A stretch of DNA of 64,000 nucleotides. It comes from an uncultured Candidatus Saccharibacteria bacterium. GTDB taxonomy: Bacteria > Patescibacteriota > Saccharimonadia > UBA4664 > CAZOQX01. Within the stretch, counting starts at the first letter, position 1. The number at the start of each line of letters is the position of its first letter. The stretch is from assembly GCA_964582465.1 (NCBI GenBank), contig CAZOQX010000001.1, positions 89,214-153,213 on the forward strand, written 5' to 3'. The translations under genes and the position numbers were made by a program. Below, piece after piece: positions 1 through 64,000 of this stretch. The notes under the pieces are model-generated. The model saw only the letters and a list, made by a program, of their open reading frames with translations, did not search any database and was not told the origin of the DNA.

Positions 1-181
1 CCCCTGAAATCGTGATATTACCAGACACTGGCGGCGGATCGGCACTTACTGCCTTGGTGTAGGTCATTAAAAAGACGCCCAAGAGCAATAGGATAAAGCT
101 CAGCAACGCATAGGATGTATGCTCATGCGGCAACAAACGGCCAGTATGGCGATGATTACTAACTTTAACCTTTAGGGCCAT
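1..181 (-). CDS. Partial CDS: N-terminal part of a membrane or secreted protein, continuing beyond the window start
   Basis: Minus-strand ATG at 181..179. Open frame runs off the window start: MALKVKVSNHRHTGRLLPHEHTSYALLSFILLLLGVFLMTYTKAVSADPPP..., with a hydrophobic signal/anchor-like stretch. Not in the ORF track because it is truncated at 60 codons. Confidence 0.3.
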   Translation of the reverse strand, partial: MALKVKVSNHRHTGRLLPHEHTSYALLSFILLLLGVFLMTYTKAVSADPPPVSGNITISG

Positions 182-320
182 TAGGGCCCATTATACCACT
201 TATGCTTACCTGATATAGTGACGATAACCCTGTGTAATACCGGCAAATACTTTGACATCCCGCTCCTGGGCCAGGCGGTGGCTTCAGCAGCCCTAAATTC
301 GTCTTTATCTGAGAATCAGG

Positions 321-349
321 TTGACAAGCTTCTTTAGGTTAGCTAACCT
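321..349 (+). promoter_or_regulatory. Candidate promoter (TTGACA -35) with a perfect 14-bp palindrome AGGTTAGCTAACCT (336..349) overlapping the spacer/-10 region
   Basis: TTGACA at 321..326. Palindrome read directly from the sequence. GAGGGA Shine-Dalgarno then ATG at 379. Confidence 0.35.
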
Positions 350-378
350 GGTAATTACGATTAAGTGAGGGACCATAA

Positions 379-576
379 ATGGCCTACGCGCACACTAACT
401 CAAAGGGGCAGACTTATTATCTGCACATGAAGGACGTCAACCTCAAGGGTGGCCGCGTCCAGCGTATTTACTTTTTTGCCCGTGACGAGCGCCCCGGCGC
501 CGTCGACGAAATGCCGGCTGGCTACCAGGTGGTGGAAAACGCCCGCACTGGCTTGCCGATCCTGAAAAAGGCCTAA
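379..576 (+). CDS. Small hypothetical protein (65 aa)
   Basis: ORF with a GAGGGA RBS 6 nt upstream. Basic, Tyr-rich. No recognisable family. Confidence 0.45.
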   Translation: MAYAHTNSKGQTYYLHMKDVNLKGGRVQRIYFFARDERPGAVDEMPAGYQVVENARTGLPILKKA

Positions 577-668
577 TATCGATCTTGATAGCTAAGAGCT
601 CCCGCTAGCCGGGGGCTTTTAGTTTGTGGTTGTCGTCGTTCAGGTGACTGCGCTATGCTTGTAAGGCT

Positions 669-1436
669 ATGGCAGTGCAAACCGGCTCAATTCTACAAGT
701 TCATAATCTCAAAAAGAAATATGGCGACTTCGAAGCTGTGAAGGGCGTTAGTTTCGAAGTTAAGCGCGGCGAGGTTTTTGGTATTTTGGGACCGAACGGC
801 GCCGGCAAAACCACTACGCTTGAAATGATCGAAGGCATGCGGCCAATCGGTGAGGGGGAAGTTTCCCTTGACGGTCATAATGTCGCCAAAGAGAGATATC
901 GCGTCAAAGAATTAATTGGTGTGCAGCTGCAATCATCCGCCTTCTTTGACCGACTGAGTTTAGTGGAACTCCTGAACTTGTTTGGCAGCCTATATGCACG
1001 GACCGTACATCCTCACGCCCTGCTTAAGCAGGTTGGCTTGAGCGAAAAGGCCAAATCATATGTGAAGAGTTTATCGGGTGGTCAGCGCCAACGTTTCAGC
1101 ATTGCCGCCGCGCTGGTTAATAAGCCCATTGCCATCTTCCTAGACGAACCGACTACTGGTCTTGATCCGCAGGCACGCCGCAACTTATGGGAGCTAATTC
1201 AAGAGATTCGTGCCTCTGGCGTCACCATCCTACTGACAACACATTACATGGATGAGGCTGAGGTTTTGTGCGACCGTGTAGCCATTATGGATGAGGGTAA
1301 GATCATCGCCCTTGATACGCCGCAAAATTTGGTGACGCAATTGCTCGGCCGCGGCTTTAAGCCCAAGCGGATGGTGGCGCCGGCCACTCTGGAAGATGTT
1401 TTTATTGATTTAACCGGTCACGGCTTGAGGGAATAA
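669..1436 (+). CDS. ABC transporter ATP-binding protein
   Basis: Walker A GPNGAGKTT, ABC signature LSGGQRQR, Walker B IFLDEPTTGLD. Paired with the downstream permease. Confidence 0.9.
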   Translation: MAVQTGSILQVHNLKKKYGDFEAVKGVSFEVKRGEVFGILGPNGAGKTTTLEMIEGMRPIGEGEVSLDGHNVAKERYRVKELIGVQLQSSAFFDRLSLVELLNLFGSLYARTVHPHALLKQVGLSEKAKSYVKSLSGGQRQRFSIAAALVNKPIAIFLDEPTTGLDPQARRNLWELIQEIRASGVTILLTTHYMDEAEVLCDRVAIMDEGKIIALDTPQNLVTQLLGRGFKPKRMVAPATLEDVFIDLTGHGLRE

Positions 1437-1437
1437 G

Positions 1438-2640
1438 ATGCGTGTATTAATTGCCATACTTGCCGGAATTTTGATCCTAGGTGCTTTGCGCCGGCAGGTG
1501 ATGAGCCGATCATCCCTCAATCCTCTGACGCTCAAAATTAAAAATCGGGCGGTGCGGGCTCTCATGAGTTTAACCGGAGCTTCGGTGAAAATGTATTTCC
1601 GCAATCGTACGGCCGTTTTTTTCACGCTGTTCATCCCAGTCATCTTCATTCTCATCTTTGGGGTGTTGAATTTTGGCGGTGGCGGTTCAATCGGCATTGA
1701 TGTCACAAACCATTCGCAGTCGCCTCTGGCCAACCAATTCGTGAGCCAGGTCAAAAAGATCCAAGCCTTTAAGGTCAAGGTTGTATCCGAACAGGCGGCT
1801 CGTGATGAACTCGGTAAGGGTAAGGCCGACCTGCAGCTGATTATTCCAAGTAGTTTTGGCGCTGTGACGCAAGCTCAGGCTAAGAGCAGTAATACCATCC
1901 AAGCTTATTATAATGAGGCGCGGGCCCAAACTGGGCAGACGGCTGGACTGATTTTGTCCCAAATCGCCAACCAGATGAACGCTGTCATCACTCAGGCGCC
2001 GCAGGTGATTGCCCTTAAAACCACCGGCGTGAAAGTCAGAAACTTGACCTACATCGATTTCCTCATTCCTGGGATTGTGGCCATGAGCATCATGCAGCTT
2101 GGGATTATCAGCATTGCCTTTGCCTTTGTATCGTTTAAATCTACCGGGCAGCTGCGCCGTCTTCAGGCAACACCGATCCATCCGTCTTACTTCCTTTTCG
2201 GTGAGTCAATCGCCCGCTTGATCATTGGCATGTTGCAGGTTGTGGTATTGGTAGGATTGGGGCTCGCTATTTTCCATCTGCATTTAATTGGCAGCCTTTG
2301 GAACTTGCTGGTGCTAGCGCTCATCGGAACGGCTACATTTCTGGCCATGGGCTTCATGGTGGCCGGACGGGCCCGGGACGAAAATCAAGCTGCTCCAATC
2401 GCAAACCTAATTGCTTTTCCGCAGATGTTCCTTTCCGGCGTCTTTTTCCCGCGTGACTCCTTGCCGCACTGGCTGCACACAATCACTAACTACTTGCCGC
2501 TAACTTATCTATCCGACGCCATGCATCGTGTTTCCAATGAAGGAGTTAACCTCTGGGCCGTTCGCAGCGATGTACTGGGTCTGGCGGTATGGGGCGTCAT
2601 CTCGTTCTTTATAGCGGCGCGCCTGTTTACCTGGGAGTAG
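1438..2640 (+). CDS. ABC-2 family transporter permease
   Basis: 400 aa. N-terminal TM segment, large extracytoplasmic loop, then 5 C-terminal TM helices typical of ABC-2 exporters. Start overlaps the ATPase gene stop. Confidence 0.8.
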   Translation: MRVLIAILAGILILGALRRQVMSRSSLNPLTLKIKNRAVRALMSLTGASVKMYFRNRTAVFFTLFIPVIFILIFGVLNFGGGGSIGIDVTNHSQSPLANQFVSQVKKIQAFKVKVVSEQAARDELGKGKADLQLIIPSSFGAVTQAQAKSSNTIQAYYNEARAQTGQTAGLILSQIANQMNAVITQAPQVIALKTTGVKVRNLTYIDFLIPGIVAMSIMQLGIISIAFAFVSFKSTGQLRRLQATPIHPSYFLFGESIARLIIGMLQVVVLVGLGLAIFHLHLIGSLWNLLVLALIGTATFLAMGFMVAGRARDENQAAPIANLIAFPQMFLSGVFFPRDSLPHWLHTITNYLPLTYLSDAMHRVSNEGVNLWAVRSDVLGLAVWGVISFFIAARLFTWE

Positions 2641-2705
2641 CTGCTTAGCTACGCACAGCCCGAGTTGCTAAAGCGGCTACCTAAACCTTACAATCCAAGA
2701 GGTGT

Positions 2706-2780
2706 GGGCCTGTAGCTCAGCGGTAGAGCGGCACTCTTATAAGGTGTTGGTCGATGGTTCGAATCCATCCGGGCCCACCA
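2706..2780 (+). tRNA. tRNA-Ile with anticodon UAU
   Basis: Cloverleaf folded by hand. Acceptor GGGCCTG/CGGGCCC, discriminator A and encoded CCA. D-arm GCTC-AGCGGTA-GAGC. Anticodon loop CTTATAA (anticodon TAT). T-arm GATGG-TTCGAAT-CCATC. Acceptor and D-arm match the bacterial tRNA-Ile consensus. Confidence 0.7.
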
Positions 2781-2817
2781 GTTTTACAATCTGGAGCCTA
2801 AGAACTATGATTATGAC

Positions 2818-3648
2818 ATGCGATTTTTAGCCGGACTGCTTGGCTCGCTCCTGACTATTTCGATCATAGCTGTCTCAACTAGTTTTGTATTAGATCGGAC
2901 ACTACTTAGCTCCAGTTATTTGGAGAGTAAGGCTCAGCAGACTAACCTTTATAGTGACCTGGCGCGATTGCTGCCGGAACAAATCGGCGCTCACGGTGCG
3001 GCCACCGCGGCTGGGCAGGCGCAAATTACCGACAAGCTCAAAACCGTTATCACACCTGAGGCCATCAGGCAGCACGTGGAGCCGGCCTTAACGCAGATGG
3101 AACAGTTTTATAAAGCTGGAGCTGCCGCACCGGCTGTAATCAACTTTAGTGACCTGGCGGACCGGGCTCGAGCTGCCGGCCTCGATATACCGGCCAATCA
3201 GTTTGATCAGCAAGTGATTCTCACACCTACTGATTCGCCCGCGCGCCCAGTGATTCGCAAGTTCGAAGTGGGCAAGAACTATGCGCTATTTGCAGCTTTG
3301 GCGCTACTGATTGGTCTCGGTTTTGTCAGTTACCGATTGAAAAAGTTTGGCCACTTGCTCGCCGCGCTGATTATCCCTGCCACGTGGTTTGCGGTTCTGG
3401 CTTTTGGTGTGACCAAATTACCGGGCTTGGCAAACGCCAACTTTAAGCTTAACGACCAGGCACAGCCGCTGGGCCCGACCGTAGGCCACTTGGTTGGCGC
3501 GATTTCCCATGATCTAAGCGTGAAATTTCTCGATCTTACAATTATTCTTGTGGCCTTAGCTTTAGCGGTTTACGGCGCTCACTGGTTTTTGTACAAACGT
3601 CCTCGAGCTAGTCAGTCGGTGGGTAAACCCATGGTAACCAAAGCTTGA
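2818..3648 (+). CDS. Hypothetical membrane protein (276 aa)
   Basis: N-terminal TM helix plus 2-3 C-terminal TM helices. Ala/Gln-rich extracytoplasmic region. Confidence 0.5.
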   Translation: MRFLAGLLGSLLTISIIAVSTSFVLDRTLLSSSYLESKAQQTNLYSDLARLLPEQIGAHGAATAAGQAQITDKLKTVITPEAIRQHVEPALTQMEQFYKAGAAAPAVINFSDLADRARAAGLDIPANQFDQQVILTPTDSPARPVIRKFEVGKNYALFAALALLIGLGFVSYRLKKFGHLLAALIIPATWFAVLAFGVTKLPGLANANFKLNDQAQPLGPTVGHLVGAISHDLSVKFLDLTIILVALALAVYGAHWFLYKRPRASQSVGKPMVTKA

Positions 3649-3703
3649 CACTAGCCAGGGCATACAGCATCATTAAGCATAAGAAGAATAATAAGGAGTA
3701 AAA

Positions 3704-4603
3704 ATGGGACCTTCCGAAAGCCCTTTGTCGCCCGATCATATTGAGCACGCTAACCATCACCGGGTGCTGGAGAGCAAGCTAAAAACTTCGAAGTGGCTGC
3801 TCGGCCTAATGGCTGTGGCGGTAGCTGGGGTTGGTGCTGTGGTAGTATTTCTCACTCATGCTGGTGGTACGGGCGACCAGTATTACTCTTTCCAACTACA
3901 GGAAAGTTACACTTCCTACAATAATGGTAAAACTAGTCAAAAAGCCTATACCAACCCGACAGTTTGCAAAGCTAATTACTATATCTGCCATGATCCGAAT
4001 GGTAGTTTGGTACTGGAAAATAGCTATGATCCTTATCAAACCAACTACGCCTGGAAGAGCGGCCCGGCTACTGCCGGACCGGTTAAGGCTTGGTTTGGCC
4101 CGTATTTCTGGGAAGGAAGCTCCGATTACGCCTACAACTGGGGATACACCGGCAGCAATAGCGCCTGCTTCTACATGCAGGATGTGTCAGGCGGTCAAAC
4201 TCATGCTAACGTTACCTTTGCCATTACAGGACGATCGGTAGCTACAAACCAGCTGCGAGTACTCGGTTCGACGCGGGGCAATCTATCGGGCACATACAAA
4301 AACTACTACAACTTCCTTTGCTTGCCCTACTACCACGCGGACGAAGTGAAAGACATTCAATATCGTCTCACTGTTAACAGCGGCCGGGTGCAGACCGACT
4401 TCGTGGAGGTTCAGATTGGCTACTACAATCCATACCCGTACTACGGTGGTGCAGCGATCAAGAACCATAACGGCGTCGAAGCTACGGCTTGCAGCAGTAA
4501 ATCACGTACCGGCAGTTGCGCAAACTCGGCCGATACCACCAAGTACAATGTCAAACGCCAACTTACAAATGTTGATACCAAGCCCGCAGTAGATCTTGAG
4601 TAA
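3704..4603 (+). CDS. Hypothetical Tyr/Asn/Cys-rich membrane-anchored protein (299 aa)
   Basis: One N-terminal TM anchor (LLGLMAVAVAGVGAVVVFL). The rest is Tyr-, Gly-, Asn-rich with 8 Cys. No known family. Confidence 0.5.
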   Translation: MGPSESPLSPDHIEHANHHRVLESKLKTSKWLLGLMAVAVAGVGAVVVFLTHAGGTGDQYYSFQLQESYTSYNNGKTSQKAYTNPTVCKANYYICHDPNGSLVLENSYDPYQTNYAWKSGPATAGPVKAWFGPYFWEGSSDYAYNWGYTGSNSACFYMQDVSGGQTHANVTFAITGRSVATNQLRVLGSTRGNLSGTYKNYYNFLCLPYYHADEVKDIQYRLTVNSGRVQTDFVEVQIGYYNPYPYYGGAAIKNHNGVEATACSSKSRTGSCANSADTTKYNVKRQLTNVDTKPAVDLE

Positions 4604-5729
4604 ACAACAAGCCAGTTCATTTTTTAAGGAGTCCGCGGCCCGCGCCAAGGGCTCCTTAAATGTTTCGACCTTGGCACTTGCCCTAGCAAGCTTGCCGCTG
4701 TCTGCCATTTGGCTACGGCAATTCGGCCTGGCCTGGTTCTACGTATTGGCTGTAATCGGGCTGGGAGCGTGGTTGTGGCGACAGGGCTACTTATCATTGC
4801 CGAACAATCGGCTGATTGCTGGTGCAGGGCTGCTACTTGGCTGGGGTTTGCTTTCATGCCTATGGTCGCCTAGCCGACTGAATAGCTTGGCCTGGACAGT
4901 GCTTCTGCTCGTGAGCTACCTTTTCTTCATTTTGGCCATGCAATTAAAACCGGAGTGGTGGATGCGAGCCTTTGCGATTATAAATGGCGCTTTTGGCTTC
5001 TGGGCGGTGGTTAGCAGGCTGCAGCATGTCGGGCGGTTTGGCGGTACCTTTTTCTGGCCCAACCCAGCGGCGGTCTTTTTAGCGGTTGGCGTAATCATTT
5101 CACTTGCCTTGTTTTTGCATGGCCAGCGCTTCTTCCTAATTTCTTTGGGTTTTAGCTTTGTCGGCTTGATTTTAACTGGCTCAAAAATTGCCTTGATCGC
5201 TCTACTTGCTGTGCTTGGGATTAGATTTTTGCGGGCCCGGCAGACCAAAACGCTCTACCTAGTGGCTGCCCTAATCTTAATTGCAGCGCTGGGATGGAGT
5301 TTAGTGCGCCCGGCCGGGCAAAAGGCGGCGAGGGTCAGTCTGCGCGACCGCACTCGTTATGCGCGGGAGGCTCTTGATGTTTGGAGAGCACATCCCGTTA
5401 TAGGCCTGGGAGCGGGCACGTATCCACTAATAGCACTGCGCGAAACCGCTGGCGAAATCAATCCTTCCGTTAGTGTCCACAATTTTTATTTGCAGAGTCT
5501 AGCCGAGCTCGGCTTGGTGGGTGGTCTAATGCTGCTTGGTCTTGTCATTTTCTTGATGCGGCCACTTTGGTCCGCGTTTGCGAGTGAGGCGTGGGCACTG
5601 CCGGCGGCGGCTTTGATGCTCGCCCTCCACTTTGGCCTAGAGGTCGATAACTTGTACCCGTTGCTCTGGGTGTTGCTCGCGATTCTACTCGGCTTTAGCT
5701 ACCGGGCTGGCGTGCCTGAGAAGCATTAG
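4596..5729 (+). CDS. O-antigen ligase / polymerase (Wzy/WaaL) family membrane protein
   Basis: About 10 TM helices. Conserved O-antigen-ligase motif region HNFYLQSLAELGLVGGL. Confidence 0.7.
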   Translation: MSKQQASSFFKESAARAKGSLNVSTLALALASLPLSAIWLRQFGLAWFYVLAVIGLGAWLWRQGYLSLPNNRLIAGAGLLLGWGLLSCLWSPSRLNSLAWTVLLLVSYLFFILAMQLKPEWWMRAFAIINGAFGFWAVVSRLQHVGRFGGTFFWPNPAAVFLAVGVIISLALFLHGQRFFLISLGFSFVGLILTGSKIALIALLAVLGIRFLRARQTKTLYLVAALILIAALGWSLVRPAGQKAARVSLRDRTRYAREALDVWRAHPVIGLGAGTYPLIALRETAGEINPSVSVHNFYLQSLAELGLVGGLMLLGLVIFLMRPLWSAFASEAWALPAAALMLALHFGLEVDNLYPLLWVLLAILLGFSYRAGVPEKH

Positions 5730-5746
5730 CGTAAAATAGGGGTGTT

Positions 5747-6106
5747 ATGCGCTGGAAGTCGATTCTTTATTACGGTCTAGGGCTGATCTTTTCGGTCTAC
5801 CTTTTTGGCAATCTGATTTCTACGGTGCGTCGTAATTACGACCTGAAATTGCAGATTGCCACAGTGGAGCAGGAAAACGCTGTGCTGAAAGCTCAGAACG
5901 ATCAGTTGCGTTACCAAATTACCTATTATCAAACCCCGGAGTTTGCCGAAAAGGAGGCCCGCGCTAAGTTGGGCCTGCAGCAACCGGGCGAAAACGTCAT
6001 TATCCTTCCCGGCACACAGGCCAAATCGCAGCAGGCACCCGTGAGCATGCCCAAGCCGGCTCCTCAATCCAACTTTCGTCAGTGGCTGAGCTTTCTGTTC
6101 GGCTAA
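5747..6106 (+). CDS. ftsB: Septum formation initiator FtsB/DivIC-like
   Basis: 119 aa. N-terminal TM, then a coiled coil (LKLQIATVEQENAVLKAQNDQLRYQI) and a Q/P-rich tail. Confidence 0.65.
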   Translation: MRWKSILYYGLGLIFSVYLFGNLISTVRRNYDLKLQIATVEQENAVLKAQNDQLRYQITYYQTPEFAEKEARAKLGLQQPGENVIILPGTQAKSQQAPVSMPKPAPQSNFRQWLSFLFG

Positions 6107-6156
6107 AGTCTAAATCTTGATCTTAAAACGGTTAGAACCTATACTACTAAGCGCGT

Positions 6157-6231
6157 CGCGGGGTGGAGCAGTAGTAGCTCGTCGGGCTCATAACCCGGAG
6201 GTCGGTGGTGCAATTCCACCCCCCGCTACCA
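6157..6231 (+). tRNA. Initiator tRNA-fMet (anticodon CAU)
   Basis: Anticodon loop CTCATAA. Three consecutive G-C pairs at the base of the anticodon stem (TCGGG/CCCGG). 1:72 mismatch (C:U) in the acceptor stem CGCGGGG/CCCCGCT. Encoded CCA. Confidence 0.85.
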
Positions 6232-6306
6232 AGAATTCTGGCTTAGTCTGCGAGAGTCCGCTATCATGCGGGCTCAATTTTTTCCAATAGCTCTACTTTA
6301 GGGGAG

Positions 6307-6342
6307 CGAATTGTAAACCAAGCGATAGCTGTTTACAATTCG
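6307..6342. repeat. Perfect 12-bp inverted repeat (CGAATTGTAAAC ... GTTTACAATTCG) with a 12-nt loop, between two tRNA genes
   Basis: Read directly from the sequence. Possible tRNA-processing or terminator-like hairpin. Confidence 0.6.
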
Positions 6343-6352
6343 GAAGAGGCGA

Positions 6353-6427
<75 letters not shown>

Positions 6428-6494
6428 GTAATAATTTGGCTTTGTTGGGCCGGTATATACGTGTTTTTATCTGTAGGAACATAATATGCTTCTA

Positions 6495-6523
6495 TTGACA
6501 TATTATGGTTCTTATGCTATTAT
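6495..6523 (+). promoter_or_regulatory. Near-consensus sigma70-type promoter: TTGACA-N17-TATTAT
   Basis: TTGACA at 6495..6500, 17-nt spacer, TATTAT at 6518..6523. Sits upstream of the high-GC gene at 6579. Confidence 0.5.
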
Positions 6524-6578
6524 TCCTCCGTTCTTAGTGTGGATGACGGGTGACCGTCTTGACAGAAAGGGGGCAGCG

Positions 6579-6971
6579 ATGCCCGCAGTTACCATGTACT
6601 ACCCACGAGGTTTCTTCGACTCCACCGACAAGGCCCGCTTCAGGCGGGACGTCAAGCAGAGCGTGGCCGGCTACATGGACGCAATCGATCCCGCAACGGG
6701 TGAGCGAACCAAGTATGGAGCCGACCCGGACGCGTTCATCGACCTCGTCCTCATCCCCTACGACCCCGACGACGCCGAGGTCACGACGCCGCTCCTTGGC
6801 ACGATTGTGACCTACGAGTGGCCCGACCGGATTGTCAACCTGCGCGACCGGATCAATGCGATCACCAACGAGGTCCGGCGGTCCCTCCCAACCGAGCTCG
6901 TACCGAGAGACCAGGAGGCCATCTCCTTCACCTTCCTCGGCAAGATGGCTGGTGCCTGGGCGGTGGCCTGA
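6579..6971 (+). CDS. Hypothetical protein (130 aa) in a high-GC island
   Basis: ATG with an AAAGGGGG RBS. Codon usage is GC-rich, unlike the flanks. Starts MPAVTMYYPRG. Confidence 0.55.
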   Translation: MPAVTMYYPRGFFDSTDKARFRRDVKQSVAGYMDAIDPATGERTKYGADPDAFIDLVLIPYDPDDAEVTTPLLGTIVTYEWPDRIVNLRDRINAITNEVRRSLPTELVPRDQEAISFTFLGKMAGAWAVA

Positions 6972-7002
6972 CCATCAGTATCCCGCTTCACGCGGCGAGA
7001 CA

Positions 7003-7034
7003 CCCGTCTCCCCCGTGGGGCGGGTTTTTCGTTT
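7003..7034 (+). terminator. Intrinsic terminator: GC-rich stem followed by TTTTTCGTTT
   Basis: CCCGTCTCCCCCGTGGGGCGGG hairpin, then a T-tract, directly after the 6579..6971 stop. Confidence 0.5.
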
Positions 7035-7174
7035 AAGCTTAAACCAAGTCCACCAAATTATTCTTTTGCCATATGGTTTGAAGCGGCGGCGGCTGGTATG
7101 ATAAAGTGGCAATGGATTTTAGGAGAGCACATCTCCTTATTTGTTCTAAACGCATGAAACATTAGAGGAATCAT

Positions 7175-9022
7175 ATGAAAAAACGCACACGCAATTTTTT
7201 GATCTTTATCCTAGCCCTCCTGGGCATCTCCGTACTTCTGGCCTCGGCTACGCCCAGCACTAAGACGCAGAATGTATCGCTATCGCAGCTAATCGATGAG
7301 GTTAATTCCAACAAGATTTCGCAAATTGAGGTGGCGGGTGATAAGTTGACAGCCACTCCTAAAGAATCTGGAGCGGCTAAGCAAATCACATTTAAAGAAA
7401 GCTCGGCTAATCTTAAAGATTACGGTATAGATTACAGCAAGGTGAACGTGGTTACCAAGAATCCGGACGGCGGTGGCAGTCGTATCTTCGACGTTATATT
7501 AACGCTACTACCGATTCTGGTGATCATCGGCTTCTTCTACTTCATGATGCGCCAGGCGCAGGGTTCGAGTAACCAGGCCATGAGTTTTGGTAAGAGCCGG
7601 GCCAGATTGTTTACAGCCGACCGCAAGAAGGTGACATTCGCCGAGGTGGCGGGTGCCGAGGAATCAAAACAAGAGTTGGCCGAGGTGGTGGAATTCTTGA
7701 AATATCCCAGCAAATTTGAGTCGCTTGGGGCAAAGATTCCCAAGGGCGTGCTGCTGTTTGGTCCACCTGGAACAGGTAAGACGTTGCTCGCCCGAGCGGT
7801 AGCCGGCGAAGCGGGCGTGCCGTTCTTTAGCATTTCTGGTTCGGAATTTGTGGAAATGTTCGTCGGTGTCGGTGCCAGCCGGGTGCGCGATCTCTTCCTG
7901 CGGGCTAAGAAGAACGCGCCGTGCATTGTTTTCATCGATGAAATTGATGCCGTCGGTCGCCAGCGTGGTACCGGCATGGGTGGCGGTCACGACGAGCGCG
8001 AGCAAACTCTTAACCAGATCTTGGTTGAGATGGATGGTTTCGAGCAAGGTACAAACGTCATTGTGATGGCGGCGACTAACCGCCCCGACGTGCTTGATCC
8101 GGCCCTGCTGCGTCCTGGCCGCTTTGACCGTCGGGTGACGCTGGATTTGCCTGATCGCAAAGATCGCTTTGCAATCCTTACGGTCCATACCGAAGGGAAG
8201 CCGCTGGCGCCAGAAGTTAATCTCGACGAAATTGCCGCAAAAACTCCGGGTTTCTCCGGTGCCGACCTTTCGAACCTCGCAAACGAAGCTGCTATTTTAA
8301 CTGCCCGGCGCAATATGAAGAAGATTGGTATGAGCGAACTGCACGAGGCCGTGGAGAAGGTGGTGTTAGGGCCAGAGCGCAAGAGCCACATTATGAATGA
8401 TAAGGAGAAGGCAATTACAGCCTACCACGAAGCTGGGCACGCCCTAGTTGGGCATGTCTTGCCCGGGACTAATCCGCTGCATAAAATTTCGATCGTGTCG
8501 CGGGGGAGAGCTGGCGGCGTCACTTGGAGCCTCCCGACCGAGGACAAGTATATGTACACTTTGGCCGACTTCCGGGACGACCTAGCCATGGCCCTAGGTG
8601 GCCGGATGGCTGAAAAAATAGTTTATGGTGCGGAGAATATTACCACCGGAGCCGAGAATGATTTGCGCGAGGCGGCCGATTTGGCTCGCCGGATGGTGAC
8701 AGATTACGGCATGAGCAAGAAGTTGAAGAATCGCGTCTTTAGCTCGGGCCGCAGCCTGTTTTTGGGGCGGGACTTTGCCGAGCAGCGTGAGTACTCCGAA
8801 GATGTGGCAAAAGTAATTGATGAAGAAATCGCCGATTACATTGAGGAGGCCAGCCGGCGCTCCGAAGAGGTCATCACTGCTCATCGACCGATGCTCACTA
8901 AAATTGCCGATAAGTTAATCAAAGAAGAAACCATTGAAGGTGAGGAGCTGGAGAAGCTTTTCAAGGATATCGAAAAGGGCATGGGCATGCCGGCCCGGCG
9001 CTCCCGCCCAACTGCGGCATGA
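7175..9022 (+). CDS. ftsH: ATP-dependent zinc metalloprotease FtsH
   Basis: N-terminal TM segments. AAA+ Walker A GPPGTGKT. Second region of homology. HEAGHA zinc-binding motif. 615 aa. Confidence 0.95.
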
Positions 9023-9552
9023 TCACCCTTCCTATTTCCGAGGAAGAGCGGCAGGGTATATTCAATCAATTTTTACATGCCACCAGGCACGGAGCTTTTA
9101 AAACGGAAGTTTTACAAGACTACTACGAGCTCGATGCCTGCCCATCACTAGATGCCTGGCTAGCGGGAGAGCACAAAAAGTCTCTTGAACTGATGCTGGC
9201 CGATGGGCCGAATGAGTGGCAACTGGCCTACGGTCAATTGCAGGTTAAGAAGACGCGAGTTCATGTGGTGGAGCGGCCGTATTCACCTTACATTGAATGG
9301 GAAATTGAAGGGTATAAGCGGGTCTTGGCACAGGCGACCGGCGAAGACATTCGCCTGGTCGATCAGGACGAACTCGGCCAGAGGTGGTTACCTGACGGCG
9401 ATTTTTGGATTTTTGATGATGACAGAGTAATTCAGTACCACTATGAAGGTACCCACACCGTCTCGGCCGATGTTTACGATACTGGTGATGACATTTCTAA
9501 ATTCCTGGAACTTAGAGAGAGCTTAATAGCGAAGAGTAAGCCACTTAGATAA
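9019..9552 (+). CDS. Hypothetical protein (177 aa)
   Basis: ATGA overlap with the ftsH stop. Acidic, no recognisable motif. Confidence 0.5.
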   Translation: MITLPISEEERQGIFNQFLHATRHGAFKTEVLQDYYELDACPSLDAWLAGEHKKSLELMLADGPNEWQLAYGQLQVKKTRVHVVERPYSPYIEWEIEGYKRVLAQATGEDIRLVDQDELGQRWLPDGDFWIFDDDRVIQYHYEGTHTVSADVYDTGDDISKFLELRESLIAKSKPLR

Positions 9553-9568
9553 TTGCGCGGGCCAGACC

Positions 9569-10057
9569 TCAACCCGCAGTCGAAGTCTGGTGGGAATTGG
9601 CAAGCGCCAATTCACGGAAGAAGCGTTTGATGTCGTGGGTCGTTCGCAGCTTGGATGGTTCCAGCCGACCCTCTTCACGCAGCCGTTCGGCCGCAAAGAT
9701 CACGAAGTCGACCACGTCGCCTTGCTGGTTACAGCCGTGGCAGAAGAACCGACTGTTCGGCCACATTGTAACGGACGGCGTTTTCTCGCTGTGGGCTGGG
9801 CACAGTGCTACAAGCTTGTCGCCACTTTGACGACCTTGCCAGCCGAGCTCAGATAACACCTGTTTCCAAGTAACGGCGCCGCGCGCCCAGGCCGCAAAAT
9901 GGCGACTGATGCGCGGTTGATAACTCGGGACGGGCAGATAGAGCCGGTTGTAGCCCTTGCGCCGGTCGTACATGTAGACGTCGTAGCCAAGCTCGCGACC
10001 GTAGTCTTTGGTGTAGTCCGATAGGGGCCGCTCGTAACGGCGTAACTTTATGCGCAT
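9569..10057 (-). CDS. CHC2 zinc-finger (DnaG-primase-type) domain protein; orphan, mobile-element-like
   Basis: Motif CPAHSEKTPSVTMWPNSRFFCHGCNQQGDVVDF matches the primase CHC2 zinc finger. Local GC is elevated. No primase catalytic domain. Confidence 0.5.
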   Translation of the reverse strand: MRIKLRRYERPLSDYTKDYGRELGYDVYMYDRRKGYNRLYLPVPSYQPRISRHFAAWARGAVTWKQVLSELGWQGRQSGDKLVALCPAHSEKTPSVTMWPNSRFFCHGCNQQGDVVDFVIFAAERLREEGRLEPSKLRTTHDIKRFFRELALANSHQTSTAG

Positions 10058-10258
10058 GGCTCCTTCTTTGTCAAAGGGCCCTGGCTGGCGGCCACAACTC
10101 GGCGCCCCGCTTCCAGGTTCGCGAGAGATCAGCTGGGCACTTGGCAGCTTGGCAATCTCCGCTCCAATGAGAACATCGCCATCGGTTCCCTGATGGACTT
10201 ACAGTCTCACCAAGATTATACCTTAATAACTGATTAGCTAGCCGCTATAATGGCATAA

Positions 10259-11836
10259 GTGAATAAACTGCTAGAACGCGCCAATAGAAGAATTAGTACG
10301 GGGTCGGCCGCCGTCTTAATCGGGGCCGCTTTTATGGCGAGCCGCCTGCTCGGTCTACTGCGCGACCGCTTGCTCGCGAGCCACTTCGGTGTGAGTTCCG
10401 TCACCGACGCGTATACAGCTGCCTTCCGCCTGCCCGATATGCTCTTTACGCTGCTTGTCTCCGGCGCTCTGGCTGTGGCGCTCATCCCGATTCTAAGTGA
10501 GCATTGGCATAAGGGCGAAAAGGAACAGACCTGGGAGCTTGCCTCCAGCCTCATTAATAATCTGGCTCTTATTACTATTTTTGCGAGTGTAATTTTATTC
10601 ATCTTTGCTCATCCGCTGGTAAAACTAATTACGCCTGGCTTTGATGCCCACCGCCATCTGCTCGCCGTCAACATGACAAGGATCATGCTCGTGACGCCGT
10701 TCTTGTTTGCGATTTCAAGCGTGGTCGGCTCAGTTAGCCAGGCTTTCGGCCGGTTTTTGTTTTTTGCTACGGCCGGCATATTTTATAATCTCGGAATTAT
10801 TGTGGGCATTGTGGCGCTCGCGCCTCGCTTCGGAATATATGGTGTGGCCTATGGGGTGGTGATGGGGGCGGCCTTGCAGGTAATTATGCAGGTTTTGGGC
10901 TTGACCGGGTTGGGCTACAAGTATCGCTGGACGCTAAAGTGGCGTCGCACCAGCGTGGGCCGAGTGATTCGCCTGATGATTCCGCGCTCAATTGATCAGG
11001 GTATTGATCAAATCAACTACACTGTCGAAACAATCATTGGCTCGCATCTAGCCGCTGGGTCGCTCACGGCCTACTACTACGCCAATAATTTAAAGAACGT
11101 GCCCCTGGTGCTTTTTGGGACATCAATCGCTACAGCCGCTTTCCCAAGCTTGGCGTCTAGTGCGGCCGCCAAGGACCGGACGGGTGTGGTCGAGAACTTT
11201 GTGCTAAATGGTCGGATGATTCTATTCTTGGTTCTACCGGCGGCTACGGCAACCATTTTGTTGCGCGGCTACATTGTGCGCTTGCTCTTCGGATTCGGCA
11301 ACGCTACCACGGCCAGTACCCTGGGATTTTTTGCCGGTACAATTTTGTTTCAGAGTTTATTCTTCTTAGTGGCGCGGGTCTATTACGCTATGCAGGACAC
11401 CAAGACACCCCTTTTCACCAGTATTTTTGCGATCGGCCTCAATATCATTTTAAGTATTATTTTGGCGCGGCACATGCAAGTGGCCGGACTGGCCTTGGCC
11501 CAATCGATCGTGGCAGCTTTCGAAGTGTCGTTACTCCTTATAATCTTGCGCCGGCGGTTGGGTAACATCGGGCTAAAACCGCTGGGCGAGGGATTGCTTA
11601 GGATGCTGATCGCAAATGCCATCATGGGCAGTGCGATCTACATTTTAGTGGCGCGCGTCCTGCCACTTTATAAAATCGATCGTGGATTCCTGGTGGTCGG
11701 TCCCAAGTTTGCCGCCATCGTCATAATCGGCGCTCTGGTTTATCTCATCCCTTGCTATTTGCTCAACCTAAAGGAGGCCAAGCAATTTGTCTGGCGGCTG
11801 TTTAGTGCCTTGCGCCGGCCGATGACATTGGATTAG
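10259..11836 (+). CDS. murJ: Lipid II flippase MurJ/MviN
   Basis: 525 aa, about 14 TM helices. N-terminal MurJ signature LLGLLRDRLLASHFG...DAYTAAFRLPDMLF. Confidence 0.9.
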   Translation: MNKLLERANRRISTGSAAVLIGAAFMASRLLGLLRDRLLASHFGVSSVTDAYTAAFRLPDMLFTLLVSGALAVALIPILSEHWHKGEKEQTWELASSLINNLALITIFASVILFIFAHPLVKLITPGFDAHRHLLAVNMTRIMLVTPFLFAISSVVGSVSQAFGRFLFFATAGIFYNLGIIVGIVALAPRFGIYGVAYGVVMGAALQVIMQVLGLTGLGYKYRWTLKWRRTSVGRVIRLMIPRSIDQGIDQINYTVETIIGSHLAAGSLTAYYYANNLKNVPLVLFGTSIATAAFPSLASSAAAKDRTGVVENFVLNGRMILFLVLPAATATILLRGYIVRLLFGFGNATTASTLGFFAGTILFQSLFFLVARVYYAMQDTKTPLFTSIFAIGLNIILSIILARHMQVAGLALAQSIVAAFEVSLLLIILRRRLGNIGLKPLGEGLLRMLIANAIMGSAIYILVARVLPLYKIDRGFLVVGPKFAAIVIIGALVYLIPCYLLNLKEAKQFVWRLFSALRRPMTLD

Positions 11837-11903
11837 CTGATCACGCTTGTGTTTTAGCGGGTGAGTGGTATGCTAAAAACTAGCATTAAAGTGGAGTAGA
11901 GTT

Positions 11904-12074
11904 TTGGGAAAGATCGAAGCACTAGTCATAATTCTGGTTATTGTCCTGGTTCTCTTCGGTGGTAAAAAATTGCCAGAGCTGGCCAGGGGTATTGGCCAAT
12001 CTGTTAAGGAAGTTCGTAAGGGCTTTACCGGTGATGTCGATGAGCCAAGCAAAGACGAAAAGCCCAAGTCCTAG
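11904..12074 (+). CDS. tatA: Sec-independent translocase TatA/E; missed by the ORF track because under 60 aa
   Basis: TTG start after a GGAG RBS. Translation (L)GKIEALVIILVIVLVLFGGKKLPELARGIGQSVKEVRKGF..., i.e. TM helix, hinge, FGxxKLPEL amphipathic helix. Immediately upstream of tatC. Confidence 0.7.
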   Translation: MGKIEALVIILVIVLVLFGGKKLPELARGIGQSVKEVRKGFTGDVDEPSKDEKPKS

Positions 12075-12080
12075 ACTTCC

Positions 12081-12968
12081 ATGAGCAAGGGCGTTGCCAG
12101 TCCGTTTTACACCCATGTTCAAGAATTTCGGCGCAGGCTATTCTGGACAGCTTTAGTTTTTCTGGGAGGCGCTGGAGCTGGCTATTTCTTTCGTTTACCA
12201 CTGACTAAGGTACTAAACCAGCCGATTGCTCAGCCACTTTTTTATACTTCTCCGAGCGGCGGGTTTGATTTCTACGTGAAGATTAGTTTGGCGGTTGGGT
12301 TGATGGCTGCAATCCCGGCAATTCTGTATCATCTTGTCCGTTTTATCGACCCGGCTTTTGAACGGAAAATCCATGGCCGACATCTAAGCTTGCTTGTCTT
12401 GCTCTCGTTTACGTTGATGCTAGCCGGCATGGCGTTCGCTTGGTTTGTGGTGTTACCAATGAGTTTGCACTTCTTTTCGAGCTATAACAGCCACTTTTTA
12501 AATCCACTCATCTCGGGTACGGAGTACCTCGCCTTTATTATCAACATGTTGGTAACATTTGCTCTCATTTTCCAGCTGCCCCTGCTGCTGCTGTCCGTCA
12601 ATTGGATTACCCCGATCAAGCCGCGCAAATTATTGAAGTTCCAACGCTACGTGATCGTGGGCAGCCTAATTATTGCCGTCATTTTGCCCTTTACCTACGA
12701 CCCAATTACCCAATTTGTGATTGCGCTGCCGATCATCGGTCTCTATGAATTCTCGGTGCTATTGATTTGGATGGTCAACCGCAGGCCGAAGTATAACTTT
12801 GACGCCTTCCCGAATTATCTACCACAGGACAATCTTAAGCTGGCTGGCCCAGAGCCGGCTACGGTGTTCGTCGATTTGCCTACGCTTGCCCCACCTGCGA
12901 AGATATCCCACCCTGTGCCCTCAAGGGTGCTTGACCTCAGGTCACCACAGCGTAATTACGCCGCTTAA
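12081..12968 (+). CDS. tatC: Twin-arginine translocase subunit TatC
   Basis: 295 aa, 6 TM helices. Conserved N-terminal region HVQEFRRRLFW. Confidence 0.9.
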   Translation: MSKGVASPFYTHVQEFRRRLFWTALVFLGGAGAGYFFRLPLTKVLNQPIAQPLFYTSPSGGFDFYVKISLAVGLMAAIPAILYHLVRFIDPAFERKIHGRHLSLLVLLSFTLMLAGMAFAWFVVLPMSLHFFSSYNSHFLNPLISGTEYLAFIINMLVTFALIFQLPLLLLSVNWITPIKPRKLLKFQRYVIVGSLIIAVILPFTYDPITQFVIALPIIGLYEFSVLLIWMVNRRPKYNFDAFPNYLPQDNLKLAGPEPATVFVDLPTLAPPAKISHPVPSRVLDLRSPQRNYAA

Positions 12969-12973
12969 GCCCA

Positions 12974-15208
12974 TTAGCTAGCTCCCGTTCTAGCTGAGGC
13001 AACCGTGCGAGTGGCAGATAGCGATCGGGTAGTAGCGCTAGTGTGAGTCGTGGCTGAGGGACGCTTGGTAGTAAAGTCAAAGCCAGTGTTACCAGAAACA
13101 TTGGTACCATGGTAGGCCAAGACGGGTGTACGGGTACCGGTAACCGTGATGTCTTGGATGGAGTTATAACTCGATACCCAGGTGCCCGAGGAGCCGAGAG
13201 CGATGGTGGCAGCAGTACCACCAACATTAGATTTGATAGTCAAAACCTTAGTTGAGATCCCAACCGAAGTGAAAGACGTCTGAATGGTCTGAGTAACGTT
13301 CGGACTTAAGTTAATAGTTTTGGCACTTCCCCCGATAAGGAGGCGGTTATAGGTATTCGCTCCCGTGACTGTCAGGGTAGCCGTAGAGTTGGAATCATAT
13401 GTCACTGTACCAAAAGTGGTTCCGTTCGGCGCAAAAGTCATAGTTGCTACAGCTGATCCTGGAGATATCGTAAAAGTCGCTGAGCTAGCATTCACAGTAC
13501 CGCTCGTAACATTGACGATGCTAATGGCATCACGGTTACAGTTCAAAATGATATTCGAGCTTCCCAAGTTGAACGTTCCGCCCGTACAGGTAAACTGGCA
13601 GACAGTGACGGTTTTGCTGTTAGTATCGAAGGTTCCCGCCGAGGCGGTAACGGAAGAGGACGTCGCCCCAGAGGCGGGGGCAAAAGTCAGATTGTCTTGT
13701 AGAGTATAGGTTCCGCCGCCAGATGCCACCTGCGGCCGCCAGCCTAAACCCAAACGCATGCCGTTCGTGGTTAGAGTTTGGCTGCCCCTCCCCCGAAGCA
13801 CCCAGTTGATTACTGCAGCGTCTGCAGTCATGGCTCCTAGAGTTAAGTTGCCGTAAAAGGTGGAATCAAGGTTAGGCGCAAGAGTTGGATTATTAGCAAT
13901 AGCCGAGAAATTCACATGCCGACCTTTACGGGGCATGTCACCGGTGATCGTCCTTCCAGTTGAAGTAATCGAATTGGCGGTAAAGAACACATCGTCCTGC
14001 GCCAAAGGCACCGTTGCACCTGAGGCACCGCCATCTGAAGTTGACCATGAAGTAGTGTTACTCCAGTTACCGCCGGTCGTTGCTACCCAGTAACGATTGA
14101 CGCCGTTGCCGCCATTAGATGTACCGGCGTTAACAGTGAAAGTAATATTCGAATTGCCTAAAGCATCTCCGAGCGAAGTTCCCGTCCAGGCCGCGTTACC
14201 GGGCAGACCAGCACCCGTGATGTCTTGAAAGTCGGCGTTAGTCAGCGAAATGGCCCCAGCTGTAATCGTGGTTGCGGCTCCAAGGGTGTTAGCCTGCACG
14301 AGCAGTCTATTTGTCAGCGAGTTACCAGTAGCAGTAAAGGTGTTCGTGATAGTAACGGAGGAGTGACCCCATGATATTGAGTCAGTCTTGGCGGTCGTAC
14401 CCGTACGGGTAAGGTTTGTGTACGTTGGGTTAGTCGCGTTATTGTCGCCCATGGTCACTATGCCAGAGCCAGAAAAGATCACGGTCCCGTAAGTAACTGC
14501 GGTATTGCCCCCTCGAAAGGTGACGGCTGCCCCTGAGCAAGTAATCGTTGAACTCGCAGCATTGAGCGTCATCCCGCTTGAGTTCTGAGATTGCCATGAA
14601 GTACCGGCGCCTGTGATTGTGATAGCTGAATTTGTAATGGTCAAAGTCCTTGTATTGGTGTTATTCGAGTTAAAATTGCCCAACGAAAGTGTTTGGCCAT
14701 TGGTGTCGAGCGTACCTTGGGTCAGTGTGACAGTACCCGTTGAGTTAGTATTTAATGCACTCGTCAATTGGTAGCTTCCGGTCACGCTCCCCGACCCGAA
14801 GGTAACAGTATTGGGCATGGTCTTGCCCTTAGTGTCAACCACTTGGGGGGTAGCAGCGGTTGTCCTAAGCAAGACCTGGGCCGACTTATTGACCCCCAGT
14901 GTATAGGTCATGGCGTTAGAAAACTTCAGGATTACGTTACCAGTTCCCGCCGTGGCATCACCCATGTTAAGTAGGGTGGAATCACTATGGGTCAGAACGC
15001 CCCCGTAGTCACCCGTTCCAGAGGTACAGTCCAAGGAACGGCAAGCCGAGTTAATGTCTATTGTGACGTTGCCACTGCCTGTTTCGAAAATAACGTCATC
15101 AGCAGTCGTGGGTGGGCCAGACGAATCACCCCCAGCCGACGAGACGTTAGACCATGTACTAGCGGCACTCCAATTGCCACCAGCTGCTTTAGCGTAGAGC
15201 GTAGCCAT
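12974..15208 (-). CDS. Giant paralogous Thr/Ser/Gly/Asn-rich beta-helix-like surface/adhesin-like protein (744 aa), paralog 6 of 6
   Basis: N-terminal module MATLYAKAAGGNWSAASTWS...PPTTADDVIFETGSGNVTID. Repeated GTLDTNGQTxSxG and NxxNTRTLTxxNS motifs. Conserved C-terminal tail ...PVLAYHGT...TRTGAS. Start overlaps the upstream stop (TAATG). Confidence 0.8.
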   Translation of the reverse strand: MATLYAKAAGGNWSAASTWSNVSSAGGDSSGPPTTADDVIFETGSGNVTIDINSACRSLDCTSGTGDYGGVLTHSDSTLLNMGDATAGTGNVILKFSNAMTYTLGVNKSAQVLLRTTAATPQVVDTKGKTMPNTVTFGSGSVTGSYQLTSALNTNSTGTVTLTQGTLDTNGQTLSLGNFNSNNTNTRTLTITNSAITITGAGTSWQSQNSSGMTLNAASSTITCSGAAVTFRGGNTAVTYGTVIFSGSGIVTMGDNNATNPTYTNLTRTGTTAKTDSISWGHSSVTITNTFTATGNSLTNRLLVQANTLGAATTITAGAISLTNADFQDITGAGLPGNAAWTGTSLGDALGNSNITFTVNAGTSNGGNGVNRYWVATTGGNWSNTTSWSTSDGGASGATVPLAQDDVFFTANSITSTGRTITGDMPRKGRHVNFSAIANNPTLAPNLDSTFYGNLTLGAMTADAAVINWVLRGRGSQTLTTNGMRLGLGWRPQVASGGGTYTLQDNLTFAPASGATSSSVTASAGTFDTNSKTVTVCQFTCTGGTFNLGSSNIILNCNRDAISIVNVTSGTVNASSATFTISPGSAVATMTFAPNGTTFGTVTYDSNSTATLTVTGANTYNRLLIGGSAKTINLSPNVTQTIQTSFTSVGISTKVLTIKSNVGGTAATIALGSSGTWVSSYNSIQDITVTGTRTPVLAYHGTNVSGNTGFDFTTKRPSATTHTSATTRSLSATRTVASARTGAS

Positions 15209-18200
15209 CAGCTGGCCCCCGTTCTGGTAGAGGCTAAAGTTCTGGCGTTAGCGCGTGCCCTCGTGACTCCTATCACGCTGCGGGTTACGCTGTTCGGCCG
15301 AATGGCGGAGAAATTGAAGCCCGTGTTGCCCGAAACGTTAGTGCCACGATGAGCTGCCACGGGGATATTGCCAGTCACGGTGATATCGGTTAGAACATTA
15401 TTAGTTTGTGACCAAATACCGGTAGCACCGAGCGCAAATATAACGGGCGTGCCCGGAGTAGCGGAACTGATCGTAATGGGTGAACTAGATCGCCCGATTG
15501 TAGTCATGTACCCCGTAACTGTGAAGGTTTGACCGGCTTGAACGGAAATGGTGTTCACGTCTATAACCACATTCCTAAACGTCGGCGACTGGTTGAACGT
15601 AAACGCCGGTGTTGAGCGGCCTATGATGAGGTCGATATTAGTATAAACATTATTGCCCCAAGATAATTGATGCGGTGTGACTGCCGCCTTATCCCCGACG
15701 ACAATCTGTCCCGCTGATGGGCCGATAGTTGTAGCAGTAGCACTCAGGGTGTATGGCGTACCATTAACACCAATCCCCAACCCAGTGATGATAATTTTGC
15801 CATTATTAAAGGTCAAAACTTTGGTTTGTCCATTATTACCGTTAAAAAGCGGGGTAGTAAGAGCGAACCCATTTAAATTAAGTTCTCCCGTTCCCAAACT
15901 GTTTACGCCCGTTGCACTGGTGAGGGTCATATTATCCATTAATTTATAGCTACCTATGCCGGCTTGAATTTGGCAAGGGGGAGCAATAACGCCGCCTGTG
16001 GTGAGGGTTTGGATGCCTCCGCGTCCGTTATAAATAACTACGTTGTTGTACGTCCCATTCGTTGTTCCGGTCTGGTTCCAGTTGCCCCCAACTGTCACGG
16101 CACCACCGGCGTTGAAGCTTAGTGTGGGTCTATTTTTAACGGCCGAAAAATCAATATCTTTACCGATTCTTACTTGATCCACAGTGATGGTCATACTGGT
16201 TGAGCCGACTGATGCGGCGTTAATATTTACCGCGTCGTGGATTAAGGGGATACTGGCTCCACTTGACCCTCCCGATGAAGCCGACCACGAGTTAGTACTG
16301 GCCCAAGTAATGTTTGGATTTTTGACTGTCACTGTGGCGGCGTTCGTAGAGCTTTCGGTGAACGAGGCTGTACCGGCCGACTGCGTCGTAAAGTTGGCAT
16401 CAAAGGCTGTTGTCCCGGCAATACCGTTTAAAACTACGACTCGGTAAATGTTACCCGTTGCCCAGTTGGAAGTACCGCCGCCGTTACCGATTTCCAGTAG
16501 CTGTGTGCCATCAAACAAGCCCTCAATCGTGGTCGATATGTTTGCGCCTAGCTGCGTCCAGACACTCGGAACGCTGGCGGAATCAGCGGCGGTGAAGAAC
16601 TGCACCGTGCCGGTAGTGCTGTCTCTGGTTGCCCGTACCCACATAGTTGCTCCATTAGTAATACCATTTACCACCGTTGAAGTGGCAGTGCGGAGGGTTG
16701 AACCGTTGGCGCTAGTTCTAAGATTGAAGTTACCCGCCGTATCAACGTAAAAAGCATAGGAGCAGGTTGAGGTCGAGGCGTACTTTGCTGCTAAGTACTG
16801 AACGGCCGCAGGATTGGTCCAGTTATCTAGAGCGACCCTCACCCTTATATCAATCGAGCCGGTAATGGATAGGGCAGCTGAGTCAGGGGCGGTGGCTTCA
16901 CCTGTAGTTAAGCCATTCAGTCTTAAGTATGATCCGTTAAGAGCAGCTGCCGAAACCATATACCTTGTAACTGGGGTGGTAAATTTAGTGCCGGCATTGC
17001 CGTTGCCGTCACCAGAGAGCCCCGTCACCGCCGATAGATCGAGAGGGGTTGCCGTAGTGCCCCCAACCACCCACGTTGAGGCCGAATTAGCCTTTTCAAG
17101 CATAGAACCATCGATATAAAACGTAGTTGCTAGGGTGCCATTGACCTTGACTCCTACCTGCAGGGCATTGCCGAGCGTCGGGTGGGGAGTATTGCCCATC
17201 GTTAAAGTAATTGAGTACCGATCCCACCCTCCGGTAGCAGTACCACTGGAAGTGTAGACGGCACCGTTAGCCCCAAAGTCTACTCCCGCCAAAGTGATGG
17301 GTGTGCCGGCCGGAGCCAGGATATATGTTGAATACGTGTAGGTTGTACCCGACGCGCCATCGGGCAGGCCTTGGCTTGCGCCCAACACATATTGCCAAGC
17401 GCCTTCAGTGGCTCTGGCCGTATCAGTTACAACCTGGAAAGAATAATTTCCTTCCCAAGCAAAGTTAGAGCTAAAGGCGCTACTGGCAGCAGCATTGGCA
17501 GTAGAGTTGTTAGAGTTGGCGCTCCAGCCGCCACTTGAGATTTCCACCCTAGAGCAATGGGGCCTTAAGATATTGTCGCCGGCATTAAAGTTACTCTCCT
17601 TATAAAAGAAAATGTCCTGAAAGTCGCAATTGGAGATCGACGGGGTGTTAGTGTAAATGATATATCTGGCGCTGCCGACCGTGCCGTTGACCACGCTAAT
17701 ACGGTTTGTCACGCTATTGCCCGCAAAAGTGATATTAGTACAAGTCACCGTGGTACTAAGGGCAAGACTGTCTAGTTTAGAGGCCGTGCCGGTGCGAGTG
17801 AGGGTAGATATGGTTGTGCCAGTCGCTGCCGATGTTAAAACTGCCTGCCCGGTCCCCGTGAAGTTGACTGTGCCATAGGCTTGGCCACTGCCCGAAAAAG
17901 TAGCGGCCGCCCCACTTATGGTGATGGTTGAAGAAGCCGCTGAACAAGTTAAACCGGTAATCGCTCCCATGTTAAACGAGGTACCAGTACCAGTGATGGT
18001 TACATTAGCCGTACCAAATACAATCGTTCGGTTGTTTGAGTTATTGGTATTGAATAGTCCCCAAGAAATTGTCTGATTATTTAAATCAAGGGTTCCACTG
18101 CTGAGAGTGGTGGTCGAAGTAGCGGTAGACGTCCAAGCCCGGGTTAGTTGCCACGAACCACCGCTTTGGAACTGAACGTTCCCGGTAGTCGTACCTACAC

Positions 18201-18573
18201 CAAAGTCAACCGTCTGTACCGTTGCCGATGTCGAAGAGAACCTCAAGAGAGAATTTGTGGCACTCACTGGCGTATATGTTCCCGTGAACTTCCAAGCCAC
18301 GTTGCCCGGGCCTGGCGTAGCGTCTCCAATGTCTAATATAAAGGTGGTGTTGTGTGTGAGTGTGCCGGCATAATTGCCTGTCCCAGCGGTGCAGTCTAGG
18401 CTGCGGCAAGCGCCCGAGGCGTCGATAGTTACATTCCCTGAGCCGGCTTCAAAGATAACATTGTCGGCAGACGTTGGAGGTCCGGCCGAATCACCTCCAC
18501 CAGAACCAGTCGCAGACCATGTACCGGCAGCAGACCAGTTACCACCAGCGGCTTTAGCGTAAAGCGTGGCCAT
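15208..18573 (-). CDS. Giant paralogous beta-helix-like protein (1121 aa) with CBM4/9-like and LamG-like inserts, paralog 5
   Basis: Same N- and C-terminal modules. Internal carbohydrate-binding-module-like segment (...FYIDGSMLEKA...). Concanavalin-A/LamG-like segment (YLRLNGLTTGEATAPDSAALSITGSIDIRVRVALDNWT). Confidence 0.8.
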   Translation of the reverse strand: MATLYAKAAGGNWSAAGTWSATGSGGGDSAGPPTSADNVIFEAGSGNVTIDASGACRSLDCTAGTGNYAGTLTHNTTFILDIGDATPGPGNVAWKFTGTYTPVSATNSLLRFSSTSATVQTVDFGVGTTTGNVQFQSGGSWQLTRAWTSTATSTTTLSSGTLDLNNQTISWGLFNTNNSNNRTIVFGTANVTITGTGTSFNMGAITGLTCSAASSTITISGAAATFSGSGQAYGTVNFTGTGQAVLTSAATGTTISTLTRTGTASKLDSLALSTTVTCTNITFAGNSVTNRISVVNGTVGSARYIIYTNTPSISNCDFQDIFFYKESNFNAGDNILRPHCSRVEISSGGWSANSNNSTANAAASSAFSSNFAWEGNYSFQVVTDTARATEGAWQYVLGASQGLPDGASGTTYTYSTYILAPAGTPITLAGVDFGANGAVYTSSGTATGGWDRYSITLTMGNTPHPTLGNALQVGVKVNGTLATTFYIDGSMLEKANSASTWVVGGTTATPLDLSAVTGLSGDGNGNAGTKFTTPVTRYMVSAAALNGSYLRLNGLTTGEATAPDSAALSITGSIDIRVRVALDNWTNPAAVQYLAAKYASTSTCSYAFYVDTAGNFNLRTSANGSTLRTATSTVVNGITNGATMWVRATRDSTTGTVQFFTAADSASVPSVWTQLGANISTTIEGLFDGTQLLEIGNGGGTSNWATGNIYRVVVLNGIAGTTAFDANFTTQSAGTASFTESSTNAATVTVKNPNITWASTNSWSASSGGSSGASIPLIHDAVNINAASVGSTSMTITVDQVRIGKDIDFSAVKNRPTLSFNAGGAVTVGGNWNQTGTTNGTYNNVVIYNGRGGIQTLTTGGVIAPPCQIQAGIGSYKLMDNMTLTSATGVNSLGTGELNLNGFALTTPLFNGNNGQTKVLTFNNGKIIITGLGIGVNGTPYTLSATATTIGPSAGQIVVGDKAAVTPHQLSWGNNVYTNIDLIIGRSTPAFTFNQSPTFRNVVIDVNTISVQAGQTFTVTGYMTTIGRSSSPITISSATPGTPVIFALGATGIWSQTNNVLTDITVTGNIPVAAHRGTNVSGNTGFNFSAIRPNSVTRSVIGVTRARANARTLASTRTGAS

Positions 18574-20684
18574 TAGCTGGCTCCCGTTCTAGTTGATGCG
18601 ACTGTGCGGGCGGCAGAGACTGCTCTGGTTGAGGCTGAACTGTGAGCAACGGCTGAGGGGCGCACAGTACTGGTGGTGATGCCGGTGGTGTTAGAGAGAG
18701 TGCCGTGGTAAGCCAAGACAGGCCTGCGGGTACCGGTGACAGTGATATCTGTGATGGTGTTGTAGGCGGATTGCCAAGTACCTGAACCGAGAGCAATGGT
18801 GGCGTTTGAACCTGGCGTCGATGAGTTAATAGTGATCACCTTGGTGGGGTCGGCGACGGCGGTCAAGGCTCCAGTGATGGTTTGGGTAATGGCACTAGTC
18901 AGGGTAACAGTTTTGGGCGACTGGATAGTCACGTTAGCAAATGTGTTGGCACCGGTGAAAGTAACGGCTCCGATGCCGCCGCCAGCAATCACGAGGTTGT
19001 TGTAGGTTTTGCCGGCACCAGAGAACTGCTTTGACGAAGCCGTGGTGTTGGTGGAGTTGATAGTCGATGTCTGAGCGTTGACTGTGATGTTCGTGCCAAC
19101 AACCCAAAACTGACTAGTGCCAGTCAAGTTCCAAGTCCCCGAGCCCATGTTGATCGTAGTCCCGTTTATGGCTCCGGACGTGGTTTCGCCCACAGCCGTC
19201 ACGTTATGGCCGTTAGCGTCAAACGTACCTGAAGTGATACTTATAGTATTGCCAGGAATGACAAGATCGTCTTGTAGCGCATAAGTACCACCCGGTGCGG
19301 CGACTATGAACGCTCTTGGCATGGTCTTTCCGGCGCTTGTCATGGTGTAGTTCGAGCGGCCGCTAAGTTGGACTGAAATGTTCCCGCCGAAGGTCATTGC
19401 CGATGATAGGGTCAAAGAGCCAAAGAAGAAGTTCGTAATGCCGCCGCCACCGGACATAGTGAAGGTTCTGGTAAAGTCGGTGAAGTTGACGTTCTTTCCA
19501 AGCCTCGGCATATCTCCCGTCAGGGTCCCAGCCGTGGTTGTGTTGATGATGACGTCATCCTGGGGCAGCGGCACGCGTGAAGTCCAGGCAGCGGCACTCG
19601 ACCAGTTATTGGTTCCGCCAACGTAGGTCTGCGTAACTGGGGCATCAAACGTGATGTTCGAATTTCCTTGAGCATCCCCTAGCGACGTACCCGTCCAAGC
19701 AGCATTGGCTGGCAGGCCAGCTCCGGTGATGTCCTGAAAGTCCACGTTTGTCAGCGAAATGGCAGCCGCGTTGAGGGTACGTGACGTACCGACAGTGTCG
19801 CTCTGGACAAGCAACCTGTTGGTGGTCGAGTTGCCAGTAATTGTCAGCGTACCTGTAACAGTCAGGGTGTTGATCCCGAGAATTAGACTGTCTGTCTTGA
19901 CGTTGGTACCCGTTCTCGTAAAGTTTGCGACTGTCAGGTTGTTATTCAAGAGCTTGGGCGTACCGGCCCCAGAGAACACGACTGATGCGCCATTCAAGTT
20001 TAGCGCACTGGTCACTGGCTGTATTGTATTGTTCCCCGAGTAGGTCCCCGTGAATGTGAGGATAGCCGTGTTGGCTGTGACCGTGAGATTATCGGATCGG
20101 ATTTGGTTGGAACCTGTGCCGTTAAGTGTGATCAGTGAGTTGCCAAGCGTCAGCGTGCGCGTGTTGGCATTGTTGGAGGCGAACTGTCCCCAAGAGCAAG
20201 TCTGACCATTAGTATCTAGTGTACCCAGAGTTAGCACAACTGTTTGGCCACCTGAGTTGAAGGTACCAGTGAGCTGCCATGAACCGCCCGCCCCGTTAAA
20301 ATTCACCGGGCCGCTAGATGTTTGGTTGGCAAAATCGACTGCTTGGACAGTTGAGGAGGTTGATAAGAAGGAAATAGTACCACCAGCTGTATATGTCATA
20401 CCTGCCACAAATTTCAGAGCAATGTTGGAAGCACCTGGGGTGGAATCGCCAATGGCTAGGGTGATACCTCCCGAAGCCATTGCCAGAATATGTGTAAACC
20501 CAGTGCAGTTAATTGAACGACAATTGGAGGCTACGTCGATAGTGCAGTTGCCGGGTGAAGAGGCAGTGAAAAACACATCGTCAGCTGAAGTCGGGACGGA
20601 GAAACCAGAGCTACCACCATCAGAATCTGACCATGATGCGGTCGAGCTCCAGTTGGTGCCGCTGCCGACAAAATAGCGCGCCAC
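18573..20684 (-). CDS. Giant paralogous beta-helix-like protein (703 aa), paralog 4
   Basis: N-terminus MARYFVGSGTNWSSTASWSDSDGGSSGFSVPTSADDVFFT is a variant of the NW-S module. Conserved TRTGAS tail. TAATG coupling at both ends. Confidence 0.8.
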   Translation of the reverse strand: MARYFVGSGTNWSSTASWSDSDGGSSGFSVPTSADDVFFTASSPGNCTIDVASNCRSINCTGFTHILAMASGGITLAIGDSTPGASNIALKFVAGMTYTAGGTISFLSTSSTVQAVDFANQTSSGPVNFNGAGGSWQLTGTFNSGGQTVVLTLGTLDTNGQTCSWGQFASNNANTRTLTLGNSLITLNGTGSNQIRSDNLTVTANTAILTFTGTYSGNNTIQPVTSALNLNGASVVFSGAGTPKLLNNNLTVANFTRTGTNVKTDSLILGINTLTVTGTLTITGNSTTNRLLVQSDTVGTSRTLNAAAISLTNVDFQDITGAGLPANAAWTGTSLGDAQGNSNITFDAPVTQTYVGGTNNWSSAAAWTSRVPLPQDDVIINTTTAGTLTGDMPRLGKNVNFTDFTRTFTMSGGGGITNFFFGSLTLSSAMTFGGNISVQLSGRSNYTMTSAGKTMPRAFIVAAPGGTYALQDDLVIPGNTISITSGTFDANGHNVTAVGETTSGAINGTTINMGSGTWNLTGTSQFWVVGTNITVNAQTSTINSTNTTASSKQFSGAGKTYNNLVIAGGGIGAVTFTGANTFANVTIQSPKTVTLTSAITQTITGALTAVADPTKVITINSSTPGSNATIALGSGTWQSAYNTITDITVTGTRRPVLAYHGTLSNTTGITTSTVRPSAVAHSSASTRAVSAARTVASTRTGAS

Positions 20685-22834
20685 TAGTTCGCCCCCGTTC
20701 TGGTTGAAGATAAGGTGCGGGTGGCAGAAGCAGATCTGGTGGTGGCGGAGGTGTGGTTAATAGCAGAAGGTCTAATCGTGCTCGATGTGATGCCCGAGGT
20801 GTTCGATAGCGTGCCGTGATAGGCCAAGACTGGTGTGCGGGTACCGGTGACGGTGATGTCAGTAATGGAATTGTAGCTAGAGCTCCAGGTGCCGGAAGTG
20901 CCAAGAGCGACGGTGGCGGCCGAGCCACCGGTGACAGCATTGACGGTAATGGGATTGGCGGGGGTGCCCAGTGTAACTATCGAGCCTGTGATCGTTTTGG
21001 TTTGACCAGACTTAAACTGCAGCGTCTTAGGACCACCCTGGATAAAGATATTGGCAATTGTTGGTGAGCTATCGAAGAATATGACCGCACCGGTACCACC
21101 GCCGGCAATATATATATTGCCATAGATTGCAGTACCCAGGCTAAGGGTTTTCGACGTGGCCGAAACATCCGACACATAAATGCTAGCTAAGGCTGCACTA
21201 ACCGTAATACCAGAAGTAGCTACATTCCAGATTGTGCCATTACCGGTAATCATCCATTTGCCCGTGCCCATATTGAGAGTGCGGGTGTCAGTGGTAGTTG
21301 AAGTGAAACTCCCGCACCTCACATTAAACCCATTAGCATCGAAGGTGCCGTTACTTAAAGTTATCCCGCCCGACGCGCCAGTATCAATCGAGTAGTTATC
21401 CTGAAGGGTATAACTGCCGCCTGGCGCCAGGAAATTCCAAGCTTCGGGGAAACGCTTACCGCCCGATGTGATAGTCTGGGCGCCGCGACCCCGAAAGTTG
21501 CTGGAAAAGTTGCCGCTAATGCTGAAATTATTGGTCGCTATCAGGTTACCGAAGATATTGGCACCAATCGTAAAGCTAATGGTGCCAGTAAAGCCCGTGA
21601 AATTGATATCCTTCCCCCAACGCGGCATGTCAGCTGTGATGGTACCGGACGCGCTACCGTTGATGATCACATTATCTTGAGGTAATGGCACGCGGCTAGT
21701 CCAGTTACCGGCTGTCGACCAGCTGCCACCGGCGCCAGAACGTGTTTGCGTAGCCGGTGTATCGAATGTGATGTTGGAATTGCCTTGACCATCTCCCAGC
21801 GAGGTTCCGGTCCAGGCGGCATTCCCGGGCAACCCCGCCCCGGTAGTATCTATAAAATCGAGGTTTGTCAGCGAAATGGCGGCGGCGGTAAGCGTACGAC
21901 TAGTCCCAACGGTGCTAGATTGAACCAATAGACGGTTGGTAGTGGAATTACCAGCCAGGGTCAGGGTATTGGTGACGGTCAGGTTGGATAGTATGTTCAA
22001 AACTTCGGTTTTGGCTGCGATTGAAGACGTAAAAGTGAAGTTAGCACAGGTGGTTGTGCCAGCATTGGTAGAACCAAGCGACATGGTTTGAACCACCGTA
22101 GGGGCATATACAATGTTATTATAAGTCGCCACACCACCGGCAAATGCACCGGTGCTGCCGGTTAAAGTGATGGTTGAGCCGCCCGCATTCAGAGTAAGAC
22201 CAGTAGTAGTGGCTGTAGTCCAGGACGTGCCTGTACCAGTAATCGTTATGTTCGAGTTGCCAAGCGTTAAACTTCTAGTGTTTGAGTTATTGGAGTTAAA
22301 TAGTCCCCACGAGCAGGTTTGCCCATTGGTATCGAGAGTACCTTGGTTGTGCGTAACTGTCCCGCCAGTGCCCATATTGAGTGCTCCCGTCAGCTGGTAA
22401 TTACCGGTTGTATTACCGGACCCAAAAGTGACAATGTTGGACATAGTTTTTCCCTTACAATCAACCGCCTGCTGAGTGGCTGAGGTTGATCTAAGTAAGA
22501 GTTGGGCTGACTTATTCGTGCCCAGTGTATACGTCATACCGGTGGAGAATTTAAATGCGACGTTTCCGGCCCCGGCTGTGCCATCTCCAACATTAAGAAG
22601 AGTTGAGTCATTATGGGTTAGGATTCCACCGTAGTCGCCTGTGCCAGCAGTGCAGTCGACCGAGCGGCAGACGGAGTTAACGTCAATCGTGACGTTCCCA
22701 CTGCCCGTTTCGAAAATGACATCATCAGCTGCCGTCGGTGGCCCAGAGGAATCGCCGCCTGCAGATGAGACATTGCTCCAAGTACCGGCTGCACTCCAGT
22801 TACCACCAACCGCTTTGGCGTAGAGAGTGGCCAT
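20684..22834 (-). CDS. Giant paralogous beta-helix-like protein (716 aa), paralog 3
   Basis: N-terminus MATLYAKAVGGNWSAAGTWS... C-terminal tail ...TRTGAN. Stop/start overlaps. Confidence 0.8.
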   Translation of the reverse strand: MATLYAKAVGGNWSAAGTWSNVSSAGGDSSGPPTAADDVIFETGSGNVTIDVNSVCRSVDCTAGTGDYGGILTHNDSTLLNVGDGTAGAGNVAFKFSTGMTYTLGTNKSAQLLLRSTSATQQAVDCKGKTMSNIVTFGSGNTTGNYQLTGALNMGTGGTVTHNQGTLDTNGQTCSWGLFNSNNSNTRSLTLGNSNITITGTGTSWTTATTTGLTLNAGGSTITLTGSTGAFAGGVATYNNIVYAPTVVQTMSLGSTNAGTTTCANFTFTSSIAAKTEVLNILSNLTVTNTLTLAGNSTTNRLLVQSSTVGTSRTLTAAAISLTNLDFIDTTGAGLPGNAAWTGTSLGDGQGNSNITFDTPATQTRSGAGGSWSTAGNWTSRVPLPQDNVIINGSASGTITADMPRWGKDINFTGFTGTISFTIGANIFGNLIATNNFSISGNFSSNFRGRGAQTITSGGKRFPEAWNFLAPGGSYTLQDNYSIDTGASGGITLSNGTFDANGFNVRCGSFTSTTTDTRTLNMGTGKWMITGNGTIWNVATSGITVSAALASIYVSDVSATSKTLSLGTAIYGNIYIAGGGTGAVIFFDSSPTIANIFIQGGPKTLQFKSGQTKTITGSIVTLGTPANPITVNAVTGGSAATVALGTSGTWSSSYNSITDITVTGTRTPVLAYHGTLSNTSGITSSTIRPSAINHTSATTRSASATRTLSSTRTGAN

Positions 22835-25800
22835 CAGCTGGCCCCCGTTCTAGTTGAGGATAAAGTGCGGGGGGCTGAAAGAGATCGGGTAGAAGCAGAA
22901 CTATGTGGAGTGGCAGAGGGTCGTTTGGTAGTAAAGTCAAAGCCGGTGTTGCCGGAAACATTAGTACCGTGATAAGCGAGGACGGGGGTACGGGTACCGG
23001 TCACAGTGATGTCTTGAATTGAGTTATATGAGGATACCCAGGTACCGGAGGTGCCGAGGGCGATGGTGGCGGGGGTACCCGAAACTGTCGAGTAAATATG
23101 GGTGCGTTGTGAATCCAGCCCCCAACGATTAGCCAGATAATATTCTATTGAACTTAAGTTTGGTATGGTTAAGGCCTGGTTGTAGATTAAAACCTCAAAA
23201 ATATCGCCTACAAAAAATTCAGAATCGTTATTTCTGGCCCCAATTCTGCCAGAGGTAAAGGTAGCGGTGTTATTGACCATTGCGACTGGGTTTGTTACTT
23301 GAGCCCCATCTTTTCTTGAGAAGCCAGAGTCTGCTGCCCAGTAAGAAGTAAAAATATGGGGGTCAGTGTCCAGAGGAGTATAGCGATCGGTACGAGTTAC
23401 TCCGTCATCCCCAGCCCGTGTTTGACCAAATTGCGTCCCATTGGTGATTGCAAACAGATATATATTTGATACACCTCCTAATCCAATAATATCTTTGTTG
23501 CTCGCTGTATTTGTTGCCCTTGCCACTACAAACACAACACAAGGAACATCATTGCCAGCCATCGCAGCCACTAAACCTGCGGGCATAACCATATCATCAT
23601 TCACCCCATCAAAGCGCATTGAGGCCATCCCATTCATAACATTAGTCGTGTAGGTTGGTCTGGCTGTGCCAGATTGGGTAACATCAAAGCCATTACCCGA
23701 TTGATCTTGCCAGGTTGATACGGGGTCACCATTTGACCCTGAGTATTGATCGGCTTTAAGCCATAGTTTGCATCCTGCAATTGAGGTTGGAACTATGATT
23801 GCAGGGTTGGTTGAGCCCGGGCCAATGGTTGTGATCGATTGATTAACCGTCGTAACCTGCGATACAGGAAAGATCAAAGTCTTTTGTCCTTGTCCACTGA
23901 CAATAATCTTATTGAACGTGTTCGCCCCGGTAAAAGACAGTGCTTGGGGAGTATCTTGGGCATATCTCAGGATATTGTAGCTCCAGCCACCGCCCGCAAA
24001 GGTCTTATCTACTATGCCCTGACCCGTCAGGCTGATGGTAGAGGTTCCCGAATTAAGTGAAACCATTGTTGTCGCAGCAGTCCAGACCGTACCTGTACTG
24101 TTCACTGTCCATATACCCGCCCCCATGGTGATGGCTGTCTGTCCCTGAAAAGTAATAGTCGTCGCTTTAACGTTATGATTGTTGGCTGAGAAAGTTGTCC
24201 CGACGGCAATCACTAAATTACGGTTTATCCCCATGTCAAAATCATCTTGGAGGGTATAGTTGCCGCCTGGAGCTGCAATTGTGGTAGTGGCTGTCCCTGC
24301 CATCGCGTGACCCGCCATCGTTATGGTATAAGTTCCTCTGCCTTGGAGTTGAAGATTTATTCCCGTCCCAAAGGCGGTTCCAACACCAGCCCCCAAGGTA
24401 AGACTTCCATATAAGATAGGGGCACCAGTCAGGCTTAGGGTTGGAGAGCCCGTTGCCCCGCTAAAATCAAGACTCTTGCCCAATCGAGGCATATCCATGG
24501 TCACGCTTCGCCCCGCCACAAAAGCATTATTTACAACTACGTTATCTTGAGGGAGCGGGACTCTAGTTGTCCAGCCATGAGTGCTCCAGGTGAAAGAGGC
24601 CGTCCCGGTGGCAGTTTGCGTAGCGGCAGGAGTAAAGGTCATCCCCCCATTGCCGCCAGCATCTCCCGACTTGCCTGTTATGGCCGAGAGATCAACTGGG
24701 GTGGTGGCCGTTCCTCCAACTACCCAAGTGGAGGCCGAGGAGTTTTGTTCAAACATCATCCCATCCACATAGAAGGTGGCGGCAACAGCGGCGTTGGTTG
24801 ATACGCCAAGCATTATGGCATTGCCTAGTGTTGGCGAAGGATTATGGCCTGACGTGAAGGAGACGGATAATCTATCCCATGTTCCTAAACCAGTTGCCGT
24901 ACCAGTTCCGGTGTAAACCGTTCCGTTATTACAGAAGTCACAAACAGCCACTCTGAGTGGGGTTCCGGCTGCTGCCTGAACGTAGGCTGAGAAGGTATAG
25001 GCGGTGTCAGACTGAGCATCGACTAGACCTTGGGCTTTGCCCATCACGTATTCCCACATCCCCTGCAAGCTCACACTTCCTGAAGTTGTCAGCTTCATAC
25101 AGTAAGTCCCTTGCCAAGGAGTAACTTCGGTACTTACCGCCCCGGTTAAGGCGATGTTAGAGGTTGAGTTATTAGAATTGAAGCTCCAGCTGCCGATAGA
25201 AAGAGTCTCAAAAGAGGAGTCGGCTACTCTCATGATGTTGCCTCCTGCCGTATAAGCCGAGTTTTTAAACATTAGAATGTCGGCAAAATCGACGTTGGAA
25301 GTAGTCAAGGTAGTACCGTAAGCAAGATATCGCATTGTCCCCACAGTGTTGCTTTGCACAATCAGGCGATTAGTAACGGAGTTGCCAGCCAGCGTCAGCG
25401 TACCGCTCACGTATATACCAGAGCCACCCAGCGCGACTGACCCCGTTAGAGTCGCTGGCCCATTGACGGTTAGATTCGCCAAGATAAACGATGCGGTACC
25501 CGCCAACGTTATAGCCGAGCCATTGAGCGTAAATGATGCGCCGTTCATATTGAGGGCATTGGAAACATTAAAACCACCAGCGGAAAGTGTCCACGTTGAT
25601 GTGTTTGCCGAGACTGTCAGTAAAGTAGCATTAACCAAAAACGCGGAATTGGACGAGGAGGTGAGGGTTATGGCACTAGCTCCGAGAGTAAGTACTGCCG
25701 TAGTAGAGAGGCTATGAGCGAAAGTGTTCCACGAACAGGTTTGCCCGTTGGTATCTAAAGTTCCAGCGCTCAAAGTAAGGTTTCGACATGTCACACCGGA

Positions 25801-26238
25801 TGAGAATTGCCAACTGGCACCAGCGCCATTAAATGTAACATCAGTTGATGCCCCTAAATTTTTAGCCACGAAATCAACGATCTGTTGGGTCGTAGAGGTA
25901 GATATAAAACTGATAGTAAGAGCCCCCACTGCCGTATAGGTCATACCTGCCGAGAACTTTAGGGCTACGTTCCCTGCGCCAGCCGTTGCATCCCCAATGC
26001 TCAAGACAAAGGCGTTATGGGTCAACGTTCCACCGTAGTTACCAGTTCCCGAAGTACAATCTAAAGAACGGCAGGCGGAAGTAGCATCGATCGTGACGTT
26101 GCCGCTTCCCAATTCAAAGATCACATTATCTGAGGCGGTTGGCGGCCCCGCACTGTCTGCCCCCCCAGATCCTGTTGCGGACCACGTACCCGCCGCAGAC
26201 CAGTTACCACCCGCGGCTTTGGCATAAAGTGTAGCCAT
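22834..26238 (-). CDS. Giant paralogous beta-helix-like protein (1134 aa) with CBM4/9-like and LamG-like lectin inserts, paralog 2
   Basis: CBM-like segment (...ATFYVDGMMFEQNSSASTWVVGG). LamG-like jelly-roll segment (LWLKADQYSGSNGDPVSTWQDQSGNGFDVTQ...RFDGVNDDM...). Conserved N- and C-terminal modules. Confidence 0.8.
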   Translation of the reverse strand: MATLYAKAAGGNWSAAGTWSATGSGGADSAGPPTASDNVIFELGSGNVTIDATSACRSLDCTSGTGNYGGTLTHNAFVLSIGDATAGAGNVALKFSAGMTYTAVGALTISFISTSTTQQIVDFVAKNLGASTDVTFNGAGASWQFSSGVTCRNLTLSAGTLDTNGQTCSWNTFAHSLSTTAVLTLGASAITLTSSSNSAFLVNATLLTVSANTSTWTLSAGGFNVSNALNMNGASFTLNGSAITLAGTASFILANLTVNGPATLTGSVALGGSGIYVSGTLTLAGNSVTNRLIVQSNTVGTMRYLAYGTTLTTSNVDFADILMFKNSAYTAGGNIMRVADSSFETLSIGSWSFNSNNSTSNIALTGAVSTEVTPWQGTYCMKLTTSGSVSLQGMWEYVMGKAQGLVDAQSDTAYTFSAYVQAAAGTPLRVAVCDFCNNGTVYTGTGTATGLGTWDRLSVSFTSGHNPSPTLGNAIMLGVSTNAAVAATFYVDGMMFEQNSSASTWVVGGTATTPVDLSAITGKSGDAGGNGGMTFTPAATQTATGTASFTWSTHGWTTRVPLPQDNVVVNNAFVAGRSVTMDMPRLGKSLDFSGATGSPTLSLTGAPILYGSLTLGAGVGTAFGTGINLQLQGRGTYTITMAGHAMAGTATTTIAAPGGNYTLQDDFDMGINRNLVIAVGTTFSANNHNVKATTITFQGQTAITMGAGIWTVNSTGTVWTAATTMVSLNSGTSTISLTGQGIVDKTFAGGGWSYNILRYAQDTPQALSFTGANTFNKIIVSGQGQKTLIFPVSQVTTVNQSITTIGPGSTNPAIIVPTSIAGCKLWLKADQYSGSNGDPVSTWQDQSGNGFDVTQSGTARPTYTTNVMNGMASMRFDGVNDDMVMPAGLVAAMAGNDVPCVVFVVARATNTASNKDIIGLGGVSNIYLFAITNGTQFGQTRAGDDGVTRTDRYTPLDTDPHIFTSYWAADSGFSRKDGAQVTNPVAMVNNTATFTSGRIGARNNDSEFFVGDIFEVLIYNQALTIPNLSSIEYYLANRWGLDSQRTHIYSTVSGTPATIALGTSGTWVSSYNSIQDITVTGTRTPVLAYHGTNVSGNTGFDFTTKRPSATPHSSASTRSLSAPRTLSSTRTGAS

Positions 26239-29000
26239 TAGCTAGCTCCTGTTCTAGTTGAGGCTACCGTGCGGGTAACGGCCGTAGACCTTGTTGTGGC
26301 TGGGGTGTGTGGTATAGCGGATGGCCGGACGGTACTTGATGTAATACCAGTGGCGTTAGAAAGAGTGCCGTGGTAGGCCAACACGGGGATGCGAGTACCG
26401 GTGACAGTACAATCGGTAATGGAGTTGAAAGCCGAGGACCAAGTGCCAGAAGTGCCGAGACCGACAGTGTATCCCTGTCCGGGAGTGCTCGAATTGAAGG
26501 TAATAGCCTTTGTTGAAGTCCCTAAACTTATGATGTTTGATACGTTAGTAGTGCTTCCTGCGAATGTAGTAACAGTTGTTCCTGCTGGGATATAGATATT
26601 GTGAAAATTTCTACCGGGTGCACCCGTAGAAGTTCCAAAATTGATAACACCAGTTCCTCCAGCAAATCTCAAGTCGTATAAGGTAAATGCTCCCAAGACA
26701 AGAGTCTTCTGAGTAGAGGTCGTGTTGGCAATGATGATTTCTGACGTTGATGGGTTAACCGTAAGATTAGTAACCCCAGAAACGGTAAAAACAGTTCCCG
26801 TTGCCGTTAGTATCAGCTTACCCGATCCCATATTAAAGACTGTTCCTGCTACTGTAGGGGATGAGGAGAAGCCACCACAAGTAAAGTTATGGTTGTTCAT
26901 ACTAAAAGTTCCTGAGTTAAATCCAGAAGCAGAGGCAGAGTTTGAGACAAAGTCATCCTGAAGGGTATACGAACCTGCTAGGGCGTTTATTGACAGTACA
27001 CCCGTCCAAGTTACCCCACTTGAAGTGATTGTGTGCGCACCACGGCCTCTTAATATCTGGCTTTGGCCACCCGAAAAAGTCATGCCCGATCTTAAGGTGA
27101 TACTCCCATAATAAGAGGGGCCGCCCGATACAACAGCGGCGCTTGACAAGGTAAACGCCACAGTTGACCCCGAGCAATCAACATTGGCGCCAATATGGTT
27201 CATTTCGATTGTGACAGTTTTACTGGCCGTTCCCATATTGATAAAGACGTTATCTTGAGGCAGCGGAATACGAGAAGTCCACGAAGTTACAGCTGACCAG
27301 TTGGCGCTGGTTTTATTTATAGATACGGTAGCGGCATTGGCTGAGGATTCAGTAAACGAGAGGGCGTCTACAGATTGAGCCGTAAAGTCAGCATTAAAAA
27401 CGGGTGTCCCCGCCCCTGATCCTAAGGCTGAGCCATAGATTTTAGCATTGTAAACATTCCCTTTCAAAAGAGCATTCGTGCCGGCTGTATTAGAGCCAAC
27501 CTCCAAAATGCTAGTAGTATCTGCGATAGTAGCTACCCCCACCGTTGTAATTGTCGTCCCAAGCTGAGTCCATGTAGAGCCGTCATCTGACATATAAAAA
27601 TTACAGACTCTGTGTCCAGCACCGTCGTTTAACGTTAGCGAGCCTCGTAACCATTTAGTGGAGCCATCTGCCAGGCCAGTCGCGACACTTGATATATTAT
27701 TTAGAAAGTTAGTCCCATCGGCTGATGTTCTCATTTGGAGTGTCCCCGCAACCAGAACTTCCAAGCCATAAGCGAACTGACCAGAAACTGCTACCTTAGC
27801 AACGGTCTCGTTATTTGCTGCCGGTGTCCAGTCGTCCAGTGATACTTTGACGTCTATTGTAATATCAGTTGTTATCGATAGAGCTGCTGAGTCGGGAGCC
27901 GAAACATAACCACCCGACACACCATTTAACCTCAAGCTTGTACCCGTTAGTTGGGCTTGCCCATAGTATTGGGTAACTGGCGAAGGGAAAGTGATGCCGG
28001 AATTTCCTAGGCAATCTCCGAGCAAAGTTCCGGTTAAACTGCCCGCAGAACCAGTGATGATAATATCCATAAAATCAACATACTGGTGGGCACCGTGTGA
28101 GCCATTGACGGTAATGGTTGTAGTTTGGCCAGCAGTACCAGAAAAAACAAGAACTCGGTTTATGGCAGAGTTGCCACTTAATGTAAACGTGCCCGTGACG
28201 GTAATTGCCCCTGTAATTTGAAGACCAAACCCTTTATTGACCGGGCCAGTGTAGGTGAAATTTGTGATGGTTGGGCCAGATGAGACGGTTTGGGTGGCAT
28301 TGGCTAATCCGAAAGAGACAGTGCCATAAGTCATACCCGCCCCGCCCGAAAAGACATTGGAGCCATTTCCGTTTAAGTTAATGGTTGAAGAGGCGGCAGA
28401 CAGCGTAAGGTTTCCTACATTTGTCATCGACCAACTGCCTGAGCTGTTGTTTAGCAAAATCGTGGAAGTTCCGACAGTGATTGACCTGACGTCAGTTGTG
28501 GTTGACGTGAAGGACTTTAAGGTCATATTGAAGTTGGCGGTGTTGAAGGTTCCTTTGTTGACGTTAAAGGTCGTCGAAGAGATGAAGGCATCCTGGAGGG
28601 TAACCGTTCCGCCATTGGTTGACCCTGTAAAACCGATGGCGATAGGACAAGACCAGGTTTTTGTAGCCGTAGTTAAGGCACAGGTTCCGCCCGATGCTGC
28701 AATAGTAATAGTACCTGCATAGGTCATCGTCCCCATCGTGGAAGCCAAAGTTAAATCACCCCGTACTGTTAGATTGAAGGTCCCCGCGAATATGCCGGTA
28801 TAACCGGTGCCACCAGCAAAGGTGAGACTGGCACAGTCGGCGGCCTGGTTGACGGTTACGGTGCCGCCACCGGAAGAGCTATCAAAAGTTACAGGGTCAG
28901 TCGAAACTGGCACCGAAAAACCGCTAGAACCACCAGACGAATCCGACCAGTGAGCCGTATCGCTCCAGTTACCGGTACCGCCAACCCAAAAGCGCGCCAT
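26238..29000 (-). CDS. Giant paralogous beta-helix-like protein (920 aa) with LamG-like insert, paralog 1
   Basis: N-terminus MARFWVGGTGNWSDTAHWSDSSGGSSGFSVPVSTDPVTF. LamG-like segment LRLNGVSGGYVSAPDSAALSITTDITIDVKVSLDDWT. C-terminal TRTGAS tail. Confidence 0.8.
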   Translation of the reverse strand: MARFWVGGTGNWSDTAHWSDSSGGSSGFSVPVSTDPVTFDSSSGGGTVTVNQAADCASLTFAGGTGYTGIFAGTFNLTVRGDLTLASTMGTMTYAGTITIAASGGTCALTTATKTWSCPIAIGFTGSTNGGTVTLQDAFISSTTFNVNKGTFNTANFNMTLKSFTSTTTDVRSITVGTSTILLNNSSGSWSMTNVGNLTLSAASSTINLNGNGSNVFSGGAGMTYGTVSFGLANATQTVSSGPTITNFTYTGPVNKGFGLQITGAITVTGTFTLSGNSAINRVLVFSGTAGQTTTITVNGSHGAHQYVDFMDIIITGSAGSLTGTLLGDCLGNSGITFPSPVTQYYGQAQLTGTSLRLNGVSGGYVSAPDSAALSITTDITIDVKVSLDDWTPAANNETVAKVAVSGQFAYGLEVLVAGTLQMRTSADGTNFLNNISSVATGLADGSTKWLRGSLTLNDGAGHRVCNFYMSDDGSTWTQLGTTITTVGVATIADTTSILEVGSNTAGTNALLKGNVYNAKIYGSALGSGAGTPVFNADFTAQSVDALSFTESSANAATVSINKTSANWSAVTSWTSRIPLPQDNVFINMGTASKTVTIEMNHIGANVDCSGSTVAFTLSSAAVVSGGPSYYGSITLRSGMTFSGGQSQILRGRGAHTITSSGVTWTGVLSINALAGSYTLQDDFVSNSASASGFNSGTFSMNNHNFTCGGFSSSPTVAGTVFNMGSGKLILTATGTVFTVSGVTNLTVNPSTSEIIIANTTSTQKTLVLGAFTLYDLRFAGGTGVINFGTSTGAPGRNFHNIYIPAGTTVTTFAGSTTNVSNIISLGTSTKAITFNSSTPGQGYTVGLGTSGTWSSAFNSITDCTVTGTRIPVLAYHGTLSNATGITSSTVRPSAIPHTPATTRSTAVTRTVASTRTGAS

Positions 29001-29049
29001 TAGCTGGCTCCTGCTCTGGTGTTAGGTGACACCAAGGTAACCACGAGGC

Positions 29050-30630
29050 CTACCTATAACTGATCGTGACGTTGACGTCTGCCGTGGTGGTAAAGTCGGC
29101 GTAAAGTCCCGTATTAAATTTACTGTTAATAGTAACTGAGAGCGGCATGAAGAAGGTCGTCGTAAAAGCGGTTGAAAATATCTTAGTGCCAGAGTTGGTG
29201 GTGTTATCGTAAATATCCAAGTTTCCAGCGGTGGGAGCGGAGTCGTTACAAGCAAAGGTGATGGTGTGAATGAAGCCGGCACCCGATTTGATGAGTGTAT
29301 CGGCAGTCACCATGTTGTAGCTCATCTGCTGCTCGACCTTCATGACGTCGTTGGTTTGGTCTTCGCCGGCCACCTTAGTGGCTTGGGTGACGTACAGGGC
29401 ACCGTTAGCGTCTACCTGGAAGGGTTCGTAATCGCCGTTAGTGTTGCCAGCCGAAAGGTCGGTAGGGGTGGATTGGCGGATACCCAGTACCATAAAGCCA
29501 GTGTCGCCGGAGGTGTGGGCCGCATCCTCATTCTTGGCTGCGGCCAGACGAATACGACCGGCTGAGTCAACCGCTATCGGCGAATAGTCACCGTCAGTAT
29601 CGGTCAGGGTGATGGCGTTATCATTTCTGACACCCAGGCTCATCACTCCGGTATCACCGGAAACGTGGGGAGCGTCTTCGGCTTTACCGAGATTGGCTGC
29701 ACCAGTGCCGGGGGTAACGGACCCGGTAGCATTAGATTTAATGTTTACATCAAGTGCATTGCTAGTTGAGCCAATGACGTTGCCGGAGCCGTCAACTACC
29801 TGAGTTTTTTGGCTACCATCAGACTGCTTGGCGCTAGTGGAGGCACCGGTGGGGAGCGAAACTGTTCCGGAAACATTATTAACATTCCAAGTGCCTGATT
29901 GCGTAGCAGCAACGGTGCCGTCAACGGTAATTGAGTTGCCGCCATCTTGAATGTTGACGGCGTTAGCTCCAGAGCCATTATTAACCTTTGTTCCTACGTC
30001 AGTCTGGTCGCTGGCAATTACAACTGGTGTTGATCCGGCCATGTTGGCCTGCCCCTTGTCGGGAGTTTTGGTATCGATTGAATCCAGCGAAGTATTGCCA
30101 ACATCTTGCTTAGCTTCGGTAGCGGCTCCACTGGGTAGGTCCACACTAGCATCCACTTGCACTTTGCCGTCTTTAACGGTTCCGGCGAGGGTTCCCAGCT
30201 TGGTGTTGCCGTCGTTTTGCTTTTCTTCCGTCGCAGGGTTAATGCGCCCGCCAGCAGCGTTTTTCAGGCCAACCACACCACTAACTGTGCCACCGGAATC
30301 ACTAGGCTGCCAAGTTGATGTACTAGAATCGTAAGCCAGTACTTGACCGCCGCGGGGAGTAATGTCGGCTAAACTTTGGCCGCGCAAGCTCAAGGCGTCG
30401 CGAGCATTTCTTAAAGCAGCTCGAACCTCGGGTGATAAATCAGATACCGGAACACCATCTGCCGGCTTGGTGTACTTCCGCCGAACGTTACTTTCGACGT
30501 CGACGAGACCCGCTACTCCGATTATACCCAATGCGCCGAGACCAAGCTTGGCTAAGAAATCCTTACGACTGAGTGGTTGGTTGATTTGCTCGGGTAGATC
30601 AGGAAGGTGTTGCGAGAAACTCGGTTCCAT
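29050..30630 (-). CDS. Repetitive fibre-like Thr/Ser/Gly/Asp-rich protein (526 aa) with a Tat-like N-terminal signal; first gene of the giant-protein operon
   Basis: N-terminus ...LSRKDFLAKLGLGALGIIGVAGLV is an S-R-K-x-F-L Tat-like n-region plus h-region. Repeated xTE(A/E)KQ(D/N)xGNT motifs. Two ~50-aa tandem repeats (DAPHVSGDTGVMSLGVR... / DAAHTSGDTGFMVLGIR...). Confidence 0.7.
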   Translation of the reverse strand: MEPSFSQHLPDLPEQINQPLSRKDFLAKLGLGALGIIGVAGLVDVESNVRRKYTKPADGVPVSDLSPEVRAALRNARDALSLRGQSLADITPRGGQVLAYDSSTSTWQPSDSGGTVSGVVGLKNAAGGRINPATEEKQNDGNTKLGTLAGTVKDGKVQVDASVDLPSGAATEAKQDVGNTSLDSIDTKTPDKGQANMAGSTPVVIASDQTDVGTKVNNGSGANAVNIQDGGNSITVDGTVAATQSGTWNVNNVSGTVSLPTGASTSAKQSDGSQKTQVVDGSGNVIGSTSNALDVNIKSNATGSVTPGTGAANLGKAEDAPHVSGDTGVMSLGVRNDNAITLTDTDGDYSPIAVDSAGRIRLAAAKNEDAAHTSGDTGFMVLGIRQSTPTDLSAGNTNGDYEPFQVDANGALYVTQATKVAGEDQTNDVMKVEQQMSYNMVTADTLIKSGAGFIHTITFACNDSAPTAGNLDIYDNTTNSGTKIFSTAFTTTFFMPLSVTINSKFNTGLYADFTTTADVNVTISYR

Positions 30631-30657
30631 TAAACCCCACGCTTAATGCTTACGTTA

Positions 30658-30687
30658 AGTATAAAAGTTTTTATGCTTATAATGCAA
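30658..30687 (-). promoter_or_regulatory. Candidate promoter for the minus-strand giant-protein operon (TTGCAT-N18-TATACT read on the minus strand)
   Basis: Hexamers read by eye in the divergent intergenic region between 30630 and lepA. Confidence 0.35.
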
Positions 30688-30761
30688 ATCTTTTTGCCTA
30701 GCCGTAAGCATTTGGTGTTGAAGGTTTTGCCTAATATTTTTTGACTAGCTATGCTAGAGCC

Positions 30762-32543
30762 ATGGATCAATCCAAAATCAGAAACTTTTGCATCATTGCT
30801 CACATCGATCACGGCAAATCGACCCTGGCTGATCGCATGCTGGAGCTTACGGGCACGGTGGCCGCGCGCGACATGCATGCCCAGCTGCTTGATACGATGG
30901 AGTTGGAGCAAGAAAAGGGCATTACGATTAAACTTCAACCGGTCCAGATGGACTGGCAGGGGCACACGCTGAATCTCATTGATACGCCGGGCCACGTGGA
31001 TTTTAGTTATGAGGTGTCGCGTTCGCTGGCAGCGGTCGAGGGGGCGATTCTGGTGGTGGATGCGGCGCAGGGCATACAGGCACAGACCCTCGCCAACGTT
31101 TATTTGGCCATTGACGCTGGGCTTACTATTATTCCGGTGGTAAATAAAATCGATTTGCCAGCGGCGGAACCGGACAAGGTTACGACCGAAATTTGCCGCT
31201 TGCTGGACTGTCGTCCGGAGGAGGTTCTACGAGTTTCTGCGAAACAAGGCACCGGCGTCGAGGCACTGCTTGACCGCGTAGTCGCCAAAGTCCCGGCGCC
31301 TAAAGGAAATCCAGATTCGCCTCTAAAAGCGTTAGTATTTGATTCGATTTATGATGATTATCGCGGCGTTATTTCATACCTGCGGCTCGTGGACGGGAGT
31401 TTGAAAGGCAACCAGATCATTCGCCTGATGGTCAGTGGCGCGGAGGGCCTGGCCGGAGAAGTCGGCGTGTTTAAGCCCAAAATGACACCGGCCCCAAGTC
31501 TGAGTGCCGGAGACATTGGTTACGTCGTCACCAACCTAAGATCGGTCAGTCAGGCGCGGGTGGGTGACACGGTAACGCTCGCGCCAGCTCCTGCCGCCGA
31601 GCCGCTGCCGGGGTACCAAGCCGTAAAGCCGTTTGTCTACGCCGGCTTTTTTGCGAGCTCTGGCGATCAGTATCCCTTGCTCAAAGATGCCTTGAGTAAG
31701 CTAGCGCTGAACGATGCCGCCCTATCTTACACCCAAGAGAACTCGCAAATTTTGGGTTTTGGCTTCCGAGTGGGCTTTTTAGGTCTGCTGCATCTGGAAA
31801 TCATTAAAGAGCGGCTGGAACGGGAATACAGTTTGGATTTGGTAGTGACCAATCCTTCGACCGACTATGAAGTAAGAACCACTGATGGCGGCAAGCTCAA
31901 GATTAAATCGGCGGCCGAGTTACCCGACCCCAGTACGATTGCGGAAATTCTCGAGCCTTGGATTACCGGCGAAATCGTGGTGCCGAGCCAGTACGTCGGC
32001 GCCGTGATTCAGCTGGTGACCGGCATTCGTGGGCGGCAAAAGGATTTGAGCTATTTTGATGACACCTTGGCACTGATTAAATTTGAAGCCCCGCTCGCTA
32101 ATGTTTTGACGGATTTTTATGATGCTCTGAAAAGTACCACTAGTGGTTACGGTTCATTTAGTTACGATCTAGCCGACTACCGTCCAGAGAAACTCGTGCG
32201 ACTGGATACCCTGGTGGCTGGCCAACTAATTGATAGTTTGAGTCGGATTGTGCATGCCGAGGAGGCTTACCGCGTGGGCCAGCGCACACTCGATACACTC
32301 AAAGAAGTCATTCCGCGCCAACTATTTGAGGTAACCTTGCAAGCGGCCATTGGCGGTAAGATTATTGCTCGGGAAGATATTAAACCGCTGGGCAAAAATG
32401 TCACGGCAAAACTCTACGGCGGCGACGTAACCCGCAAGCGCAAGTTGCTGGAGAAGCAAAAGGCTGGTAAAAAGCGCATGAAGCGGGTTGGCAAAATCGA
32501 TATTCCCAACGAAGCCTTCATGGTGCTGGTGAGGAAAGATTGA
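30762..32543 (+). CDS. lepA: Elongation factor 4 (LepA)
   Basis: MDQSKIRNFCIIAHIDHGKSTLADR G1 motif. DTPGHVDF, NKID. C-terminal LepA domain. The ORF-track start at 30741 is probably upstream of the true ATG at 30762. Confidence 0.95.
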   Translation: MDQSKIRNFCIIAHIDHGKSTLADRMLELTGTVAARDMHAQLLDTMELEQEKGITIKLQPVQMDWQGHTLNLIDTPGHVDFSYEVSRSLAAVEGAILVVDAAQGIQAQTLANVYLAIDAGLTIIPVVNKIDLPAAEPDKVTTEICRLLDCRPEEVLRVSAKQGTGVEALLDRVVAKVPAPKGNPDSPLKALVFDSIYDDYRGVISYLRLVDGSLKGNQIIRLMVSGAEGLAGEVGVFKPKMTPAPSLSAGDIGYVVTNLRSVSQARVGDTVTLAPAPAAEPLPGYQAVKPFVYAGFFASSGDQYPLLKDALSKLALNDAALSYTQENSQILGFGFRVGFLGLLHLEIIKERLEREYSLDLVVTNPSTDYEVRTTDGGKLKIKSAAELPDPSTIAEILEPWITGEIVVPSQYVGAVIQLVTGIRGRQKDLSYFDDTLALIKFEAPLANVLTDFYDALKSTTSGYGSFSYDLADYRPEKLVRLDTLVAGQLIDSLSRIVHAEEAYRVGQRTLDTLKEVIPRQLFEVTLQAAIGGKIIAREDIKPLGKNVTAKLYGGDVTRKRKLLEKQKAGKKRMKRVGKIDIPNEAFMVLVRKD

Positions 32544-33250
32544 TAAGGGCGGCGGATGTGCAGGCTGAGCTGCGGAAGCTGGCGCGTCCGGAGACAGCTG
32601 AGTTTGCTGCACGATTTTTTAAAACAGGCCCCGGACAGTATGGTGAAGGCGATCAATTCCTCGGTCTGAAGGTGCCGGAGCAACGCGCGGTGGCTCGAAA
32701 GTTCAAAGACTTGAGTTTGGCCGAATGTGAAAAGTTGCTGCAGAGTCCGGTACATGAAGACAGATTAACGAGCCTTTTAATATTGGTGGGCCAGTTTAAA
32801 AGAGGCGACCAGAAAGCTCATCAGCAAATTTACGAAATTTATCTGGCAAACACAGACTGGGTGAACAACTGGGACTTAGTTGATAGTTCGGCCGGGTACA
32901 TCGTGGGTAGCTATCTGGAGCACCGCGATCGGTCGGTGCTGGAACGTTTGGCCCGGTCCGATAGCTTGTGGGAGCGACGGGTTGCGATTATTGCGACCTT
33001 TTACTTCATTATGCAAGGCGATTCGGAATGGACATTCAAAATTGCGACAATTCTGCTGCGCGACCAAGAGGACCTAATCCACAAAGCCGTTGGTTGGATG
33101 CTGCGCGAAGTGGGGAAGCGCTGTTCGCGGCAGGTTGAAGAGGAATTTTTGCGAGCGCACTACAAGCAGATGCCACGCACCATGCTCAGGTACTCAATTG
33201 AGCACTTTTCTCCAACCGAACGCCAGGCCTACCTAGCCGGCACGGTTTAG
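32540..33250 (+). CDS. DNA alkylation repair glycosylase, AlkD/AlkC-like HEAT-repeat family
   Basis: 236 aa. Pattern matches the DNA_alkylation family: ...WVNNWDLVDSSAGYIVGSY...WERRVAII.... Confidence 0.7.
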   Translation: MIRAADVQAELRKLARPETAEFAARFFKTGPGQYGEGDQFLGLKVPEQRAVARKFKDLSLAECEKLLQSPVHEDRLTSLLILVGQFKRGDQKAHQQIYEIYLANTDWVNNWDLVDSSAGYIVGSYLEHRDRSVLERLARSDSLWERRVAIIATFYFIMQGDSEWTFKIATILLRDQEDLIHKAVGWMLREVGKRCSRQVEEEFLRAHYKQMPRTMLRYSIEHFSPTERQAYLAGTV

Positions 33251-33260
33251 GCCAGTCGCG

Positions 33261-33287
33261 TTAGCACTCTTGACTAGTGAGTGCTAA
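33261..33287 (+). promoter_or_regulatory. CIRCE operator (HrcA binding site), perfect consensus TTAGCACTC-N9-GAGTGCTAA
   Basis: Exact 9-N9-9 inverted repeat. Overlapping TTGACT(33270..33275)-N17-TAGTAT promoter. Second half-site TTAGCACTG at 33306. Confidence 0.9.
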
Positions 33288-33319
33288 TTTAATAGTATCT
33301 GTTTATTAGCACTGAAAGG

Positions 33320-34036
33320 GTGAAAGTGCCAATGTCGCCCAGACAAGAGCAAATTTTAAGGACCATCGTTGAAACCTATTCGGCCACAGCCGAACCAGTG
33401 AGCTCGCAGTTTCTCAGCGAGCGCTTTAACGTGTCTTCGGCTACGGTTCGCAACGACATGGCCGTGCTGGAGCGAGGTGATTATATTACTCACCAGCATA
33501 CATCGGCCGGGCGCATCCCTACGGAGCGAGCTTACCGCTGGTATGTGAACCATTTGAATCAAGATCAGACTACTCCCCAAGCTGGCCACGCCGCTCAAGC
33601 GATCGAGCGCCGCATTCGCGATATTGATGTGGCCGAAGAGGCAATTAAAGAGGCCACGGAATCGCTTTCGAAGGTCACAGGTAACCTGGCCGTCGCCACG
33701 CTGCCCGGGCAAGTTTACCGCTACGGCCTGTCGAATTTAATGAGTCAGCCCGAGTTTATGAGTTTTCAGCGTTTGCACGAAATGGCGCGGATTGTTGATT
33801 ACCTAGACGACTGGATGGGCGACCTGGAGTTAACGAGCCCGATCGATGTTTTGATTGGCCGCGACAACCCGCTGGGCAAACTCAGTAATACCAGCGCCAT
33901 CATCGCGCAGTTCCGCTCGCCCTTCAGTGAGCAGAGCTACATTGGCCTAATTGGTCCGGTGCGCCAGAATTATCCCTACGTGATGCATTTAGTCGAGCAC
34001 GTTGGCCGAGCTCTGGAGGAGGCGATCAATGAGTGA
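33320..34036 (+). CDS. hrcA: Heat-inducible transcription repressor HrcA
   Basis: Winged-helix N-terminus MSPRQEQILRTIVETYSATAEPVSSQFL. CIRCE immediately upstream. First gene of the dnaK operon. Confidence 0.85.
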   Translation: MKVPMSPRQEQILRTIVETYSATAEPVSSQFLSERFNVSSATVRNDMAVLERGDYITHQHTSAGRIPTERAYRWYVNHLNQDQTTPQAGHAAQAIERRIRDIDVAEEAIKEATESLSKVTGNLAVATLPGQVYRYGLSNLMSQPEFMSFQRLHEMARIVDYLDDWMGDLELTSPIDVLIGRDNPLGKLSNTSAIIAQFRSPFSEQSYIGLIGPVRQNYPYVMHLVEHVGRALEEAINE

Positions 34037-34514
34037 AAATAAACTAACTCCGGCCGAGCTCGAACAATCCAACCGCGAGCTGAGTGAAAAGCTCGACGAG
34101 GTAGCGAACTTCCTACAGCGTGAGCGGGCTGATTTTCTCAACTTTCGCCGCCGTAGTGAGGAAGAGCGCGCCGAAATATCCAACCTGGTTAAACAAGAAT
34201 TGGTGTTAACACTTCTGCCCTTGTTGGATAATTTGAGCCGGGCCGCTTCACACTTGCCGCCGGGCTTAGCCGAGGACAATTGGGCCAAGGGCGTGGTGCA
34301 GATCGGCCGTCAGGCTGAGGCAGTGCTAGAGGATTTGGGCGTGACAAAAATCGAGACGTTGGGCCAGCCCTTCGACCCCGCCGTGCACGAGGCTTTAAGC
34401 AGCGATGGCACAGGCGACCAAGTGGTAGAAGAGCTTGCCCCGGGTTACCAGGTGGGCGAGACGGTCCTTAGACCGGCAATGGTAAAAGTAGGCAAAAGAA
34501 AGGGAGAAAAATAA
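34029..34514 (+). CDS. grpE: Nucleotide exchange factor GrpE
   Basis: Coiled-coil N-terminus. [10 protein letters not shown] motif. ATG overlapping the hrcA stop (ATGAGTGA). GGAGGAGG RBS. Confidence 0.85.
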
Positions 34515-36421
34515 TGGCAAAAATTATTGGAATTGATCTAGGTACAACTAACTCGGCCATGGCGGCGATGGAAGGTGGTCAGCCGACTATCATTCCGAAC
34601 GCCGAGGGCGGCCGCACCACGCCTAGTGTGGTAGCGATCGGTAAGAACGCTGAACGTCTAGTGGGGCAGTTAGCCAAGCGCCAGGCCATCATTAATAGTG
34701 AGAACACGATTTTCTCAATTAAGCGTTTGATCGGCCGCCGGTTTGAAGACGAAGAAGTCCAGCGCGATATTAAGCTGATGCCCTACAAGATCGAAAAGGC
34801 GGGTGAGAGTGTGAAAGTCAAAATGGGCGATAAGTCCTACACCGCCGAAGAGGTTTCGGCCATGATCTTGGGTAAGCTCAAGGCCGATGCCGAGGCTTAC
34901 CTGGGCCAGCCTGTGACCGAGGCGGTAATTACTGTACCGGCTTACTTCAACGATGCGCAGCGCCAGGCCACTAAGGACGCCGGTAAAATCGCCGGGCTTG
35001 ATGTCAAGCGCATTATTAATGAGCCAACCGCCGCCGCCCTAGCCTATGGGCTCGATAAAAAGAAGGAAGAAAAGATTGCCGTCTATGACCTCGGTGGCGG
35101 TACCTTTGACGTCTCGATTTTGGAATTAGGTGAAGGAGTGTTTGAGGTCAAAAGCACCAATGGTGATACTCATCTGGGTGGTGACGACTTTGACCTTGCA
35201 GTGATGAACTTCCTGGTGGATGAGTATAAGAAGGAGCAGGGAATCGATTTGGCCAAGGACAAGGCAGCCCTGCAGCGCTTGAAGGAAGCAGCCGAGAAGG
35301 CCAAGATTGAACTGTCCTCGACTAACGAGACCGAGATAAATTTGCCGTTCATTACGGCTGACGCTTCGGGCCCCAAACACTTTAGCTACACTTTGAGCCG
35401 GGCCAAGCTCGAAACGTTGGTGGGAGACTTAATTGAAAAAACTACTAAGCCCTGCCAGGACGCGCTAAAAGATGCCGGGCTGAAAGCGAGCGATGTCAAT
35501 GAGATCATTCTAGTTGGTGGTATGACCCGCATGCCGGCCGTGCAAGCGAAGGTCAAAGCGATTTTTGGCCGCGAACCACTCAAGGGCGTGAATCCTGATG
35601 AGGTCGTGGCCGTCGGCGCCGCCATCCAAGCCGGCGTGCTCGGCGGTGAGGTTAAAGACATCCTCCTGCTGGATGTCACTCCTCTGTCCCTTGGCATCGA
35701 AACTATGGGTGGCGTAAACACCAAGCTAATTGAGCGCAATACCACTGTGCCAACCTCCAAGAGCCAAATTTTCTCAACTGCGGCCGATAGCCAGACCTCG
35801 GTTGAAGTGCATGTGCTCCAGGGTGAGCGCGAGTTTGCGAGTGACAACAAGAGCTTAGGTCGCTTCATTCTGGATGGTATTCCGCCCGCTCCGCGCGGTG
35901 TGCCGCAAATTGAGGTCACCTTCGACATTGATGCAAATGGCATCTTGAACGTTAAGGCCGCGGACAAGGCCACCGGTAAGGAGCAGCACATTACGATTCA
36001 GGGTAGCGGTAACTTGAGCGAGGATGAAATCAAGAAAGCTCAGGCCGAGGCCGAGACCAACGCTGAAGAGGACAAAAAGAAGAAAGATTTGGTGGAGGCG
36101 CGCAATCAGCTCGATACGCTCATTTACACGGGCGAAAAGACTTTGAAAGATGCCGGCGACAAAGTTAGCGCCGAAGTCAAGAAAGAAGTCGAGGACGCCC
36201 TGGCCGAGGCTCGTAGCAAGAAAGATTCCGATAATACCGAAGAGCTAAAACAAGCCGCCGAGTCTTTGAGTAGCAAATTGCAACAGGTCGGTGCGGCCAT
36301 GTACAGTCAGGGCGATCAAGCTGCTCCGGCTGAGGGGGGGAGTGAAGCGCCAAAAACTGATGAGCCGGTTGAGGGCGAGGTGGTGGACGAACCAACATCC
36401 GAGACTGACGAGGAGAAATAG
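34514..36421 (+). CDS. dnaK: Chaperone DnaK (Hsp70)
   Basis: [29 protein letters not shown] signatures. 635 aa. Confidence 0.97.
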
Positions 36422-36423
36422 AC

Positions 36424-36753
36424 TTGGCCAGGCAATACGCCTTGCTGGTTTTGACCTGCGCCGACAAAGCTGAGGCTAGCAAAATCACCTCAGCTTTGCT
36501 CGACGCCCGACTCATTGCCTGTGCCAAAGTGGCGCCGGTTGACTCCATTTTTTGGTGGAAGGGTGAACAGGAGCAGGCGAGCGAAGTTCTGCTTATAATG
36601 GAAAGCGCCGAAGATCTTTTTACCCAAGTCGAGCTCGTAGTGAAATCGCTCCATAGTTACGATACCTTTGTGCTCGAGGCCATTCCCCTCTCGCGCCTGT
36701 CGTCTGGGGCGGCCGACTGGCTGAAGGATAATCTTAAAACCGAGAGTGACTGA
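36424..36753 (+). CDS. cutA: Divalent-cation tolerance protein CutA-like
   Basis: 109 aa. CutA1 pattern: [14 protein letters not shown]...LIACAKV...[17 protein letters not shown]. Inserted between dnaK and dnaJ. Confidence 0.65.
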
Positions 36754-37829
36754 TGCCCAAAGATTACTATCAAATTCTAGGCGTCGCGAAAACGGCGTCG
36801 GCGGAAGAGATTAAAAAGGCTTACCGCAAGCTCGCGCTGGAACACCATCCCGATCGTGGCAACGGCGACGACAAAAGATTCAAAGAGATTAACGAAGCCT
36901 ACGAAGTGCTAAAGGACCCGCAAAAACGGGCGCAGTATGATCAATTTGGCTCAGTCGGCCCGAATCCGTTTGGCGGCGGTACTCAAGGCTTTGGCGGCCA
37001 GGGATTTGATTTTGATTTTTCGCAATTCGGTGGTTTCGGCGACATTTTTGACATGTTTACCGGGGGCGCCGGGCAGCGCACCAGAGCGCCACGGGGCCGC
37101 GATATTGAAGTTGCACTCACGCTCGACTTTAAAGAGGCTGTCTTTGGCGCCGACAAGCGCCTTGATTTAACTCTGGAAGATCAATGCGATCGTTGCCATG
37201 GCGCGGGCGCAGAACCCGGCACTAAACTCAAAGAATGCCCGACTTGCAAGGGCAGTGGGCAAGTGACCAAAATCCAAAATACCATTTTGGGCAGTCTGCG
37301 CCAGACGGCGGGGTGCAGTACTTGCCGCGGTCGTGGCCAGGTGCCTGAGCAGCCGTGCACGCAGTGTCAGGGCAAGGGTACGCTGCGCCAATCCAAGACT
37401 GTGAGTATTAAGATCCCGGCCGGCGTGGACCACGGTACGGTCGTGCGTCTCGGCGGTCAGGGTGAGGCCGTGAGTGGTGGGCCGCACGGTGATTTGTATG
37501 TGCACATCGAAGTGAAGCCGCATCGGCAGTTTAAGCGTGAGGGGGGAAATATCTTGAGCGAGACGGCAGTTTCTATGCCAGAGGCGGCGCTTGGCGTAGA
37601 AATTAAAGTGCCAACACTTGAGCGCGAAGTCACACTCAAAGTTCCAGCCGGCACCCAGAGCGGGCAGGTTTTTAAACTCGCCGGCTACGGCGTGCCCACG
37701 GGTAACCGCCGTGGTGATCAATTAGTAAAAGTTCGTGTCGAGACGCCTACCAAGCTTTCGCCGGAGCAAAAAGAATTATTACAAAAACTGGCCGCAACCA
37801 CCGACCGCAAGCATTTTTGGCAAAAGTAG
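36753..37829 (+). CDS. dnaJ: Chaperone DnaJ
   Basis: J domain with HPD (DYYQILGV...HHPDR). G/F region. Four CxxCxGxG zinc-finger repeats. Confidence 0.95.
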
Positions 37830-37845
37830 CTGGTACAATCAAAGC

Positions 37846-38334
37846 ATGGAAGGACACGGAGAAGAACCACAGGATTCAACTGAGCATCCTGATTTAGCCG
37901 ATATTCGCCACGAGTATGGCTACATGGAAGAGGAGCTGGAGGCTTCGGCAAGGGAGACTAAGTTAGCTGCTGCGGCTGAAATAGTCGAGTCGCTTAAGGA
38001 TCTGCCCGAAGAGCTTGGTTTTGCTGAGGGACCGAGTTTGGACGCTCTTAGAGCAAGGGTTGTGGAGATAGGTCGGGTAGGCGGGGAAGTGGCCAAACTA
38101 GCCGAAGCCTATCGCATTCAGGCTGAGATTGAAGTGGGCAAGCTAGTCGGTGATGCTTACCTGCGGGCTCAAATTGGTTTTGCCGTCAGGATGGCACTAA
38201 TTTGGCAAGCGGCCGGGGAATTGGACCTCTTTGCCGAAGACTTAAGTGATGCCTATTTTTATGCTTATAACGCTAGGCTCGATGAGGTGGCCGTGCTGTT
38301 AGAGCAGGCCATTCAGCTTTATAACGAGGCCTAA
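37846..38334 (+). CDS. Acidic hypothetical protein (162 aa)
   Basis: ATG at 37846 after the dnaJ stop. The upstream ORF-track start overlaps dnaJ and is unlikely. Highly acidic, helical. Confidence 0.45.
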   Translation: MEGHGEEPQDSTEHPDLADIRHEYGYMEEELEASARETKLAAAAEIVESLKDLPEELGFAEGPSLDALRARVVEIGRVGGEVAKLAEAYRIQAEIEVGKLVGDAYLRAQIGFAVRMALIWQAAGELDLFAEDLSDAYFYAYNARLDEVAVLLEQAIQLYNEA

Positions 38335-38405
38335 AGTTTGCAAAAATCAGATCACAAGTGTAACTTTTAAGCACGAACATTGAAATGTGATCAAGGGGGC
38401 TTGCA

Positions 38406-38440
38406 GGGCCAAACGAGTATCGTTCGGCCCGGTTTTCGTT
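38406..38440 (+). terminator. Intrinsic terminator
   Basis: GGGCCAAACGA-GTA-TCGTTCGGCCC stem (one mismatch), followed by GGTTTTCGTTT. Confidence 0.6.
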
Positions 38441-38471
38441 TGGCTTTGCAAGCGCTTGACTGGAGGCTACC

Positions 38472-38645
38472 GTGGCACTAAGTAGCACTTTGTATGTACG
38501 GCTGCCAGACGATCTGTACAACAGACTCAAGTCCCACTGCGACAAGGATGATCGGTCTCTGGCCAGCGCCACACGCAGGGCCGTGAGGGAGTATCTCGAC
38601 CGACATGAGGAGAGGGAGGAACGACGAGATGGCCAAGCGGTATGA
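38472..38645 (+). CDS. Ribbon-helix-helix (CopG/ParD-like) antitoxin-like small protein (57 aa); not in the ORF track
   Basis: GGAGG RBS, 5-nt spacer, GTG start. Translation VALSSTLYVRLPDDLYNRLKSHCDKDDRSLASATRRAVREYLDRHEEREERRDGQAV. High-GC. Overlaps the next gene by 17 nt. Confidence 0.6.
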   Translation: MALSSTLYVRLPDDLYNRLKSHCDKDDRSLASATRRAVREYLDRHEEREERRDGQAV

Positions 38646-38880
38646 CGAAGAGATCGCCGTGGAGGTCGCCACCACCGGGGGTATCCCTGCTTCGTTCAAA
38701 TGGCGGGGGCGGACCTACCAAGTGGTCGATGTAATCGGCCGCTGGCGGATCGAAGGCAGGTGGTGGGATGATGGTCGCGATCGCGAGTACTGGCGGGTGG
38801 AAGCCCGCGGCGGGGCGGTCTGGGATCTCTACCTCGACCGTACCACCAATGTTTGGACGCTCGAGCGGCTCTGGGACTAG
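38629..38880 (+). CDS. Hypothetical Trp/Arg-rich protein (83 aa), second gene of the high-GC cassette
   Basis: ATG inside the 3' end of the RHH gene. MAKRYDEEIAVEVATTGGIPASFKWRGRTYQVVDVIGRWRIEGRWWDD... No known toxin fold recognised. Confidence 0.5.
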   Translation: MAKRYDEEIAVEVATTGGIPASFKWRGRTYQVVDVIGRWRIEGRWWDDGRDREYWRVEARGGAVWDLYLDRTTNVWTLERLWD

Positions 38881-38890
38881 GGAGGTTCGA

Positions 38891-39649
38891 ATGGAACGCT
38901 ACTACATCGACGTACCCAGTTTCGTCTTCCACGGCTGGTCGCGCTGGCAGCCCGATTGGAAGCACTGGGCGGCCGGCTTCAACGTCCGCATGGGAGCCGA
39001 CATCGATGTCTTCGCCGGTGCCGCGGTACAAGAAGAGTCCGAGCGGGGCTTCCACTTCAGCGACTCCATTTCTCACCGCGTGCGCTTCCTGGATGTGCCG
39101 TGGAAACATCACGGTGAGTCGGCGCCGGTGACTTACCTCGATCACCAGATCTGGCTCACGCTGGACAGCCTCATTCGTGAGCACGGTTTGGACGAGGCCA
39201 TCCGGGTCTACCTCGCCAGCGGCGAGGGACAGCTTCCTGAGCTGGTCGGCGCCCCATCGCGCTGGGGCGGGCGGACGCTCCGCGTACCGGTGGATTTCAT
39301 CAGGATCTCCCGGATCGTTTCGTCGTGGCAGCACAGGTACGAATCCGTCGTCGCCACCATCGAGGTCGGCCACCATTTGGTGCTCTGGGAGGTCGAGGTC
39401 ATGCCCGCGGGTCAGCGGCCGACTCCCAAACCTGGTCTGGCGCCGGACGGACCAATCCGCGGTGGTCTACGCGACCTGATCGAGCGGCTCTACCTCAAGG
39501 ATCCGGCGGCCGTCCAGGCTATCGCCGAGCGGCACGAGTACGGCGGCAGAGACCCACGAGATCGCACGTTCACATACGCAGCTCCCGGGGTCGATCCCAA
39601 GAGCACGCCGCCGGCGCTCGAGTTCCTCCAGCCGGTCGCGGCGGGATAG
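38891..39649 (+). CDS. Hypothetical protein (252 aa), third gene of the high-GC cassette
   Basis: GGAGG RBS 5 nt before the ATG, 10 nt after the previous stop. High-GC codon usage. No recognisable domain. Confidence 0.55.
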   Translation: MERYYIDVPSFVFHGWSRWQPDWKHWAAGFNVRMGADIDVFAGAAVQEESERGFHFSDSISHRVRFLDVPWKHHGESAPVTYLDHQIWLTLDSLIREHGLDEAIRVYLASGEGQLPELVGAPSRWGGRTLRVPVDFIRISRIVSSWQHRYESVVATIEVGHHLVLWEVEVMPAGQRPTPKPGLAPDGPIRGGLRDLIERLYLKDPAAVQAIAERHEYGGRDPRDRTFTYAAPGVDPKSTPPALEFLQPVAAG

Positions 39650-39760
39650 GCGCTGGACATGTTCTACCGGGGTGGGTGGCTTTACGCTGCCCGCCCCGGA
39701 TTCGTTATTATCGACTTCAAGACGCAAGGGTTGTAAAATAATGGTATAAGCATTAGCACA

Positions 39761-40252
39761 ATGGTAATCGACCCCAGCATCATCATAATCGGTTTAATCT
39801 GCCTCATCGCCACCTACGGACTGCTGCTCGGTCCGGAGAGAGTGCGGACACTGGCGATCAGCGCCTACGTCGGGATTGTAATGGCCAGTGAGCTTTCGAG
39901 TTTTGTAATCAAGGCTCTCAGCGAACGCGTGCACGGCTCGGCTCAAATTTATCTCAAACTGGGCTTGCTTGTTCTGCCAATTATTCTGCTGGAGCTTGGT
40001 CATCATATTAAGGGGCACCATCGCACCCATTTTAAGCACGGCTTGATTGCAACGTTAGCGCTTTCGGTCCTAACCGCGCTACTACTGGTATCGAGCGGGA
40101 TGAAATTACTGCCGCCCAAGCAGTTGCACGCCGCGCTCGATAGCTCATTTCTGACGATTTGGATTTATAATTGGCGGCTGCTCTGGATCGGCTTGGTGCC
40201 GCTGGCTGTAATTGCAGAAGCTTTCATTCGACCTAAAGAGTCACATCACTAA
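39761..40252 (+). CDS. Hypothetical integral membrane protein (163 aa)
   Basis: 4-5 TM helices. Native-like GC. Confidence 0.5.
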   Translation: MVIDPSIIIIGLICLIATYGLLLGPERVRTLAISAYVGIVMASELSSFVIKALSERVHGSAQIYLKLGLLVLPIILLELGHHIKGHHRTHFKHGLIATLALSVLTALLLVSSGMKLLPPKQLHAALDSSFLTIWIYNWRLLWIGLVPLAVIAEAFIRPKESHH

Positions 40253-40283
40253 GCTACACGGCAAATCGCTTAAAACAAAAACA

Positions 40284-40307
40284 GGGCCGCTTGGGCCCCA
40301 TTTTTTG
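40284..40307. terminator. Bidirectional intrinsic terminator between convergent genes
   Basis: GGGCC-GCTTG-GGCCC hairpin flanked by an A-run upstream and TTTTTTG downstream. Confidence 0.5.
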
Positions 40308-40316
40308 CTTCCGAAT

Positions 40317-40652
40317 TTACATACCAGGCATGGGCAGGAATTCGAGCACCTCAATCGAGGCGCCAGGGCGCTTCAAGTGAGGGTGGCTCTTCACCGCTTC
40401 CTCGACGTCACCCTTGTCACCCTCGAGTATGGAATAGCCTGATACGGCCGAGGAGCTCGTGCCGGCACCCTCAGGAGTGATGTGGCTGACACCTTGGAGC
40501 GGCATGCCAAAGTCGACCTTGACCGACTTCTCGGTCTCAGTCTTCCACTGCATCCATTCATCCATGCTCGCCTTCATTTCGGCTTCACTCGCCTGAGCCA
40601 TGAGGTCGCTAGCTGAGGCATCAGAGTTATACAAAACCATGTATTTTGCCAC
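40317..40652 (-). CDS. Hypothetical small alpha+beta protein (111 aa; YciI/Dabb-like fold is a guess)
   Basis: ORF with plausible size and composition. No firm motif. Confidence 0.45.
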   Translation of the reverse strand: MAKYMVLYNSDASASDLMAQASEAEMKASMDEWMQWKTETEKSVKVDFGMPLQGVSHITPEGAGTSSSAVSGYSILEGDKGDVEEAVKSHPHLKRPGASIEVLEFLPMPGM

Positions 40653-40693
40653 TTTTGCATCCTTTGTTATTAATTAATGATAACATTTCCTAA

Positions 40694-41035
40694 TCAGGAA
40701 TTGATAGCCTTAACTCGGCTAAGGACTATCTTTCGAATGAGCATTTCTGGCAGTGGCCGCTCTAGCGTGAATTGGATGGTGCCTTTGGATAGCTGGTAAT
40801 CTACCAGCTGGTCTTTAAACATTTCAACTGGCTGCGAAGTCGGGAAGAGGCTCAGGTGGTCGCGGAAGGCGGCATAGCCCAGTAAATACTTGCCCCGGTA
40901 TTTGAACCCTGGCATGCCATAGCTAATCACTTCCTCAGTTTCTGGAGCAGTTTTTTTGACGATGGAGCGAATTCGCTCCAGTTCGGCTTTTTTTACGGGA
41001 TCAATTTTACTCAAATAATCGTCGATGGCTGACAT
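40694..41035 (-). CDS. DUF1801 (YdhG-like) domain protein
   Basis: 113 aa with the YGMPGFKYRGKYLLGYAAFRDH core typical of DUF1801. Confidence 0.55.
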   Translation of the reverse strand: MSAIDDYLSKIDPVKKAELERIRSIVKKTAPETEEVISYGMPGFKYRGKYLLGYAAFRDHLSLFPTSQPVEMFKDQLVDYQLSKGTIQFTLERPLPEMLIRKIVLSRVKAINS

Positions 41036-41080
41036 AGTTTAACGGTATAGTAAGATTGTAACTATTTTCAAGGAGGTTTT

Positions 41081-41413
41081 ATGGCAGAGAGTATAAAAAT
41101 ACTGGTGTATCCAGCTAAGGACTTAAATGCAAGCAAGACATTCTTTAATACGTTTTTAGGCACCGAGCCCTACGCCGATGCGCCTTATTACGTTGGCTAT
41201 AAGACGGATGGGCTAGAGGTTGGCTTGGACCCGAATGGTGAGGCGGTGATTGCCTATATTGAAGTGGAAGACATCAAAGCAAGTCTGCAAACTTACCTGA
41301 GTGCGGGTGCTAGCCTGCACCAAGATGTCAAAGACGTTGGCGGCGGCCTGCTAATTGCTCAGGTTAAAGATGCCAACGGTAATGTTCTTGGCCTAAGACA
41401 ACAGCCTAAGTAA
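41081..41413 (+). CDS. Glyoxalase/bleomycin-resistance (VOC) family protein
   Basis: 110 aa. Beta-alpha-beta-beta-beta module pattern. GGAGG RBS. Confidence 0.6.
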   Translation: MAESIKILVYPAKDLNASKTFFNTFLGTEPYADAPYYVGYKTDGLEVGLDPNGEAVIAYIEVEDIKASLQTYLSAGASLHQDVKDVGGGLLIAQVKDANGNVLGLRQQPK

Positions 41414-41414
41414 T

Positions 41415-41490
41415 CTGGAGGGCCATCCGGGATTCGAACCCGGGACACGAGGCTTAAAAGGCCCCTGCTCTGCCAACTGAGCTAATGGCC
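41415..41490 (-). tRNA. tRNA-Lys (anticodon UUU)
   Basis: Reverse complement folds as GGGCCAT-TA-GCTC-AGTTGGCA-GAGC-A-GGGGC-CTTTTAA-GCCTC-GTGTC-CCGGG-TTCGAAT-CCCGG-ATGGCCC-T-CCA. Confidence 0.85.
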
Positions 41491-41624
41491 CGCGAAGGGC
41501 ACTCCATATCCTATTATATATTGCTAAAGGCTTCAATGCTGGTATTAAACTGCTTGTGCTTGGACATAGGCAAGACTATTATGAAAGCACAAGCACCTTG
41601 TTGGAAGAATCAGGAGGCGCGGAG

Positions 41625-41972
41625 ATGGCCGAAACGGTCCAATTCGAACAGCCGTGCCCGGGTTGCTCTGGCACGTTGATCCTGGGAGCGGGTAGCGAGA
41701 TCTACCTGTTTCGCGATGGTCCCCAGTTCAACTACATCTTCTCGCCTCCCTGCGACGACTGCAGCCGGCGCGTCATGGTCTTCGGGGCGGCTGACTGGAT
41801 CGTTCAGCTGATGGGAGTGGGCATCGAGCCCAAGTGGGAGGACACCGCGGGGCGCTGGGTCCAGGCCGAATGCTTCGAGGCCACCTTCGCTGCCCAGCTC
41901 AGCCAGGTCGAGCTCAGCCCGCTCCTGTTGGAGCATCAGTACTGGGGAGGATCACCGAGCGTCGTTACCTGA
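41625..41972 (+). CDS. Hypothetical CxxC...CxxC zinc-ribbon-like small protein (115 aa) in a high-GC island
   Basis: AGGAGG and GGAG RBS before the ATG. CPGC and CDDC pairs. GC-rich codons. Confidence 0.5.
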   Translation: MAETVQFEQPCPGCSGTLILGAGSEIYLFRDGPQFNYIFSPPCDDCSRRVMVFGAADWIVQLMGVGIEPKWEDTAGRWVQAECFEATFAAQLSQVELSPLLLEHQYWGGSPSVVT

Positions 41973-42186
41973 TCAACAGGGTTGCTAGCGTCACCGCGAC
42001 AAGTGGTGGCGCTTCGCCCCGAGTCTTGAAGGAAACTTAAAGATTTAGGGCGAAAGGATTAAATAATCCGCCTTTTATAGTTAGTTTCGGTCGGGATGCC
42101 GTAGATATCGTGCGCAAGTGTTTCTATACTTGGCCAGTACAGTTCCCGAGTCTCACCCTAGCGGGTGGGAGAAAGGAGGCGGACGC

Positions 42187-42573
42187 ATGGGCGACCGCAA
42201 CGCGCAGGGACTCGAGCAGCTCATCCGGCACCCGAAGGTGCTGCAGTGGGCGCGCGACGAGGTGGGAGTCGACTCGCTGTTCATCGAGCCGAGGACCTTC
42301 GGTCAGCCCACCGGGGCGACCACCAAGGGCAGCTCGAGCGGCACGGTCTCCGATCCGGAGACGTCCTACATGCTGAAGGGCGGGATGGGTGGCCAGGAGA
42401 TCTGCATCGGGGGCATCCTCGACCTGGTCACGGCCGTCTCCAGCTTCCGGGACGCGATCGGGTACACCGGGCAGATCGGCCAGCTGACCTACCAGCAGCT
42501 GCTGCAGCAGGTCGAGGTGGCCCAGGAGGAGGGGGCCAGATCGACCTCCGGCGCCCACTCCACTCGCCGCTAG
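42187..42573 (+). CDS. Hypothetical protein (128 aa) in a high-GC island
   Basis: AGGAGG RBS 7 nt before the ATG. GC-rich. No recognised family. Confidence 0.45.
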   Translation: MGDRNAQGLEQLIRHPKVLQWARDEVGVDSLFIEPRTFGQPTGATTKGSSSGTVSDPETSYMLKGGMGGQEICIGGILDLVTAVSSFRDAIGYTGQIGQLTYQQLLQQVEVAQEEGARSTSGAHSTRR

Positions 42574-42594
42574 CTCTGCGCACAACTCGGGACA

Positions 42595-42630
42595 GGGCCT
42601 CTCCGCAAGGAGGGGCCCTCCTCGTTTTTT
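42595..42630 (+). terminator. Strong intrinsic terminator
   Basis: GGGCCTCTCC-GCAA-GGAGGGGCCC 10-bp stem followed by TCCTCGTTTTTT. Confidence 0.8.
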
Positions 42631-42655
42631 GAAATCTTGGGGTCTTCATCTACTA

Positions 42656-42723
42656 TTGACAAAATTAAGCGTTAGTGGTATTATTCAAACCTAGTTGACA
42701 GTTTATGAGGTTTTCCTCATAAT
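42656..42723 (+). promoter_or_regulatory. Two tandem consensus-like promoters with a palindromic operator: TTGACA-N17-TATTAT and TTGACA-N17-CATAAT; palindrome ATGAGGTTTTCCTCAT in the second spacer
   Basis: P1 has -35 at 42656..42661 and -10 at 42679..42684. P2 has -35 at 42695..42700 and -10 at 42718..42723. Inverted repeat at 42705..42720. A third TTGACA at 42738. Confidence 0.5.
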
Positions 42724-42842
42724 TTTTGAATTGTTAATTGACATCTCCGGCTTGGGAGCCTTGCTGCCTACTTGTTAGGCGGCAGCGCTCCCAGGCTGGA
42801 ACCATTCTGGTGACAGCCGCGTACAGAAAGGAGGTCTCCGCT

Positions 42843-43019
42843 GTGAGGCCGATCTTCTTCGCGATCCCGACCATGGGGCCGCCGGGCGACCACGCCCACA
42901 CGGCGCCCAAGAGCGCGAGCTTCCAGAAGATGATGCACATCGACGTCGACGTGGCCGGCCGCGACCGCGGATCCGGGATCGAGATCGCCGGCGGCGCCGG
43001 GGCCCTCGAGACGGGCTGA
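42843..43019 (+). CDS. Small peptide gene (58 aa), high-GC
   Basis: AAGGAGG RBS, 8-nt spacer, GTG start. (V)RPIFFAIPTMGPPGDHAHTAPKSASFQKMMHIDVDVAGRDRGSGIEIAGGAGALETG. Alternative internal ATG (MGPPGD...). Confidence 0.4.
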   Translation: MRPIFFAIPTMGPPGDHAHTAPKSASFQKMMHIDVDVAGRDRGSGIEIAGGAGALETG

Positions 43020-43252
43020 CCTCATCGTGAGGTCGCTCTCGGGTGCGAGCCCGAGGGACCCCGGCAACGCGTCCACCGCTGTGCGCAATCGACGCGCGCA
43101 GCCTGACAGGAAGGAGAGGTCGAGCCAATGCGGTTCCACTTCCTCATAGGCTAGGCGACTAGGGCGCCGGCCGGGAGAAAACCGGCTAAGGCGCTATAGC
43201 AGCTCCTTTCCATGCAGGGCGTCATCACCCTCCCAGCAGGAGGACCTGTGCG

Positions 43253-43276
43253 GGGGGACCGCTTCGGCGGTCCCCC
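43253..43276 (+). other. Perfect 10-bp hairpin with TTCG tetraloop (GGGGGACCGC-TTCG-GCGGTCCCCC) in a structured non-coding region
   Basis: Read directly from the sequence. No T-tract follows. Part of a ~320-nt GC-rich non-coding stretch (43020..43340) with several hairpins. Confidence 0.6.
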
Positions 43277-43293
43277 TCGCGGGGCAACACGAA

Positions 43294-43328
43294 GCCACGT
43301 TCAATTCGAACGTGGCTTTTCGCTTTTG
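43294..43328 (+). terminator. Intrinsic terminator
   Basis: GCCACGTTC-AATTC-GAACGTGGC then TTTTCGCTTTTG. Confidence 0.8.
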
Positions 43329-43360
43329 AGAGGACGTGTTAAGATTTTTAGAAAATTGAT

Positions 43361-44803
43361 TTGGAGGGTCTATGCCCTCCTATGCATTTCAAACGCACTA
43401 CACTCGTAAGCTTATTCCTCGCCGCCACCTTAGGCGGCTTGCTGTTCGCCAAATTCGGTTGGCGCCTTAGTCCTTGGTGGCTGCCAGCTCCGCTAATCTT
43501 GTTTTCCAAACCTCTACGTCGTTCTAAAATTCTGGTGCCGGGCTTAATTCTTACCGGCCTGGCCATTGGTTTAATCCGCGGAAACGTTGCTCTCAAATCC
43601 GAGCGCGCCGTCCAGGGCTTGGTGGGCCAGAAGGTTAGCTTGGTTGGTCGGATTGCTGATGACCCCACCCAGCCCGAGACTAAGAGCTACGCGAGTTTTT
43701 CGCTCAACAATCCCCGCCTAAGTGGCCGCACGCTTCCTGGTCATTTCTACATCATTAGTTATGACACCAAGTTGAGACGATCCGAGCAAGTGGCAGTGTA
43801 CGGAAAACTGCGCCCGGGTTTTGGTAGTTTTCAAGCCGAGTTAATCGCCTCAACGACCCAAGTGCTTGATAGACGGGTGAGCTGGCTGGAGCAATTAAGG
43901 CGTAGCTTCTTTGTGGGCATGCAAACCGCCTTACCGGAGCCGCTAGGAGGGCTAGCCATCGGACTATTGGTTGGCAGCAAATCACTCCTACCCAAAACCC
44001 TACAGGCGGAGCTAACGGCGGTGGGGCTCGCCCACTTAATTGCGGTGTCGGGCTATAACTTAACCATTATTGTAAACGCGGTCCGAAATTTGCTCAGGCG
44101 CGGCTCGAAGTTCATGCGAACGGCCGTATCGGGCTGGCTGATCGCAGGCTTTGTGATTGTGAGCGGGGCGAGCCCCTCGATACTGAGAGCGGCAGTGGTA
44201 GCAGGCCTAATGCTCGCGGCGGATTACTACGGCCGGGCTGTTCGTCCCCTGGTCTTAATTTTGCTGGCAGCCGCGGCGACTGCTTTTATTAATCCGGAGA
44301 ATTTATGGCGTGATGTCGGCTGGCAACTATCCTTCCTGGCCTTCTTTGGCATCTTGGTAATCGCGCCAATTTTTACGGCTAAGCTCCACGGCCGGGCCAT
44401 CTTTCTTAAACAGATCGCACTCGAATCTTTGGCGGCTCAAATCATGACACTACCGCTGATATTGGTAGTTTTCGGTCAGCTCTCCGTGGTCTCGCCGCTG
44501 GCGAACTTATTGATATTACCGCTCGTGCCTCTGGCCATGCTCTTTAGCATGATCGCAGGCCTAGCCGGAATGCTCTGGCCGCTTGGCTCGGGGTGGTTGG
44601 GTTGGCCGGCGCTGATTTTGCTCGAAGTAATGTTAAGCGTGGTGGGGATACTGCACCAGCCGCACTGGGCTAGTTTGCAGCTAACTGCCGCCTGGCCAGC
44701 CGCTGTTGCAATTTATGCTTGCTTTGTAGCATGTCTACTTATGCGGCAGTGGTCGAACGGGCGGAATCTCAAGCAGTTTAGTATAATTGAAGGTGATAAA
44801 TAA
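43361..44803 (+). CDS. comEC: Competence protein ComEC/Rec2 (membrane channel domain only; no metallo-beta-lactamase domain)
   Basis: Multi-TM. Competence-domain hallmark AVGLAHLIAVSGYNLTIIV. 480 aa is short for ComEC. The true start may be M8 (43382). Confidence 0.75.
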   Translation: MEGLCPPMHFKRTTLVSLFLAATLGGLLFAKFGWRLSPWWLPAPLILFSKPLRRSKILVPGLILTGLAIGLIRGNVALKSERAVQGLVGQKVSLVGRIADDPTQPETKSYASFSLNNPRLSGRTLPGHFYIISYDTKLRRSEQVAVYGKLRPGFGSFQAELIASTTQVLDRRVSWLEQLRRSFFVGMQTALPEPLGGLAIGLLVGSKSLLPKTLQAELTAVGLAHLIAVSGYNLTIIVNAVRNLLRRGSKFMRTAVSGWLIAGFVIVSGASPSILRAAVVAGLMLAADYYGRAVRPLVLILLAAAATAFINPENLWRDVGWQLSFLAFFGILVIAPIFTAKLHGRAIFLKQIALESLAAQIMTLPLILVVFGQLSVVSPLANLLILPLVPLAMLFSMIAGLAGMLWPLGSGWLGWPALILLEVMLSVVGILHQPHWASLQLTAAWPAAVAIYACFVACLLMRQWSNGRNLKQFSIIEGDK

Positions 44804-44811
44804 GAGCGCTT

Positions 44812-45555
44812 ATGTCGGGTCATTCTAAATGGGCGGGGATTAAACATCAGAAAGCAATCGCTGACGCTAGACGCGGGCAGGCTTTTACGAAGGTTGCAAA
44901 TCTGCTGGTGCTTGCAGCCCGGCAGGGTGGCGCAAACCCCGAATCTAACTTCAAGCTGCGCTTGGCCATCGCTAAAGCTAAAGATGCCAATATGCCTAAT
45001 GCTAACATTGAACGAGCGATTCAGAAGGGCGCTGGCGGTGGAGCTGACGCGACGGTTGAGGAAATTTTATATGAAGGCTATGGCCCAGGCGGCACGGCCT
45101 TTCTGATTGAAGTTGCAACCGATAACCGTAACCGGGCGGCGGCCAGCGTTCGCTCCACGCTCAGTAAGCACGGTGGCCGCATGGCCGAGTCCGGCTCGGT
45201 GAGTTACCAGTTTGAGCAAAAAGGTGTGATTCAACTGGTCGCGTCCGATCCGGAGCAAGCCGCCCTGGACGCCATTGAAGCTGGTGCGAGCGACATTGAT
45301 GAAGGTGAGGGGGAGTTAACTGTTTACACCCTGCCGCAGCAGCTAGAAGCAGTCCGGGGCAAACTGCAGGTGGCCGGCTACGAAGTAAAATCAGCGGCCC
45401 TAGAGTTTGTGGCGAAGACCCCACTCACAATTTCGGATCCGAAGGTAGCCGCAAGCGTCATTAAACTTGCCGGCGCGCTGGATGAGCTGGACGATGTAGC
45501 GGCCACGCATGCTAATTTTGAAATTGATAACGCGTCATTGGAACAGCTCAGTTGA
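44812..45555 (+). CDS. yebC: YebC/PmpR family DNA-binding transcriptional regulator
   Basis: MSGHSKWAGIKHQKAIADARRGQ N-terminus is diagnostic. 247 aa. Confidence 0.9.
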   Translation: MSGHSKWAGIKHQKAIADARRGQAFTKVANLLVLAARQGGANPESNFKLRLAIAKAKDANMPNANIERAIQKGAGGGADATVEEILYEGYGPGGTAFLIEVATDNRNRAAASVRSTLSKHGGRMAESGSVSYQFEQKGVIQLVASDPEQAALDAIEAGASDIDEGEGELTVYTLPQQLEAVRGKLQVAGYEVKSAALEFVAKTPLTISDPKVAASVIKLAGALDELDDVAATHANFEIDNASLEQLS

Positions 45556-46037
45556 AAGTTCTGGGAATCGACCCTGGCACGGCTACGACCGGCTTTGGCG
45601 TGGTAGAACAAACCAGCCGCACGCTCACATTCATTGATGCTGGAGTAATTCAGACTTCCAAAGAGTCACTCATGCCGGATCGTCTAGAAACTATCTTTGC
45701 GGAGCTAACCGAGCTAGTGCTACAACATCGTCCGGACTTTATGGCGGTTGAGCAGCTGTTTTTTGCCCGTAATGTCACGACGGCTATGACAGTGGGGCAG
45801 GCTCGTGGCGTTATTCTGCTGGTGGCGGCTAAGCAACATGTGCCGGTGAGAGAATTTACGCCGCTGCAGGTCAAAATGGCCGTGACCGGCTATGGCCAGG
45901 CCAAGAAAGATCAAGTTCAACAAATGGTGAAGAATATTCTGAAGTTAAAGGTTATTCCGAGACCCGACGACGCAGCTGATGCACTAGCGGTGGCGATCGC
46001 GGGTTCGGCACAGCTCGAGGTTGGTCGTGGCGCCTAG
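45552..46037 (+). CDS. ruvC: Holliday junction resolvase RuvC
   Basis: MKVLGIDPGTATTGFGVVE with the catalytic Asp. 161 aa. Overlaps the yebC stop. Confidence 0.9.
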   Translation: MKVLGIDPGTATTGFGVVEQTSRTLTFIDAGVIQTSKESLMPDRLETIFAELTELVLQHRPDFMAVEQLFFARNVTTAMTVGQARGVILLVAAKQHVPVREFTPLQVKMAVTGYGQAKKDQVQQMVKNILKLKVIPRPDDAADALAVAIAGSAQLEVGRGA

Positions 46038-46839
46038 GCCTAATTTTAGCCCAGCGCTGATTCGGTCCGTCGCGGATTACGCCGAGAGGCTCGGTTTTAC
46101 CGGCAAAGTCGGTATTAATTCGCAGGCAATCAATAGCCGCTCAATTAGGAGAATGCTACGCAACATGCCTGACTATACTTTTGGTATCACTGCGATTGAA
46201 CAAGCTGTTGGTCGTAGAGAACTCAAGGCCTCAAAAGTCCGGGAAATTTTGGAGACTGCATCTGGGCTCAAGGTGCCGCGTTTCAACACCGCGGCCGCCG
46301 GTAGTTTTGAGCCGACTCAATCTGCCGCCGAGCTGCTGACAGCTGTGAGGCAGATCGCAAAGTCGGCTCAAGCTAGGGAAAAAATCATTTTCGCGACCGG
46401 GCATCCAGGCTCATTGCTCGGCTTTATGCAAATCTTAAGTGCTTGGGCTAAGGAGTTGGGCGGCGAGATTTGGCAGCTTAGTGCTGGTTTCCAAGCCGTG
46501 CGACATCGCAAACTTTTCATTGATGCGGTCGGGGATGTTATCGTCACTTCCGATAGTGCCTCGGCCTGGCATACCCACCGGCCAATTTTTATGGATGTAA
46601 TCCTCGCATCTGTACAGCCGGATTTGGTGGTGGCTGATCATGGTTTTACCGGGGCGGCCTTGAACGCTAATATTCCCTCGATTGGAATTTACGACACCAA
46701 CGACCCAGCGCTGCCAGTAGCGCAGTACCTTGGCCTGCCACTCACGGCTGTACCACTAAACGATAATCGGCTAAACTTACGAGGCACCGAACTGGCTAAA
46801 TTTGTAATCCAAAAAATGGCAGACGAAAATGCAATATGA
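46021..46839 (+). CDS. Hypothetical protein (272 aa)
   Basis: ORF overlapping the ruvC end. Motifs ATGHPGSLLGF and VVADHGF. No family assigned. Confidence 0.45.
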   Translation: MVVAPRPNFSPALIRSVADYAERLGFTGKVGINSQAINSRSIRRMLRNMPDYTFGITAIEQAVGRRELKASKVREILETASGLKVPRFNTAAAGSFEPTQSAAELLTAVRQIAKSAQAREKIIFATGHPGSLLGFMQILSAWAKELGGEIWQLSAGFQAVRHRKLFIDAVGDVIVTSDSASAWHTHRPIFMDVILASVQPDLVVADHGFTGAALNANIPSIGIYDTNDPALPVAQYLGLPLTAVPLNDNRLNLRGTELAKFVIQKMADENAI

Positions 46840-47839
46840 TTTGGCAGCTCTCGAGCTAAAACTAGTTAGAATTCTCCGCAAGCAGGGTTTTGTCACCAAC
46901 GAAATCAGGCTGATTGGTTTGCTGGGGCAGGGTAATCGGGGCAGTGTTTTTGCTTTGACCTTGGGCGGGATTTATCATGTGGTGAAAGTTTATAGCTCCA
47001 AGGATGATCTGCGGGCTGAGCTCAAAAATCTCAAGAAGGTTATTCCCAAGGACCGACTGCTATTTTGGTGGGAAGAGCAAAAGTACAGTCCTAAGGTTAA
47101 CTTTGTGGTGCTGGAGGTTCCGGAAGGACAAGAGCTAAATAGCAGCAATTTAACTGAATCCCGCGCCGAGATTCTAGCCGTTCGCCTGGCCGAGCTGCAT
47201 CGCATTCGCTATCGTCAGAGGGTCTCTGCGACTAGTTTGCGAGAGAAGCTGGAGCGCTCAATTCCAGCGTACCTCAAACACATCGAGCTTATGGGCCGAG
47301 ACATCGCGCCGTACAAAGCCATTTCTGATGAACTTGTGAAAGCGGTGCGCGACAACCCCGAGCAATTTAGAGTCAAGAAAGCTCGTATTCACGGCGATTT
47401 ATGGTGGGCTAATATTATTGTGACCAAAGAGGACGTTTACTTGGTAGACTGGGAAAGCCTACGGCGGGGTGATCCGGCCGAAGATATCGCCAAACTGCGT
47501 GTCATAACCTACGGTCACCGCAGTCCGCAACTACCAACCTTCTTCTGGCAAAGTGGGGACGATACTGGCAAGATGCCAATGCTCATGAAAAAAATACTGG
47601 AGTATTCCGATGATCCTGCACTCATCAAGCGTCTCCAGTTTTACATTGCCTACCAAGCTCTGCGTGAACTTGCTAGCCGTTACATCGGGGGCTCAACCCG
47701 CGAAGCCATGAACAAAATCGTGGCGGATGATCTTTTAAACTTGGCGCATGACCCGCTGGCTGCTCCGCCGGATCTTAACCAGTATGGCTATCTGGAAGAA
47801 GTCAAGCAGGAGCACGCCGTGGCCGGGGCTATCCGCTAG
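46829..47839 (+). CDS. Phosphotransferase-family kinase (APH / choline-kinase-like)
   Basis: HGDLWWANIIV (catalytic loop) and VDWESLRRGDPAEDIA (DxD-like) motifs characteristic of the APH/ChoK family. Confidence 0.65.
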   Translation: MQYDLAALELKLVRILRKQGFVTNEIRLIGLLGQGNRGSVFALTLGGIYHVVKVYSSKDDLRAELKNLKKVIPKDRLLFWWEEQKYSPKVNFVVLEVPEGQELNSSNLTESRAEILAVRLAELHRIRYRQRVSATSLREKLERSIPAYLKHIELMGRDIAPYKAISDELVKAVRDNPEQFRVKKARIHGDLWWANIIVTKEDVYLVDWESLRRGDPAEDIAKLRVITYGHRSPQLPTFFWQSGDDTGKMPMLMKKILEYSDDPALIKRLQFYIAYQALRELASRYIGGSTREAMNKIVADDLLNLAHDPLAAPPDLNQYGYLEEVKQEHAVAGAIR

Positions 47840-47897
47840 GCTGGCCTAACTGGCTAAAAGCCATTAAACTAAAAAGTCGAACCAAGGAAGTAAAGGA

Positions 47898-48968
47898 TTG
47901 AAAGAAACAACCAAACTGCGTATTGGCATCTTAGCTCCGACATTTTTGCCCATCCCATCTCCTAAGTACGGTGGTACCGAGCAGGTTGTTTGGCACCTGG
48001 CTGATGGGCTGGTGGATCGCGGTCACGACGTTACGCTCTTTGCTTCCGGCGATGCCAAAACCAAGGCTAAACTCGTGCCGATTTGGAAACAATCGTTTAT
48101 CGCTGAAGACCCGGTCGATGCCTTCGACTTTATCCGCCAAAGCTTTGCGGCCGCAGTGGCAAGTGGCATTGTGTACGAGCATGCCAAAGACCTGGACGTT
48201 TTGCACAGTCATGTGGAGGAACGTGGGCTGTTTGTAGCCCGCGTGGCCGGCTTGCCGCTCGTAAGTACCATTAATGGTAAAATTACTGGCCCCTACCAAG
48301 CCGTGACATACGATTATTACAAAGAGGTTATGAATATCGCGATCAGTCACAGGCACCGTGAGGTTAACGATATGATCGATTGGGCCGGAGTGGTATATAA
48401 CGGCGTAGACCTTAACCGAATTCCTTTTAAAGCGAAACCCGCGGGTGATTATTTGCTCTTCCTGGGCCGGATTTCGGACGAGAAAGATCCGGCCTCTGCC
48501 ATTAAAATCGCCCAGGCGCTAGGTATGCGCCTAGTAATTGCCGCCAAAATTGACCTGAAAGACCGGCGCTACTTTGAATCCGAGGTAAAGCCACTGCTTG
48601 ATGGCTACAAAAAGGCGGAGTTCATCGGTGAGGTTGATTTTGCGACCAAAGTTAAGCTTTACCAGGATGCTCGGGCGACGCTTTTTCCGATCGACTGGGA
48701 GGAGCCATTTGGCCTGGTGATGGTAGAAAGTATGGCGGCCGGTACACCAGTGATAGCTCGTCACCGCGGCTCAGTCCCGGAAATCGTGGCACACGGAGTC
48801 AGCGGTTTCGTGGGAGAAACGAACGAGGAATTGATCGAGTTTACCAGGCGAGTGGACGAAATTGACAGGGCTGCCTGCCGCGCGCAGGCTGAAAAGTTTA
48901 GTGCCGACCGCATGGTGGAGGGTTATCTGGAGTTTTATCGGCGCGCCATTGCCCAGCATGCTAGGTAG
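47898..48968 (+). CDS. Glycosyltransferase family 4 (GT-B, group 1)
   Basis: EPFGLVMVESMAAGTPVIA E-x7-E motif. N-terminal GTEQVVWHL. Confidence 0.85.
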   Translation: MKETTKLRIGILAPTFLPIPSPKYGGTEQVVWHLADGLVDRGHDVTLFASGDAKTKAKLVPIWKQSFIAEDPVDAFDFIRQSFAAAVASGIVYEHAKDLDVLHSHVEERGLFVARVAGLPLVSTINGKITGPYQAVTYDYYKEVMNIAISHRHREVNDMIDWAGVVYNGVDLNRIPFKAKPAGDYLLFLGRISDEKDPASAIKIAQALGMRLVIAAKIDLKDRRYFESEVKPLLDGYKKAEFIGEVDFATKVKLYQDARATLFPIDWEEPFGLVMVESMAAGTPVIARHRGSVPEIVAHGVSGFVGETNEELIEFTRRVDEIDRAACRAQAEKFSADRMVEGYLEFYRRAIAQHAR

Positions 48969-49025
48969 GTTTTAAGCGGCGTCCTAACCTATAATTCGAC
49001 TCAATCTTGACCTATAATAAAGCCT

Positions 49026-50606
49026 ATGCCTGAGGAGTTTGGGAAAAGTGCAATGCCTGAAAATCCTGGCGAGTCGTTTCGCCCGCCCAGTGCTCTTCGT
49101 GACCTGGAGCAAGTGCGGACACCGGAAGGTGTAGCGGCGAGCGCCGATTATTTATTCGCGAACGCCATCTTTGGTCGCGATTCAATCGAAGTGGCCTACG
49201 ATCTCTACCGCTATAAGCCTGAGATCGCAAAGGACGTTATTTTTTCATTGCTGAATCTGCAGGGCCGTAAAGCTGATTCCGTGACGGCCGAAGAGCCAGG
49301 TCGCATTCATCACGAGGCGCGCCGGCCGGTCGTAGAAGATAGTGATCAGGCTCGACAGTCCAATACTATCCTCGAACGTTTGAAGACCGAGCGCGGTATC
49401 ACTACGCCTGAGTACGTCAGTTATACCTCGGTTGATGCGACGCCACTGTTTGTACGGATGGCGTGCGCTTATCTGAAAGAGCACGGCGATAGTTTATCGA
49501 GTACCCAGAAACAGGAGCTTGAGTCCGGAATAGTGGCGGCGGTTGGGTGGATCGAGCAGCGTATCAATAGTTCTGATCTTGCTCTCATCGAGAGCCTGCC
49601 GCCCCAGCACGCCGCCGGCAGTAACGGCTCAGAGACATTGCTGGATGGGCGGTCGGTTTATATTCACCCGAGCGGTGAGCGCTTTAATGAGTCACAGCCG
49701 CTGGCTTCACCCGAAGTCCAGGCTTACGCCGTGGACGCCTTGCGCGGGGCGGCGGACCTACTGGCTGCGACCCCGGGCTTTGATGCCCAGGCGCAGCGCT
49801 GGGTAGAAGAAGCTGATTTATTGCAGCGTCGCACCCTCGAGCTTTTTTGGATGCCGGAGGAAGGCTATTTTGCTATGGGCATAGACCGTAACGAGTCCGG
49901 CACGCCGCGTCAAATTAGGTCTCAGTCTTTAAACCCGGCCATGATGCTAGACACCAGTCTCTTCGACGGCCTAAACGAAACCGAGGACAAACGCTATGTC
50001 GGAGGCATCATTGAGCACATTTATAGCAACGAATTTATGACACCAGTGGGCCTCAGAACCAAGGCTTTGCGCCACGCCGGCGCCACTGGATACACTGATT
50101 ATCAAGGCGCCTGGACGGTTTGGTATCGCGTAAATTATGATGTAGCGCGGGGTTTACAAAGGCAAGGGTTCGGACACCTGGCCGATCAAATCAAAGCCCG
50201 CTTGTTAAACGGCATTAACTTAAGTCAGGGAAATTACGAATTTGCTATCGTTGATCCAAGCGGCGAAGTCCACTACGATGTCGCCGAACGCTTGGCCGGG
50301 GAGCGGAGAGTCTTAGCGGCCACTAATGTGCCGGAGGCGCCACAGGCCTGGACTGTTTCTTTAGCGCTCGCGATTAAAAAAGAACTGGATGGGCGTGCTC
50401 GCGCCAGTGAGGTGCCAGAAGTGACTGAGGGATGGCGGGGCGATTTGGAAACTGAGAGTTTGCGTCGTGTGCCTGACGTTCAAATTATGAAATGGCGCTC
50501 GGAGTTATTGGAGAGGTTCCAAAATACCACTCTCTATCATATTGATACTGATCTCGGTAAACAGGCTGAGGCCACACGCTACCCCAATACGGGGGCCAAG
50601 TCGTGA
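49026..50606 (+). CDS. Large hypothetical protein (526 aa), possibly (alpha/alpha)6 glycosidase / amylo-alpha-1,6-glucosidase-like
   Basis: EPGRIHHE motif resembles the conserved EPGKIxHE of the glycogen-debranching GDE_C family. Weak, recalled from memory. Confidence 0.4.
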   Translation: MPEEFGKSAMPENPGESFRPPSALRDLEQVRTPEGVAASADYLFANAIFGRDSIEVAYDLYRYKPEIAKDVIFSLLNLQGRKADSVTAEEPGRIHHEARRPVVEDSDQARQSNTILERLKTERGITTPEYVSYTSVDATPLFVRMACAYLKEHGDSLSSTQKQELESGIVAAVGWIEQRINSSDLALIESLPPQHAAGSNGSETLLDGRSVYIHPSGERFNESQPLASPEVQAYAVDALRGAADLLAATPGFDAQAQRWVEEADLLQRRTLELFWMPEEGYFAMGIDRNESGTPRQIRSQSLNPAMMLDTSLFDGLNETEDKRYVGGIIEHIYSNEFMTPVGLRTKALRHAGATGYTDYQGAWTVWYRVNYDVARGLQRQGFGHLADQIKARLLNGINLSQGNYEFAIVDPSGEVHYDVAERLAGERRVLAATNVPEAPQAWTVSLALAIKKELDGRARASEVPEVTEGWRGDLETESLRRVPDVQIMKWRSELLERFQNTTLYHIDTDLGKQAEATRYPNTGAKS

Positions 50607-51157
50607 TCGCTACTATTTCGGGGCAAGTTAGCCAAGTTCGTTCCGGATCGGTGGTGGTGGAGTTGGGCGGCCTAGGCTACGAAGTTTTCTTGCCGCTGTC
50701 GGAGGTTTTGGCTCTGAAGGAAGGGGCGAATATAAAGCTGTTTATTCACGAACACATTCGCGAGGATGCTCATACGCTCTATGGATTTAGTGACAACTCC
50801 GCGCAGGATTTATTCGAAAATCTGTTGAGTGTGAGCGGTGTTGGGCCCAAGGTGGCATTGGCGATTTTATCATCGGCGCCGACTGCAAAAATTAAAGAAG
50901 CTTTGGCTGGCGGCGATGCCGACGTTTTTAAAGCCATCGCGGGCGTCGGCCAAAAGACGGCCCAGCGCATCATTGTAGAGCTTCGGGGCAAGCTGGAAGC
51001 TTCAAGTCAGGCTCAGCCGGCTGATCCAGCCTATCAAGCTCTCATTAGCTTGGGTTACACCGCTGCCCAAGCGGCGAAGGCTGCTGCGGCCGTACCAGCC
51101 GATATCACCGACGAGCAGCATCGTATTAAGGCGGCGCTCAAGGAACTAGGCAGTTGA
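50603..51157 (+). CDS. ruvA: Holliday junction helicase subunit RuvA
   Basis: OB-fold N-terminus. HhH pairs [16 protein letters not shown] / [14 protein letters not shown]. Confidence 0.9.
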
Positions 51158-52185
51158 TCGAGCGTATTACTAATCCCGAAGAAGAGGTGAGTGAGCAAGA
51201 GGGTAACTTTGAGGAAACGCTCCGGCCACATTCTTTTTCTAGCTACATTGGGCAAGTGCCTCTGAAGGACAATATTAAACTCGCTATTGCCGCCGCCGCT
51301 AAGCGTGGTGAACAGATCGACCATACCTTGCTGTATGGCCCGCCGGGATTAGGCAAAACTACTTTGGCTCACGTCATAGCGCGGGAAGTCGGTACGAATA
51401 TTCGAGTGACCTCAGGTCCAGCGGTCGAACGGGCCGGTGATTTAGCATCAATTCTCACTAATCTGAGTGATGGTGATATTTTGTTCGTTGATGAAATTCA
51501 CCGCTTGCACCGGACAGTGGAGGAGGTGCTTTATCCCGCCATGGAAGATTTTGCCCTCGACCTTGTGCTCGGGAAGGGGCCGGCCGCCCGGTCGCTGCGT
51601 CTAGACTTGCCGAAGTTTACAATGATCGGTGCCACTACTCGGGTGGGGGCGTTATCCGCGCCGCTGCGCGACCGGTTCGGAATGGTGTACCGCTTGGAGT
51701 ACTATGAGCCGGCTGATATTGAGAAAATTATTAAACGCTCGGCGCGCATCCTTAAGGCCGATATCGAAACGGCGGCAGCGGAGGAGATTGCCCGTCGTTC
51801 GCGCCTGACCCCGCGCATTGCTAATCGTCTGCTGAAGCGGGTTCGCGACTATGCTGAGGTTAAGGCCGATGGTAAAATTACGCGCCCGTTGGCTCTCGAG
51901 GCTCTGGCCAATCTTGAGATCGACGAGCTGGGACTGGATTCCAATGACCGTAAGATGCTTGCGATCATTATCGAGCGTTACAAGGGCGGGCCGGTTGGCC
52001 TCGACACCATTGCTGCGATCTCTGGCGAAGAACGCCAAACTATCGAAGATGTCCATGAACCTTTTTTGCTCCAAATTGGAATGCTGGAACGAACACCCAG
52101 GGGCAGAAGGGTCACACCCGAAGCCTACAAGCATTTAGGCCACGACGTTCCCGGAGGCCAGTCTAGCTTGCTGGGTCAAAACTAA
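51154..52185 (+). CDS. ruvB: Holliday junction helicase RuvB
   Basis: AAA+ Walker [19 protein letters not shown]. Walker [11 protein letters not shown]. Confidence 0.95.
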
Positions 52186-54077
52186 TGCAGTTGGCTGATG
52201 GAGTCTGGTTGGCAGGGCCGTTCTACATTGATTTTGACGCCCTGGGCCAACTACGTATTGCGGGTCCAGGGAATCATTTATTTTTTGGCAGTGCTGGCTT
52301 GTATAAAAAAGATCTACAGATTGACCAGGTTGAAACCGTCGATGGACAGGCGGTGATTGAGGGGTATATTAAGGCCAAGAGTTTTTTGTGGCACGACCCG
52401 GCGCTGGGACATATCCGTAAGGTTCGGCGTCTGGTTGAACTACCTCATAAAACCAAGCCGACTTTTCTCAAGGTGTTTAAGGAAGATCCTGACGCCCTGG
52501 CCCCTAACTTCATTGGCGCCGAGCAGGAGGCAGGCGGCCATGAAATTTCCTATCGCAGAGTTTTTCAAGATCATTGGTACGGCGTGCGACTAATCTTGCC
52601 GCAGACTGTGCGTGTCAAGCGGAAGGACCGCCAACGTGGCTTTAAACTTATCTTAAATAAGGGCGAAATGATCCCTTTCAAACTGGTGACTGACGCCGAC
52701 CATTTGCCGAGGCCGGAGCTGTCGCAGGTTGTACTGACAGACGACTTGGCCGACATAGTGAAGGCGCGACCTGAGCTCGCCCCGATTATTCGTCGGGCAA
52801 GTGCCGAAGCAGAGTACCTAGTTAAATACGATAAAACCAGCGGCTTTGAATATGGTACGGTTTTTCCTCGTGACTGGGTTGAGTCGGCCGACTTAGGTAC
52901 ACACAATCTCACGCCGGAAGCTGTTCGCTACATGCACCACAAGGCGCTAGAATTCGTCGATCCGGCCGGTGAAGCTTGGCACGAAAATATTATTGGTGAG
53001 TTTGCCTATGAGCGCCGGCAGGAAGCCGAGGAGCTTGAGGGCACGATGGATGATCTTTTATCCCGTTCGAGTAAGCTGACGACGGCCATGCGGACCATCA
53101 TCGGCCAACTCGAGGCGACATATGTCTCTAGGCACATGATTGATGTTGAGCCTCGTTATCTATTGGGTTTATTTTCCTACGACCCGAAGGATTTGAATAG
53201 AAAGGACCTTGAGCGCTTGGCTCGGGTGGCGCGACTAGTATTGGAACAAGCTAGGTCAAACCAGCTGATTACTTTCAAACGGCTCTCTCCTCTCTACAAA
53301 CGCCACAAGCATGATGAGTACCACCAGGTTGGTAATTGGCGAGACAGCCGCACTGCCTATCTCGGAGCGGAGCCGCCGATTGCTCCCTTTGACGTTAATG
53401 CCGTCTTCTACCCGCAGGCGCTCGTGCAAATTAAGCGCTACGCCAAAGTGCTGCAGGTTGAGGCTCCGGACATTGATGAATTAATCGCCAAATGGCTAGA
53501 GGTCAAGAAGTGGTATAAGTTTAAAAACCTCGATGGGCAGACTGCCTATGCTCTGGCATTATATGGGGTGAGTGATGCCAGGGATGGCATTCAATTTAAA
53601 CAGCTGAAAGTTAATCATTTGGATGAGTCGTACGACTTATTCTTCGGCACGCCGAGCGAAGCGGACGTTGCTAGTTTCTCTAAACGCTTGATTGACCCGT
53701 ACTACTTCTTTACGCCTTCGGGGCCGACGCTGGTTGGTCAGCGCGATGGCTACAGTACTACCGGCTACCATGGGACGGTGATCTGGACGAAGCAAACGGC
53801 TTTTACAGTGGCGGGCTTGCGGCGGCAAAAGGAGCGCTCTCGGGCCGAGGGTTGGAGCCAGCCTACTCAAGCCCTGATTGATCAGTCGCTCCGCCAAACT
53901 TCGCATGCTGCCCTAGATGCCTTCATTAAACTAGAGGGGTTTCCCGAACTGCACTACGACCTGAAAGGCCAGCCGCATTTCTACAGCGACCAGCCTAAGG
54001 CGGAAGGTCCGATGAATAAAGTTCAGCTTTGGAGTGCCGTCGGTGCGCTGCGGATTATTCGTGATAGCTTGCTCTAA
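52185..54077 (+). CDS. Large conserved hypothetical protein (630 aa)
   Basis: Long ORF coupled to the ruvB stop. Faint YHGTVIWT motif reminiscent of six-hairpin glycosidases. No confident family. Confidence 0.45.
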   Translation: MQLADGVWLAGPFYIDFDALGQLRIAGPGNHLFFGSAGLYKKDLQIDQVETVDGQAVIEGYIKAKSFLWHDPALGHIRKVRRLVELPHKTKPTFLKVFKEDPDALAPNFIGAEQEAGGHEISYRRVFQDHWYGVRLILPQTVRVKRKDRQRGFKLILNKGEMIPFKLVTDADHLPRPELSQVVLTDDLADIVKARPELAPIIRRASAEAEYLVKYDKTSGFEYGTVFPRDWVESADLGTHNLTPEAVRYMHHKALEFVDPAGEAWHENIIGEFAYERRQEAEELEGTMDDLLSRSSKLTTAMRTIIGQLEATYVSRHMIDVEPRYLLGLFSYDPKDLNRKDLERLARVARLVLEQARSNQLITFKRLSPLYKRHKHDEYHQVGNWRDSRTAYLGAEPPIAPFDVNAVFYPQALVQIKRYAKVLQVEAPDIDELIAKWLEVKKWYKFKNLDGQTAYALALYGVSDARDGIQFKQLKVNHLDESYDLFFGTPSEADVASFSKRLIDPYYFFTPSGPTLVGQRDGYSTTGYHGTVIWTKQTAFTVAGLRRQKERSRAEGWSQPTQALIDQSLRQTSHAALDAFIKLEGFPELHYDLKGQPHFYSDQPKAEGPMNKVQLWSAVGALRIIRDSLL

Positions 54078-54365
54078 CTAGCCGGAAAAGGGGTCGCTCT
54101 TGCCCAAGTTGGTTTTGGGCGCCTGTGGCACAGTTTGGAGATTTGAAATCGAGTTGAGCAATTTTTGGTCGAACTGGAAATGTTTTAACTTGTTGTTGGC
54201 CGTAGTCAAATATTGATCGTCGGGGCCAGCCGCGACGATGGAACTGAGCTGGTAAAGAGAATAACCGCACAAAAGAATTACCACGATCGCGATAAGGAAG
54301 AATTTAATCCGGTCGACGGTGTGTAGGAGTTTGAGAGCTTGGGATTTTATTTGGTCTAATTTCAT
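54078..54365 (-). CDS. Small single-TM protein at the distal end of the pilus operon (PilP-like position)
   Basis: 95 aa, one TM helix. Start overlaps the pilO stop. Confidence 0.4.
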   Translation of the reverse strand: MKLDQIKSQALKLLHTVDRIKFFLIAIVVILLCGYSLYQLSSIVAAGPDDQYLTTANNKLKHFQFDQKLLNSISNLQTVPQAPKTNLGKSDPFSG

Positions 54366-54916
54366 TTCTTTAAGTAAGCGTTAATTGTTAGGTTGATGGT
54401 CAAAGGACTGGACGCAGATACACCCTTGGTTACGTTCATTGCGGTTACGCTATTGAAGCGGTTGAGGGTTTCTAGCCTCTGTAAGAAAGTTAAGAGGCCC
54501 GTGTAGCTGCCATTAATCTGAACATTGGCCGGTAGGCTGAGCAGACCGCCAACTACTTGAGTTTGGCTGGTTGATCCCGGCAAACCGCTGCCCGAGAGGA
54601 AGCTAGTGCTGACTAAATCAACTCCAGAGGCCGCCGCGATCTGTTGCAATTGGTTGACGATGGCTGATTGTTGTTTAGTTTTAGGGAGTGCTTCGTAAAG
54701 CTTAGGCACAGCTGACGAAACGGCTTGGTATTTATTCTGCAGCTTTGCTAGCTCGTCCAGGCTGGTATCGGCCAGTTGGACGTCGGCTAGGCGGATTTTA
54801 AGTGTCTGGATTTCGTGACGCAGCTTAGTATTCGCCCACCCGTAGGTAGCGCCGCCGGCCGCAAGCGCCAGCACGATTATGCCTGTCAGCAGATAATAAA
54901 ATTGCTTAGGTTTCAT
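54362..54916 (-). CDS. pilO: Type IV pilus assembly protein PilO
   Basis: N-terminal TM, coiled coil, PilO-like C-terminal domain. Position after pilN. Confidence 0.65.
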   Translation of the reverse strand: MKPKQFYYLLTGIIVLALAAGGATYGWANTKLRHEIQTLKIRLADVQLADTSLDELAKLQNKYQAVSSAVPKLYEALPKTKQQSAIVNQLQQIAAASGVDLVSTSFLSGSGLPGSTSQTQVVGGLLSLPANVQINGSYTGLLTFLQRLETLNRFNSVTAMNVTKGVSASSPLTINLTINAYLKK

Positions 54917-55455
54917 CTGGTTGCCCCCGGCTTAAAGGCGATGTCGAGTTGGGCCTTATAGGCTCCGGCACTAGGGTTGGTAATATTTTCGATATCGACC
55001 CCCTGGACGCGTTTGGATGACGCTAGGGCATCGCGGAAACCGCTGATGGCGGCAAATGAATTAGCCGTGACGGTAATTTGTGAAGGTTTCTTGTTGTCAG
55101 AGGATAGATTGAGTGAATCCCATGACACCCCGGCCGGAGTCAGTGTGGCTAGCTCCTGCAAGAGGGTAGAAAAGTGAGTTTGGCCTTGTTGGACCTGAGA
55201 AATTGCCTGCAACTGGTCCTGTAAATTCTTAGCATTCTGCTCAGTCGTGCTATACGTCGCGATCTTAGCCATGCGGTCAGCAAGATCGTGAGCCGCCTGG
55301 TCGAGCCGGTGTTTTACAAACCAATCGGATCCGGTCACTACCAAGGCGAGCACAATAGCTGCAATTATCAGTGCCCGGAAGTAGCGCACGAGGGTGGCGT
55401 TGCGCTTGGCGAAGGCTATTTGGTTCTTGAGTTCGGGAGGGAGTAGATTAATCAT
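54913..55455 (-). CDS. pilN: Type IV pilus assembly protein PilN
   Basis: MINLLPPELK N-terminus, diagnostic of PilN. TM, then coiled coil. Confidence 0.75.
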   Translation of the reverse strand: MINLLPPELKNQIAFAKRNATLVRYFRALIIAAIVLALVVTGSDWFVKHRLDQAAHDLADRMAKIATYSTTEQNAKNLQDQLQAISQVQQGQTHFSTLLQELATLTPAGVSWDSLNLSSDNKKPSQITVTANSFAAISGFRDALASSKRVQGVDIENITNPSAGAYKAQLDIAFKPGATR

Positions 55456-56518
55456 AGCCCAACCCCTTCATGGCGAGACCGATGGCGGTGTGATAGTGCG
55501 CCCGCTCGGTTTTGGGCGTCTTATCCGTAGTGAGTTTGTCCCAGGGGTCAAAAGCTAAGGCTGCGAGTCCCGTCGCCTGGGCCAGGTAGTCGGCTAGGCC
55601 AGGTACGGCAGCGCCATCTCCAGTTAAGATCAGGCCTTCAAGGCCAGCTCTATTGCCAGAATGATCTTTAAAGTAGTTTGTAACTCGCTTGGCTTCTGCT
55701 GCCACTTGGTCAAGCGAGTCGGCGCTAGCTTGCTTGATCTTGGGCAGCAAATCGCTTGCGCCGAGGCCCAATTTAGTAATAACTTGGCGGCTTTTGGTGT
55801 TGGTTAGCCCTAGTTTTTGCTCTACATTCTTAATAACCGATTCAGTTCCAATACTGACACTACCGGTGACCCTGATGACGCCTGCGAGCACGGCCAGATC
55901 AATTGATTGGGCTCCAAAGTTAATGATGAGAACTGGCTTGGTTTTAGCGACCGCCAGCTGCGCAGCTCGCGCCAGGGCGGCTAAACTAATCTCGATGACT
56001 TCAACTTCGAGCTCAAGCAGGTCGAATAGTTGGATATAGGAATCAACAATCGCTCTGGGAGTGGCGACTAGCAGGATTTCTTGTTGCGGTGCATCTTTTG
56101 TCTTGGGATCTACCGGTTTGGCACCAATTACAGTGTAGTCAATGTAAAGGTCATTGACCGGCACTGGAATATACTGCTCAGATTGGAGTTTGATTGCGCT
56201 GCTGAGCTCGGTCTTTGTCATCGGCGGCAGTTCAATCGTGCGGACAAAGGTCTTTGCGACTGGCAGTGAAGCTGCAACCCTGCGGGCGGAGAGTTTGCCT
56301 ACGGCTGCTTTTTCCAGGAGCGGCTTTACGACTTGAGCTATAGCTTGGGGGTCGGAGATAATGCCCTCCAAGATCACATCAGGTGAAAACCTCGCAGATC
56401 CGTAGCCCGCTACTTTTAAGCCATGATGGCTCTGCTCGAGCTGCATGAGCTTAACTTCTTCCGGGCCAATATCGAAGCCCAAAATCGGCTGAGGTTTGTA
56501 TACTAGTGGTACGCGCAT
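55448..56518 (-). CDS. pilM: Type IV pilus assembly ATPase-like protein PilM
   Basis: Actin-like fold motifs (ILGFDIGPEEVKL ... LTGDGAAVPGL). 356 aa. Confidence 0.85.
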   Translation of the reverse strand: MRVPLVYKPQPILGFDIGPEEVKLMQLEQSHHGLKVAGYGSARFSPDVILEGIISDPQAIAQVVKPLLEKAAVGKLSARRVAASLPVAKTFVRTIELPPMTKTELSSAIKLQSEQYIPVPVNDLYIDYTVIGAKPVDPKTKDAPQQEILLVATPRAIVDSYIQLFDLLELEVEVIEISLAALARAAQLAVAKTKPVLIINFGAQSIDLAVLAGVIRVTGSVSIGTESVIKNVEQKLGLTNTKSRQVITKLGLGASDLLPKIKQASADSLDQVAAEAKRVTNYFKDHSGNRAGLEGLILTGDGAAVPGLADYLAQATGLAALAFDPWDKLTTDKTPKTERAHYHTAIGLAMKGLGYD

Positions 56519-56553
56519 TTTCTAAGCTTTAGCATTTTCATAATTATAGCAGT

Positions 56554-57945
56554 TTAAAGCCGCTCATAGTACCTGACATCCCAAGTAATGGCAGAGCCGC
56601 CTACTGAGTAGCCGAACGTGATGTTGCCATTGTTCTGCAGCTCGATCGTTTGACCGTTGATTCCGCCGACCGCCCCGTTGTTATTAACAAATACCTTGGT
56701 CCAGCGCGCGTAGAAGAGGGTATTTGCTCCTAGCCCGCTATTGCCCATGGTCATCGTTTTTATGCCCTGAGAATTAGCGAGATTAGCACCAGTAACGTTT
56801 GTGCAATCGGGTGAGCAGCTCGCCTTACTGTAAAAGGTAATGAACTTAAATCCCCATCCCGCCTGATTGGACGCAATCACAGCATTGTTAATAAAGTTTG
56901 CGCCACCGCTGCCATCGATCATGATAACTGGGGCAGCACCCAGAGAATCACTGACCTTGATGGCGGCTTGGTTTTTGATGGTGAAGTCGCCATCAATCCA
57001 AATATTTCCCATGACGGTAACGACGCAGGAGTTGTTCAGGCTTACACTGCCTCCGGTGATGTGGGTATTGGCTGGCCAGGTTTTAGAGCCGCTGGAACAG
57101 CTGGCACTTGCCGCATCCATGGTGTTTGTCACCGCTGCTTTTTGAGCGGCGCGGTCGTAGTCGGGCATCGCCATGTAACTAACGCCGCTCGAACCCACTA
57201 GCCCGTTGTTACTCATGCCTGTCGTTGAAGTTTGGTTATTAGCCGTGACATTGCCATAAATGTGGGCAGTGTTGATGATACTAATAGGTTGCCCGCTAGC
57301 ACATAGGGCAGGGTAAGTGTTGTCGGCCGGCGACGGGCAGTTGTAGTAAGCGACATTAACCGTAGCTGGTTGAGTCACCGACCCAATCGTGGCATTGTTG
57401 CTCAGGCTGATCTTGCCGTCAATGTATACCAGGCCGCCGATGATGGCATTATTGCTCATCGCGAGTCCGCCGGCGCCGCTAACAACGGCATAGCCTTGGG
57501 CCTGTGTACCCTCAATGACGAGCTTAACGGTGCGAGTAAGAATTGGCGTGGTGGCGGTTTGGGGAAAGTAAATTTTTCCAACTGAATAAACGATTTTTTC
57601 ATTGGCGATCGAACCGGCAGCACTGCAGGTTTCATACGTCCCCTTGCCCTGGGTGCTGTCGTTAAAAAGCGTGACCGGACTGGCGCCACTGGAAGTAATG
57701 GGACAAGTGATATTTGTGCCGGTATAGCTATTATTTAAGTTGATGTTGTAGAGGAAGCTGTCTGCTCCTGCTTCGGCGACAGCGAGGGCGTCAAGCCCAA
57801 TAAGATTGCGCCGGGCGGAGTTATAAATCGCCGAGCTGTAGAGTGTGATCGCCACAATCATGGTAAAAAAGATCGCCCCAATTATGATAATGACGGGCAA
57901 TATTAATCCCCGCTGACCCCGGAGCTTTAGTCGAACTTTCATCAT
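56554..57945 (-). CDS. PilX N-terminal domain protein: large Asn/Gly/Ser/Thr-rich pilus-associated protein (463 aa)
   Basis: N-terminus MMKVRLKLRGQRGLILPVIIIIGAIFFTMIVAI matches PilX_N. The remainder is beta-rich and repetitive. Confidence 0.55.
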   Translation of the reverse strand: MMKVRLKLRGQRGLILPVIIIIGAIFFTMIVAITLYSSAIYNSARRNLIGLDALAVAEAGADSFLYNINLNNSYTGTNITCPITSSGASPVTLFNDSTQGKGTYETCSAAGSIANEKIVYSVGKIYFPQTATTPILTRTVKLVIEGTQAQGYAVVSGAGGLAMSNNAIIGGLVYIDGKISLSNNATIGSVTQPATVNVAYYNCPSPADNTYPALCASGQPISIINTAHIYGNVTANNQTSTTGMSNNGLVGSSGVSYMAMPDYDRAAQKAAVTNTMDAASASCSSGSKTWPANTHITGGSVSLNNSCVVTVMGNIWIDGDFTIKNQAAIKVSDSLGAAPVIMIDGSGGANFINNAVIASNQAGWGFKFITFYSKASCSPDCTNVTGANLANSQGIKTMTMGNSGLGANTLFYARWTKVFVNNNGAVGGINGQTIELQNNGNITFGYSVGGSAITWDVRYYERL

Positions 57946-58622
57946 TTGTTCCTCAGGCTGGCAATAGTGGTGAAGCTGCTGGTCAAGGTCTGCCCACCCG
58001 ATGTTTTAGTTTGCTTTAGGGTGACTTTAACTGCCTCTGTCCCGCTGGGCGAAGTGACAGGATTATTGGAGGCATCATAATATTGGGTCACGAGGTCGGC
58101 CACATCTTCCACCACCTTGGCGTCGGCTGGACAGCTCGCTGTAACGGCACTGGGCGGGCAAGTCGTAATGGCTGTGTTGCCTGGAGCGCCCGGATTAGCC
58201 AGGGTGCGGCGATAAAGAATTCTAGTAGTAGGGTCAATGAAATAGATCACATCGTTGACATACGGGGTATTGTGTTGGCCATCGATGTAGAGGATATTAC
58301 CGCTCGTGTTGTGAGCCGGGACCGCCAAAATTAAAGTGGCATTATCGCCGGAGGCAGCCGACCAGCTATACAAGTTGCTCGGCGCGCCTGGGGCATGCTG
58401 ATCAGCTAAGGAGTTGGATGCTTCAACGCCGCGAGCTGACCGAATGGTATCCGAGGTAGTTAGCACTGCTTGTTTTGTATTATTCTGGATAATCGTGATG
58501 GTTTGTTGTCGAGCCAAGTTGGCCAGAACTTTGCCTATAAATTGGCCCATAATCAAAACCATAATGGATGTGACCGCGAGAGCGACCAGGAGCTCAAGTA
58601 AGCTGAAACCACGCTCGCTCAC
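57942..58622 (-). CDS. Minor pilin with prepilin-type N-terminal cleavage/methylation domain
   Basis: MSERGFSLLELLVALAVTSIMVL class III signal. Confidence 0.7.
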   Translation of the reverse strand: MSERGFSLLELLVALAVTSIMVLIMGQFIGKVLANLARQQTITIIQNNTKQAVLTTSDTIRSARGVEASNSLADQHAPGAPSNLYSWSAASGDNATLILAVPAHNTSGNILYIDGQHNTPYVNDVIYFIDPTTRILYRRTLANPGAPGNTAITTCPPSAVTASCPADAKVVEDVADLVTQYYDASNNPVTSPSGTEAVKVTLKQTKTSGGQTLTSSFTTIASLRNK

Positions 58623-59029
58623 TTGTTAATTCCTCGGCTGGCAATTAATGTTGCCACGGCGATATTTTTGGTACTCCCAGCTTCAGTGTAGGCGACGTTT
58701 ATCACAACCTTTTTTAAACTGCCGGCTTGTATTTCCGTGATAGTAGCAGTCGCTGATCTCGGTGTGTGCAGAGATGGGTAGGGGCTGAGTTGGCTGATCA
58801 AGTCCACTGTTCCGACTGGAATTGAATTGTATGGTGTGTTGCGGTAGACCTCTTCTTGCTGCTGGACCACCTGGGTGGCAATCGTGAGGTTCTTGGTTTT
58901 GTGATTAAGATTCTGGATGCCGAAGATGGCCGTGATTATTACGGAGACAATTACCCCCATCACGGCGGCGGCAACTATAAGCTCTAATAGGGAGAAACCG
59001 GCTTGAGGGGCCCACCTCGATTTGCGCAT
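58619..59029 (-). CDS. Minor pilin with prepilin-type N-terminal cleavage/methylation domain
   Basis: ...QAGFSLLELIVAAAVMGVIVSVI class III signal. Confidence 0.7.
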   Translation of the reverse strand: MRKSRWAPQAGFSLLELIVAAAVMGVIVSVIITAIFGIQNLNHKTKNLTIATQVVQQQEEVYRNTPYNSIPVGTVDLISQLSPYPSLHTPRSATATITEIQAGSLKKVVINVAYTEAGSTKNIAVATLIASRGINK

Positions 59030-59081
59030 GTTCTTATTTTAGCGTAAGCGTTTTGATTAAGCTAATGGACTAAAAAGGCTG

Positions 59082-59115
59082 AGGGCCGCCAACTCGGGTG
59101 AGTTGGCGGCCCTCA
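59082..59115 (-). terminator. Intrinsic terminator for the dnaN-like gene (perfect 15-bp stem)
   Basis: GAGGGCCGCCAACTC-GGGT-GAGTTGGCGGCCCTC. On the minus strand it is followed by AGCCTTTTTAG. Confidence 0.65.
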
Positions 59116-59131
59116 TGGGCGCTCGGGTGTC

Positions 59132-60238
59132 CTAGCCCACCGGAGCTGGTATGCGGACGGGCATCACGATGTAGGTGAAGTCCGCGCTTTCGCCGCGAAT
59201 GACGCCCGGCTTCAGGCCGTCGCGAACCTGAATGGTCGCCTCATCATCACCAACTGCCAGTAGGCCGTCGGCGAAGTAGCCAGGGTTGAAGGCCACCGTC
59301 ATGTCCTCGCCTTCGTAGGTACCCTCGATGGCCTCGATGGCGTTGCCGAGGTCGGGCGAAGAGGAGGTCAGGCGGACGCCGAGAGCGTTGAATTCGAACC
59401 GCAGCGGGGTGTTCTCACGGGCCAGGATGCCGACTCGGTGCACGGCCGCGAGCAGGTCTCGCCGGTTGACCCTGAGCTGGTTCTCGTAGTGGTCGGGGAG
59501 CAGCTGCCGGTAGTTCGGGAACTGTCCCTCGATCAGGCGGGTGGACATGGTGAAGTCTCCACCCTCGAACCAGGTTTGGCTCGAGCCGAAGTACAGCTTG
59601 ATGTTACTCTTCGCGTCCAGGTCACCCGCCACCCGGCTCATCTCGCCGATGGCGCGGTTGGGAATGATGCAGGAGCTGTTGCTGGCGCCATCGATCGGGA
59701 GCATTCGTACGGCCAGTCGGTAGCTGTCGGTCGCGGCGAAAGCGAGCTCGCTGCCGCTCAGTTCCAGCAGGACGCCAGTCAGGGTTGGCCGGGCTTCGTC
59801 CCTGCTGGCGGCACGGGCTACCTGGGAGACGGCCAGACTGAAGTCGGCGGCCGGTACGGTGAGGATGATCCCGTCTGGTCTCTGCCAGCTCGGGAAGTCC
59901 TCGGACGGCAGCAGCCGTACCACGCCTTCGTAGGCCTGGCACAGGATGCTCGCTTGGCCTCCGTCGGCGGTGAAGGTCACCACCGCCTGGGGCAGTAATT
60001 TGACGATCTCACCGAGCAGCCTGGCCGGGATCAGCGCGACGCCGGCTTCTTCGACCTGTACGGCCAGGTTCAGCCGTGTGCTCACCTCGAGATCGGTGGT
60101 GGTCAGGACCAGCCCTCCGTCCTCGGTCGCTTCGATGTAGACGCCGGTCAGAGCTGGGATGCCGGGGCGATTGGACACGCCCCGTTGCACCGCAGCCAGA
60201 GCCTCGGCCAAGTCGTCGCGGTCTGCGCGGAACTTCAT
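59132..60238 (-). CDS. dnaN: DNA polymerase III beta subunit (sliding clamp) paralog of actinobacterial type, in a high-GC island
   Basis: MKFRADRDDLAEALAAVQRGVSNRPGIPALTGVYIEA...TDSYRLAVRMLP...EGQFPNYRQLLP...MTVAFNPGYFADGL...YIVMPVRIP closely parallel Mycobacterium-type DnaN. AAGGAGG RBS before M13. About 64 % GC. Confidence 0.85.
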   Translation of the reverse strand: MKFRADRDDLAEALAAVQRGVSNRPGIPALTGVYIEATEDGGLVLTTTDLEVSTRLNLAVQVEEAGVALIPARLLGEIVKLLPQAVVTFTADGGQASILCQAYEGVVRLLPSEDFPSWQRPDGIILTVPAADFSLAVSQVARAASRDEARPTLTGVLLELSGSELAFAATDSYRLAVRMLPIDGASNSSCIIPNRAIGEMSRVAGDLDAKSNIKLYFGSSQTWFEGGDFTMSTRLIEGQFPNYRQLLPDHYENQLRVNRRDLLAAVHRVGILARENTPLRFEFNALGVRLTSSSPDLGNAIEAIEGTYEGEDMTVAFNPGYFADGLLAVGDDEATIQVRDGLKPGVIRGESADFTYIVMPVRIPAPVG

Positions 60239-60399
60239 GCTGGGCGCCTCCTTCTGGAGTTGTGGGGTACGCACCTCTTAATAACCAACCGTACAATTTC
60301 TATGAGTTACTCGCAAGCATAAGTGTTGAGGTTGGCGTTAATATTCGTCGGAGTGTATAAATGTAAAACGAAGGTGTGAACCTACACAAGTGAGGAGTT

Positions 60400-61503
60400 G
60401 TGGCCAAAACCGAAATCCAGTTCTTTCCGGAACGGCTTACAGTGGTAACGGAGCGTCTCTACGCCAACTACGAGCAGAAGGGCTATCCCTACAACCGTCC
60501 TGATGCCGTGCTGCCACAGGACTTCGTGCCGCCGCGCTTGGTGCGCGGTGGCAGGGAAGAGGCACTTTACTTCTTCTACCTGTGCATTTACATGCGCATG
60601 CAACAGAGTAACGTCGCGGCGCGCAAAATGGCTGAGATCTATGACATGGAGTTGTGGGAATACTCCCACGGTGGCAACATCTTTGAGCCAGCCGATGCCG
60701 CTAGGATGGATCCCGTGCAAGTGGGAGAATTCATGCGTGCCAATGGGCTGGGCCAGTTCTACAAGACCAACCCGGGTTACTGGGTGCAGAATTCGGCCAT
60801 GCTGATGCAAGAATGGGATGGGGACCCTCGTAACATGTTTGCGAACATTCGCACATACGAAGACGCGCTCAAACATGTGCGGAAGTTCCGGGGATTCGAC
60901 AAAAAGATGACCAGCATGATCTTGTATTTCATGATGGATGTTGGTCTGATGGAGCCCTTCATATTTCCAATCCCAGTTGATTTCCATGTTCAACGTATCG
61001 CCGCCGAAACCGATTCGGTGACATGGCCATACGGTGTGCAGCCTGGAATCACGAATGATCGCCTGGGTGATCTTTTGCGGCCGTTCTTCCAGGATTACGC
61101 AGAGGAGCATGGTGTTAGCCCTTTGCGCTTGGCTGATGTGCTGTGGTTACATGGCAGCTTGATGTGCGAGGACAATCCGGGCAACCGTACCCACGCGGGC
61201 GAATACAATGCTCGTTCTACGCATATCCAGCCCCATCACGTTACCTGGAAAAGGGCTGAGGTTGCTTCGTTCATGCGGTCGTGCGCCCAATGCCCGGTGC
61301 GGAAGCTTTGCACCACCAATGTACCCTCAGAGTACAACTCTACGCTGGGAAAAATTGTACGGGATTCACCGCGCGAAGAGCCTCCTTCCGATTGGTATGG
61401 CGCGTTTGAGTCTACGTTCGAACCAAACGTGGCGACCACTCCAAGCGCCCCAAAGGCTACCAAGGTTCAGCCCCCTCCTTCCGATCATCCCACCCTGTTC
61501 TAG
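60400..61503 (+). CDS. HhH-GPD superfamily DNA glycosylase-like protein with C-terminal Cys cluster (367 aa), high-GC
   Basis: FRGFDKKMTSMILYFMMDVG...PIPVDFHVQRI parallels the EndoIII/MutY helix-hairpin-helix lysine and VDTHVxRV catalytic-Asp region. SCAQCPVRKLC (C-x2-C-x5-C). Confidence 0.45.
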   Translation: MAKTEIQFFPERLTVVTERLYANYEQKGYPYNRPDAVLPQDFVPPRLVRGGREEALYFFYLCIYMRMQQSNVAARKMAEIYDMELWEYSHGGNIFEPADAARMDPVQVGEFMRANGLGQFYKTNPGYWVQNSAMLMQEWDGDPRNMFANIRTYEDALKHVRKFRGFDKKMTSMILYFMMDVGLMEPFIFPIPVDFHVQRIAAETDSVTWPYGVQPGITNDRLGDLLRPFFQDYAEEHGVSPLRLADVLWLHGSLMCEDNPGNRTHAGEYNARSTHIQPHHVTWKRAEVASFMRSCAQCPVRKLCTTNVPSEYNSTLGKIVRDSPREEPPSDWYGAFESTFEPNVATTPSAPKATKVQPPPSDHPTLF

Positions 61504-61619
61504 CCGCCCCGACTGCCGTGTACGCGATGGTCGGGGCGGTTCTCATTATTATCATTAGCGAAAATGCTTGAGCTAACGAAAGCACGAGCGTAATATTAAA
61601 GTACTTACGGCTACACGAG

Positions 61620-62972
61620 GTGGAAGTAAGTCGCACGTTGAATTCTGACGTGCCCGAGACTATGAAGGGGGTGAATCCCTTGGTGGCTCGTCGCGACGAG
61701 ATGGAGCAGTTGGCGCCGCCCCTCAGGGGGCACCCCGATCTCCACATCGTCAAGTCGATCTCAACATCGGCGCCTCGACGACGGCGCAATTCACTGGTTA
61801 ACCAGAAGCATCGCCGCTTGCCTGTTGCTTGCACCAACGTACTGGCGCAAGAGCGAGAGGCAACCGATCCGGAGCACATTCAGGGCATCGCCAGCAACAT
61901 GGAAGAGCTAGGCATGCTCCAGGATCCGATGGCCATCATTTTCACCGAACGCACGGCACTCGAGCGCTATCTGAAATATTGGAACGCGCTCTACGCCGAT
62001 CGTGAGGTCAGTGAAGGGGTCTTCTGGCATCGTGAAGTGGAAGACTTGGTCGAGTGGACGGGGCACCCCGGCTGCTGGATCATCTTAGTCTTCGGTGAGC
62101 ATCGCTACTCAGCCCGAGTGCTGCAGGGGCGGAAGTGGATCGAAGTCAAGGTCCGCTACAACGTCCGCCCTCGCCGTGGCGCCGACATCCAGGTTTCAGA
62201 AAACAGCGCCAAGATTCCGGCACCGGAAGAGCGCGCCAAGTATCTCGACAAGTGCTGGCGCATGGACCAACTGTTGGCTCACCCGCCCACTCTCAAGACC
62301 TTCGCAAACAAGAAGAAGGTGAGTGAGCAGACCGTTCGCGACGCCATCCGGTACAGCCGGCTCCCCCAGTGGGTGGAGAAGGACCATGTCAAGAAGGGCC
62401 ATATCCGCTACCGGCACGCTGTGGAGATTGCTCGACTTGTTGGCACCGAGCACGACGAGAACCGGATGCATTACTACATCCAGCGCACCATTGTCGGTGG
62501 CTGGAAGCCGGAAGACCTGGCGAAGAAGATCAGTGAGTACCTGAAGAACCTGAAGCAGAACAGCTTCGCAATGATGGTTCAGGACCCGAGCGATGATCGT
62601 CACATCCGTGCCCTCATCGCGCGTCGTGACCTTAGGGCCACTCGCGAGGGATTGCGCTGGGCCAAGGGAGTCACCAAGGCTATCCAAGACGGCACGTTCG
62701 ACAATGTTCTGGTACCGCGAAGCGTCAGCCGTTTCCAGTATGAGCTCGCCGAGCATCTGCTGCAGGCGCTACCGCACTCGCCCAAGGGTCGGGAAGCCAG
62801 CGAGGCCATCAGGCGTGCCATGGACGACTTCCTGGTTCCGCTGCATGCGGAGATCTCGGCGCTGCTTGCCGCCAACCCGGTCGATATCGCCGAGCACGAG
62901 CGGGCTCTCATCGCTGCCGACGACGACGTGGAGAAGATCCACGCCCTCGCCGTCCTCGGAACAACCTCGTAA
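61620..62972 (+). CDS. ParB/Srx-like nuclease domain protein with C-terminal HTH (450 aa), high-GC
   Basis: ParB N-domain-like IQGIASNMEELGMLQDPMAIIF and ILVFGEHRYSARV (GERR-box-like). HTH-like KKKVSEQTVRDAIRYSRLPQWV. The true start may be an internal Met. Confidence 0.5.
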   Translation: MEVSRTLNSDVPETMKGVNPLVARRDEMEQLAPPLRGHPDLHIVKSISTSAPRRRRNSLVNQKHRRLPVACTNVLAQEREATDPEHIQGIASNMEELGMLQDPMAIIFTERTALERYLKYWNALYADREVSEGVFWHREVEDLVEWTGHPGCWIILVFGEHRYSARVLQGRKWIEVKVRYNVRPRRGADIQVSENSAKIPAPEERAKYLDKCWRMDQLLAHPPTLKTFANKKKVSEQTVRDAIRYSRLPQWVEKDHVKKGHIRYRHAVEIARLVGTEHDENRMHYYIQRTIVGGWKPEDLAKKISEYLKNLKQNSFAMMVQDPSDDRHIRALIARRDLRATREGLRWAKGVTKAIQDGTFDNVLVPRSVSRFQYELAEHLLQALPHSPKGREASEAIRRAMDDFLVPLHAEISALLAANPVDIAEHERALIAADDDVEKIHALAVLGTTS

Positions 62973-63061
62973 CGGGGCGTTTTGCCACATCCAGTGGTGA
63001 AGCGCCCCAACGCGTTTTATGCCTAAGTTTGTAATCATCTTTATCTAAGTCAAATTTAAAC

Positions 63062-63088
63062 AAAAACTCCGGCGAACCGGAGCTTTTG
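63062..63088. terminator. Bidirectional intrinsic terminator between the ParB-like gene (+) and pilA (-)
   Basis: AAAAA-CTCCGG-CGAA-CCGGAG-CTTTT. Confidence 0.6.
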
Positions 63089-63105
63089 CGTGAAGGACCT
63101 AACTG

Positions 63106-63528
63106 TTATTGAGCTTGGCTTGTAACCTCGTAGGTCGCGGGCGGAACGTTGATCTGTTTGTCGCTGGTGTTCTCCAGCGTCGCGTCTAGCTTGTAGCTAG
63201 TACAGTCGGTTCCGGTACAACCGGCGGGGGTGTAAACGTAGCTTTGACCGCTCTTCGGGTCGCTGGGCATAGCCTTAATGTACTTTGGTGTCAAAGTACT
63301 AGAGAGGCCAGCGTAGTCACCGGATGGGTAGGCCTCGTTATCAGCGTGATACGCTTCCAACGCGGTCTGGGTCTGGCGCAGGTCATTCTTACGCTGAGCG
63401 TCACGAGCCCGTTGCGGGCCGGAAGCTAGATTGGGAACGATCAAGACGGCCAAAATACCGATGATCACAATGACGACCAGAAGCTCGAGCAGCGTAAAAC
63501 CGCCTTGCTTCTTGAGTGCTCTAAGCAT
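63106..63528 (-). CDS. pilA: Major type IV pilin (PilA-like)
   Basis: MLRALKKQGGFTLLELLVVIVIIGILAVLIVPNL prepilin leader. Cys pair near the C-terminus. AAGGAGG RBS. The longer ORF-track start is unlikely. Confidence 0.8.
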   Translation of the reverse strand: MLRALKKQGGFTLLELLVVIVIIGILAVLIVPNLASGPQRARDAQRKNDLRQTQTALEAYHADNEAYPSGDYAGLSSTLTPKYIKAMPSDPKSGQSYVYTPAGCTGTDCTSYKLDATLENTSDKQINVPPATYEVTSQAQ

Positions 63529-63604
63529 ATGAGTGCTTACCTCCTTAATTATTTGGTAGTAGTGTCCTACTTGACCCCAGTATAAAGTGGTTATGCTTCC
63601 TCTG

Positions 63605-64000
63605 TCAAATGGCGTTTGTGAGTTGGGATAGCGGACCGAAAATACTGACCACAAGCAGGCCGACCATGCCGCCCAAAACTACAATTAAAATTGGTTCAAT
63701 AACGGAAGTAAGATTAGACACCACGTTATCAACCTCCTTTTCGTAAAAGTCGGCCAGCTTAAACAAAATGGCGTCGAGTTGGCCGGTTTCTTCGCCTACG
63801 GCCATCATTTGGGCCACAATCGGCGGAAAATCTTTGAATTGCTTAATCTCTTGCGACAACGGTTTGCCGGCTTTGACACCTTCGGCCACAGTAGTGAGAG
63901 CGTTTTGATAAACGGTGTTCGAAAGTGACGTGCGGGTCGAGTTGAGGGCGTCCAGTACACCCAGCCCAGATGACATCAAAGAGCCGAAAATTCGGGCGAA
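63605..64000 (-). CDS. pilC: Type IV pilus platform protein PilC (T2SS F domain), C-terminal part; gene continues beyond the window
   Basis: ...PPIVAQMMAVGEETGQLDAILFKLADFYEKEVD...TM helix. Typical GspF/PilC C-terminal domain. Confidence 0.7.
   Translation of the reverse strand, partial: FARIFGSLMSSGLGVLDALNSTRTSLSNTVYQNALTTVAEGVKAGKPLSQEIKQFKDFPPIVAQMMAVGEETGQLDAILFKLADFYEKEVDNVVSNLTSVIEPILIVVLGGMVGLLVVSIFGPLSQLTNAI

Follow-up and report, generated by a model that had tools for sequence, protein, structure and literature searches.

Gene gain by ultra-small episymbionts is already documented. A metagenomic survey of activated sludge reported, in CPR/Saccharimonadia MAGs, transferred pieces of 518-5,730 bp that hold mainly genes for replication, recombination and repair; about half of their ORFs are unannotated, and the pieces have been read as DNA exchanged by CPR bacteria with phages or other bacteria (PMC10031880). 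Mammal-associated Saccharibacteria have gained an arginine deiminase system, a gain interpreted as adaptive (PMC8764695), and a cultured Saccharibacterium has been found to undergo natural transformation that depends on ComEC (PMC10633639).

The GC-rich islands described here lie in a window, by which we mean the whole 64,000-nt stretch of DNA that was analysed, and agree with the activated-sludge fragments in size and gene flavours. Those fragments, however, are near-identical DNA in co-occurring MAGs, recent and with known partners, whereas here no near-identical donor was found, the product of the island gene dnaN being at most 66% identical to its matches and two other island proteins (I3b and I5c) having no homologue among 5.8 billion proteins. 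With the arginine deiminase case the islands share the gain of foreign genes by Saccharibacteria, but that case is a metabolic operon with demonstrated benefit, whereas the islands hold single genes or mini-operons that encode predicted DNA-related proteins or ORFans. Classical tRNA-linked islands and integrative elements are likewise of atypical composition and inserted when compared with relatives; of the five islands, two adjoin a tRNA gene. The present islands differ in that they lack integrase and mobility genes, are not bordered by a direct repeat of the tRNA end and measure 0.5-1.8 kb rather than 10-100 kb; island 4, moreover, lies at the 5' end of the tRNA gene instead of the 3' end. 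Bacteria can carry supernumerary dnaN copies, such as the griR clamp of griselimycin-producing Streptomyces. Like such extra clamps, the gene found here encodes a full-length beta clamp away from a dnaA-dnaN-recF origin locus; unlike griR, it appears foreign at the phylum level and lies between type IV pilus genes.

As judged from its sequence, the window is chromosomal DNA, at about 53% GC, of a member of the Patescibacteria, most likely of the Saccharibacteria. In this regard, its DnaK is 79% and 77% identical to proteins of two MAG contigs (one named Saccharibacteria), against about 62-64% for Bacillota, which bears out the Saccharibacteria/CPR-like backbone considered in the first-pass annotation. 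The GC content of the window is 52.8% (300-nt windows: mean 0.529, SD 0.046), and the five intervals that this annotation had singled out as GC islands reach 57.7, 58.1, 63.8, 61.5 and 58.9%, islands 1 to 5 in order. Gene-level GC3 was referred to 46 backbone genes (0.569 ± 0.045, maximum 0.688, z 2.6). The features concerned, with GC3 and z against those genes, are:

6353..6427, + strand: tRNA-Met(CAT) (ARAGORN, Rfam), its 3' end adjoining the variable island 1 site
6486..7035, + strand: island 1 (I1), a single ORFan and a GC-rich hairpin; GC3 0.75 (z 4.1)
9019..9552, + strand: DUF6879 gene of normal GC (Pfam PF21806, E 2e-29)
9569..10057, - strand: island 2 (I2), stand-alone CHC2 zinc-ribbon protein (PF01807, E 2.6e-11); GC3 0.69 (z 2.6)
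38472..38647, + strand: island 3, gene 1, small CopG-like ribbon-helix-helix (RHH) protein (PF07878, PF01402), GGAGG upstream
38629..38880, + strand: island 3, gene 2 (I3a), DUF6504 protein (PF20114, E 2e-14), GGGAGG 9 nt upstream; GC3 0.77 (z 4.6)
38891..39699, + strand: island 3, gene 3 (I3b), 252-aa ORFan and terminator; GC3 0.80 (z 5.1)
41416..41491, - strand: tRNA-Lys(TTT) (ARAGORN, Rfam), its 5' end facing island 4
41625..41972, + strand: island 4a (I4a), 115-aa Cys-rich ORFan, GGAGG upstream, called identically on Logan contig L168; GC3 0.81 (z 5.4)
42187..42619, + strand: island 4b (I4b), 128-aa ORFan and terminator (42594-42619); GC3 0.95 (z 8.4)
42843..43340, + strand: island 4c (I4c), 58-aa ORF and a GC3-phase-shifted stretch (frame-specific GC, six-frame translation); GC3 of the ORF 0.97 (z 8.9)
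43382..44803, + strand: ComEC, competence DNA channel (Pfam Competence domain, Logan gene call)
59080..60238, - strand: island 5a, full-length dnaN (beta sliding clamp, 368 aa; three Pfam clamp domains), GGAGG upstream; GC3 0.82 (z 5.7)
60400..61503, + strand: I5b, 367-aa HhH-GPD/AGOG-like putative DNA glycosylase with four invariant Cys; GC3 0.65 (z 1.7)
61620..62972, + strand: island 5c (I5c), 450-aa ORFan, weakly ParB-like; GC3 0.75 (z 4.0)

The GC-rich islands are real but uneven. Strong signals are seen at 38.45-39.8 kb (peak GC 0.69 in 300-nt windows), at 41.55-43.35 kb, where three blocks peaking at 0.65, 0.69 and 0.70 are separated by AT-rich spacers of 0.38-0.47, and around dnaN at 58.95-60.35 kb (peak 0.67). 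The stretches at 6.5-7.1 kb and 62.5-63.05 kb are moderate (peak 0.64 each), and island 2 (9.55-10.2 kb) peaks at 0.60, no higher than ordinary backbone peaks at 37.15-37.7 kb and 49.45-50.0 kb (both 0.62). At the gene level, eight island ORFs (I1, I3a, I3b, I4a-c, dnaN and I5c) deviate from the backbone with GC3 z values of 4-9, I2 is marginal and I5b does not deviate. Since I5b is compositionally native, it stands outside the foreign DNA, and island 5 amounts to two GC-rich genes around a native one rather than to a single block. The proposed set of five thus holds strongly for islands 3, 4 and dnaN and moderately for islands 1 and 5c, but not for I5b and only marginally for island 2. The codon usage of the pooled islands correlates better with that of actinobacterial origin-region genes (0.84) than with that of the backbone (0.63), the correlation between backbone and actinobacterial genes being 0.46.

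Every strong island forms a self-contained cassette: a GGAGG ribosome-binding site precedes one to three ORFs, and a hairpin terminator rich in GC follows them. GGAGG-type sites, which the first-pass annotation had described as shared by the islands and which are rare in the backbone, precede six island genes (the RHH gene, I3a, I3b, I4a, I4b and dnaN), but none was found upstream of I1, I2, I5b or I5c. Strong terminators lie directly 3' of dnaN (a 16-bp stem of its own, 59115-59080), of island 3 (a 14-bp stem, 39667-39699) and of I4b, and a terminator-like hairpin (43291-43319) closes island 4. The phase-shifted stretch that follows the I4c ORF is probably decayed coding sequence.

Apart from dnaN, the island proteins appear to be ORFans or generic small DNA-binding proteins. 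The ORF of island 1 was called at 6486-6971, with a start probably at 6579 (MPAVTMYY...), and is followed by a hairpin with a T-run near 6995-7030; its product has no match in Pfam, PHROG, NCBIfam, PADLOC or PDB. The island 2 protein corresponds to the primase N-terminal domain only, PHROG primase families covering the same 45 residues. More generally, I1, I2 and I4a-c gave no informative family, phage or plasmid matches (PHROG, NCBIfam, Pfam, PADLOC, phage and plasmid collections), and I3b has no homologue among 5.8 billion proteins or in viral contigs. In annotated collections DUF6504 has a single match, in Nonomuraea, where the domain lies directly upstream of a DnaE2-type polymerase, and the plasmid-collection matches of the DUF6879 protein, 29-34% identical to it, are confined to Streptomyces and Pseudonocardia. 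The family of I5b comprises about 450 representative proteins, and its profile matches the 8-oxoguanine glycosylase structure 1xqo in PDB (E 0.003), with the AGOG Pfam domain present in 4 of 50 members; the best match of I5b (39%, or 36% by tblastn) comes from the MAG that also provides the closest backbone relative. I5c matches ParB-like PHROG families (E 6e-6 to 1e-5) and yields nothing in Pfam even at E <= 1; searches of 5.8 billion proteins and of phages, plasmids, viral contigs and PDB gave no homologue, and its single-sequence AlphaFold model (pLDDT 36) is unusable.

The dnaN product carries PF00712, PF02767 and PF02768 (E 2e-22 to 3e-30) over residues 13-374 of the 380-aa query ORF, and PDB clamps align to it over residues 1-363. 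The best-matching of these structures are Streptomyces and Mycobacterium entries. Its best 120 matches show 59-66% identity, and the named ones are nearly all Actinomycetota or Actinobacteria MAGs, one being labelled Velamenicoccus archaeovorus. The two relatives whose genomic contexts were read have the arrangement rpmH-dnaA-dnaN-recF-DciA-gyrB-gyrA on contigs of 70-71% GC. Of 169 columns with at least 98% conservation in 117 actinobacterial relatives, the protein retains 149, and many of the 20 differences are conservative. It falls outside the tight actinobacterial clade that it matches, with a mean identity of 61% to the clade against 80% among clade members. In the window, the gene lies between a pseudopilin gene and the glycosylase-like gene, and the canonical dnaA/recF neighbourhood is absent there. 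On these findings dnaN is actinobacterial in type and nearest to the chromosomal clamps of uncultured, 70%-GC Actinomycetota. It is the only island gene for which a donor lineage could be traced. As it is at most 66% identical to sampled actinobacterial clamps and stands outside the tight clade, a recent transfer from a sampled host is unsupported. The first-pass statement that identifiable island motifs are Actinomycetota-like applies therefore to dnaN, with weak hints from DUF6504 and DUF6879, but not to I3b and I5c, which have no relatives among the 5.8 billion proteins, nor to I5b, whose family occurs in the nearest CPR relative.

Comparison with relatives bears out that the islands are insertions at the sites of islands 1-4. 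At the island 1 site relatives have the same tRNA pair, then another variable ORF, then TilS, as in one contig (L090) with a different ORF and TilS. In about 30 relatives MurJ follows FtsH within about 200 bp without island 2, which in the window was inserted between these two genes together with the DUF6879 gene. Another relative (L002) has the order DnaJ, a 163-aa gene, tRNA-Lys, ComEC, YebC and RuvC and contains neither island 3 nor island 4; its tRNA-Lys gene likewise lies between the DnaJ block and ComEC, in the opposite orientation. Every island occupies an exact intergenic gap, and the flanking genes are intact and syntenic on both sides.

Searches of the island ORFs against Pfam, PHROG and NCBIfam returned no integrase or transposase, and no flanking direct repeats were found around the islands. 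Relaxase and phage structural or packaging genes were likewise absent from the Pfam and PHROG matches, those of PHROG in the islands being limited to the primase zinc ribbon and the weak ParB-like hits. A tblastn search of 50,697 phage records gave nothing beyond the zinc ribbon, and no viral-contig relatives were seen. On these searches the islands do not fit an integrase-mediated island, an ICE or a prophage. No microhomology or uptake signature was detected at the islands. Besides ComEC, the window encodes type IV pilus genes at 54.3-59.0 and 63.1-64.0 kb, including an N_methyl pilin.

Taken together, we consider it probable, at roughly 0.6, that the islands represent several separate horizontal acquisitions of short (about 0.5-1.8 kb) pieces from higher-GC organisms. 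Cassettes with a GGAGG site, one to three ORFs of GC3 0.75-0.97 and a hairpin terminator would have landed in intergenic sites, twice beside a tRNA gene; in the nearest relatives these sites are empty or otherwise occupied. Their cargo would comprise one intact chromosomal-type dnaN together with the CHC2 zinc ribbon, the RHH and DUF6504 proteins, the ParB-like protein and several ORFans. Environmental or host DNA would most likely have entered through the ComEC channel and type IV pili encoded in the window and integrated by illegitimate or microhomology-mediated recombination, a route favoured because integrase, transposase and flanking repeats were not found. Tiny cassettes with their own signals and no integrase also fit natural transformation, which has been demonstrated experimentally in Saccharibacteria. 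The spread of GC3 (0.69-0.97) and the decay of part of island 4 point to several events of differing age or donors rather than to one donor block. Of the repeated acquisition from an actinobacterial donor put forward at the outset, the repetition is upheld, whereas an actinobacterial-host origin appears supported for a single gene, dnaN, and not for the other islands.

Three other explanations bear on this reading. The sequence comes from a contig of 157,252 bp assembled from a metagenome, and pieces of a high-GC genome might have been misjoined into a CPR contig during assembly or binning. Logan contigs break inside tRNA-Met, by island 1, and inside tRNA-Lys, by island 4, where the joins depend on the original assembler, and the Logan coverage leaves both junctions of island 1 and the left junction of island 3 without independent support. 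However, six contigs of this independent per-run assembly (run SRR9179560), 100% identical to the window, cover both island 2 junctions (L086), the right island 3 junction (L167), all of island 4 through RuvC, and both island 5 junctions, with L001 spanning the dnaN/pseudopilin junction and L085 joining I5c to pilin and PilC genes. In addition, a chimera would have had to enter and leave a foreign genome within 0.5-1.8 kb five times, each time exactly between intact syntenic genes. Since the Logan contigs span most junctions and the relatives show FtsH-MurJ and DnaJ to ComEC without the islands, chimeric assembly, which the first-pass annotation had asked to be excluded, largely is, and we regard an artefact as very improbable. 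It is also unlikely, if less so, that the islands are scattered, decayed remnants of replication, partition and regulation modules from integrated phage or plasmid DNA instead of donor-chromosome pieces. The stand-alone CHC2 zinc ribbon, whose best matches include a plasmid "CHC2 zinc finger domain-containing protein" and phage primases, the mobile-element flavour of the ParB-like protein and the CopG-type RHH protein, the many ORFans and the decayed appearance of island 4c would all suit such remnants. Yet phage, plasmid and viral-contig matches stop at the generic 45-residue zinc ribbon, the mobility and phage genes and repeats mentioned above were not found, dnaN is of chromosomal type with its conserved residues kept, and the islands lie apart with syntenic backbone between them, hence do not form one element.

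A possible, though doubtful, alternative to separate acquisitions from assorted higher-GC organisms concerns the identity of the donors. Within the organism's own Saccharibacteria-like clade, high-GC (58-60%) members or their mobile elements may have supplied most islands, with only dnaN, and perhaps I4b and I4c, coming from a roughly 70%-GC genome of actinobacterial type. In line with this notion, in relatives with 67-74% identity in FtsH the gene GC lies at 0.58-0.61 and GC3 at 0.74-0.78, values that correspond to those of I1 (0.60, 0.75), I2 (0.585, 0.69) and I5c (0.60, 0.75) and are near those of island 3 and I4a, whereas the GC3 of actinobacterial origin-region genes (0.91-0.95) is matched only by I4b and I4c. 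Similar sporadic GC3-rich ORFan islands are present in relatives, and the ORFans have no actinobacterial homologue (I3b and I5c against 5.8 billion proteins, the others against annotated collections) despite the heavy sampling of that phylum. On the other hand, no ORFan homologue was detected in any CPR contig either, islands 3 and 4 have strong GGAGG sites, of which this organism's own backbone has few, and the DUF6504 and DUF6879 matches in annotated collections are exclusively actinomycete. An intra-phylum donor is thus a live rival for those islands that the high-GC relatives match.

Within the preferred reading of several separate acquisitions, the general pattern adds an example to the documented gene gain by ultra-small episymbionts and no new principle. 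As the same CPR clade reaches 60% GC, high GC in islands such as 1, 2 and 5c is no pointer to Actinomycetota. A functional role for dnaN is a decidedly improbable extension: it may be a working part, having displaced the native dnaN in a cross-phylum xenologous replacement, or an extra clamp for interacting with an actinobacterial host or resisting its clamp-targeting products, the glycosylase-like and ParB-like neighbours then forming a DNA-handling module inside a type IV pilus/competence locus. Should the cell turn out to have no clamp but this one, the replacement across phyla would be unusual. As it stands, dnaN offers a clean, assembly-verified case of a Saccharibacteria-like chromosome that carries, intact, what appears to be another phylum's core replication gene.

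The window has an overall GC of 52.8% (mean 0.529, SD 0.046 in 300-nt windows), and the five intervals that the first-pass annotation singled out as GC-rich islands (6428..7035, 9560..10230, 38395..39700, 41556..43340 and 59030..63000) have 57.7, 58.1, 63.8, 61.5 and 58.9%, respectively. The 300-nt peaks reach 0.67-0.70 in islands 3 and 4 and in the dnaN part of island 5, and 0.64 in island 1 and at the far end of island 5. Island 2 peaks at 0.60, and backbone peaks are as high or higher (0.62 at 37.15-37.7 kb and 49.45-50.0 kb). Gene models were set from frame-specific GC together with gene calls on independent contigs, and the GC3 of each was compared with that of 46 backbone genes (0.569 +/- 0.045, maximum 0.688).

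GC3 of the island genes and position of strong GC-rich hairpin terminators
I1, 6486..7035, forward strand: GC3 0.75
I2, 9569..10057, reverse strand: GC3 0.69 (z 2.6)
RHH gene, 38472..38647: first gene of island 3
I3a, DUF6504 gene, 38629..38880: GC3 0.77
I3b, 252-aa ORFan, 38891..39699: GC3 0.80; terminator directly after island 3, 39667-39699
I4a, 41625..41972: GC3 0.81
I4b, 42187..42619: GC3 0.95; terminator directly after it, 42594-42619
I4c, 42843..43340, forward strand: GC3 0.97; terminator at the end of island 4, 43291-43319
dnaN (I5a), 59080..60238, reverse strand: GC3 0.82; terminator directly after it, 59115-59080
I5b, middle gene of island 5, 60400..61503, forward strand: GC3 0.65 (z 1.7)
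I5c, 61620..62972, forward strand: GC3 0.75

All GC3-rich island ORFs except I2 have z-scores of 4 to 9 with respect to the backbone genes. The GC enrichment is therefore real for islands 1, 3 and 4, dnaN and I5c, whereas island 2 is marginal and I5b is compositionally native; the foreign-looking cassettes number about six. A small GC3-rich ORF (379-576) was ruled out as a sixth island because relatives keep it in the same place, with 59-78% identity. A 32-nt inverted match (84%) links positions 478-509 of this native ORF to 42985-43016, in the decayed part of island 4; its opposite-strand translation bears a faint ARxExPGA resemblance, and the match may be due to chance or to a pseudogene copy.

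The codon usage of the pooled islands correlates at 0.84 with genes of actinobacterial origin-region contigs and at 0.63 with the backbone, the backbone itself correlating at 0.46 with the actinobacterial genes. The GGAGG-type ribosome-binding sites attributed to all islands proved to be restricted: a canonical GGAGG, rare before backbone genes, lies 5' of the RHH gene, I3a, I3b, I4a, I4b and dnaN, and none was found upstream of I1, I2, I5b and I5c. I1 is also trailed by a hairpin similar to those listed. In the AT-rich stretch that separates I4b from I4c (42629-42723), two sequences match a sigma-70 promoter almost perfectly, at 11 of 12 positions each: TTGACA-17-TATTAT, which also has an extended TG, and TTGACA-17-CATAAT.

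The backbone carries genes for an ABC transporter, FtsB, FtsH, MurJ, TatC, LepA, an AlkD-like protein, HrcA, GrpE, DnaK, DnaJ, ComEC, YebC and RuvC, together with a type IV pilus cluster. Its DnaK is 79% identical to that of contig L002, 77% to that of a contig named Candidatus Saccharibacteria, 67% to that of a Patescibacteria (CPR) MAG and 62-64% to those of Bacillota. Every window protein tested is a singleton, on one 157,252-bp NCBI contig, which leaves the organism without a close sequenced relative; FtsH of the nearest relatives is 65-74% identical. The GC of related CPR contigs ranges from 37 to 60%. The closest backbone relative (L002 and L170; GCA_035481015.1, DATIHE01) is a MAG from soil that was submitted as 'Candidatus Nanoarchaeia archaeon'; evidently it is a bacterial CPR genome with a wrong archaeal label, since its DnaK, ComEC, YebC, RuvC and SmpB content is that of bacterial CPR.

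Comparison with such relatives, whose loci cover the sites of islands 1-4, shows these four islands as insertions; island 5 lies between a pilin gene and the pseudopilin genes. In about 30 related contigs MurJ follows FtsH within ~200 bp; in the window a DUF6879 gene and island 2 lie in between. The CPR contig L090 has the order FtsB, tRNA-Met, tRNA-Met, an unrelated 242-aa ORF, TilS and FtsH, and island 1 takes the place of this variable ORF and TilS. In L002, where GrpE, DnaK, DnaJ, a 163-aa membrane protein, tRNA-Lys, ComEC, YebC and RuvC follow one another, the sites of islands 3 and 4 hold unrelated sequence of normal GC.

Two further differences from the relatives were observed. TilS is gone from its conserved place 5' of FtsH (window 6100-7175 versus L090 3426-5935), with no homologue anywhere in the 64-kb window, and a tRNA-Ile with anticodon TAT (2706-2780) has an acceptor stem that matches the third tRNA(CAT) of the relatives, probably a tRNA-Ile2. 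Together, these features suggest a CAU-to-UAU anticodon switch accompanied by the loss of lysidine synthetase. In addition, LepA directly follows MurJ in relatives, and the window has there (12081-30630) an 18.9-kb insertion of normal GC composed of TatC and seven tandem paralogous giant ORFs of 526-1134 aa, with GC2 > GC1 and no Pfam match, whose stop and start codons overlap inside a repeated 25-nt junction motif.

The first-pass annotation had raised a chimeric metagenomic assembly as the alternative to gene acquisition. In this regard, exact-protein look-ups in the Logan per-run assembly of SRR9179560, a run on which a literature search returned nothing, found six contigs, all 100% identical to the window.

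Independent Logan contigs and the part of the window that they cover
L169, 4206-6203: backbone to the first tRNA-Met, ending inside the tRNA
L086, 9355-11013: island 2 with both junctions
L167, 39554-41463: backbone sequence and, before it, the right end of island 3
L168, 41462-46712: whole of island 4, ComEC, YebC and RuvC
L001, 58010-60284: pseudopilin genes and on into dnaN
L085, 60260-64000: I5b, I5c and on into the genes for the pilin and PilC

These contigs run from the backbone into or through islands 2, 4 and 5 and the right end of island 3; exact look-up of the DUF6504 ORF and I3b gave no Logan contig. The contigs break in tRNA-Met (6203), in tRNA-Lys (41462-41463, 2-nt overlap) and between dnaN and I5b (60260-60284, 25-nt overlap). 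Breaks inside tRNAs are expected because their k-mers are common to several genomes, and low coverage or strain variation may lie behind the one at 60.27 kb. As a consequence of the tRNA breaks, the original assembly alone covers island 1 at its two ends, island 3 at its left end and the join within tRNA-Lys. The order across tRNA-Lys is consistent with L002 synteny, and all islands lie precisely within intergenic gaps flanked by intact syntenic genes. We regard a chimeric origin of the islands as very improbable.

The donor is less clear than the acquisition itself. High-GC CPR relatives, with FtsH 67-74% identical to that of the window, have FtsH and MurJ genes of GC 0.58-0.61 and GC3 0.74-0.78. 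I1, I2 and I5c share this composition, and island 3 and I4a come close to it; the GC3 of the actinobacterial contigs (0.91-0.95) is matched by I4b and I4c alone (0.95-0.97). CPR relatives also hold occasional GC3-rich (0.75-0.91) ORFan islands of their own (L093 2831-4264 and 10837-11169; L133 705-1106; L138 5648-6481; L144 551-3950; L159 1803-2537), at about a quarter of the window's density, none of them homologous to the window island proteins. Therefore, a donor within the phylum, or a pool of mobile genes associated with CPR bacteria, is a serious rival to an actinobacterial source for most islands, and the composition of several is explained equally well by high-GC members of the same clade. 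The actinobacterial, possibly host, origin initially proposed for the islands is supported for dnaN and unproven for the others.

The dnaN product has three clamp domains across its full length and is 59-66% identical to its best 120 database matches, among which the named ones are nearly all Actinomycetota/Actinobacteria MAGs, one being labelled Velamenicoccus archaeovorus; no Saccharibacteria-labelled clamp occurs among these 120, the majority of which lack an organism label. The apparent second-best match, P0002, was discarded as an internally duplicated, probably misassembled clamp. Two genomic contexts of dnaN relatives that we inspected show the order rpmH-dnaA-dnaN-recF-DciA-gyrB-gyrA on contigs of 70-71% GC. 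Against solved structures, the top clamp entries, which we take to be those of Streptomyces and Mycobacterium, score 170-184 bits, and the E. coli clamp 145. The 117 clade proteins are on average 80% (at least 71%) identical to one another, whereas the window clamp is 59-66% identical to every one of them and falls outside, not nested within, the actinobacterial clade of its matches; it retains 149 of the 169 clade-conserved positions, and at 0.82 its GC3 is lower than in the actinobacterial relatives (0.91-0.95). The gene thus encodes an intact clamp of actinobacterial type, which would either derive from an unsampled lineage or have diverged after transfer.

The remaining island proteins are largely ORFans. 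For I5c (450 aa) and I3b, a search of 5.8 billion clustered proteins returned the query alone, and neither has relatives in phage or plasmid records or in viral contigs; when I5c and the other island proteins, joined into a concatenate, were compared with these phage and plasmid records by tblastn, the matches were limited to generic CHC2 zinc ribbons and one DUF6504 match. No family, phage or plasmid entry matched I1, I4a, I4b or I4c, PDB sequence searches with I1 and I5c were empty, and single-sequence AlphaFold models of I3b and I5c (pLDDT 30 and 36) were too poor to use. A proposed homology of I1 to a GC-rich 130-aa ORF of L133, which likewise begins MP, was rejected by BLASTP.

I2 is a stand-alone CHC2 zinc ribbon, of a kind known from primases and small plasmid proteins. 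Its candidacy as a defence gene was dropped, as among the PADLOC models it matched only the zinc-ribbon part of DRT models, and a weak TilS_C match was rejected after comparison with a relative's TilS. The DUF6879 gene adjoining island 2 (9019-9552) resembles the backbone in GC, its start codon overlaps the stop codon of FtsH (ATGA), and its matches in the plasmid collection are weak and confined to Streptomyces and Pseudonocardia; a distant homologue in L133 likewise adjoins a GC-rich ORFan island. Island 3 is a three-gene operon of a CopG-like RHH gene, the DUF6504 gene and the ORFan I3b. The sole DUF6504 match in annotated collections, from Nonomuraea, has the domain immediately 5' of a DnaE2-type polymerase, and a literature search found nothing on DUF6504.

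I5b belongs to a family of ~450 representative proteins with four invariant cysteines (C256, C295, C298 and C304) and no Pfam model. Its best match, at 39% (phmmer) or 36% (tblastn), lies among ordinary CPR genes in the soil MAG from which L002, the closest relative of the backbone, comes; the family profile weakly matches the archaeal 8-oxoguanine glycosylase 1xqo (E 0.003), and the AGOG Pfam matched 4 of 50 members. On these grounds, I5b is best read as a native, putative HhH-GPD-like glycosylase, and its family, apparently undescribed, as one of putative DNA glycosylases of HhH-GPD/AGOG-like type.

The short island cassettes come with a ribosome-binding site and a terminator of their own and occupy variable intergenic sites, two of them beside tRNA genes; we found no integrase or transposase in the islands and no flanking direct repeats or attachment sites. 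GC3 varies between cassettes, and part of island 4 has lost a consistent reading frame; the cassettes probably go back to several separate acquisitions that differ in age or source. The probable route of entry is the competence machinery of ComEC and type IV pili, for which the window carries the genes, with integration by illegitimate recombination. In a cultured Saccharibacterium, ComEC-dependent natural transformation has been demonstrated (PMC10633639), and transferred fragments in a CPR MAG survey measured 518-5,730 bp and were enriched in replication and repair genes (PMC10031880).

Taken together, our findings describe a real example of an already known kind of event, the repeated small-scale horizontal acquisition of genes by a Saccharibacteria-like genome. 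Its most interesting aspect is dnaN, which may be either an extra copy or the sole clamp of the cell.

Follow-up and report, generated by a model that had tools for sequence, protein, structure and literature searches.

The seven co-directional minus-strand genes at positions 12974-30630 of the window (the whole 64-kb stretch of DNA that was analysed), encoding a 526 aa leader and six paralogues of 703-1134 aa, are best explained, at a probability of about 0.4, as a domesticated two-component module of CPR phages, an anchor plus its heads, that has been fixed in a Saccharimonadia chromosome, expanded and displayed at the cell surface. If this is true, a tiny symbiont (Saccharimonadia, TM7) keeps seven intact genes derived from phage surface fibres as an attachment device.

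All seven ORFs described in the preliminary description were found at their coordinates (Table 1), confirming the array as real; the six paralogues share 35-54% identity across a common core, and the array converges on tatA-tatC, the stop codon of tatC lying 5 nt from that of p744. The coupled gene boundaries that had been claimed are present as one-base overlaps at all five junctions between paralogues, but not between the leader and p920, which are separated by a 49-nt spacer; the overlap itself, given as TAATG, takes that form at two junctions, whilst two others have TGATG and the fifth TAGTG. Nor is the N terminus uniform, as had been thought, only four of the six paralogues starting with MATLYAKA, whilst p703 has MARYFVGSGTNWS and p920 MARFWVGGTGNWS. 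An SD-like AGGAG motif is found inside the coding sequence of each paralogue's tail, the genes being translationally coupled, and the final codons of the tail are also constrained as the ribosome-binding site of the gene that follows. The spacer between the leader and p920 ends with accagagcaggagccagctaATG, identical to the 3' coding end of the paralogues, and has AGGAG 8-10 nt ahead of the ATG; it is either a relic junction or a shared translation-initiation region. A consensus promoter scan of 12700-31100 returned no site in the spacer between the leader and lepA, with hits across the region being at chance level.

Table 1. Features of the array and its immediate surroundings, in window coordinates.
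Feature	Description	Positions	Strand	Evidence
Leader	526 aa; signal/anchor-like N-segment, phage fibre-type repeats (aa ~60-420) and C-terminal jelly-roll	29050-30630	minus	
Leader codons 1-45	Long n-region, SRKDFLAK, Gly-rich hydrophobic LGLGALGIIGVAGLV	30496-30630	minus	
Leader aa 425-526	Eight-stranded jelly-roll beta-sandwich; proposed dock for Arg/Thr tails	29053-29358	minus	
Leader-p920 spacer	49 nt	29001-29049	minus	
p920	920 aa; most divergent N-domain, one insert in common with p1121	26238-29000	minus	
p1134	1134 aa; beta-helix core, inserts at aa ~330-540 and 822-1056	22834-26238	minus	
p716	716 aa; modelled member, two tandem beta-helix domains, tail aa 691-716 disordered	20684-22834	minus	
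p703	703 aa; GTG start, MARYFVG-type N terminus	18573-20684	minus	
p1121	1121 aa; beta-helix core, two inserted domains (aa ~330-545, ~546-765)	15208-18573	minus	
p744	744 aa; two-domain beta-helix, Arg/Thr-rich C-tail, last gene of the array	12974-15208	minus	
tatC	295 aa; convergent on the array	12081-12968	plus	NCBIfam TIGR00945, E 8e-42, above curated cut-off
tatA	56 aa; TTG start	11904-12074	plus	Read from translation
Leader/lepA spacer	AT-rich 110-nt divergent spacer; presumed array promoter region	30631-30740		

Both gene families derive, as their homologues show, from the virion (head/neck) modules of phages, which bears out one of the origins considered at the outset, a domesticated phage tailspike or fibre cluster. 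The paralogues belong to a large, unnamed family of more than 1000 homologues, none of the 120 matches listed having a precomputed Pfam domain. On exact look-up, the gene was found within a phage structural (head/neck) module in all six contexts inspected, these being accompanied by Phage_capsid_2/4 (L001), GP3_package, SU10_portal and SU10_adaptor (L002), SU10_MCP (L004), a Gp13-like capsid (L005), terminase, portal, S78 protease, HK97 capsid, tape measure and Dit (L043), and a further structural module (L044). One of the six is a siphophage, with the others including SU10-type capsid, portal and adaptor genes. The 168.8-kb contig that contains the L002 phage was binned to a Saccharimonadales MAG, consistent with its being a prophage of this lineage. 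The paralogues have their N-terminal ~60 residues and C-tail class in common with the phage homologues, the N terminus being better conserved than the body, and the leader-then-head gene order of the array is that of the phages.

The array itself lies outside any prophage. No capsid, terminase or portal gene is present in the 64-kb window, and neither are an integrase, an att repeat or any other phage gene, so that the array is free of phage neighbours for 13 kb upstream and 33 kb downstream; the remaining 46 kb, flanks included, is housekeeping in content. Two relatives (L050 and L051) have the order FtsH-MurJ-LepA-...-HrcA-GrpE-DnaK-DnaJ without the cluster, murJ adjoining or lying near lepA. 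The region is variable, with extra ORFs between ftsH and murJ, one of them having a primase-type zinc finger.

The genes could be the tail-end cargo of a decaying prophage that has lost its remainder, having no present cellular function, as might be suspected from the virion ancestry of both families, the variable surroundings with their extra ORFs and a GC3 of 0.51 in the cluster against 0.60 in housekeeping genes, a difference that also counts against the domestication reading. This is improbable given that the seven long ORFs, totalling 5864 codons, are free of frameshifts and internal stops, that the one-base overlap and SD-like motif have been kept at every paralogue junction, that the leader has gained a new N terminus and that all other phage genes are missing from the window. 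The paralogues are as distant from one another as from the phage homologues (~55% in the N-domain), and at their conserved ends dS is at least 0.85 and mostly saturated, with dN/dS of 0.04-0.25 for most pairs and up to 0.5, rates that also argue against decay. On these estimates the six beta-helix genes are intact, of considerable age and kept by purifying selection.

The paralogues are rich in Thr, Gly, Ser, Ala and Asn (T 16.4%, G 12.1%, S 11.0%), and modelling supports their being two-domain beta-helix proteins, as their repeat texture had been taken to indicate: the AlphaFold2 model of p716 (pLDDT 91.9, pTM 0.85) is predicted to form a two-domain beta-helix, which over its full length matches an uncultured-phage 'parallel beta-helix' protein in BFVD (E 2.9e-24, TM 0.80). 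Resemblances of this model in the PDB to autotransporter passengers, PL6 lyases and tailspikes are weak (fold E-values >0.07). Membership of the autotransporter family was not supported, there being no Pfam or NCBIfam match and no fold E-value below that level. Of the inserts, that of p1121 at aa ~546-765 matches phrog_5313, whilst p1134 matches phrog_10356, a 'virion structural protein' (E 7e-17), and weakly Laminin_G_3 (E 6.8e-4, under the Pfam cut-off). The absence of a signal peptide from all six holds: no hydrophobic segment was found anywhere in them, the maximum Kyte-Doolittle score over 19 residues being at most 1.8. The listed ORFs already begin at the first start codon past the upstream stop, and as stop-to-stop frames add only 1-24 codons, start-site correction cannot create a Sec signal.

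The leader, too, is a phage-type protein by homology, apparently composed of fibre repeats and a C-terminal jelly-roll. Fold comparison of the latter (aa 425-526, predicted with pLDDT 80-93) gave weak hits in viral protrusion domains, CBM6/36, a TNF-like lectin and the lambda gpJ tip, and the leader jelly-roll has 53% identity to a 262 aa protein of phage L004 and 46% to a 368 aa protein of phage L132. What sets the leader apart is its N terminus, which carries PLSRKDFLAKLGLGALGIIGVAGLV and has a hydrophobic stretch scoring 2.28 on the Kyte-Doolittle scale over 15 residues. None of 119 leader homologues aligns over residues 1-20, and few do so over 21-40, whilst the combination of SRKDFLAK with a hydrophobic motif has its sole instance in a real ORF here, across the window, L012 and 80 tatC loci. 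These comparisons indicate that the leader has gained a new segment resembling a signal or anchor. As for the proposal that it is Tat-like, SRKDFLAK is present and the segment is signal-like, but at residues 22 and 23 it has RK rather than RR, and the Tat-signal models TIGR01409 and PF10518 were not matched. The segment has a weak match to NF038009 (E 0.007), and inspection of the sequence revealed no clear AxA cleavage site.

A link between the two components is suggested by the Arg/Thr-rich C-terminal tail of the paralogues. Such tails are rare, with 15 matches in 2902 ORF segments, of which 11 are the six window paralogues, two duplicate copies and three phage beta-helices, and four are stray. 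In every one of the phage cases (L004, L043 and L044), a protein whose C terminus is a leader-type or related jelly-roll is encoded 0-2 genes upstream, and in L132 the gene directly after the leader homologue ends GRTVASGRVVA. This recurrence beside leader-type jelly-roll genes suggests that the tail docks on the leader jelly-roll. Against it count the low similarity of the jelly-roll to the upstream proteins of L043 and L044 (weak homology at 35 bits, hhalign P 0.013) and the second constraint on the final tail codons, as a ribosome-binding site. Tails of another class, ...MGVG, are paired with a small jelly-roll protein of another type (L001, L002, L058 and L081), and comparison of this group with the leader jelly-roll did not establish homology.

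Conserved docking ends with diverged bodies are also the classic pattern of a cassette, and multi-tailspike phages carry alternative fibres in cis, widening their host range. Together with the phage-like gene order, this might point to a reservoir of receptor-binding proteins, from which a prophage or satellite located elsewhere in the genome would draw alternative fibres in trans and so broaden its host range; with no phage genes in the 64 kb analysed of the 157-kb contig, and a membrane-targeted leader that would be unexpected in a virion part, we regard this as very unlikely. Alternatively, the proteins could be anti-phage decoys, cytoplasmic copies of virion fibres that enter or block assembling SU10-like phage particles or, if surface-exposed, mask a phage receptor, six diverged paralogues covering several phage lineages. 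The ends shared with phage homologues, an N terminus more conserved than the body, heads lacking an export signal and phages that, judging from L002, probably infect the Saccharimonadales lineage would all suit such a role, which is nevertheless doubtful: no PADLOC defence model was matched, the leader's new membrane-targeting segment is ill-suited to a cytoplasmic decoy, and the lectin-like inserts point to ligand binding over interference with assembly.

Under the favoured anchor-plus-heads reading, the N terminus of the leader would target or tether it to the cytoplasmic membrane, its repeats would form a stalk and its jelly-roll a dock, to which a head would attach through the common Arg/Thr-rich tail. 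The six beta-helix proteins would be alternative heads binding, or perhaps cleaving, glycans, with extra lectin-like inserts on some of them. Virion parts fold and assemble inside the cell, and these proteins would have evolved to do likewise; as the heads also lack a signal, the complex would cross the membrane folded, by way of the adjacent TatA/TatC, with the leader in front and the heads hitchhiking. On the surface of a wall-attached episymbiont, the array might thereby provide multi-specific attachment to partner-cell polysaccharides, and we infer its reuse as a host or cell-surface attachment device on this reasoning.

The neighbourhood of tatC bears on this route. In L012, a second Saccharimonadales genome, a member of the beta-helix family likewise converges on tatAC, a TatA homologue adjoining tatC there and in 46 of 80 loci of TatC relatives. 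Related fibre modules lie next to tatC in L056, L058 and L081, and probably in the short contig L079, with none in 76 of the 80 loci, many of which are short. No neighbouring protein in L012, L056 or L058 has a Tat-like signal. In some relatives tatAC is found near lepA, ftsH, murJ or dnaK, hence its adjacency to the array may be positional. According to one study (PMC6031116), a single genome among the Saccharibacteria it covered has a complete Tat system. Hitchhiking, which the preliminary description had called speculative, remains so, yet gains circumstantial support from the novelty of the leader N terminus, the single Tat-bearing genome in that study of Saccharibacteria and the repeated convergence in L012. 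Export of folded leader-head complexes by Tat is plausible, the RK motif and unmatched signal models leaving it unproven; should the heads, of 75-115 kDa, be trimers, they would tax the capacity of Tat.

Extracellular adhesins or polysaccharide depolymerases might instead be freed through lysis of a subpopulation, or leakage, and re-bind sister cells, the proximity of tatAC being coincidental or the site an insertion hot spot. The lack of a signal peptide on six of the seven proteins, the non-canonical motif of the leader, fibre islands beside tatC without Tat-like signals, and relatives with tatAC in the same neighbourhood but no fibre genes would be accommodated by such release, for which PblA/PblB of Streptococcus mitis, freed and re-bound in this way, give a precedent. 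It seems unlikely, however, as no holin or endolysin is found in the cluster or the window, the acquired N-segment of the leader argues for directed membrane targeting, and fibre modules beside tatC recur in several lineages.

The closest counterparts of the paralogues are 'parallel beta-helix repeat' virion proteins of uncultured Caudovirales, such as UniProt A0A6J5T8W4, encoded between capsid and adaptor in SU10-like podophages. They have full-length homology (27-50% identity, Foldseek TM 0.80), the N-terminal GGNWSxxxxWS...PTxxDDV cap, the two-domain plan, short C-terminal tail classes and an upstream jelly-roll partner gene; the array differs in being six tandem chromosomal copies without other phage genes, in the membrane-targeting N terminus of its partner protein and in adjoining tatAC. 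Autotransporter passengers such as pertactin, Ag43 and EspP share a long right-handed beta-helix and an adhesin-like texture rich in Thr, Ser, Gly and Asn, whereas the paralogues have neither a Sec signal nor a C-terminal beta-barrel. CPR are predicted to be Gram-positive (PMC9166423), and an outer membrane is therefore not expected in the Saccharimonadia lineage. The proposed array would resemble PblA/PblB in being composed of signal-less phage fibre proteins serving as surface adhesins of a monoderm bacterium. In Streptococcus mitis phage SM1, these tail-fibre-like proteins double as bacterial surface adhesins; still encoded by an inducible prophage, they are set free by its holin and lysin, whereas the array, which adjoins Tat translocase genes and has one component with a signal-like segment, is accompanied by neither a prophage nor lysis genes. 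Tat 'hitchhiker' export is known from E. coli hydrogenase-2 (HybO/HybC) and DmsA/DmsB, in which a signal-less folded subunit is carried by a Tat-signal partner. Signal-less folded cargo and co-transcribed partner genes would be common to both, but those are cofactor-containing redox enzymes with a canonical RR, whereas the array would have large phage-type beta-helices as cargo, and an RK motif. Finally, phages such as CBA120 (TSP1-4) and G7C have branched multi-tailspike receptor-binding complexes, and CBA120 TSP1 is a weak fold match of the p716 model. Both they and, on the favoured reading, the array have tandem beta-helix receptor-binding paralogues with a conserved docking module and diverged bodies; the tailspikes dock by N-terminal domains onto the baseplate of a complete phage, whereas the paralogues of the array have in common a short, locus-specific peptide at the C terminus, and the proposed dock is a jelly-roll on a membrane-targeted fibre.

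An ORF listing bore out the earlier call of seven co-directional minus-strand genes (coordinates in the table), and alignment showed the six proteins encoded downstream of the 526 aa leader, here named by length, to be true paralogues with 35-54% identity. At each junction between paralogues the stop codon shares one base with the next start, as had been proposed, although the TAATG sequence ascribed to all the gene boundaries is present at only two of these, with TGATG at two and TAGTG at one; the leader does not overlap the first paralogue, from which it is separated by a 49 nt spacer. An AGGAG or GGGGG motif is found within the codons for the ...RTGAS terminus, 8-10 nt upstream of the next start, and the spacer carries the same motif-bearing sequence ahead of the first paralogue. 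The tatA-tatC pair is indeed convergent on the array, and tatC matches TIGR00945 above its curated cut-off. Scans for promoter and terminator consensus sequences gave matches at chance level.

FtsH, MurJ, TatA and TatC are encoded to one side of the array, and LepA, HrcA, GrpE, DnaK and DnaJ to the other; the remainder of the window encodes RuvABC, YebC, ComEC, DnaN, components of type IV pili and ABC transporters. Taxonomy was taken from the nearest named relatives of LepA, which are from Candidatus Saccharimonadales/Saccharimonadia and Patescibacteria (74% identity). The order TilS-FtsH-MurJ-LepA-...-HrcA-GrpE-DnaK-DnaJ is kept in two related neighbourhoods, L050 and L051; murJ and lepA are adjacent in the former and separated by one 267 aa ORF in the latter, with both tatAC and the array absent from this site. 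The array is hence inserted in a housekeeping neighbourhood and is no prophage. GC3 is lower in the array (0.51) than in the housekeeping genes (0.60). No capsid, portal, terminase, integrase or lysis genes are contiguous with the fibres, the 36 other ORFs of the window matched only cellular families in Pfam, and the sole tblastn match in the window to the hallmark proteins of phage loci L001-L005 was a leader-like protein. The complete prophage that would have spoken against the preliminary description was looked for and not found in the window. Among the rival explanations, the array may be a fibre reservoir that serves a mobile element at another site of the genome, or its products may be released by lysis, by analogy with PblA/PblB.

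A second small insertion lies between ftsH and murJ, consisting of two ORFs absent from L050 and L051, of which the 162 aa one has a DnaG-type zinc-finger match. The window also has two tRNA-Met(CAT) genes 120 nt apart, one of which may encode a lysidine-modified Ile tRNA; a TilS-family gene (PF01171) is found upstream of ftsH in L050 and L051. A batch Pfam scan returned PilM_2, two N_methyl (pilin) proteins and Competence (ComEC) for the window as a whole, not for specified ORFs; in cultivated Saccharibacteria, attachment is described as relying on type IV pili.

Features of the array, the surrounding window and the comparison loci, each in the coordinates of its own sequence
Sequence	Feature	Coordinates	Strand	Remarks
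Window	Leader	29050-30630	minus	526 aa
Window	p920, p1134, p716, p703, p1121, p744	to 12974	minus	In this order downstream of the leader; 920, 1134, 716, 703, 1121, 744 aa
Window	tatA	11904-12074
Window	tatC	12081-12968
Window	Second insertion	9019-10057	both	177 aa ORF (plus), 162 aa ORF (minus)
Window	tRNA-Ile	2706-2780		Anticodon TAT
Window	tRNA-Met(CAT)	6157-6231
Window	tRNA-Met(CAT)	6353-6427
Window	Two 2 kb blocks	38000-44000		G+C 0.587 vs ~0.52; either side of tRNA-Lys
Window	tRNA-Lys	41416-41491
Window	Overlapping ORFs	42118-42632	both
Window	Co-directional ORF run	43361-54077	plus
L012	Small ORF after tatC	12665-13078		137 aa
L081	Small ORF after tatC	6415-6813		132 aa
L056	Fibre island	11287-17502		Directly downstream of tatC
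L058	Fibre island	9207-16472		Directly downstream of tatC
L004	Glycosyltransferase, methyltransferase and dTDP-sugar genes	4381-7350		Upstream of jelly-roll/beta-helix pair
L044	Glycosyltransferase, methyltransferase and dTDP-sugar genes	232-5281		Upstream of jelly-roll/beta-helix pair

All six paralogues have an N-terminal cap, a core and a conserved C-terminal module of ~75 residues ending in the Arg/Thr/Ser-rich sequence RPSAxxHTSATTRSxSATRTVASTRTGAS. Their differences in size are due to inserted domains, one common to p1121 and p1134, one common to p1121 and p920 and one private to p1134; sequence searches gave no assignment for inserts 1 and 2, while insert 3 was weakly LamG-like. The absence of an N-terminal signal noted previously extends to any hydrophobic segment at any position in the six proteins, and since the ORFs are already open at the first possible start, Sec signals are not recoverable by re-annotation. 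The beta-helix assignment was upheld for p716 by a confident AlphaFold2 model that drew on 84 homologues (pLDDT 91.9, pTM 0.85), in which two tandem domains, each opening with the cap G-x-W-S-x4-W ... P-x3-D-x-V (at the N terminus and again at around residue 370), are followed by a disordered tail of 26 residues. The predicted fold is the right-handed parallel beta-helix typical of tailspikes and depolymerases, and a predicted protein of an uncultured phage in BFVD matches p716 from end to end (E 2.9e-24, TM 0.80). Foldseek comparison with the PDB gave no significant match (best E 0.07, TM at most 0.24), the look-alikes below significance being autotransporter passengers, PL6 lyases, RsaA and tailspikes; similarity to tailspikes or lyases likewise found no Pfam match, the Beta_helix and Pectate_lyase models included. 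A type V autotransporter was rejected on three grounds: there is no hydrophobic N terminus, no Pfam or NCBIfam autotransporter domain, and the C terminus is a disordered tail rather than a beta-barrel.

Pfam, NCBIfam and PADLOC profiles gave no matches to any of the seven proteins, and PHROGs gave three weak or partial ones; for the paralogues these involve only inserts (two matches, one annotated 'virion structural protein'). The paralogues nevertheless belong, on sequence grounds, to a large and unnamed family of phage virion beta-helix proteins (A0A6J5T8W4-like). A family HMM matches all six at E 1e-126 or better, and a large protein collection contains more than 1000 homologues, many on contigs of ~40 kb, with no precomputed Pfam domain among the 120 listed; the best non-self matches have 40-50% identity over more than 90% of the query, with E values down to 1e-134. 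In all six cases in which the context of a homologue was looked up by exact sequence, it proved to be a phage structural module: Phage_capsid_2/4 in L001; small terminase and SU10_portal in L002, with SU10_adaptor directly downstream of the beta-helix gene; SU10_MCP in L004; a Gp13-like capsid in L005; terminase, portal, S78 protease, HK97 capsid, tape measure and Dit in the siphophage L043; and sugar-nucleotide and glycosyltransferase genes upstream in L044. These phages have one copy of the gene, beside head or neck genes; it is placed either between those for capsid and adaptor or between those for portal and protease. As the fibre genes of the podophage SU10 themselves follow its adaptor gene (PMC9509320), this position is uninformative as to whether the product is a head, neck or tail fibre.

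Unlike these six homologues, the beta-helix genes of the window are not within a phage structural module. The suggestion of a domesticated phage fibre cluster, offered previously as one of two alternatives, is supported; the array is chromosomal and non-prophage. Among 50,697 cultured phage records the families are nearly absent (three and one partial matches), and a literature search with the terms used found no description of the family or of such an array. A 168.8 kb contig binned to a Saccharimonadales MAG contains a stretch identical to the L002 phage, which suggests this lineage as a host of phages with the family. One rival explanation is that the cellular copies act as anti-phage decoys or assembly poisons; PADLOC models of known defence systems matched none of the seven proteins.

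In seven MAG contigs from candidate-phyla-radiation (CPR) bacteria or Omnitrophota (L008, L013, L014, L016, L017, L021 and L036), the family is found inside giant stop-to-stop frames, from ~2,450 aa in L008 up to ~6,700 aa in L036, such that apparent tandem copies in tblastn searches are fused frames. In L004 and L044, glycosyltransferase, methyltransferase and dTDP-sugar genes lie just upstream of the jelly-roll/beta-helix pair, which hints that the Thr/Ser-rich virion proteins of these phages are glycosylated.

The paralogues are about as distant from one another as from phage homologues (~55% in the N-terminal domain), with only p744 and p716 reaching 67%. DNA identity at the conserved gene ends is only 45-80% (66-80% in the comparison by which recent gene conversion was rejected), and synonymous sites there are mostly saturated (dS 0.85 or more). 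Where dN/dS could be computed at these ends, it mostly falls between 0.04 and 0.25, reaching 0.5 among the most divergent pairs. By these sequence measures, the paralogues are ancient and under purifying selection. An inert remnant is the least likely of the rival explanations, as seven long intact frames with kept overlaps and ribosome-binding motifs indicate long-term function and speak against decay.

Homologues of the leader number over 2500 and have in common fibre-type repeats, located at residues ~60-420, one unit of which has the consensus GKAEDAAHxSGDxGV..L.VR.D......DGDY.P..VD..G.L.V. Of the contexts viewed, those of L041 and L042 resemble phage DNA in their many small genes and in HNH and ART-PolyVal, and L004 and L132 are SU10-like phages. 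Essentially no homologue aligns to residues 1-40, where the leader has a long polar n-region of 20 residues, SRKDFLAK and a Gly-rich, moderately hydrophobic stretch, LGLGALGIIGVAGLV (Kyte-Doolittle 2.28 over 15 residues), followed by the basic DVESNVRRK. This arrangement of n-region, h-region and basic residues is that of a Tat signal; the S-R-K-D-F-L-A-K motif departs from the consensus S/T-R-R-x-F-L-K in having K at the second position of the pair. The curated models TIGR01409 and PF10518 gave no match at E <= 0.1; the only hit, a weak one at E 0.007, was to the Tat-system-associated family NF038009, for which the score was 16.5 bits and the cut-off is 100. The motif is the only one of its kind in a real ORF across the window, L012 and 80 tatC loci. 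The N terminus looks like a putative Tat signal or signal-anchor, and by alignment this membrane-targeting-like segment is new relative to the homologues. The structural model of the leader is poor except for residues 434-526, an eight-stranded jelly-roll with weak, generic Foldseek resemblance to viral protrusion domains, CBM6/36, a TNF-like lectin and the lambda gpJ tip.

This jelly-roll has 53% identity to L004_262, a 262 aa protein encoded two genes upstream of the beta-helix P0085 in phage L004, and 46% to the leader homologue in phage L132, directly after which is encoded a 218 aa protein ending GRTVASGRVVA. Few proteins end in an Arg/Thr-rich tail: of 2902 ORF segments scanned, 15 matched, comprising the six window paralogues, two duplicates in L003, three phage beta-helices (L004, L043 and L044) and four strays. 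In L043 and L044, the product of the gene immediately preceding the tailed beta-helix ends in a domain with a weak relation to the leader type (hhalign P 0.013; 35 bits to L004_262), while the beta-helices of L001 and L002, with a ...GGTxxMMGVG tail, are preceded by a 139-142 aa jelly-roll protein of another sequence group, whose homology to the first was not shown by profile comparison. As a first 'leader C-terminal' HMM missed the leader of the window itself, its matches in L001, L002, L044, L056 and L058 were re-examined pairwise. Each kind of tail co-occurs with its own jelly-roll group, hence tail class tracks partner class. From this pairing, seen in about nine contexts, we infer that the tail may be a docking peptide for the jelly-roll protein, which suggests a code of peptide tags and sockets in CPR phages. 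Tail class (Arg/Thr-rich or ...[LM][LM]GVG) was seen to track the jelly-roll group encoded 0-2 genes upstream in L001, L002, L004, L043, L044, L132, L058 and L081, with L056 a mixed case.

A Tat translocase is encoded directly beside the array, and a complete Tat system was found in only one Saccharibacteria genome among those analysed in a published survey (PMC6031116). In a second Saccharimonadales MAG, L012, a 907 aa family member is convergent on tatA-tatC in a cellular context, with a TatC only 35% identical. Metagenomic relatives of TatC were retrieved with a seven-sequence alignment, a 35-sequence alignment being too diverse and tatC as a single query giving no match. Among the 80 loci obtained, in L056 and L058 tatC is directly followed by genes for collagen-like fibres, for a leader-type protein and for several ...MGVG-tailed proteins, L081 has a jelly-roll protein and a ...LLGVGS-tailed protein convergent on tatC, and the short contig L079 has the same type of tailed protein. 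Fibre genes are thus recurrently found near tatAC.

An insertion hot spot near tatC is a live alternative to functional coupling. The islands of L056, L058, L081 and L079 have no Tat-like signal, fibre genes are absent at most of the 80 loci (only ~35 of which have at least 3 kb of flank), and no TatC relatives were found in IMG/VR viral contigs, leaving tatC as phage cargo unsupported. In some relatives (L096, L083, L085 and L077) tatA-tatC adjoins lepA, ftsH/murJ or dnaK in the absence of fibre genes; tatAC are hence probably native to this neighbourhood, as they seem to be in a Tat-bearing subclade, and their import with phage genes is weakened as an explanation.

In the L056 and L058 islands, the collagen-like fibres start MARLPQPGGDDGTWG and are accompanied by LamG-like and small proteins, all ending GGTMGLMGVG; the C-terminal end of one collagen-like protein has 52% identity to a minor tail protein of Streptomyces phage Kromp. 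A conserved small ORF after tatC in the distant genomes L012 and L081, with no counterpart in the window, has a signal-like hydrophobic N-terminal segment and a common motif, VRYV...N...I.EILSN.

The array is therefore phage-derived, chromosomal and of beta-helix fold: a set of structural genes that the cell has co-opted from phages, and unusual in their sixfold expansion, the acquired signal of their partner and their adjacency to Tat. Adhesion and Tat hitchhiking, the passage of a signal-less folded partner with a signal-bearing protein, are hypotheses with some circumstantial support. The leader would anchor in or cross the membrane and present its jelly-roll as a dock, into which the six paralogues, as heads able to bind or cleave glycans, would plug by their tails; the folded complex would leave through Tat and serve attachment to a partner cell. 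More broadly, and with a probability of roughly one in five, CPR phages and their hosts may share a tag-and-socket code, in which C-terminal tags (Arg/Thr-rich or ...GGTxxLMGVG) plug beta-helix, LamG-type or CBM-type heads into matching jelly-roll sockets. By gaining a Tat-type signal, the socket protein of Saccharimonadia would have been relocated from virion to cell membrane; phage heads folded in the cytoplasm would hitchhike out through TatAC, and the exchangeable array of adhesins so displayed would serve episymbiotic attachment.

Whatever its function, a family of over 1000 clusters that lacks a Pfam or NCBIfam model can now be assigned to phage head/neck modules, and the pairing of tail peptides with jelly-rolls points to a docking scheme that is possibly general. 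Type IV pili are described as the attachment system of Saccharibacteria in the literature found (e.g. PMC12206443); if displayed on the surface, the array would be a second such system, borrowed from the organism's own phages. Tat hitchhiking, if true, would account for the export of large folded beta-helix proteins by a cell nearly devoid of secretion machinery, and would extend this route beyond redox enzymes.

Follow-up and report, generated by a model that had tools for sequence, protein, structure and literature searches.

What does a conserved C-terminal tail do on six otherwise divergent proteins that are encoded back to back? The question is raised by a 64,000-nt stretch of DNA (hereafter, the window) from a chromosome that probably belongs to a Saccharimonadales (Patescibacteria) bacterium, an assignment based on one named homolog and on general features of the genome. 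Open reading frame calls place six tandem paralogs of a phage-fibre-type beta-helix gene at 12974..29000, all on the minus strand: par1 (26238-29000, 920 aa), par2 (22834-26238, 1134 aa), par3 (20684-22834, 716 aa), par4 (18573-20684, 703 aa, GTG start), par5 (15208-18573, 1121 aa), and par6 (12974-15208, 744 aa). Judging from the reading frames, an AF2 model of par4, and homologs, each paralog is built of two beta-helix units, to which par1, par2, and par5 add extra inserted domains. The par4 model is all-beta with a pLDDT of 89.5, the first beta-strand of the paralogs begins at residue 2, and they have no N-terminal signal. The middles of the proteins share only 23-45% identity, and all six copies end in ...ITDITVTGTRxPVLAYHGT..(30 aa)..RTGAS/N. 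An 80-aa tail alignment of the six contains 28 invariant columns at a mean column identity of 75%, bearing out an earlier note on this DNA, which had reported a shared, conserved C-terminus. A profile of the tail matched nothing in the window beyond the six paralogs. Directly upstream, on the same strand, lies a 526-aa tail-fibre-like gene (29050..30630) that heads the operon, and the array itself showed no excess of internal promoters or terminators over the shuffled expectation.

The beta-helix family has a clear phage affinity. It comprises >1,327 homologs, is represented by no Pfam or NCBIfam model, and has relatives of its C-terminal module on 349 viral contigs in IMG/VR. We found full-length matches to members that sit in phage structural modules: par4 aligns to P0027 with 42% identity at 92% coverage (E 3e-108), and the P0027 gene has an SU10_portal gene on one side and an SU10_adaptor gene on the other. 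Another homolog, P0012, is encoded within a siphophage structural module, and at loci L016 and L039 terminase, portal, capsid, and tail-fibre genes surround the family gene. The best structural matches of the paralogs were likewise proteins of uncultured Caudovirales phages, with Foldseek against BFVD returning a Caudovirales beta-helix protein (A0A6J5T8W4; E 7e-24, TM 0.75, 27% identity), whereas Foldseek against the PDB yielded only a generic beta-helix resemblance (E > 0.2). These Caudovirales proteins, annotated as 'Parallel beta-helix repeat' and uncharacterised, have the same predicted two-unit fold over their full length, the same N-terminal GxWxxxxxW strand, the same C-terminal rungs, and the same place 3' of a fibre-like gene, a position that the family gene also takes at L001, L002, L006, L007, L016, and L039. 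In some phage homologs, the two units are fused within one ORF. The conserved columns of our alignment A2 (W12, W18, and N666-G668-W669-F671) fall in the N-terminal strand and in the C-terminal ...NxSGNTGW/F.F rungs; the rungs in the window are a divergent version that stays below the E<1e-5 threshold with the consensus C-terminal profile, so that no window paralog is listed among its matches.

It is in what follows the rungs that the window paralogs stand apart. Up to ...DYLSIQDSTATGGAxWYAGANSTNVSGNTGWIF the family members are alike, and beyond it each has a short, divergent extension. In phage and most cellular members, this is a 10-15-residue PP-linker ahead of a hydrophobic NFFLLF, FLQMF, or LLMGVG peptide; short hydrophobic tails were found on 48/50 family genes that follow 'cluster-0' tail-fibre genes. 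The six proteins of the window instead carry a 30-residue, arginine-periodic tail and, unlike the Caudovirales genes, form a six-gene chromosomal array. We found no prophage in the window, where the flanking genes are housekeeping genes, and no phage genes within about 20 kb of the array.

The conserved C-terminus of ~55 aa proved to be a composite of three layers. The first, ~25 residues, consists of the last beta-helix rungs and is common to >1,300 homologs; the earlier description of a conserved ~55-aa module is thus right about the conservation, but nearly half of it (~25/55 residues) belongs to the fold of a very large family. The second layer, again ~25 residues, is the sole module common to all six paralogs. 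It is basic, without acidic residues, predicted to be disordered, and carries an Arg (His once) at exactly every sixth position, in units of the form x-R-T/S-hydrophobic-small-small. The third layer is made up of the last five codons and the stop, AGA ACG GGR GCN AGC TRR-TG. Together with their stop codons, the tails occupy, on the minus strand, 26238..26330 in par1 (VRPSAIPHTPATTRSTAVTRTVASTRTGAS), 22834..22926 in par2 (KRPSATPHSSASTRSLSAPRTLSSTRTGAS), 20684..20776 in par3 (IRPSAINHTSATTRSASATRTLSSTRTGAN), 18573..18665 in par4 (VRPSAVAHSSASTRAVSAARTVASTRTGAS), 15208..15300 in par5 (RPNSVTRSVIGVTRARANARTLASTRTGAS), and 12974..13066 in par6 (KRPSATTHTSATTRSLSATRTVASARTGAS). The AF2 model of par4 is confident up to ~residue 672, and the last 30 residues (674-703, predicted disordered) drop to a pLDDT of 39-58. 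We define an Arg-hexad module as a run of three or more R-[VTIS]-x4 units at either end of a protein; the regular expression matches par1, par2, par3, and par6, while par4 and par5 fit by eye. Spacing of the basic residues is 6,6,6,6 in the four paralogs that were scored and the same in par1, and the alignment shows one extra residue in par5, the most divergent copy.

This tail appears to be confined to the array. In an exhaustive search of 1.84 billion representative proteins, a 36-aa tail profile matched these paralogs only; two further matches, P0123 and P0124, were rejected as translated tandem repeats. Scans of genomes, metagenomes, and viral contigs gave nothing genuine, the one match at L005 being spurious and out of frame, and Pfam, NCBIfam, and PDB sequence searches with the paralogs and the tail found no matches. 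A word-indexed search with the 80-aa tail alignment came back blank even for the window's own proteins, a sensitivity failure on low-complexity sequence, and was set aside because the exhaustive profile search superseded it. Arrays in two relatives (L002 and L007) end in other short tails and lack the Arg-hexad tail, an absence that the earlier note had itself named as evidence against its reading of the tail as an export signal.

The third layer has a function at the nucleotide level. Exactly 7 copies of a 15-nt motif, GGRGCNARCTRRTGG, are present in the window (expected: 0). Five mark the internal junctions, one lies at 28997-29011 upstream of par1, and one at 12971-12985 downstream of par6. 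The internal copies, all on the minus strand, lie at 26235..26249 (par1/par2, GGAGCTAGCTAATGG, an SD-like site within the last codons and a 1-nt stop/start overlap), 22831..22845 (par2/par3, GGGGCCAGCTGATGG), 20681..20695 (par3/par4, GGGGCGAACTAGTGG, with the GTG start), 18570..18584 (par4/par5, GGAGCCAGCTAATGG), and 15205..15219 (par5/par6, GGGGCCAGCTGATGG again). At each of them, stop and start overlap by one base (TAATG, TGATG, or TAGTG), with the SD-like site inside the upstream ORF. The Shine-Dalgarno sequence that had been read in the last codons is supported by their bias, with Gly as GGR in 6/6 copies (35% elsewhere in these genes), Arg as AGA in 6/6 (25% elsewhere), and Thr as ACG in 5/6 (20% elsewhere), but it reads GGAG at only 4/7 sites and GGGG at the other 3, with a spacer of 7 nt to the start codon. 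Its position, -12 to -8 from the start, is that of other genes in the window, where overlapping gene pairs are common. The codon choice thus supports the notion that ribosomes initiating on the next gene bind at the terminal codons of each paralog, and we infer that, in vivo, this arrangement would couple termination to reinitiation along the operon, with layer 3 supplying both the SD and the overlapping start for the next paralog. Translational coupling by a stop/start overlap with an SD 5-13 nt ahead of the start, in the upstream gene, is a textbook operon feature, as in the trpE/trpD-type UGAUG. The array shows the same 1-nt overlap, places GGAG/GGGG at -12 to -8, and is biased in its choice of the overlapped codons; it differs in that the junction lies within a duplicated unit, is repeated seven times, and fixes the RTGAS end of every paralog. 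An RNA element at the junction found little backing, with a weak consensus fold (-10.4 kcal/mol) and 0 compensatory pairs, and the junction has no slippery heptamer that would favour a programmed frameshift or readthrough fusing the paralogs.

The two outermost copies record how the junction spread. The motif does precede the first paralog, one base from where it had been placed before, and with it the 5' leader of par1 holds a tail-end relic at 29000..29026 (minus strand; CCT AAC ACC AGA GCA GGA GCC AGC TAA, that is, PNTRAGAS and a stop) that par1 now uses for ribosome binding. At the other end, the copy at 12971..12985 (minus strand) is an orphan left over from the repeat unit, and its ATGG opens a 10-codon ORF only. 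Both support the earlier proposal that duplication propagated the junction, which belongs to the duplicated unit.

Selection acts on different levels in the two outer layers. Synonymous codon identity stays at 0.33-0.37 across the hexads, the level of the gene body (0.32), and as many as five codons encode one and the same invariant Arg, CGN/AGR switches included; because its synonymous sites are scrambled, layer 2 is under protein-level selection. In the last five codons, the value rises to 0.58-0.64 against the same 0.32, and layer 3 is under nucleotide-level selection. The suggestion that the junctions support recombination among paralogs holds for the past only. Nearest-neighbour relationships among the paralogs switch along the genes in a mosaic pattern, and therefore exchange between them must have occurred, whereas the longest exact repeat in the array is 22 nt (the par5/par6 junction region, identical to that of par2/par3), which, together with the scrambled synonymous sites of the tails, leaves no sign of recent or ongoing gene conversion.

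Our proposal is that the tail most likely serves to dock the paralogs to the fibre-like product of the head gene, and not to secrete them. In the head protein, a shaft rich in repeats is joined to a jelly-roll domain at the C-terminus (residues about 434-525), which at a pLDDT of 75-90 is the sole usable part of an otherwise poor AF2 model (overall pLDDT 58.7). It has 2,542 repeat-sharing homologs, and its Foldseek matches in BFVD include phage tail-fibre proteins. In a profile-profile comparison (hhalign), the head-gene family matched, by way of this domain, the 'HNKATAP' partners that precede Arg-tailed homologs at L001 and L006 with a probability of 97.9% (E 4.5e-13), a distant match over 78 columns; with a pairwise E of about 1e-3 and this one profile-profile match, the head protein is a distant member of the partner family only, and in that sense the operon is headed by a partner-family member.

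The Arg-hexad motif co-occurs with this partner family. Among the 120 closest homologs of the paralogs, related tails are confined to P0120 (20 bits) and P0012 (7 bits, a marginal similarity), each encoded after a ~500-aa homolog of the head-gene product. On four phage contigs (L089, L090, L092, and L105), the gene right after the partner begins with Arg-hexads, e.g., MGRVTSVNRVAKSGRVSASGRVSAS. Partner and Arg-hexad protein measure 263 and 268 aa at L089, and 307 and 761 aa at L092. A scan of 0.58 M residues with the regular expression returned 10 matches versus about 1.4 in shuffles, and 8/10 adjoin a partner gene; the association rests on about 7 loci, which are possibly phylogenetically linked. 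The Arg-hexad proteins of L089 and L092 also have a domain in common with par2 (phrog_10356, 'virion structural protein'). As Arg-hexads thus recur on virion-type proteins beside HNKATAP genes, and as the head gene belongs to the HNKATAP family, we read the tail as a docking peptide. Through layer 2, the paralogs would each be held by the jelly-roll domain at the C-terminus of the head protein, a common base on which the six divergent beta-helix bodies would be interchangeable. The locus is one operon on the phage-type two-gene plan, a fibre-like gene followed by a beta-helix gene, with the latter multiplied six-fold in a chromosome. To this best explanation, taken jointly with all of its parts, we give an even chance.

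Such an arrangement would have parallels in phage. Sets of multiple receptor-binding proteins, such as CBA120 TSP1-4, G7C gp63.1/gp66, and TP901-1 BppU-BppL, combine a common docking module with a differing beta-helix body. By analogy, the array would resemble them in its divergent-middle beta-helix paralogs, its conserved terminal segment, and its encoding together with an adaptor or fibre gene, and the N-terminal hexads of the phage loci sit at the usual place of such docking modules. The known modules are folded N-terminal domains, whereas the array has a 30-residue basic C-terminal repeat, and searches of Pfam/NCBIfam, phrog, and the PDB found no sequence or structure similarity between the array proteins and known docking modules. 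Several points count against docking: the match between head gene and partner is distant; several partner loci (L091, L093-L096, L100, L101, L104, L106, and L109) lack a hexad in the next gene; the motif is N-terminal in the phages but C-terminal in the array; and docking by itself gives no route to a site of action for signal-less products of a chromosomal operon that has no phage genes around it.

A basic, low-complexity tail might just as well have a polyanion as its ligand. The specific version of this idea, in which the spaced Arg residues anchor all six proteins to one surface by way of teichoic-acid-like wall polymers, other phosphorylated glycans, or nucleic acid with no protein partner at all, draws on the charge of the tail (net +4 to +6, pI 12, no acidic residue, on protein bodies that are neutral or acidic), on the strict Arg spacing of 6, and on the predicted disorder. 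We consider it unlikely, as it accounts neither for the link of the motif to a single neighbouring protein family across unrelated phage contigs nor for the conservation of non-basic positions of the tail (T/S after R, then V/L).

The six-residue period with its alternation of polar and hydrophobic residues, at the terminus of fibre-type proteins, also brings to mind an oligomerisation element, in which three chains would intertwine into a short triple beta-helix or beta-spiral, like those that end trimeric phage fibres, and which serves self-assembly rather than docking. The low monomer pLDDT would be expected of a segment that folds only in the oligomer. With only 4-5 repeats, with most family members lacking hexads and carrying unrelated short tails, and with a co-variation with the neighbouring gene that self-assembly does not predict, we regard this as quite improbable.

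A further reading concerns the destination of the proteins. Within the operon, the head gene alone encodes a Tat-like membrane segment, SRKDFLAKLGLGALGIIGVAGLV (residues 21-43; 30502..30570, minus strand), in which SRKDFLAKL and GLGALGIIGVAGLV place RK, instead of the RR of the S/T-R-R-x-F-L-K motif, ahead of a hydrophobic helix; the NCBIfam model TatB_1 matches the head protein weakly (E 0.007), far below its cut-off. This N-terminal extension is found in 0/119 of the other listed homologs, a few of which begin with ordinary signal-peptide-like hydrophobic stretches. On the plus strand, tatA (11904-12074; PF02416, E 1.8e-13) and tatC (12081-12968; PF00902, E 2.4e-45) converge on the array, with the tatC stop 5 nt from the par6 stop, which we take as context only. 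In Tat 'hitchhiker' export, a signal-less subunit is co-exported with a twin-arginine partner, as in hydrogenase HybO/HybC and DmsA/DmsB. The array resembles this in having a signal-less set, one partner with a Tat-like N-terminus, and an adjoining tatA-tatC pair; it differs in having RK rather than RR, no evident cleavage site, and a very large cargo, and the tatAC adjacency is absent in the relatives examined. The array could thus be a domesticated phage receptor-binding module: the head protein would have gained a Tat-type signal-anchor, unique among the listed homologs, and the beta-helix partner gene would have been amplified into six divergent versions. The tail would bind each folded, signal-less paralog to the fibre in the cytoplasm, and the adjacent TatAC would carry the fibre-bound paralogs across the membrane. 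A Saccharibacteria-type episymbiont would thereby display on its surface a varied set of adhesins with which to attach to host bacteria. We hold this extended scenario to be very unlikely.

The proposal of the earlier note, in which the tail is itself a C-terminal secretion or sorting signal of a T1SS-, T9SS-CTD-, or sortase-like kind that exports signal-less proteins and marks a secretome, fares worse still, and we judge it highly improbable. The paralogs do lack an N-terminal signal; their tail is terminal, disordered, and conserved; and the family can be extracellular, given that four or five members elsewhere carry N-terminal Sec-type signals. Established signals of this kind (T9SS CTD, LPXTG/sortase, PEP-CTERM-type, and T1SS) share with the tail its C-terminal position and the absence of an N-terminal signal, but a secretome marker should occur on other proteins, and the tail is on no other among the 1.84 billion representatives or the proteins of this assembly, nor in any other protein family. 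Compared with a T9SS CTD, a 70-100-residue beta-sandwich (Por_Secre_tail), the tail is 30 residues long and disordered, and it gave no Pfam or NCBIfam match at E<0.1. The tails contain neither an LPXTG-like motif nor a hydrophobic stretch or helix, and no NCBIfam sorting-domain model matches them. T1SS signals, which have no sequence consensus, would escape such models; the window contains no RTX repeats and no T1SS-type or other dedicated transporter as cognate machinery, its only ABC system (669-2640) being of the ABC-2 type. The motif is moreover found N-terminally on virion proteins of phages, as well as on a homolog encoded by a phage, where no cellular export is needed, and the lack of an N-terminal signal is accounted for by the family being a phage virion-type protein. 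The remaining idea, that tail conservation has no meaning at the protein level and reflects gene conversion or overlap with the initiation region of the next gene, can point to the nucleotide constraint on the last five codons and to the mosaic of past exchange, yet it is already largely refuted and almost certainly wrong, given the near-background synonymous identity upstream of those codons, the differing Arg codons, a longest exact repeat of 22 nt, a ribosome-binding site that takes about 15 nt rather than 90, and the unsupported RNA structure.

What remains is a docking tail as the most likely reading, set beside two simpler outcomes: the ribosome-binding-site overlap is routine operon biology, and the secretion-signal idea can be set aside. 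The Arg-repeat peptide is undescribed in the libraries searched, literature searches on it returned nothing relevant, and it occurs at either end of phage virion-type proteins, where it tracks one jelly-roll family. Should it act as a docking handle, a single base could be fitted with varied receptor-binding bodies by a compact, portable element, which would help in interpreting phage host-range modules in metagenomic data and, in this genome, would account for how six diverged beta-helix proteins work as one system. The combination of no prophage nearby, a membrane segment in the head gene, and an adjacent tatAC pair makes it worth asking whether ultra-small episymbionts turn the adhesion hardware of phages to use on their own cell surface.

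Six head-to-tail open reading frames on the minus strand (26238-29000, 22834-26238, 20684-22834, 18573-20684, 15208-18573 and 12974-15208; par1 to par6) confirmed the shared C-terminal tail that an earlier note had described from the sequence. All six end in ...ITDITVTGTRxPVLAYHGT, about 30 further residues and RTGAS (RTGAN in the third paralog), with 28 invariant columns in an 80-aa C-terminal alignment and identities of only 23-45% in the central parts; the tail profile found no further match in the rest of the window. At each paralog junction, stop and start codons overlap by 1 base, and a search of the 64 kb for the 15-nt motif GGRGCNARCTRRTGG gives seven sites, where none is expected: the five internal junctions, one site upstream of par1 and one after par6. 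As the tail frame can still be read in the leader of par1 (...PNTRAGAS*) and the ATG after par6 opens only ten codons, the junction is part of the duplicated unit, and the proposal that duplication had propagated it holds. The Shine-Dalgarno (SD) site proposed for the last codons needs amending: an SD-like site is indeed present, but it is GGGG instead of GGAG at three of the seven sites, and 7 nt separate it from the start codon. No conserved RNA structure was supported at the junction. What the earlier reading proposed on the ribosome-binding site and on duplication thus holds, and is ordinary.

We found the affinity of this protein family to lie with phages. While the paralogs gave no sequence match in Pfam, NCBIfam or PDB, a full-length search returned more than 1,300 homologs, the sole named one being from Candidatus Saccharimonadales. 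An AlphaFold2 model of the 703-aa par4, built with 60 homologs, was all-beta (pLDDT 89.5), and solved structures showed only a generic beta-helix likeness to it, while among predicted viral structures, proteins from uncultured tailed phages matched it strongly along its full length (E 7e-24, TM 0.75). The genomic context of the homologs agrees: P0027 has a portal gene on one side and an SU10-type adaptor gene on the other, P0012 lies within a siphophage structural module, and 349 IMG/VR contigs encode relatives of the family's C-terminal module, with terminase, portal, major head and tail-fibre genes surrounding the family gene in the 2 that were checked. Both in phages and in Saccharibacteria-type chromosomes, the family gene lies directly 3' of a fibre-like gene. 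Domains inserted in the beta-helix bodies of par2 (residues 822-1056, about 23071-23775), par5 (residues 546-749, about 16327-16938) and the middle of par1 match PHROGs only (phrog_10356 'virion structural protein' and phrog_5313) and look like LamG/ConA-type lectin folds. Some phages fuse two complete beta-helix units in one ORF (...GNTGWIFG-VNKYWVGGTGNWS...; L023 6572-10225, L033 2678-6043, L088 5935-8010), whereas the units in the window are split by tail and stop codon. In two Saccharibacteria-type chromosomal regions (L002 3705-9997, L007 3774-16000), which also hold LamG (PF13385) genes, beta-helix genes alternate with those of proteins starting (M/V)xRLPxPGxDxGxWGxxLNxFL, an N-terminus that presumably resembles that of actinophage tail fibres.

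The window as a whole is ordinary chromosome, encoding FtsH, MurJ, TatA/TatC, LepA, HrcA, DnaK/J, ComEC, RuvABC, PilMNO and DnaN, and no phage genes were found near the array within it. It also holds a tRNA-Ile (UAU anticodon; 2706-2780) and a pair of tRNA-Met genes separated by about 120 nt (6157-6231 and 6353-6427). A run of ORFs without Pfam match at about 37735-43139, with a tRNA-Lys inside it (41416-41491), could be a small foreign island: its GC reaches 0.587 in two bins, 38-40 kb and 42-44 kb, with 0.516 between them and about 0.52 in the surroundings.

The evidence speaks against the tail being a C-terminal secretion or sorting tag, as the earlier note had considered. Scored against 1.84 billion representative proteins, a 36-aa tail profile matched only array members and two translated tandem repeats, which we rejected as spurious; no true relative turned up when genome, metagenome and viral contigs were scanned, and no sorting-signal model in Pfam or NCBIfam matched the paralogs or the tail. 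Arrays of relatives close with quite different short peptides, such as FLQMF, NFFLLF and LLMGVG. Across 80 IMG/VR loci (L009-L088) plus L002 and L007, the C-terminus of most family members consists of TAPP, 4-8 small residues and then either a hydrophobic or aromatic ending (NFFLLF, FLQMF) or LLMGVG. The missing signal peptide, which had prompted the idea, is expected of a virion-type protein, and the chain in the par4 model is predicted to enter the fold at residue 2, so that an N-terminal signal has no room.

The 55 residues fall into three layers. The first ~25 are confidently modelled as final beta-helix rungs and correspond to the family-wide ...DYLSIQDSTATGGAxWYAGANSTNVSGNTGWIF block. 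The next ~25 are array-specific, lack acidic residues (net charge +4 to +6, pI 12) and place their basic residues at an exact six-residue spacing; together with the third layer they form the last 30 residues of par4, with pLDDT of 39-58. Because synonymous codon identity in this second layer (0.33-0.37) is as in the gene body (0.32) and its invariant arginines use up to five codons, we conclude that it is held by protein-level selection and not by recent conversion. In the third layer, the last five codons, synonymous identity rises to 0.58-0.64, with Arg as AGA in 6/6 (25% elsewhere in the paralog genes), Thr as ACG in 5/6 (20%) and Gly as GGR in 6/6 (35%), all other invariant tail glycines being GGY. 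These codons spell GGAG/GGGG at positions -12 to -8 relative to the start of the following gene, which is where other window genes have their SD-like sites. Of the suggested recombination among paralogs, a past form is retained: nearest neighbours change along the genes (N-terminus, par2 with par5 at 83% and par3 with par6 at 86%; middle, par3 with par4 at 84%; C-terminus, par2 with par6 at 79-81%), indicating past segment exchange, but exact repeats (22 nt at the longest between any paralogs) and synonymous sites gave no sign of current conversion.

The arginine-hexad tail, with an arginine at every sixth residue, is linked to one partner family. Among the 120 closest homologs, related tails occur only in P0120 (20 bits) and marginally in P0012 (7 bits). 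In both cases the gene upstream encodes a protein of ~500 aa whose C-terminal domain is conserved, and profile-profile comparison places the head gene upstream of par1 (29050-30630, minus strand) in the same family as a distant member (probability 97.9%, E 4.5e-13). The usable C-terminal part of the head protein model is a predicted beta-sandwich whose matches include phage tail-fibre proteins. Upon searching viral and metagenome contigs for the partner domain signature (...HNKATAP...STGI.WAISTT...), we found four independent phage contigs in which the gene directly 3' of the 'HNKATAP' jelly-roll gene (L089 6440-7246, L090 6612-7277, L092 6975-9260, L105 253-930) carries 3-4 hexad repeats immediately after Met (MGIATGRISATGRVSASDRVLATGR; MARVAVANRVAVANRVVAS; MGRVTSVNRVAKSGRVSASGRVSAS; MPRVAVSGRVPMAGRVVGM). 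The motif is thus N-terminal in these phage genes but C-terminal in the window paralogs; the L090 and L105 proteins also end in ...GRVTP and ...GRVPA. Two of the phage hexad proteins share the phrog_10356 domain with the par2 insert. A pattern of at least three R-[VTIS]-x4 units, run over the ORFs of every locus retrieved (0.58 M residues), gave 10 matches (~1.4 in shuffles), 8 of which adjoin a partner gene, while 48 of 50 family genes 3' of the common 'cluster-0' tail-fibre genes have short hydrophobic tails. The association is not universal, several partner loci having no such motif, and its loci are few and possibly related. In L001 (232-5281), P0120 and its partner lie 3' of rhamnose-type sugar-nucleotide and glycosyltransferase genes, neighbours which hint that these Ser/Thr-rich proteins may be glycosylated. 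Because the partner association is the one regularity that explains peptide conservation on all six paralogs, we infer that the tail is a handle by which the paralogs dock onto the head protein.

Of the 120 listed homologs, the head protein is the only one with a predicted Tat-like N-terminal extension, SRKDFLAKL with RK in place of RR followed by a predicted hydrophobic helix, GLGALGIIGVAGLV (residues 21-43; 30502-30570, minus strand). Upstream, a 121-aa GTG ORF (30630-30995, minus strand), whose end overlaps the head gene start by 1 nt and which also overlaps the lepA start on the opposite strand, is probably spurious. Just beyond par6 and convergent with the array lie tatA (56 aa, PF02416) and tatC (PF00902) (11904-12968, plus strand), the stop of tatC being 5 nt from that of par6. 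The Tat-like extension and the adjoining tatA/tatC allow a putative model in which the paralogs, already folded and bound through their tails, would be exported together with the head protein. Overall, what remains new is the arginine-hexad terminal module, along with its link to a single partner family.
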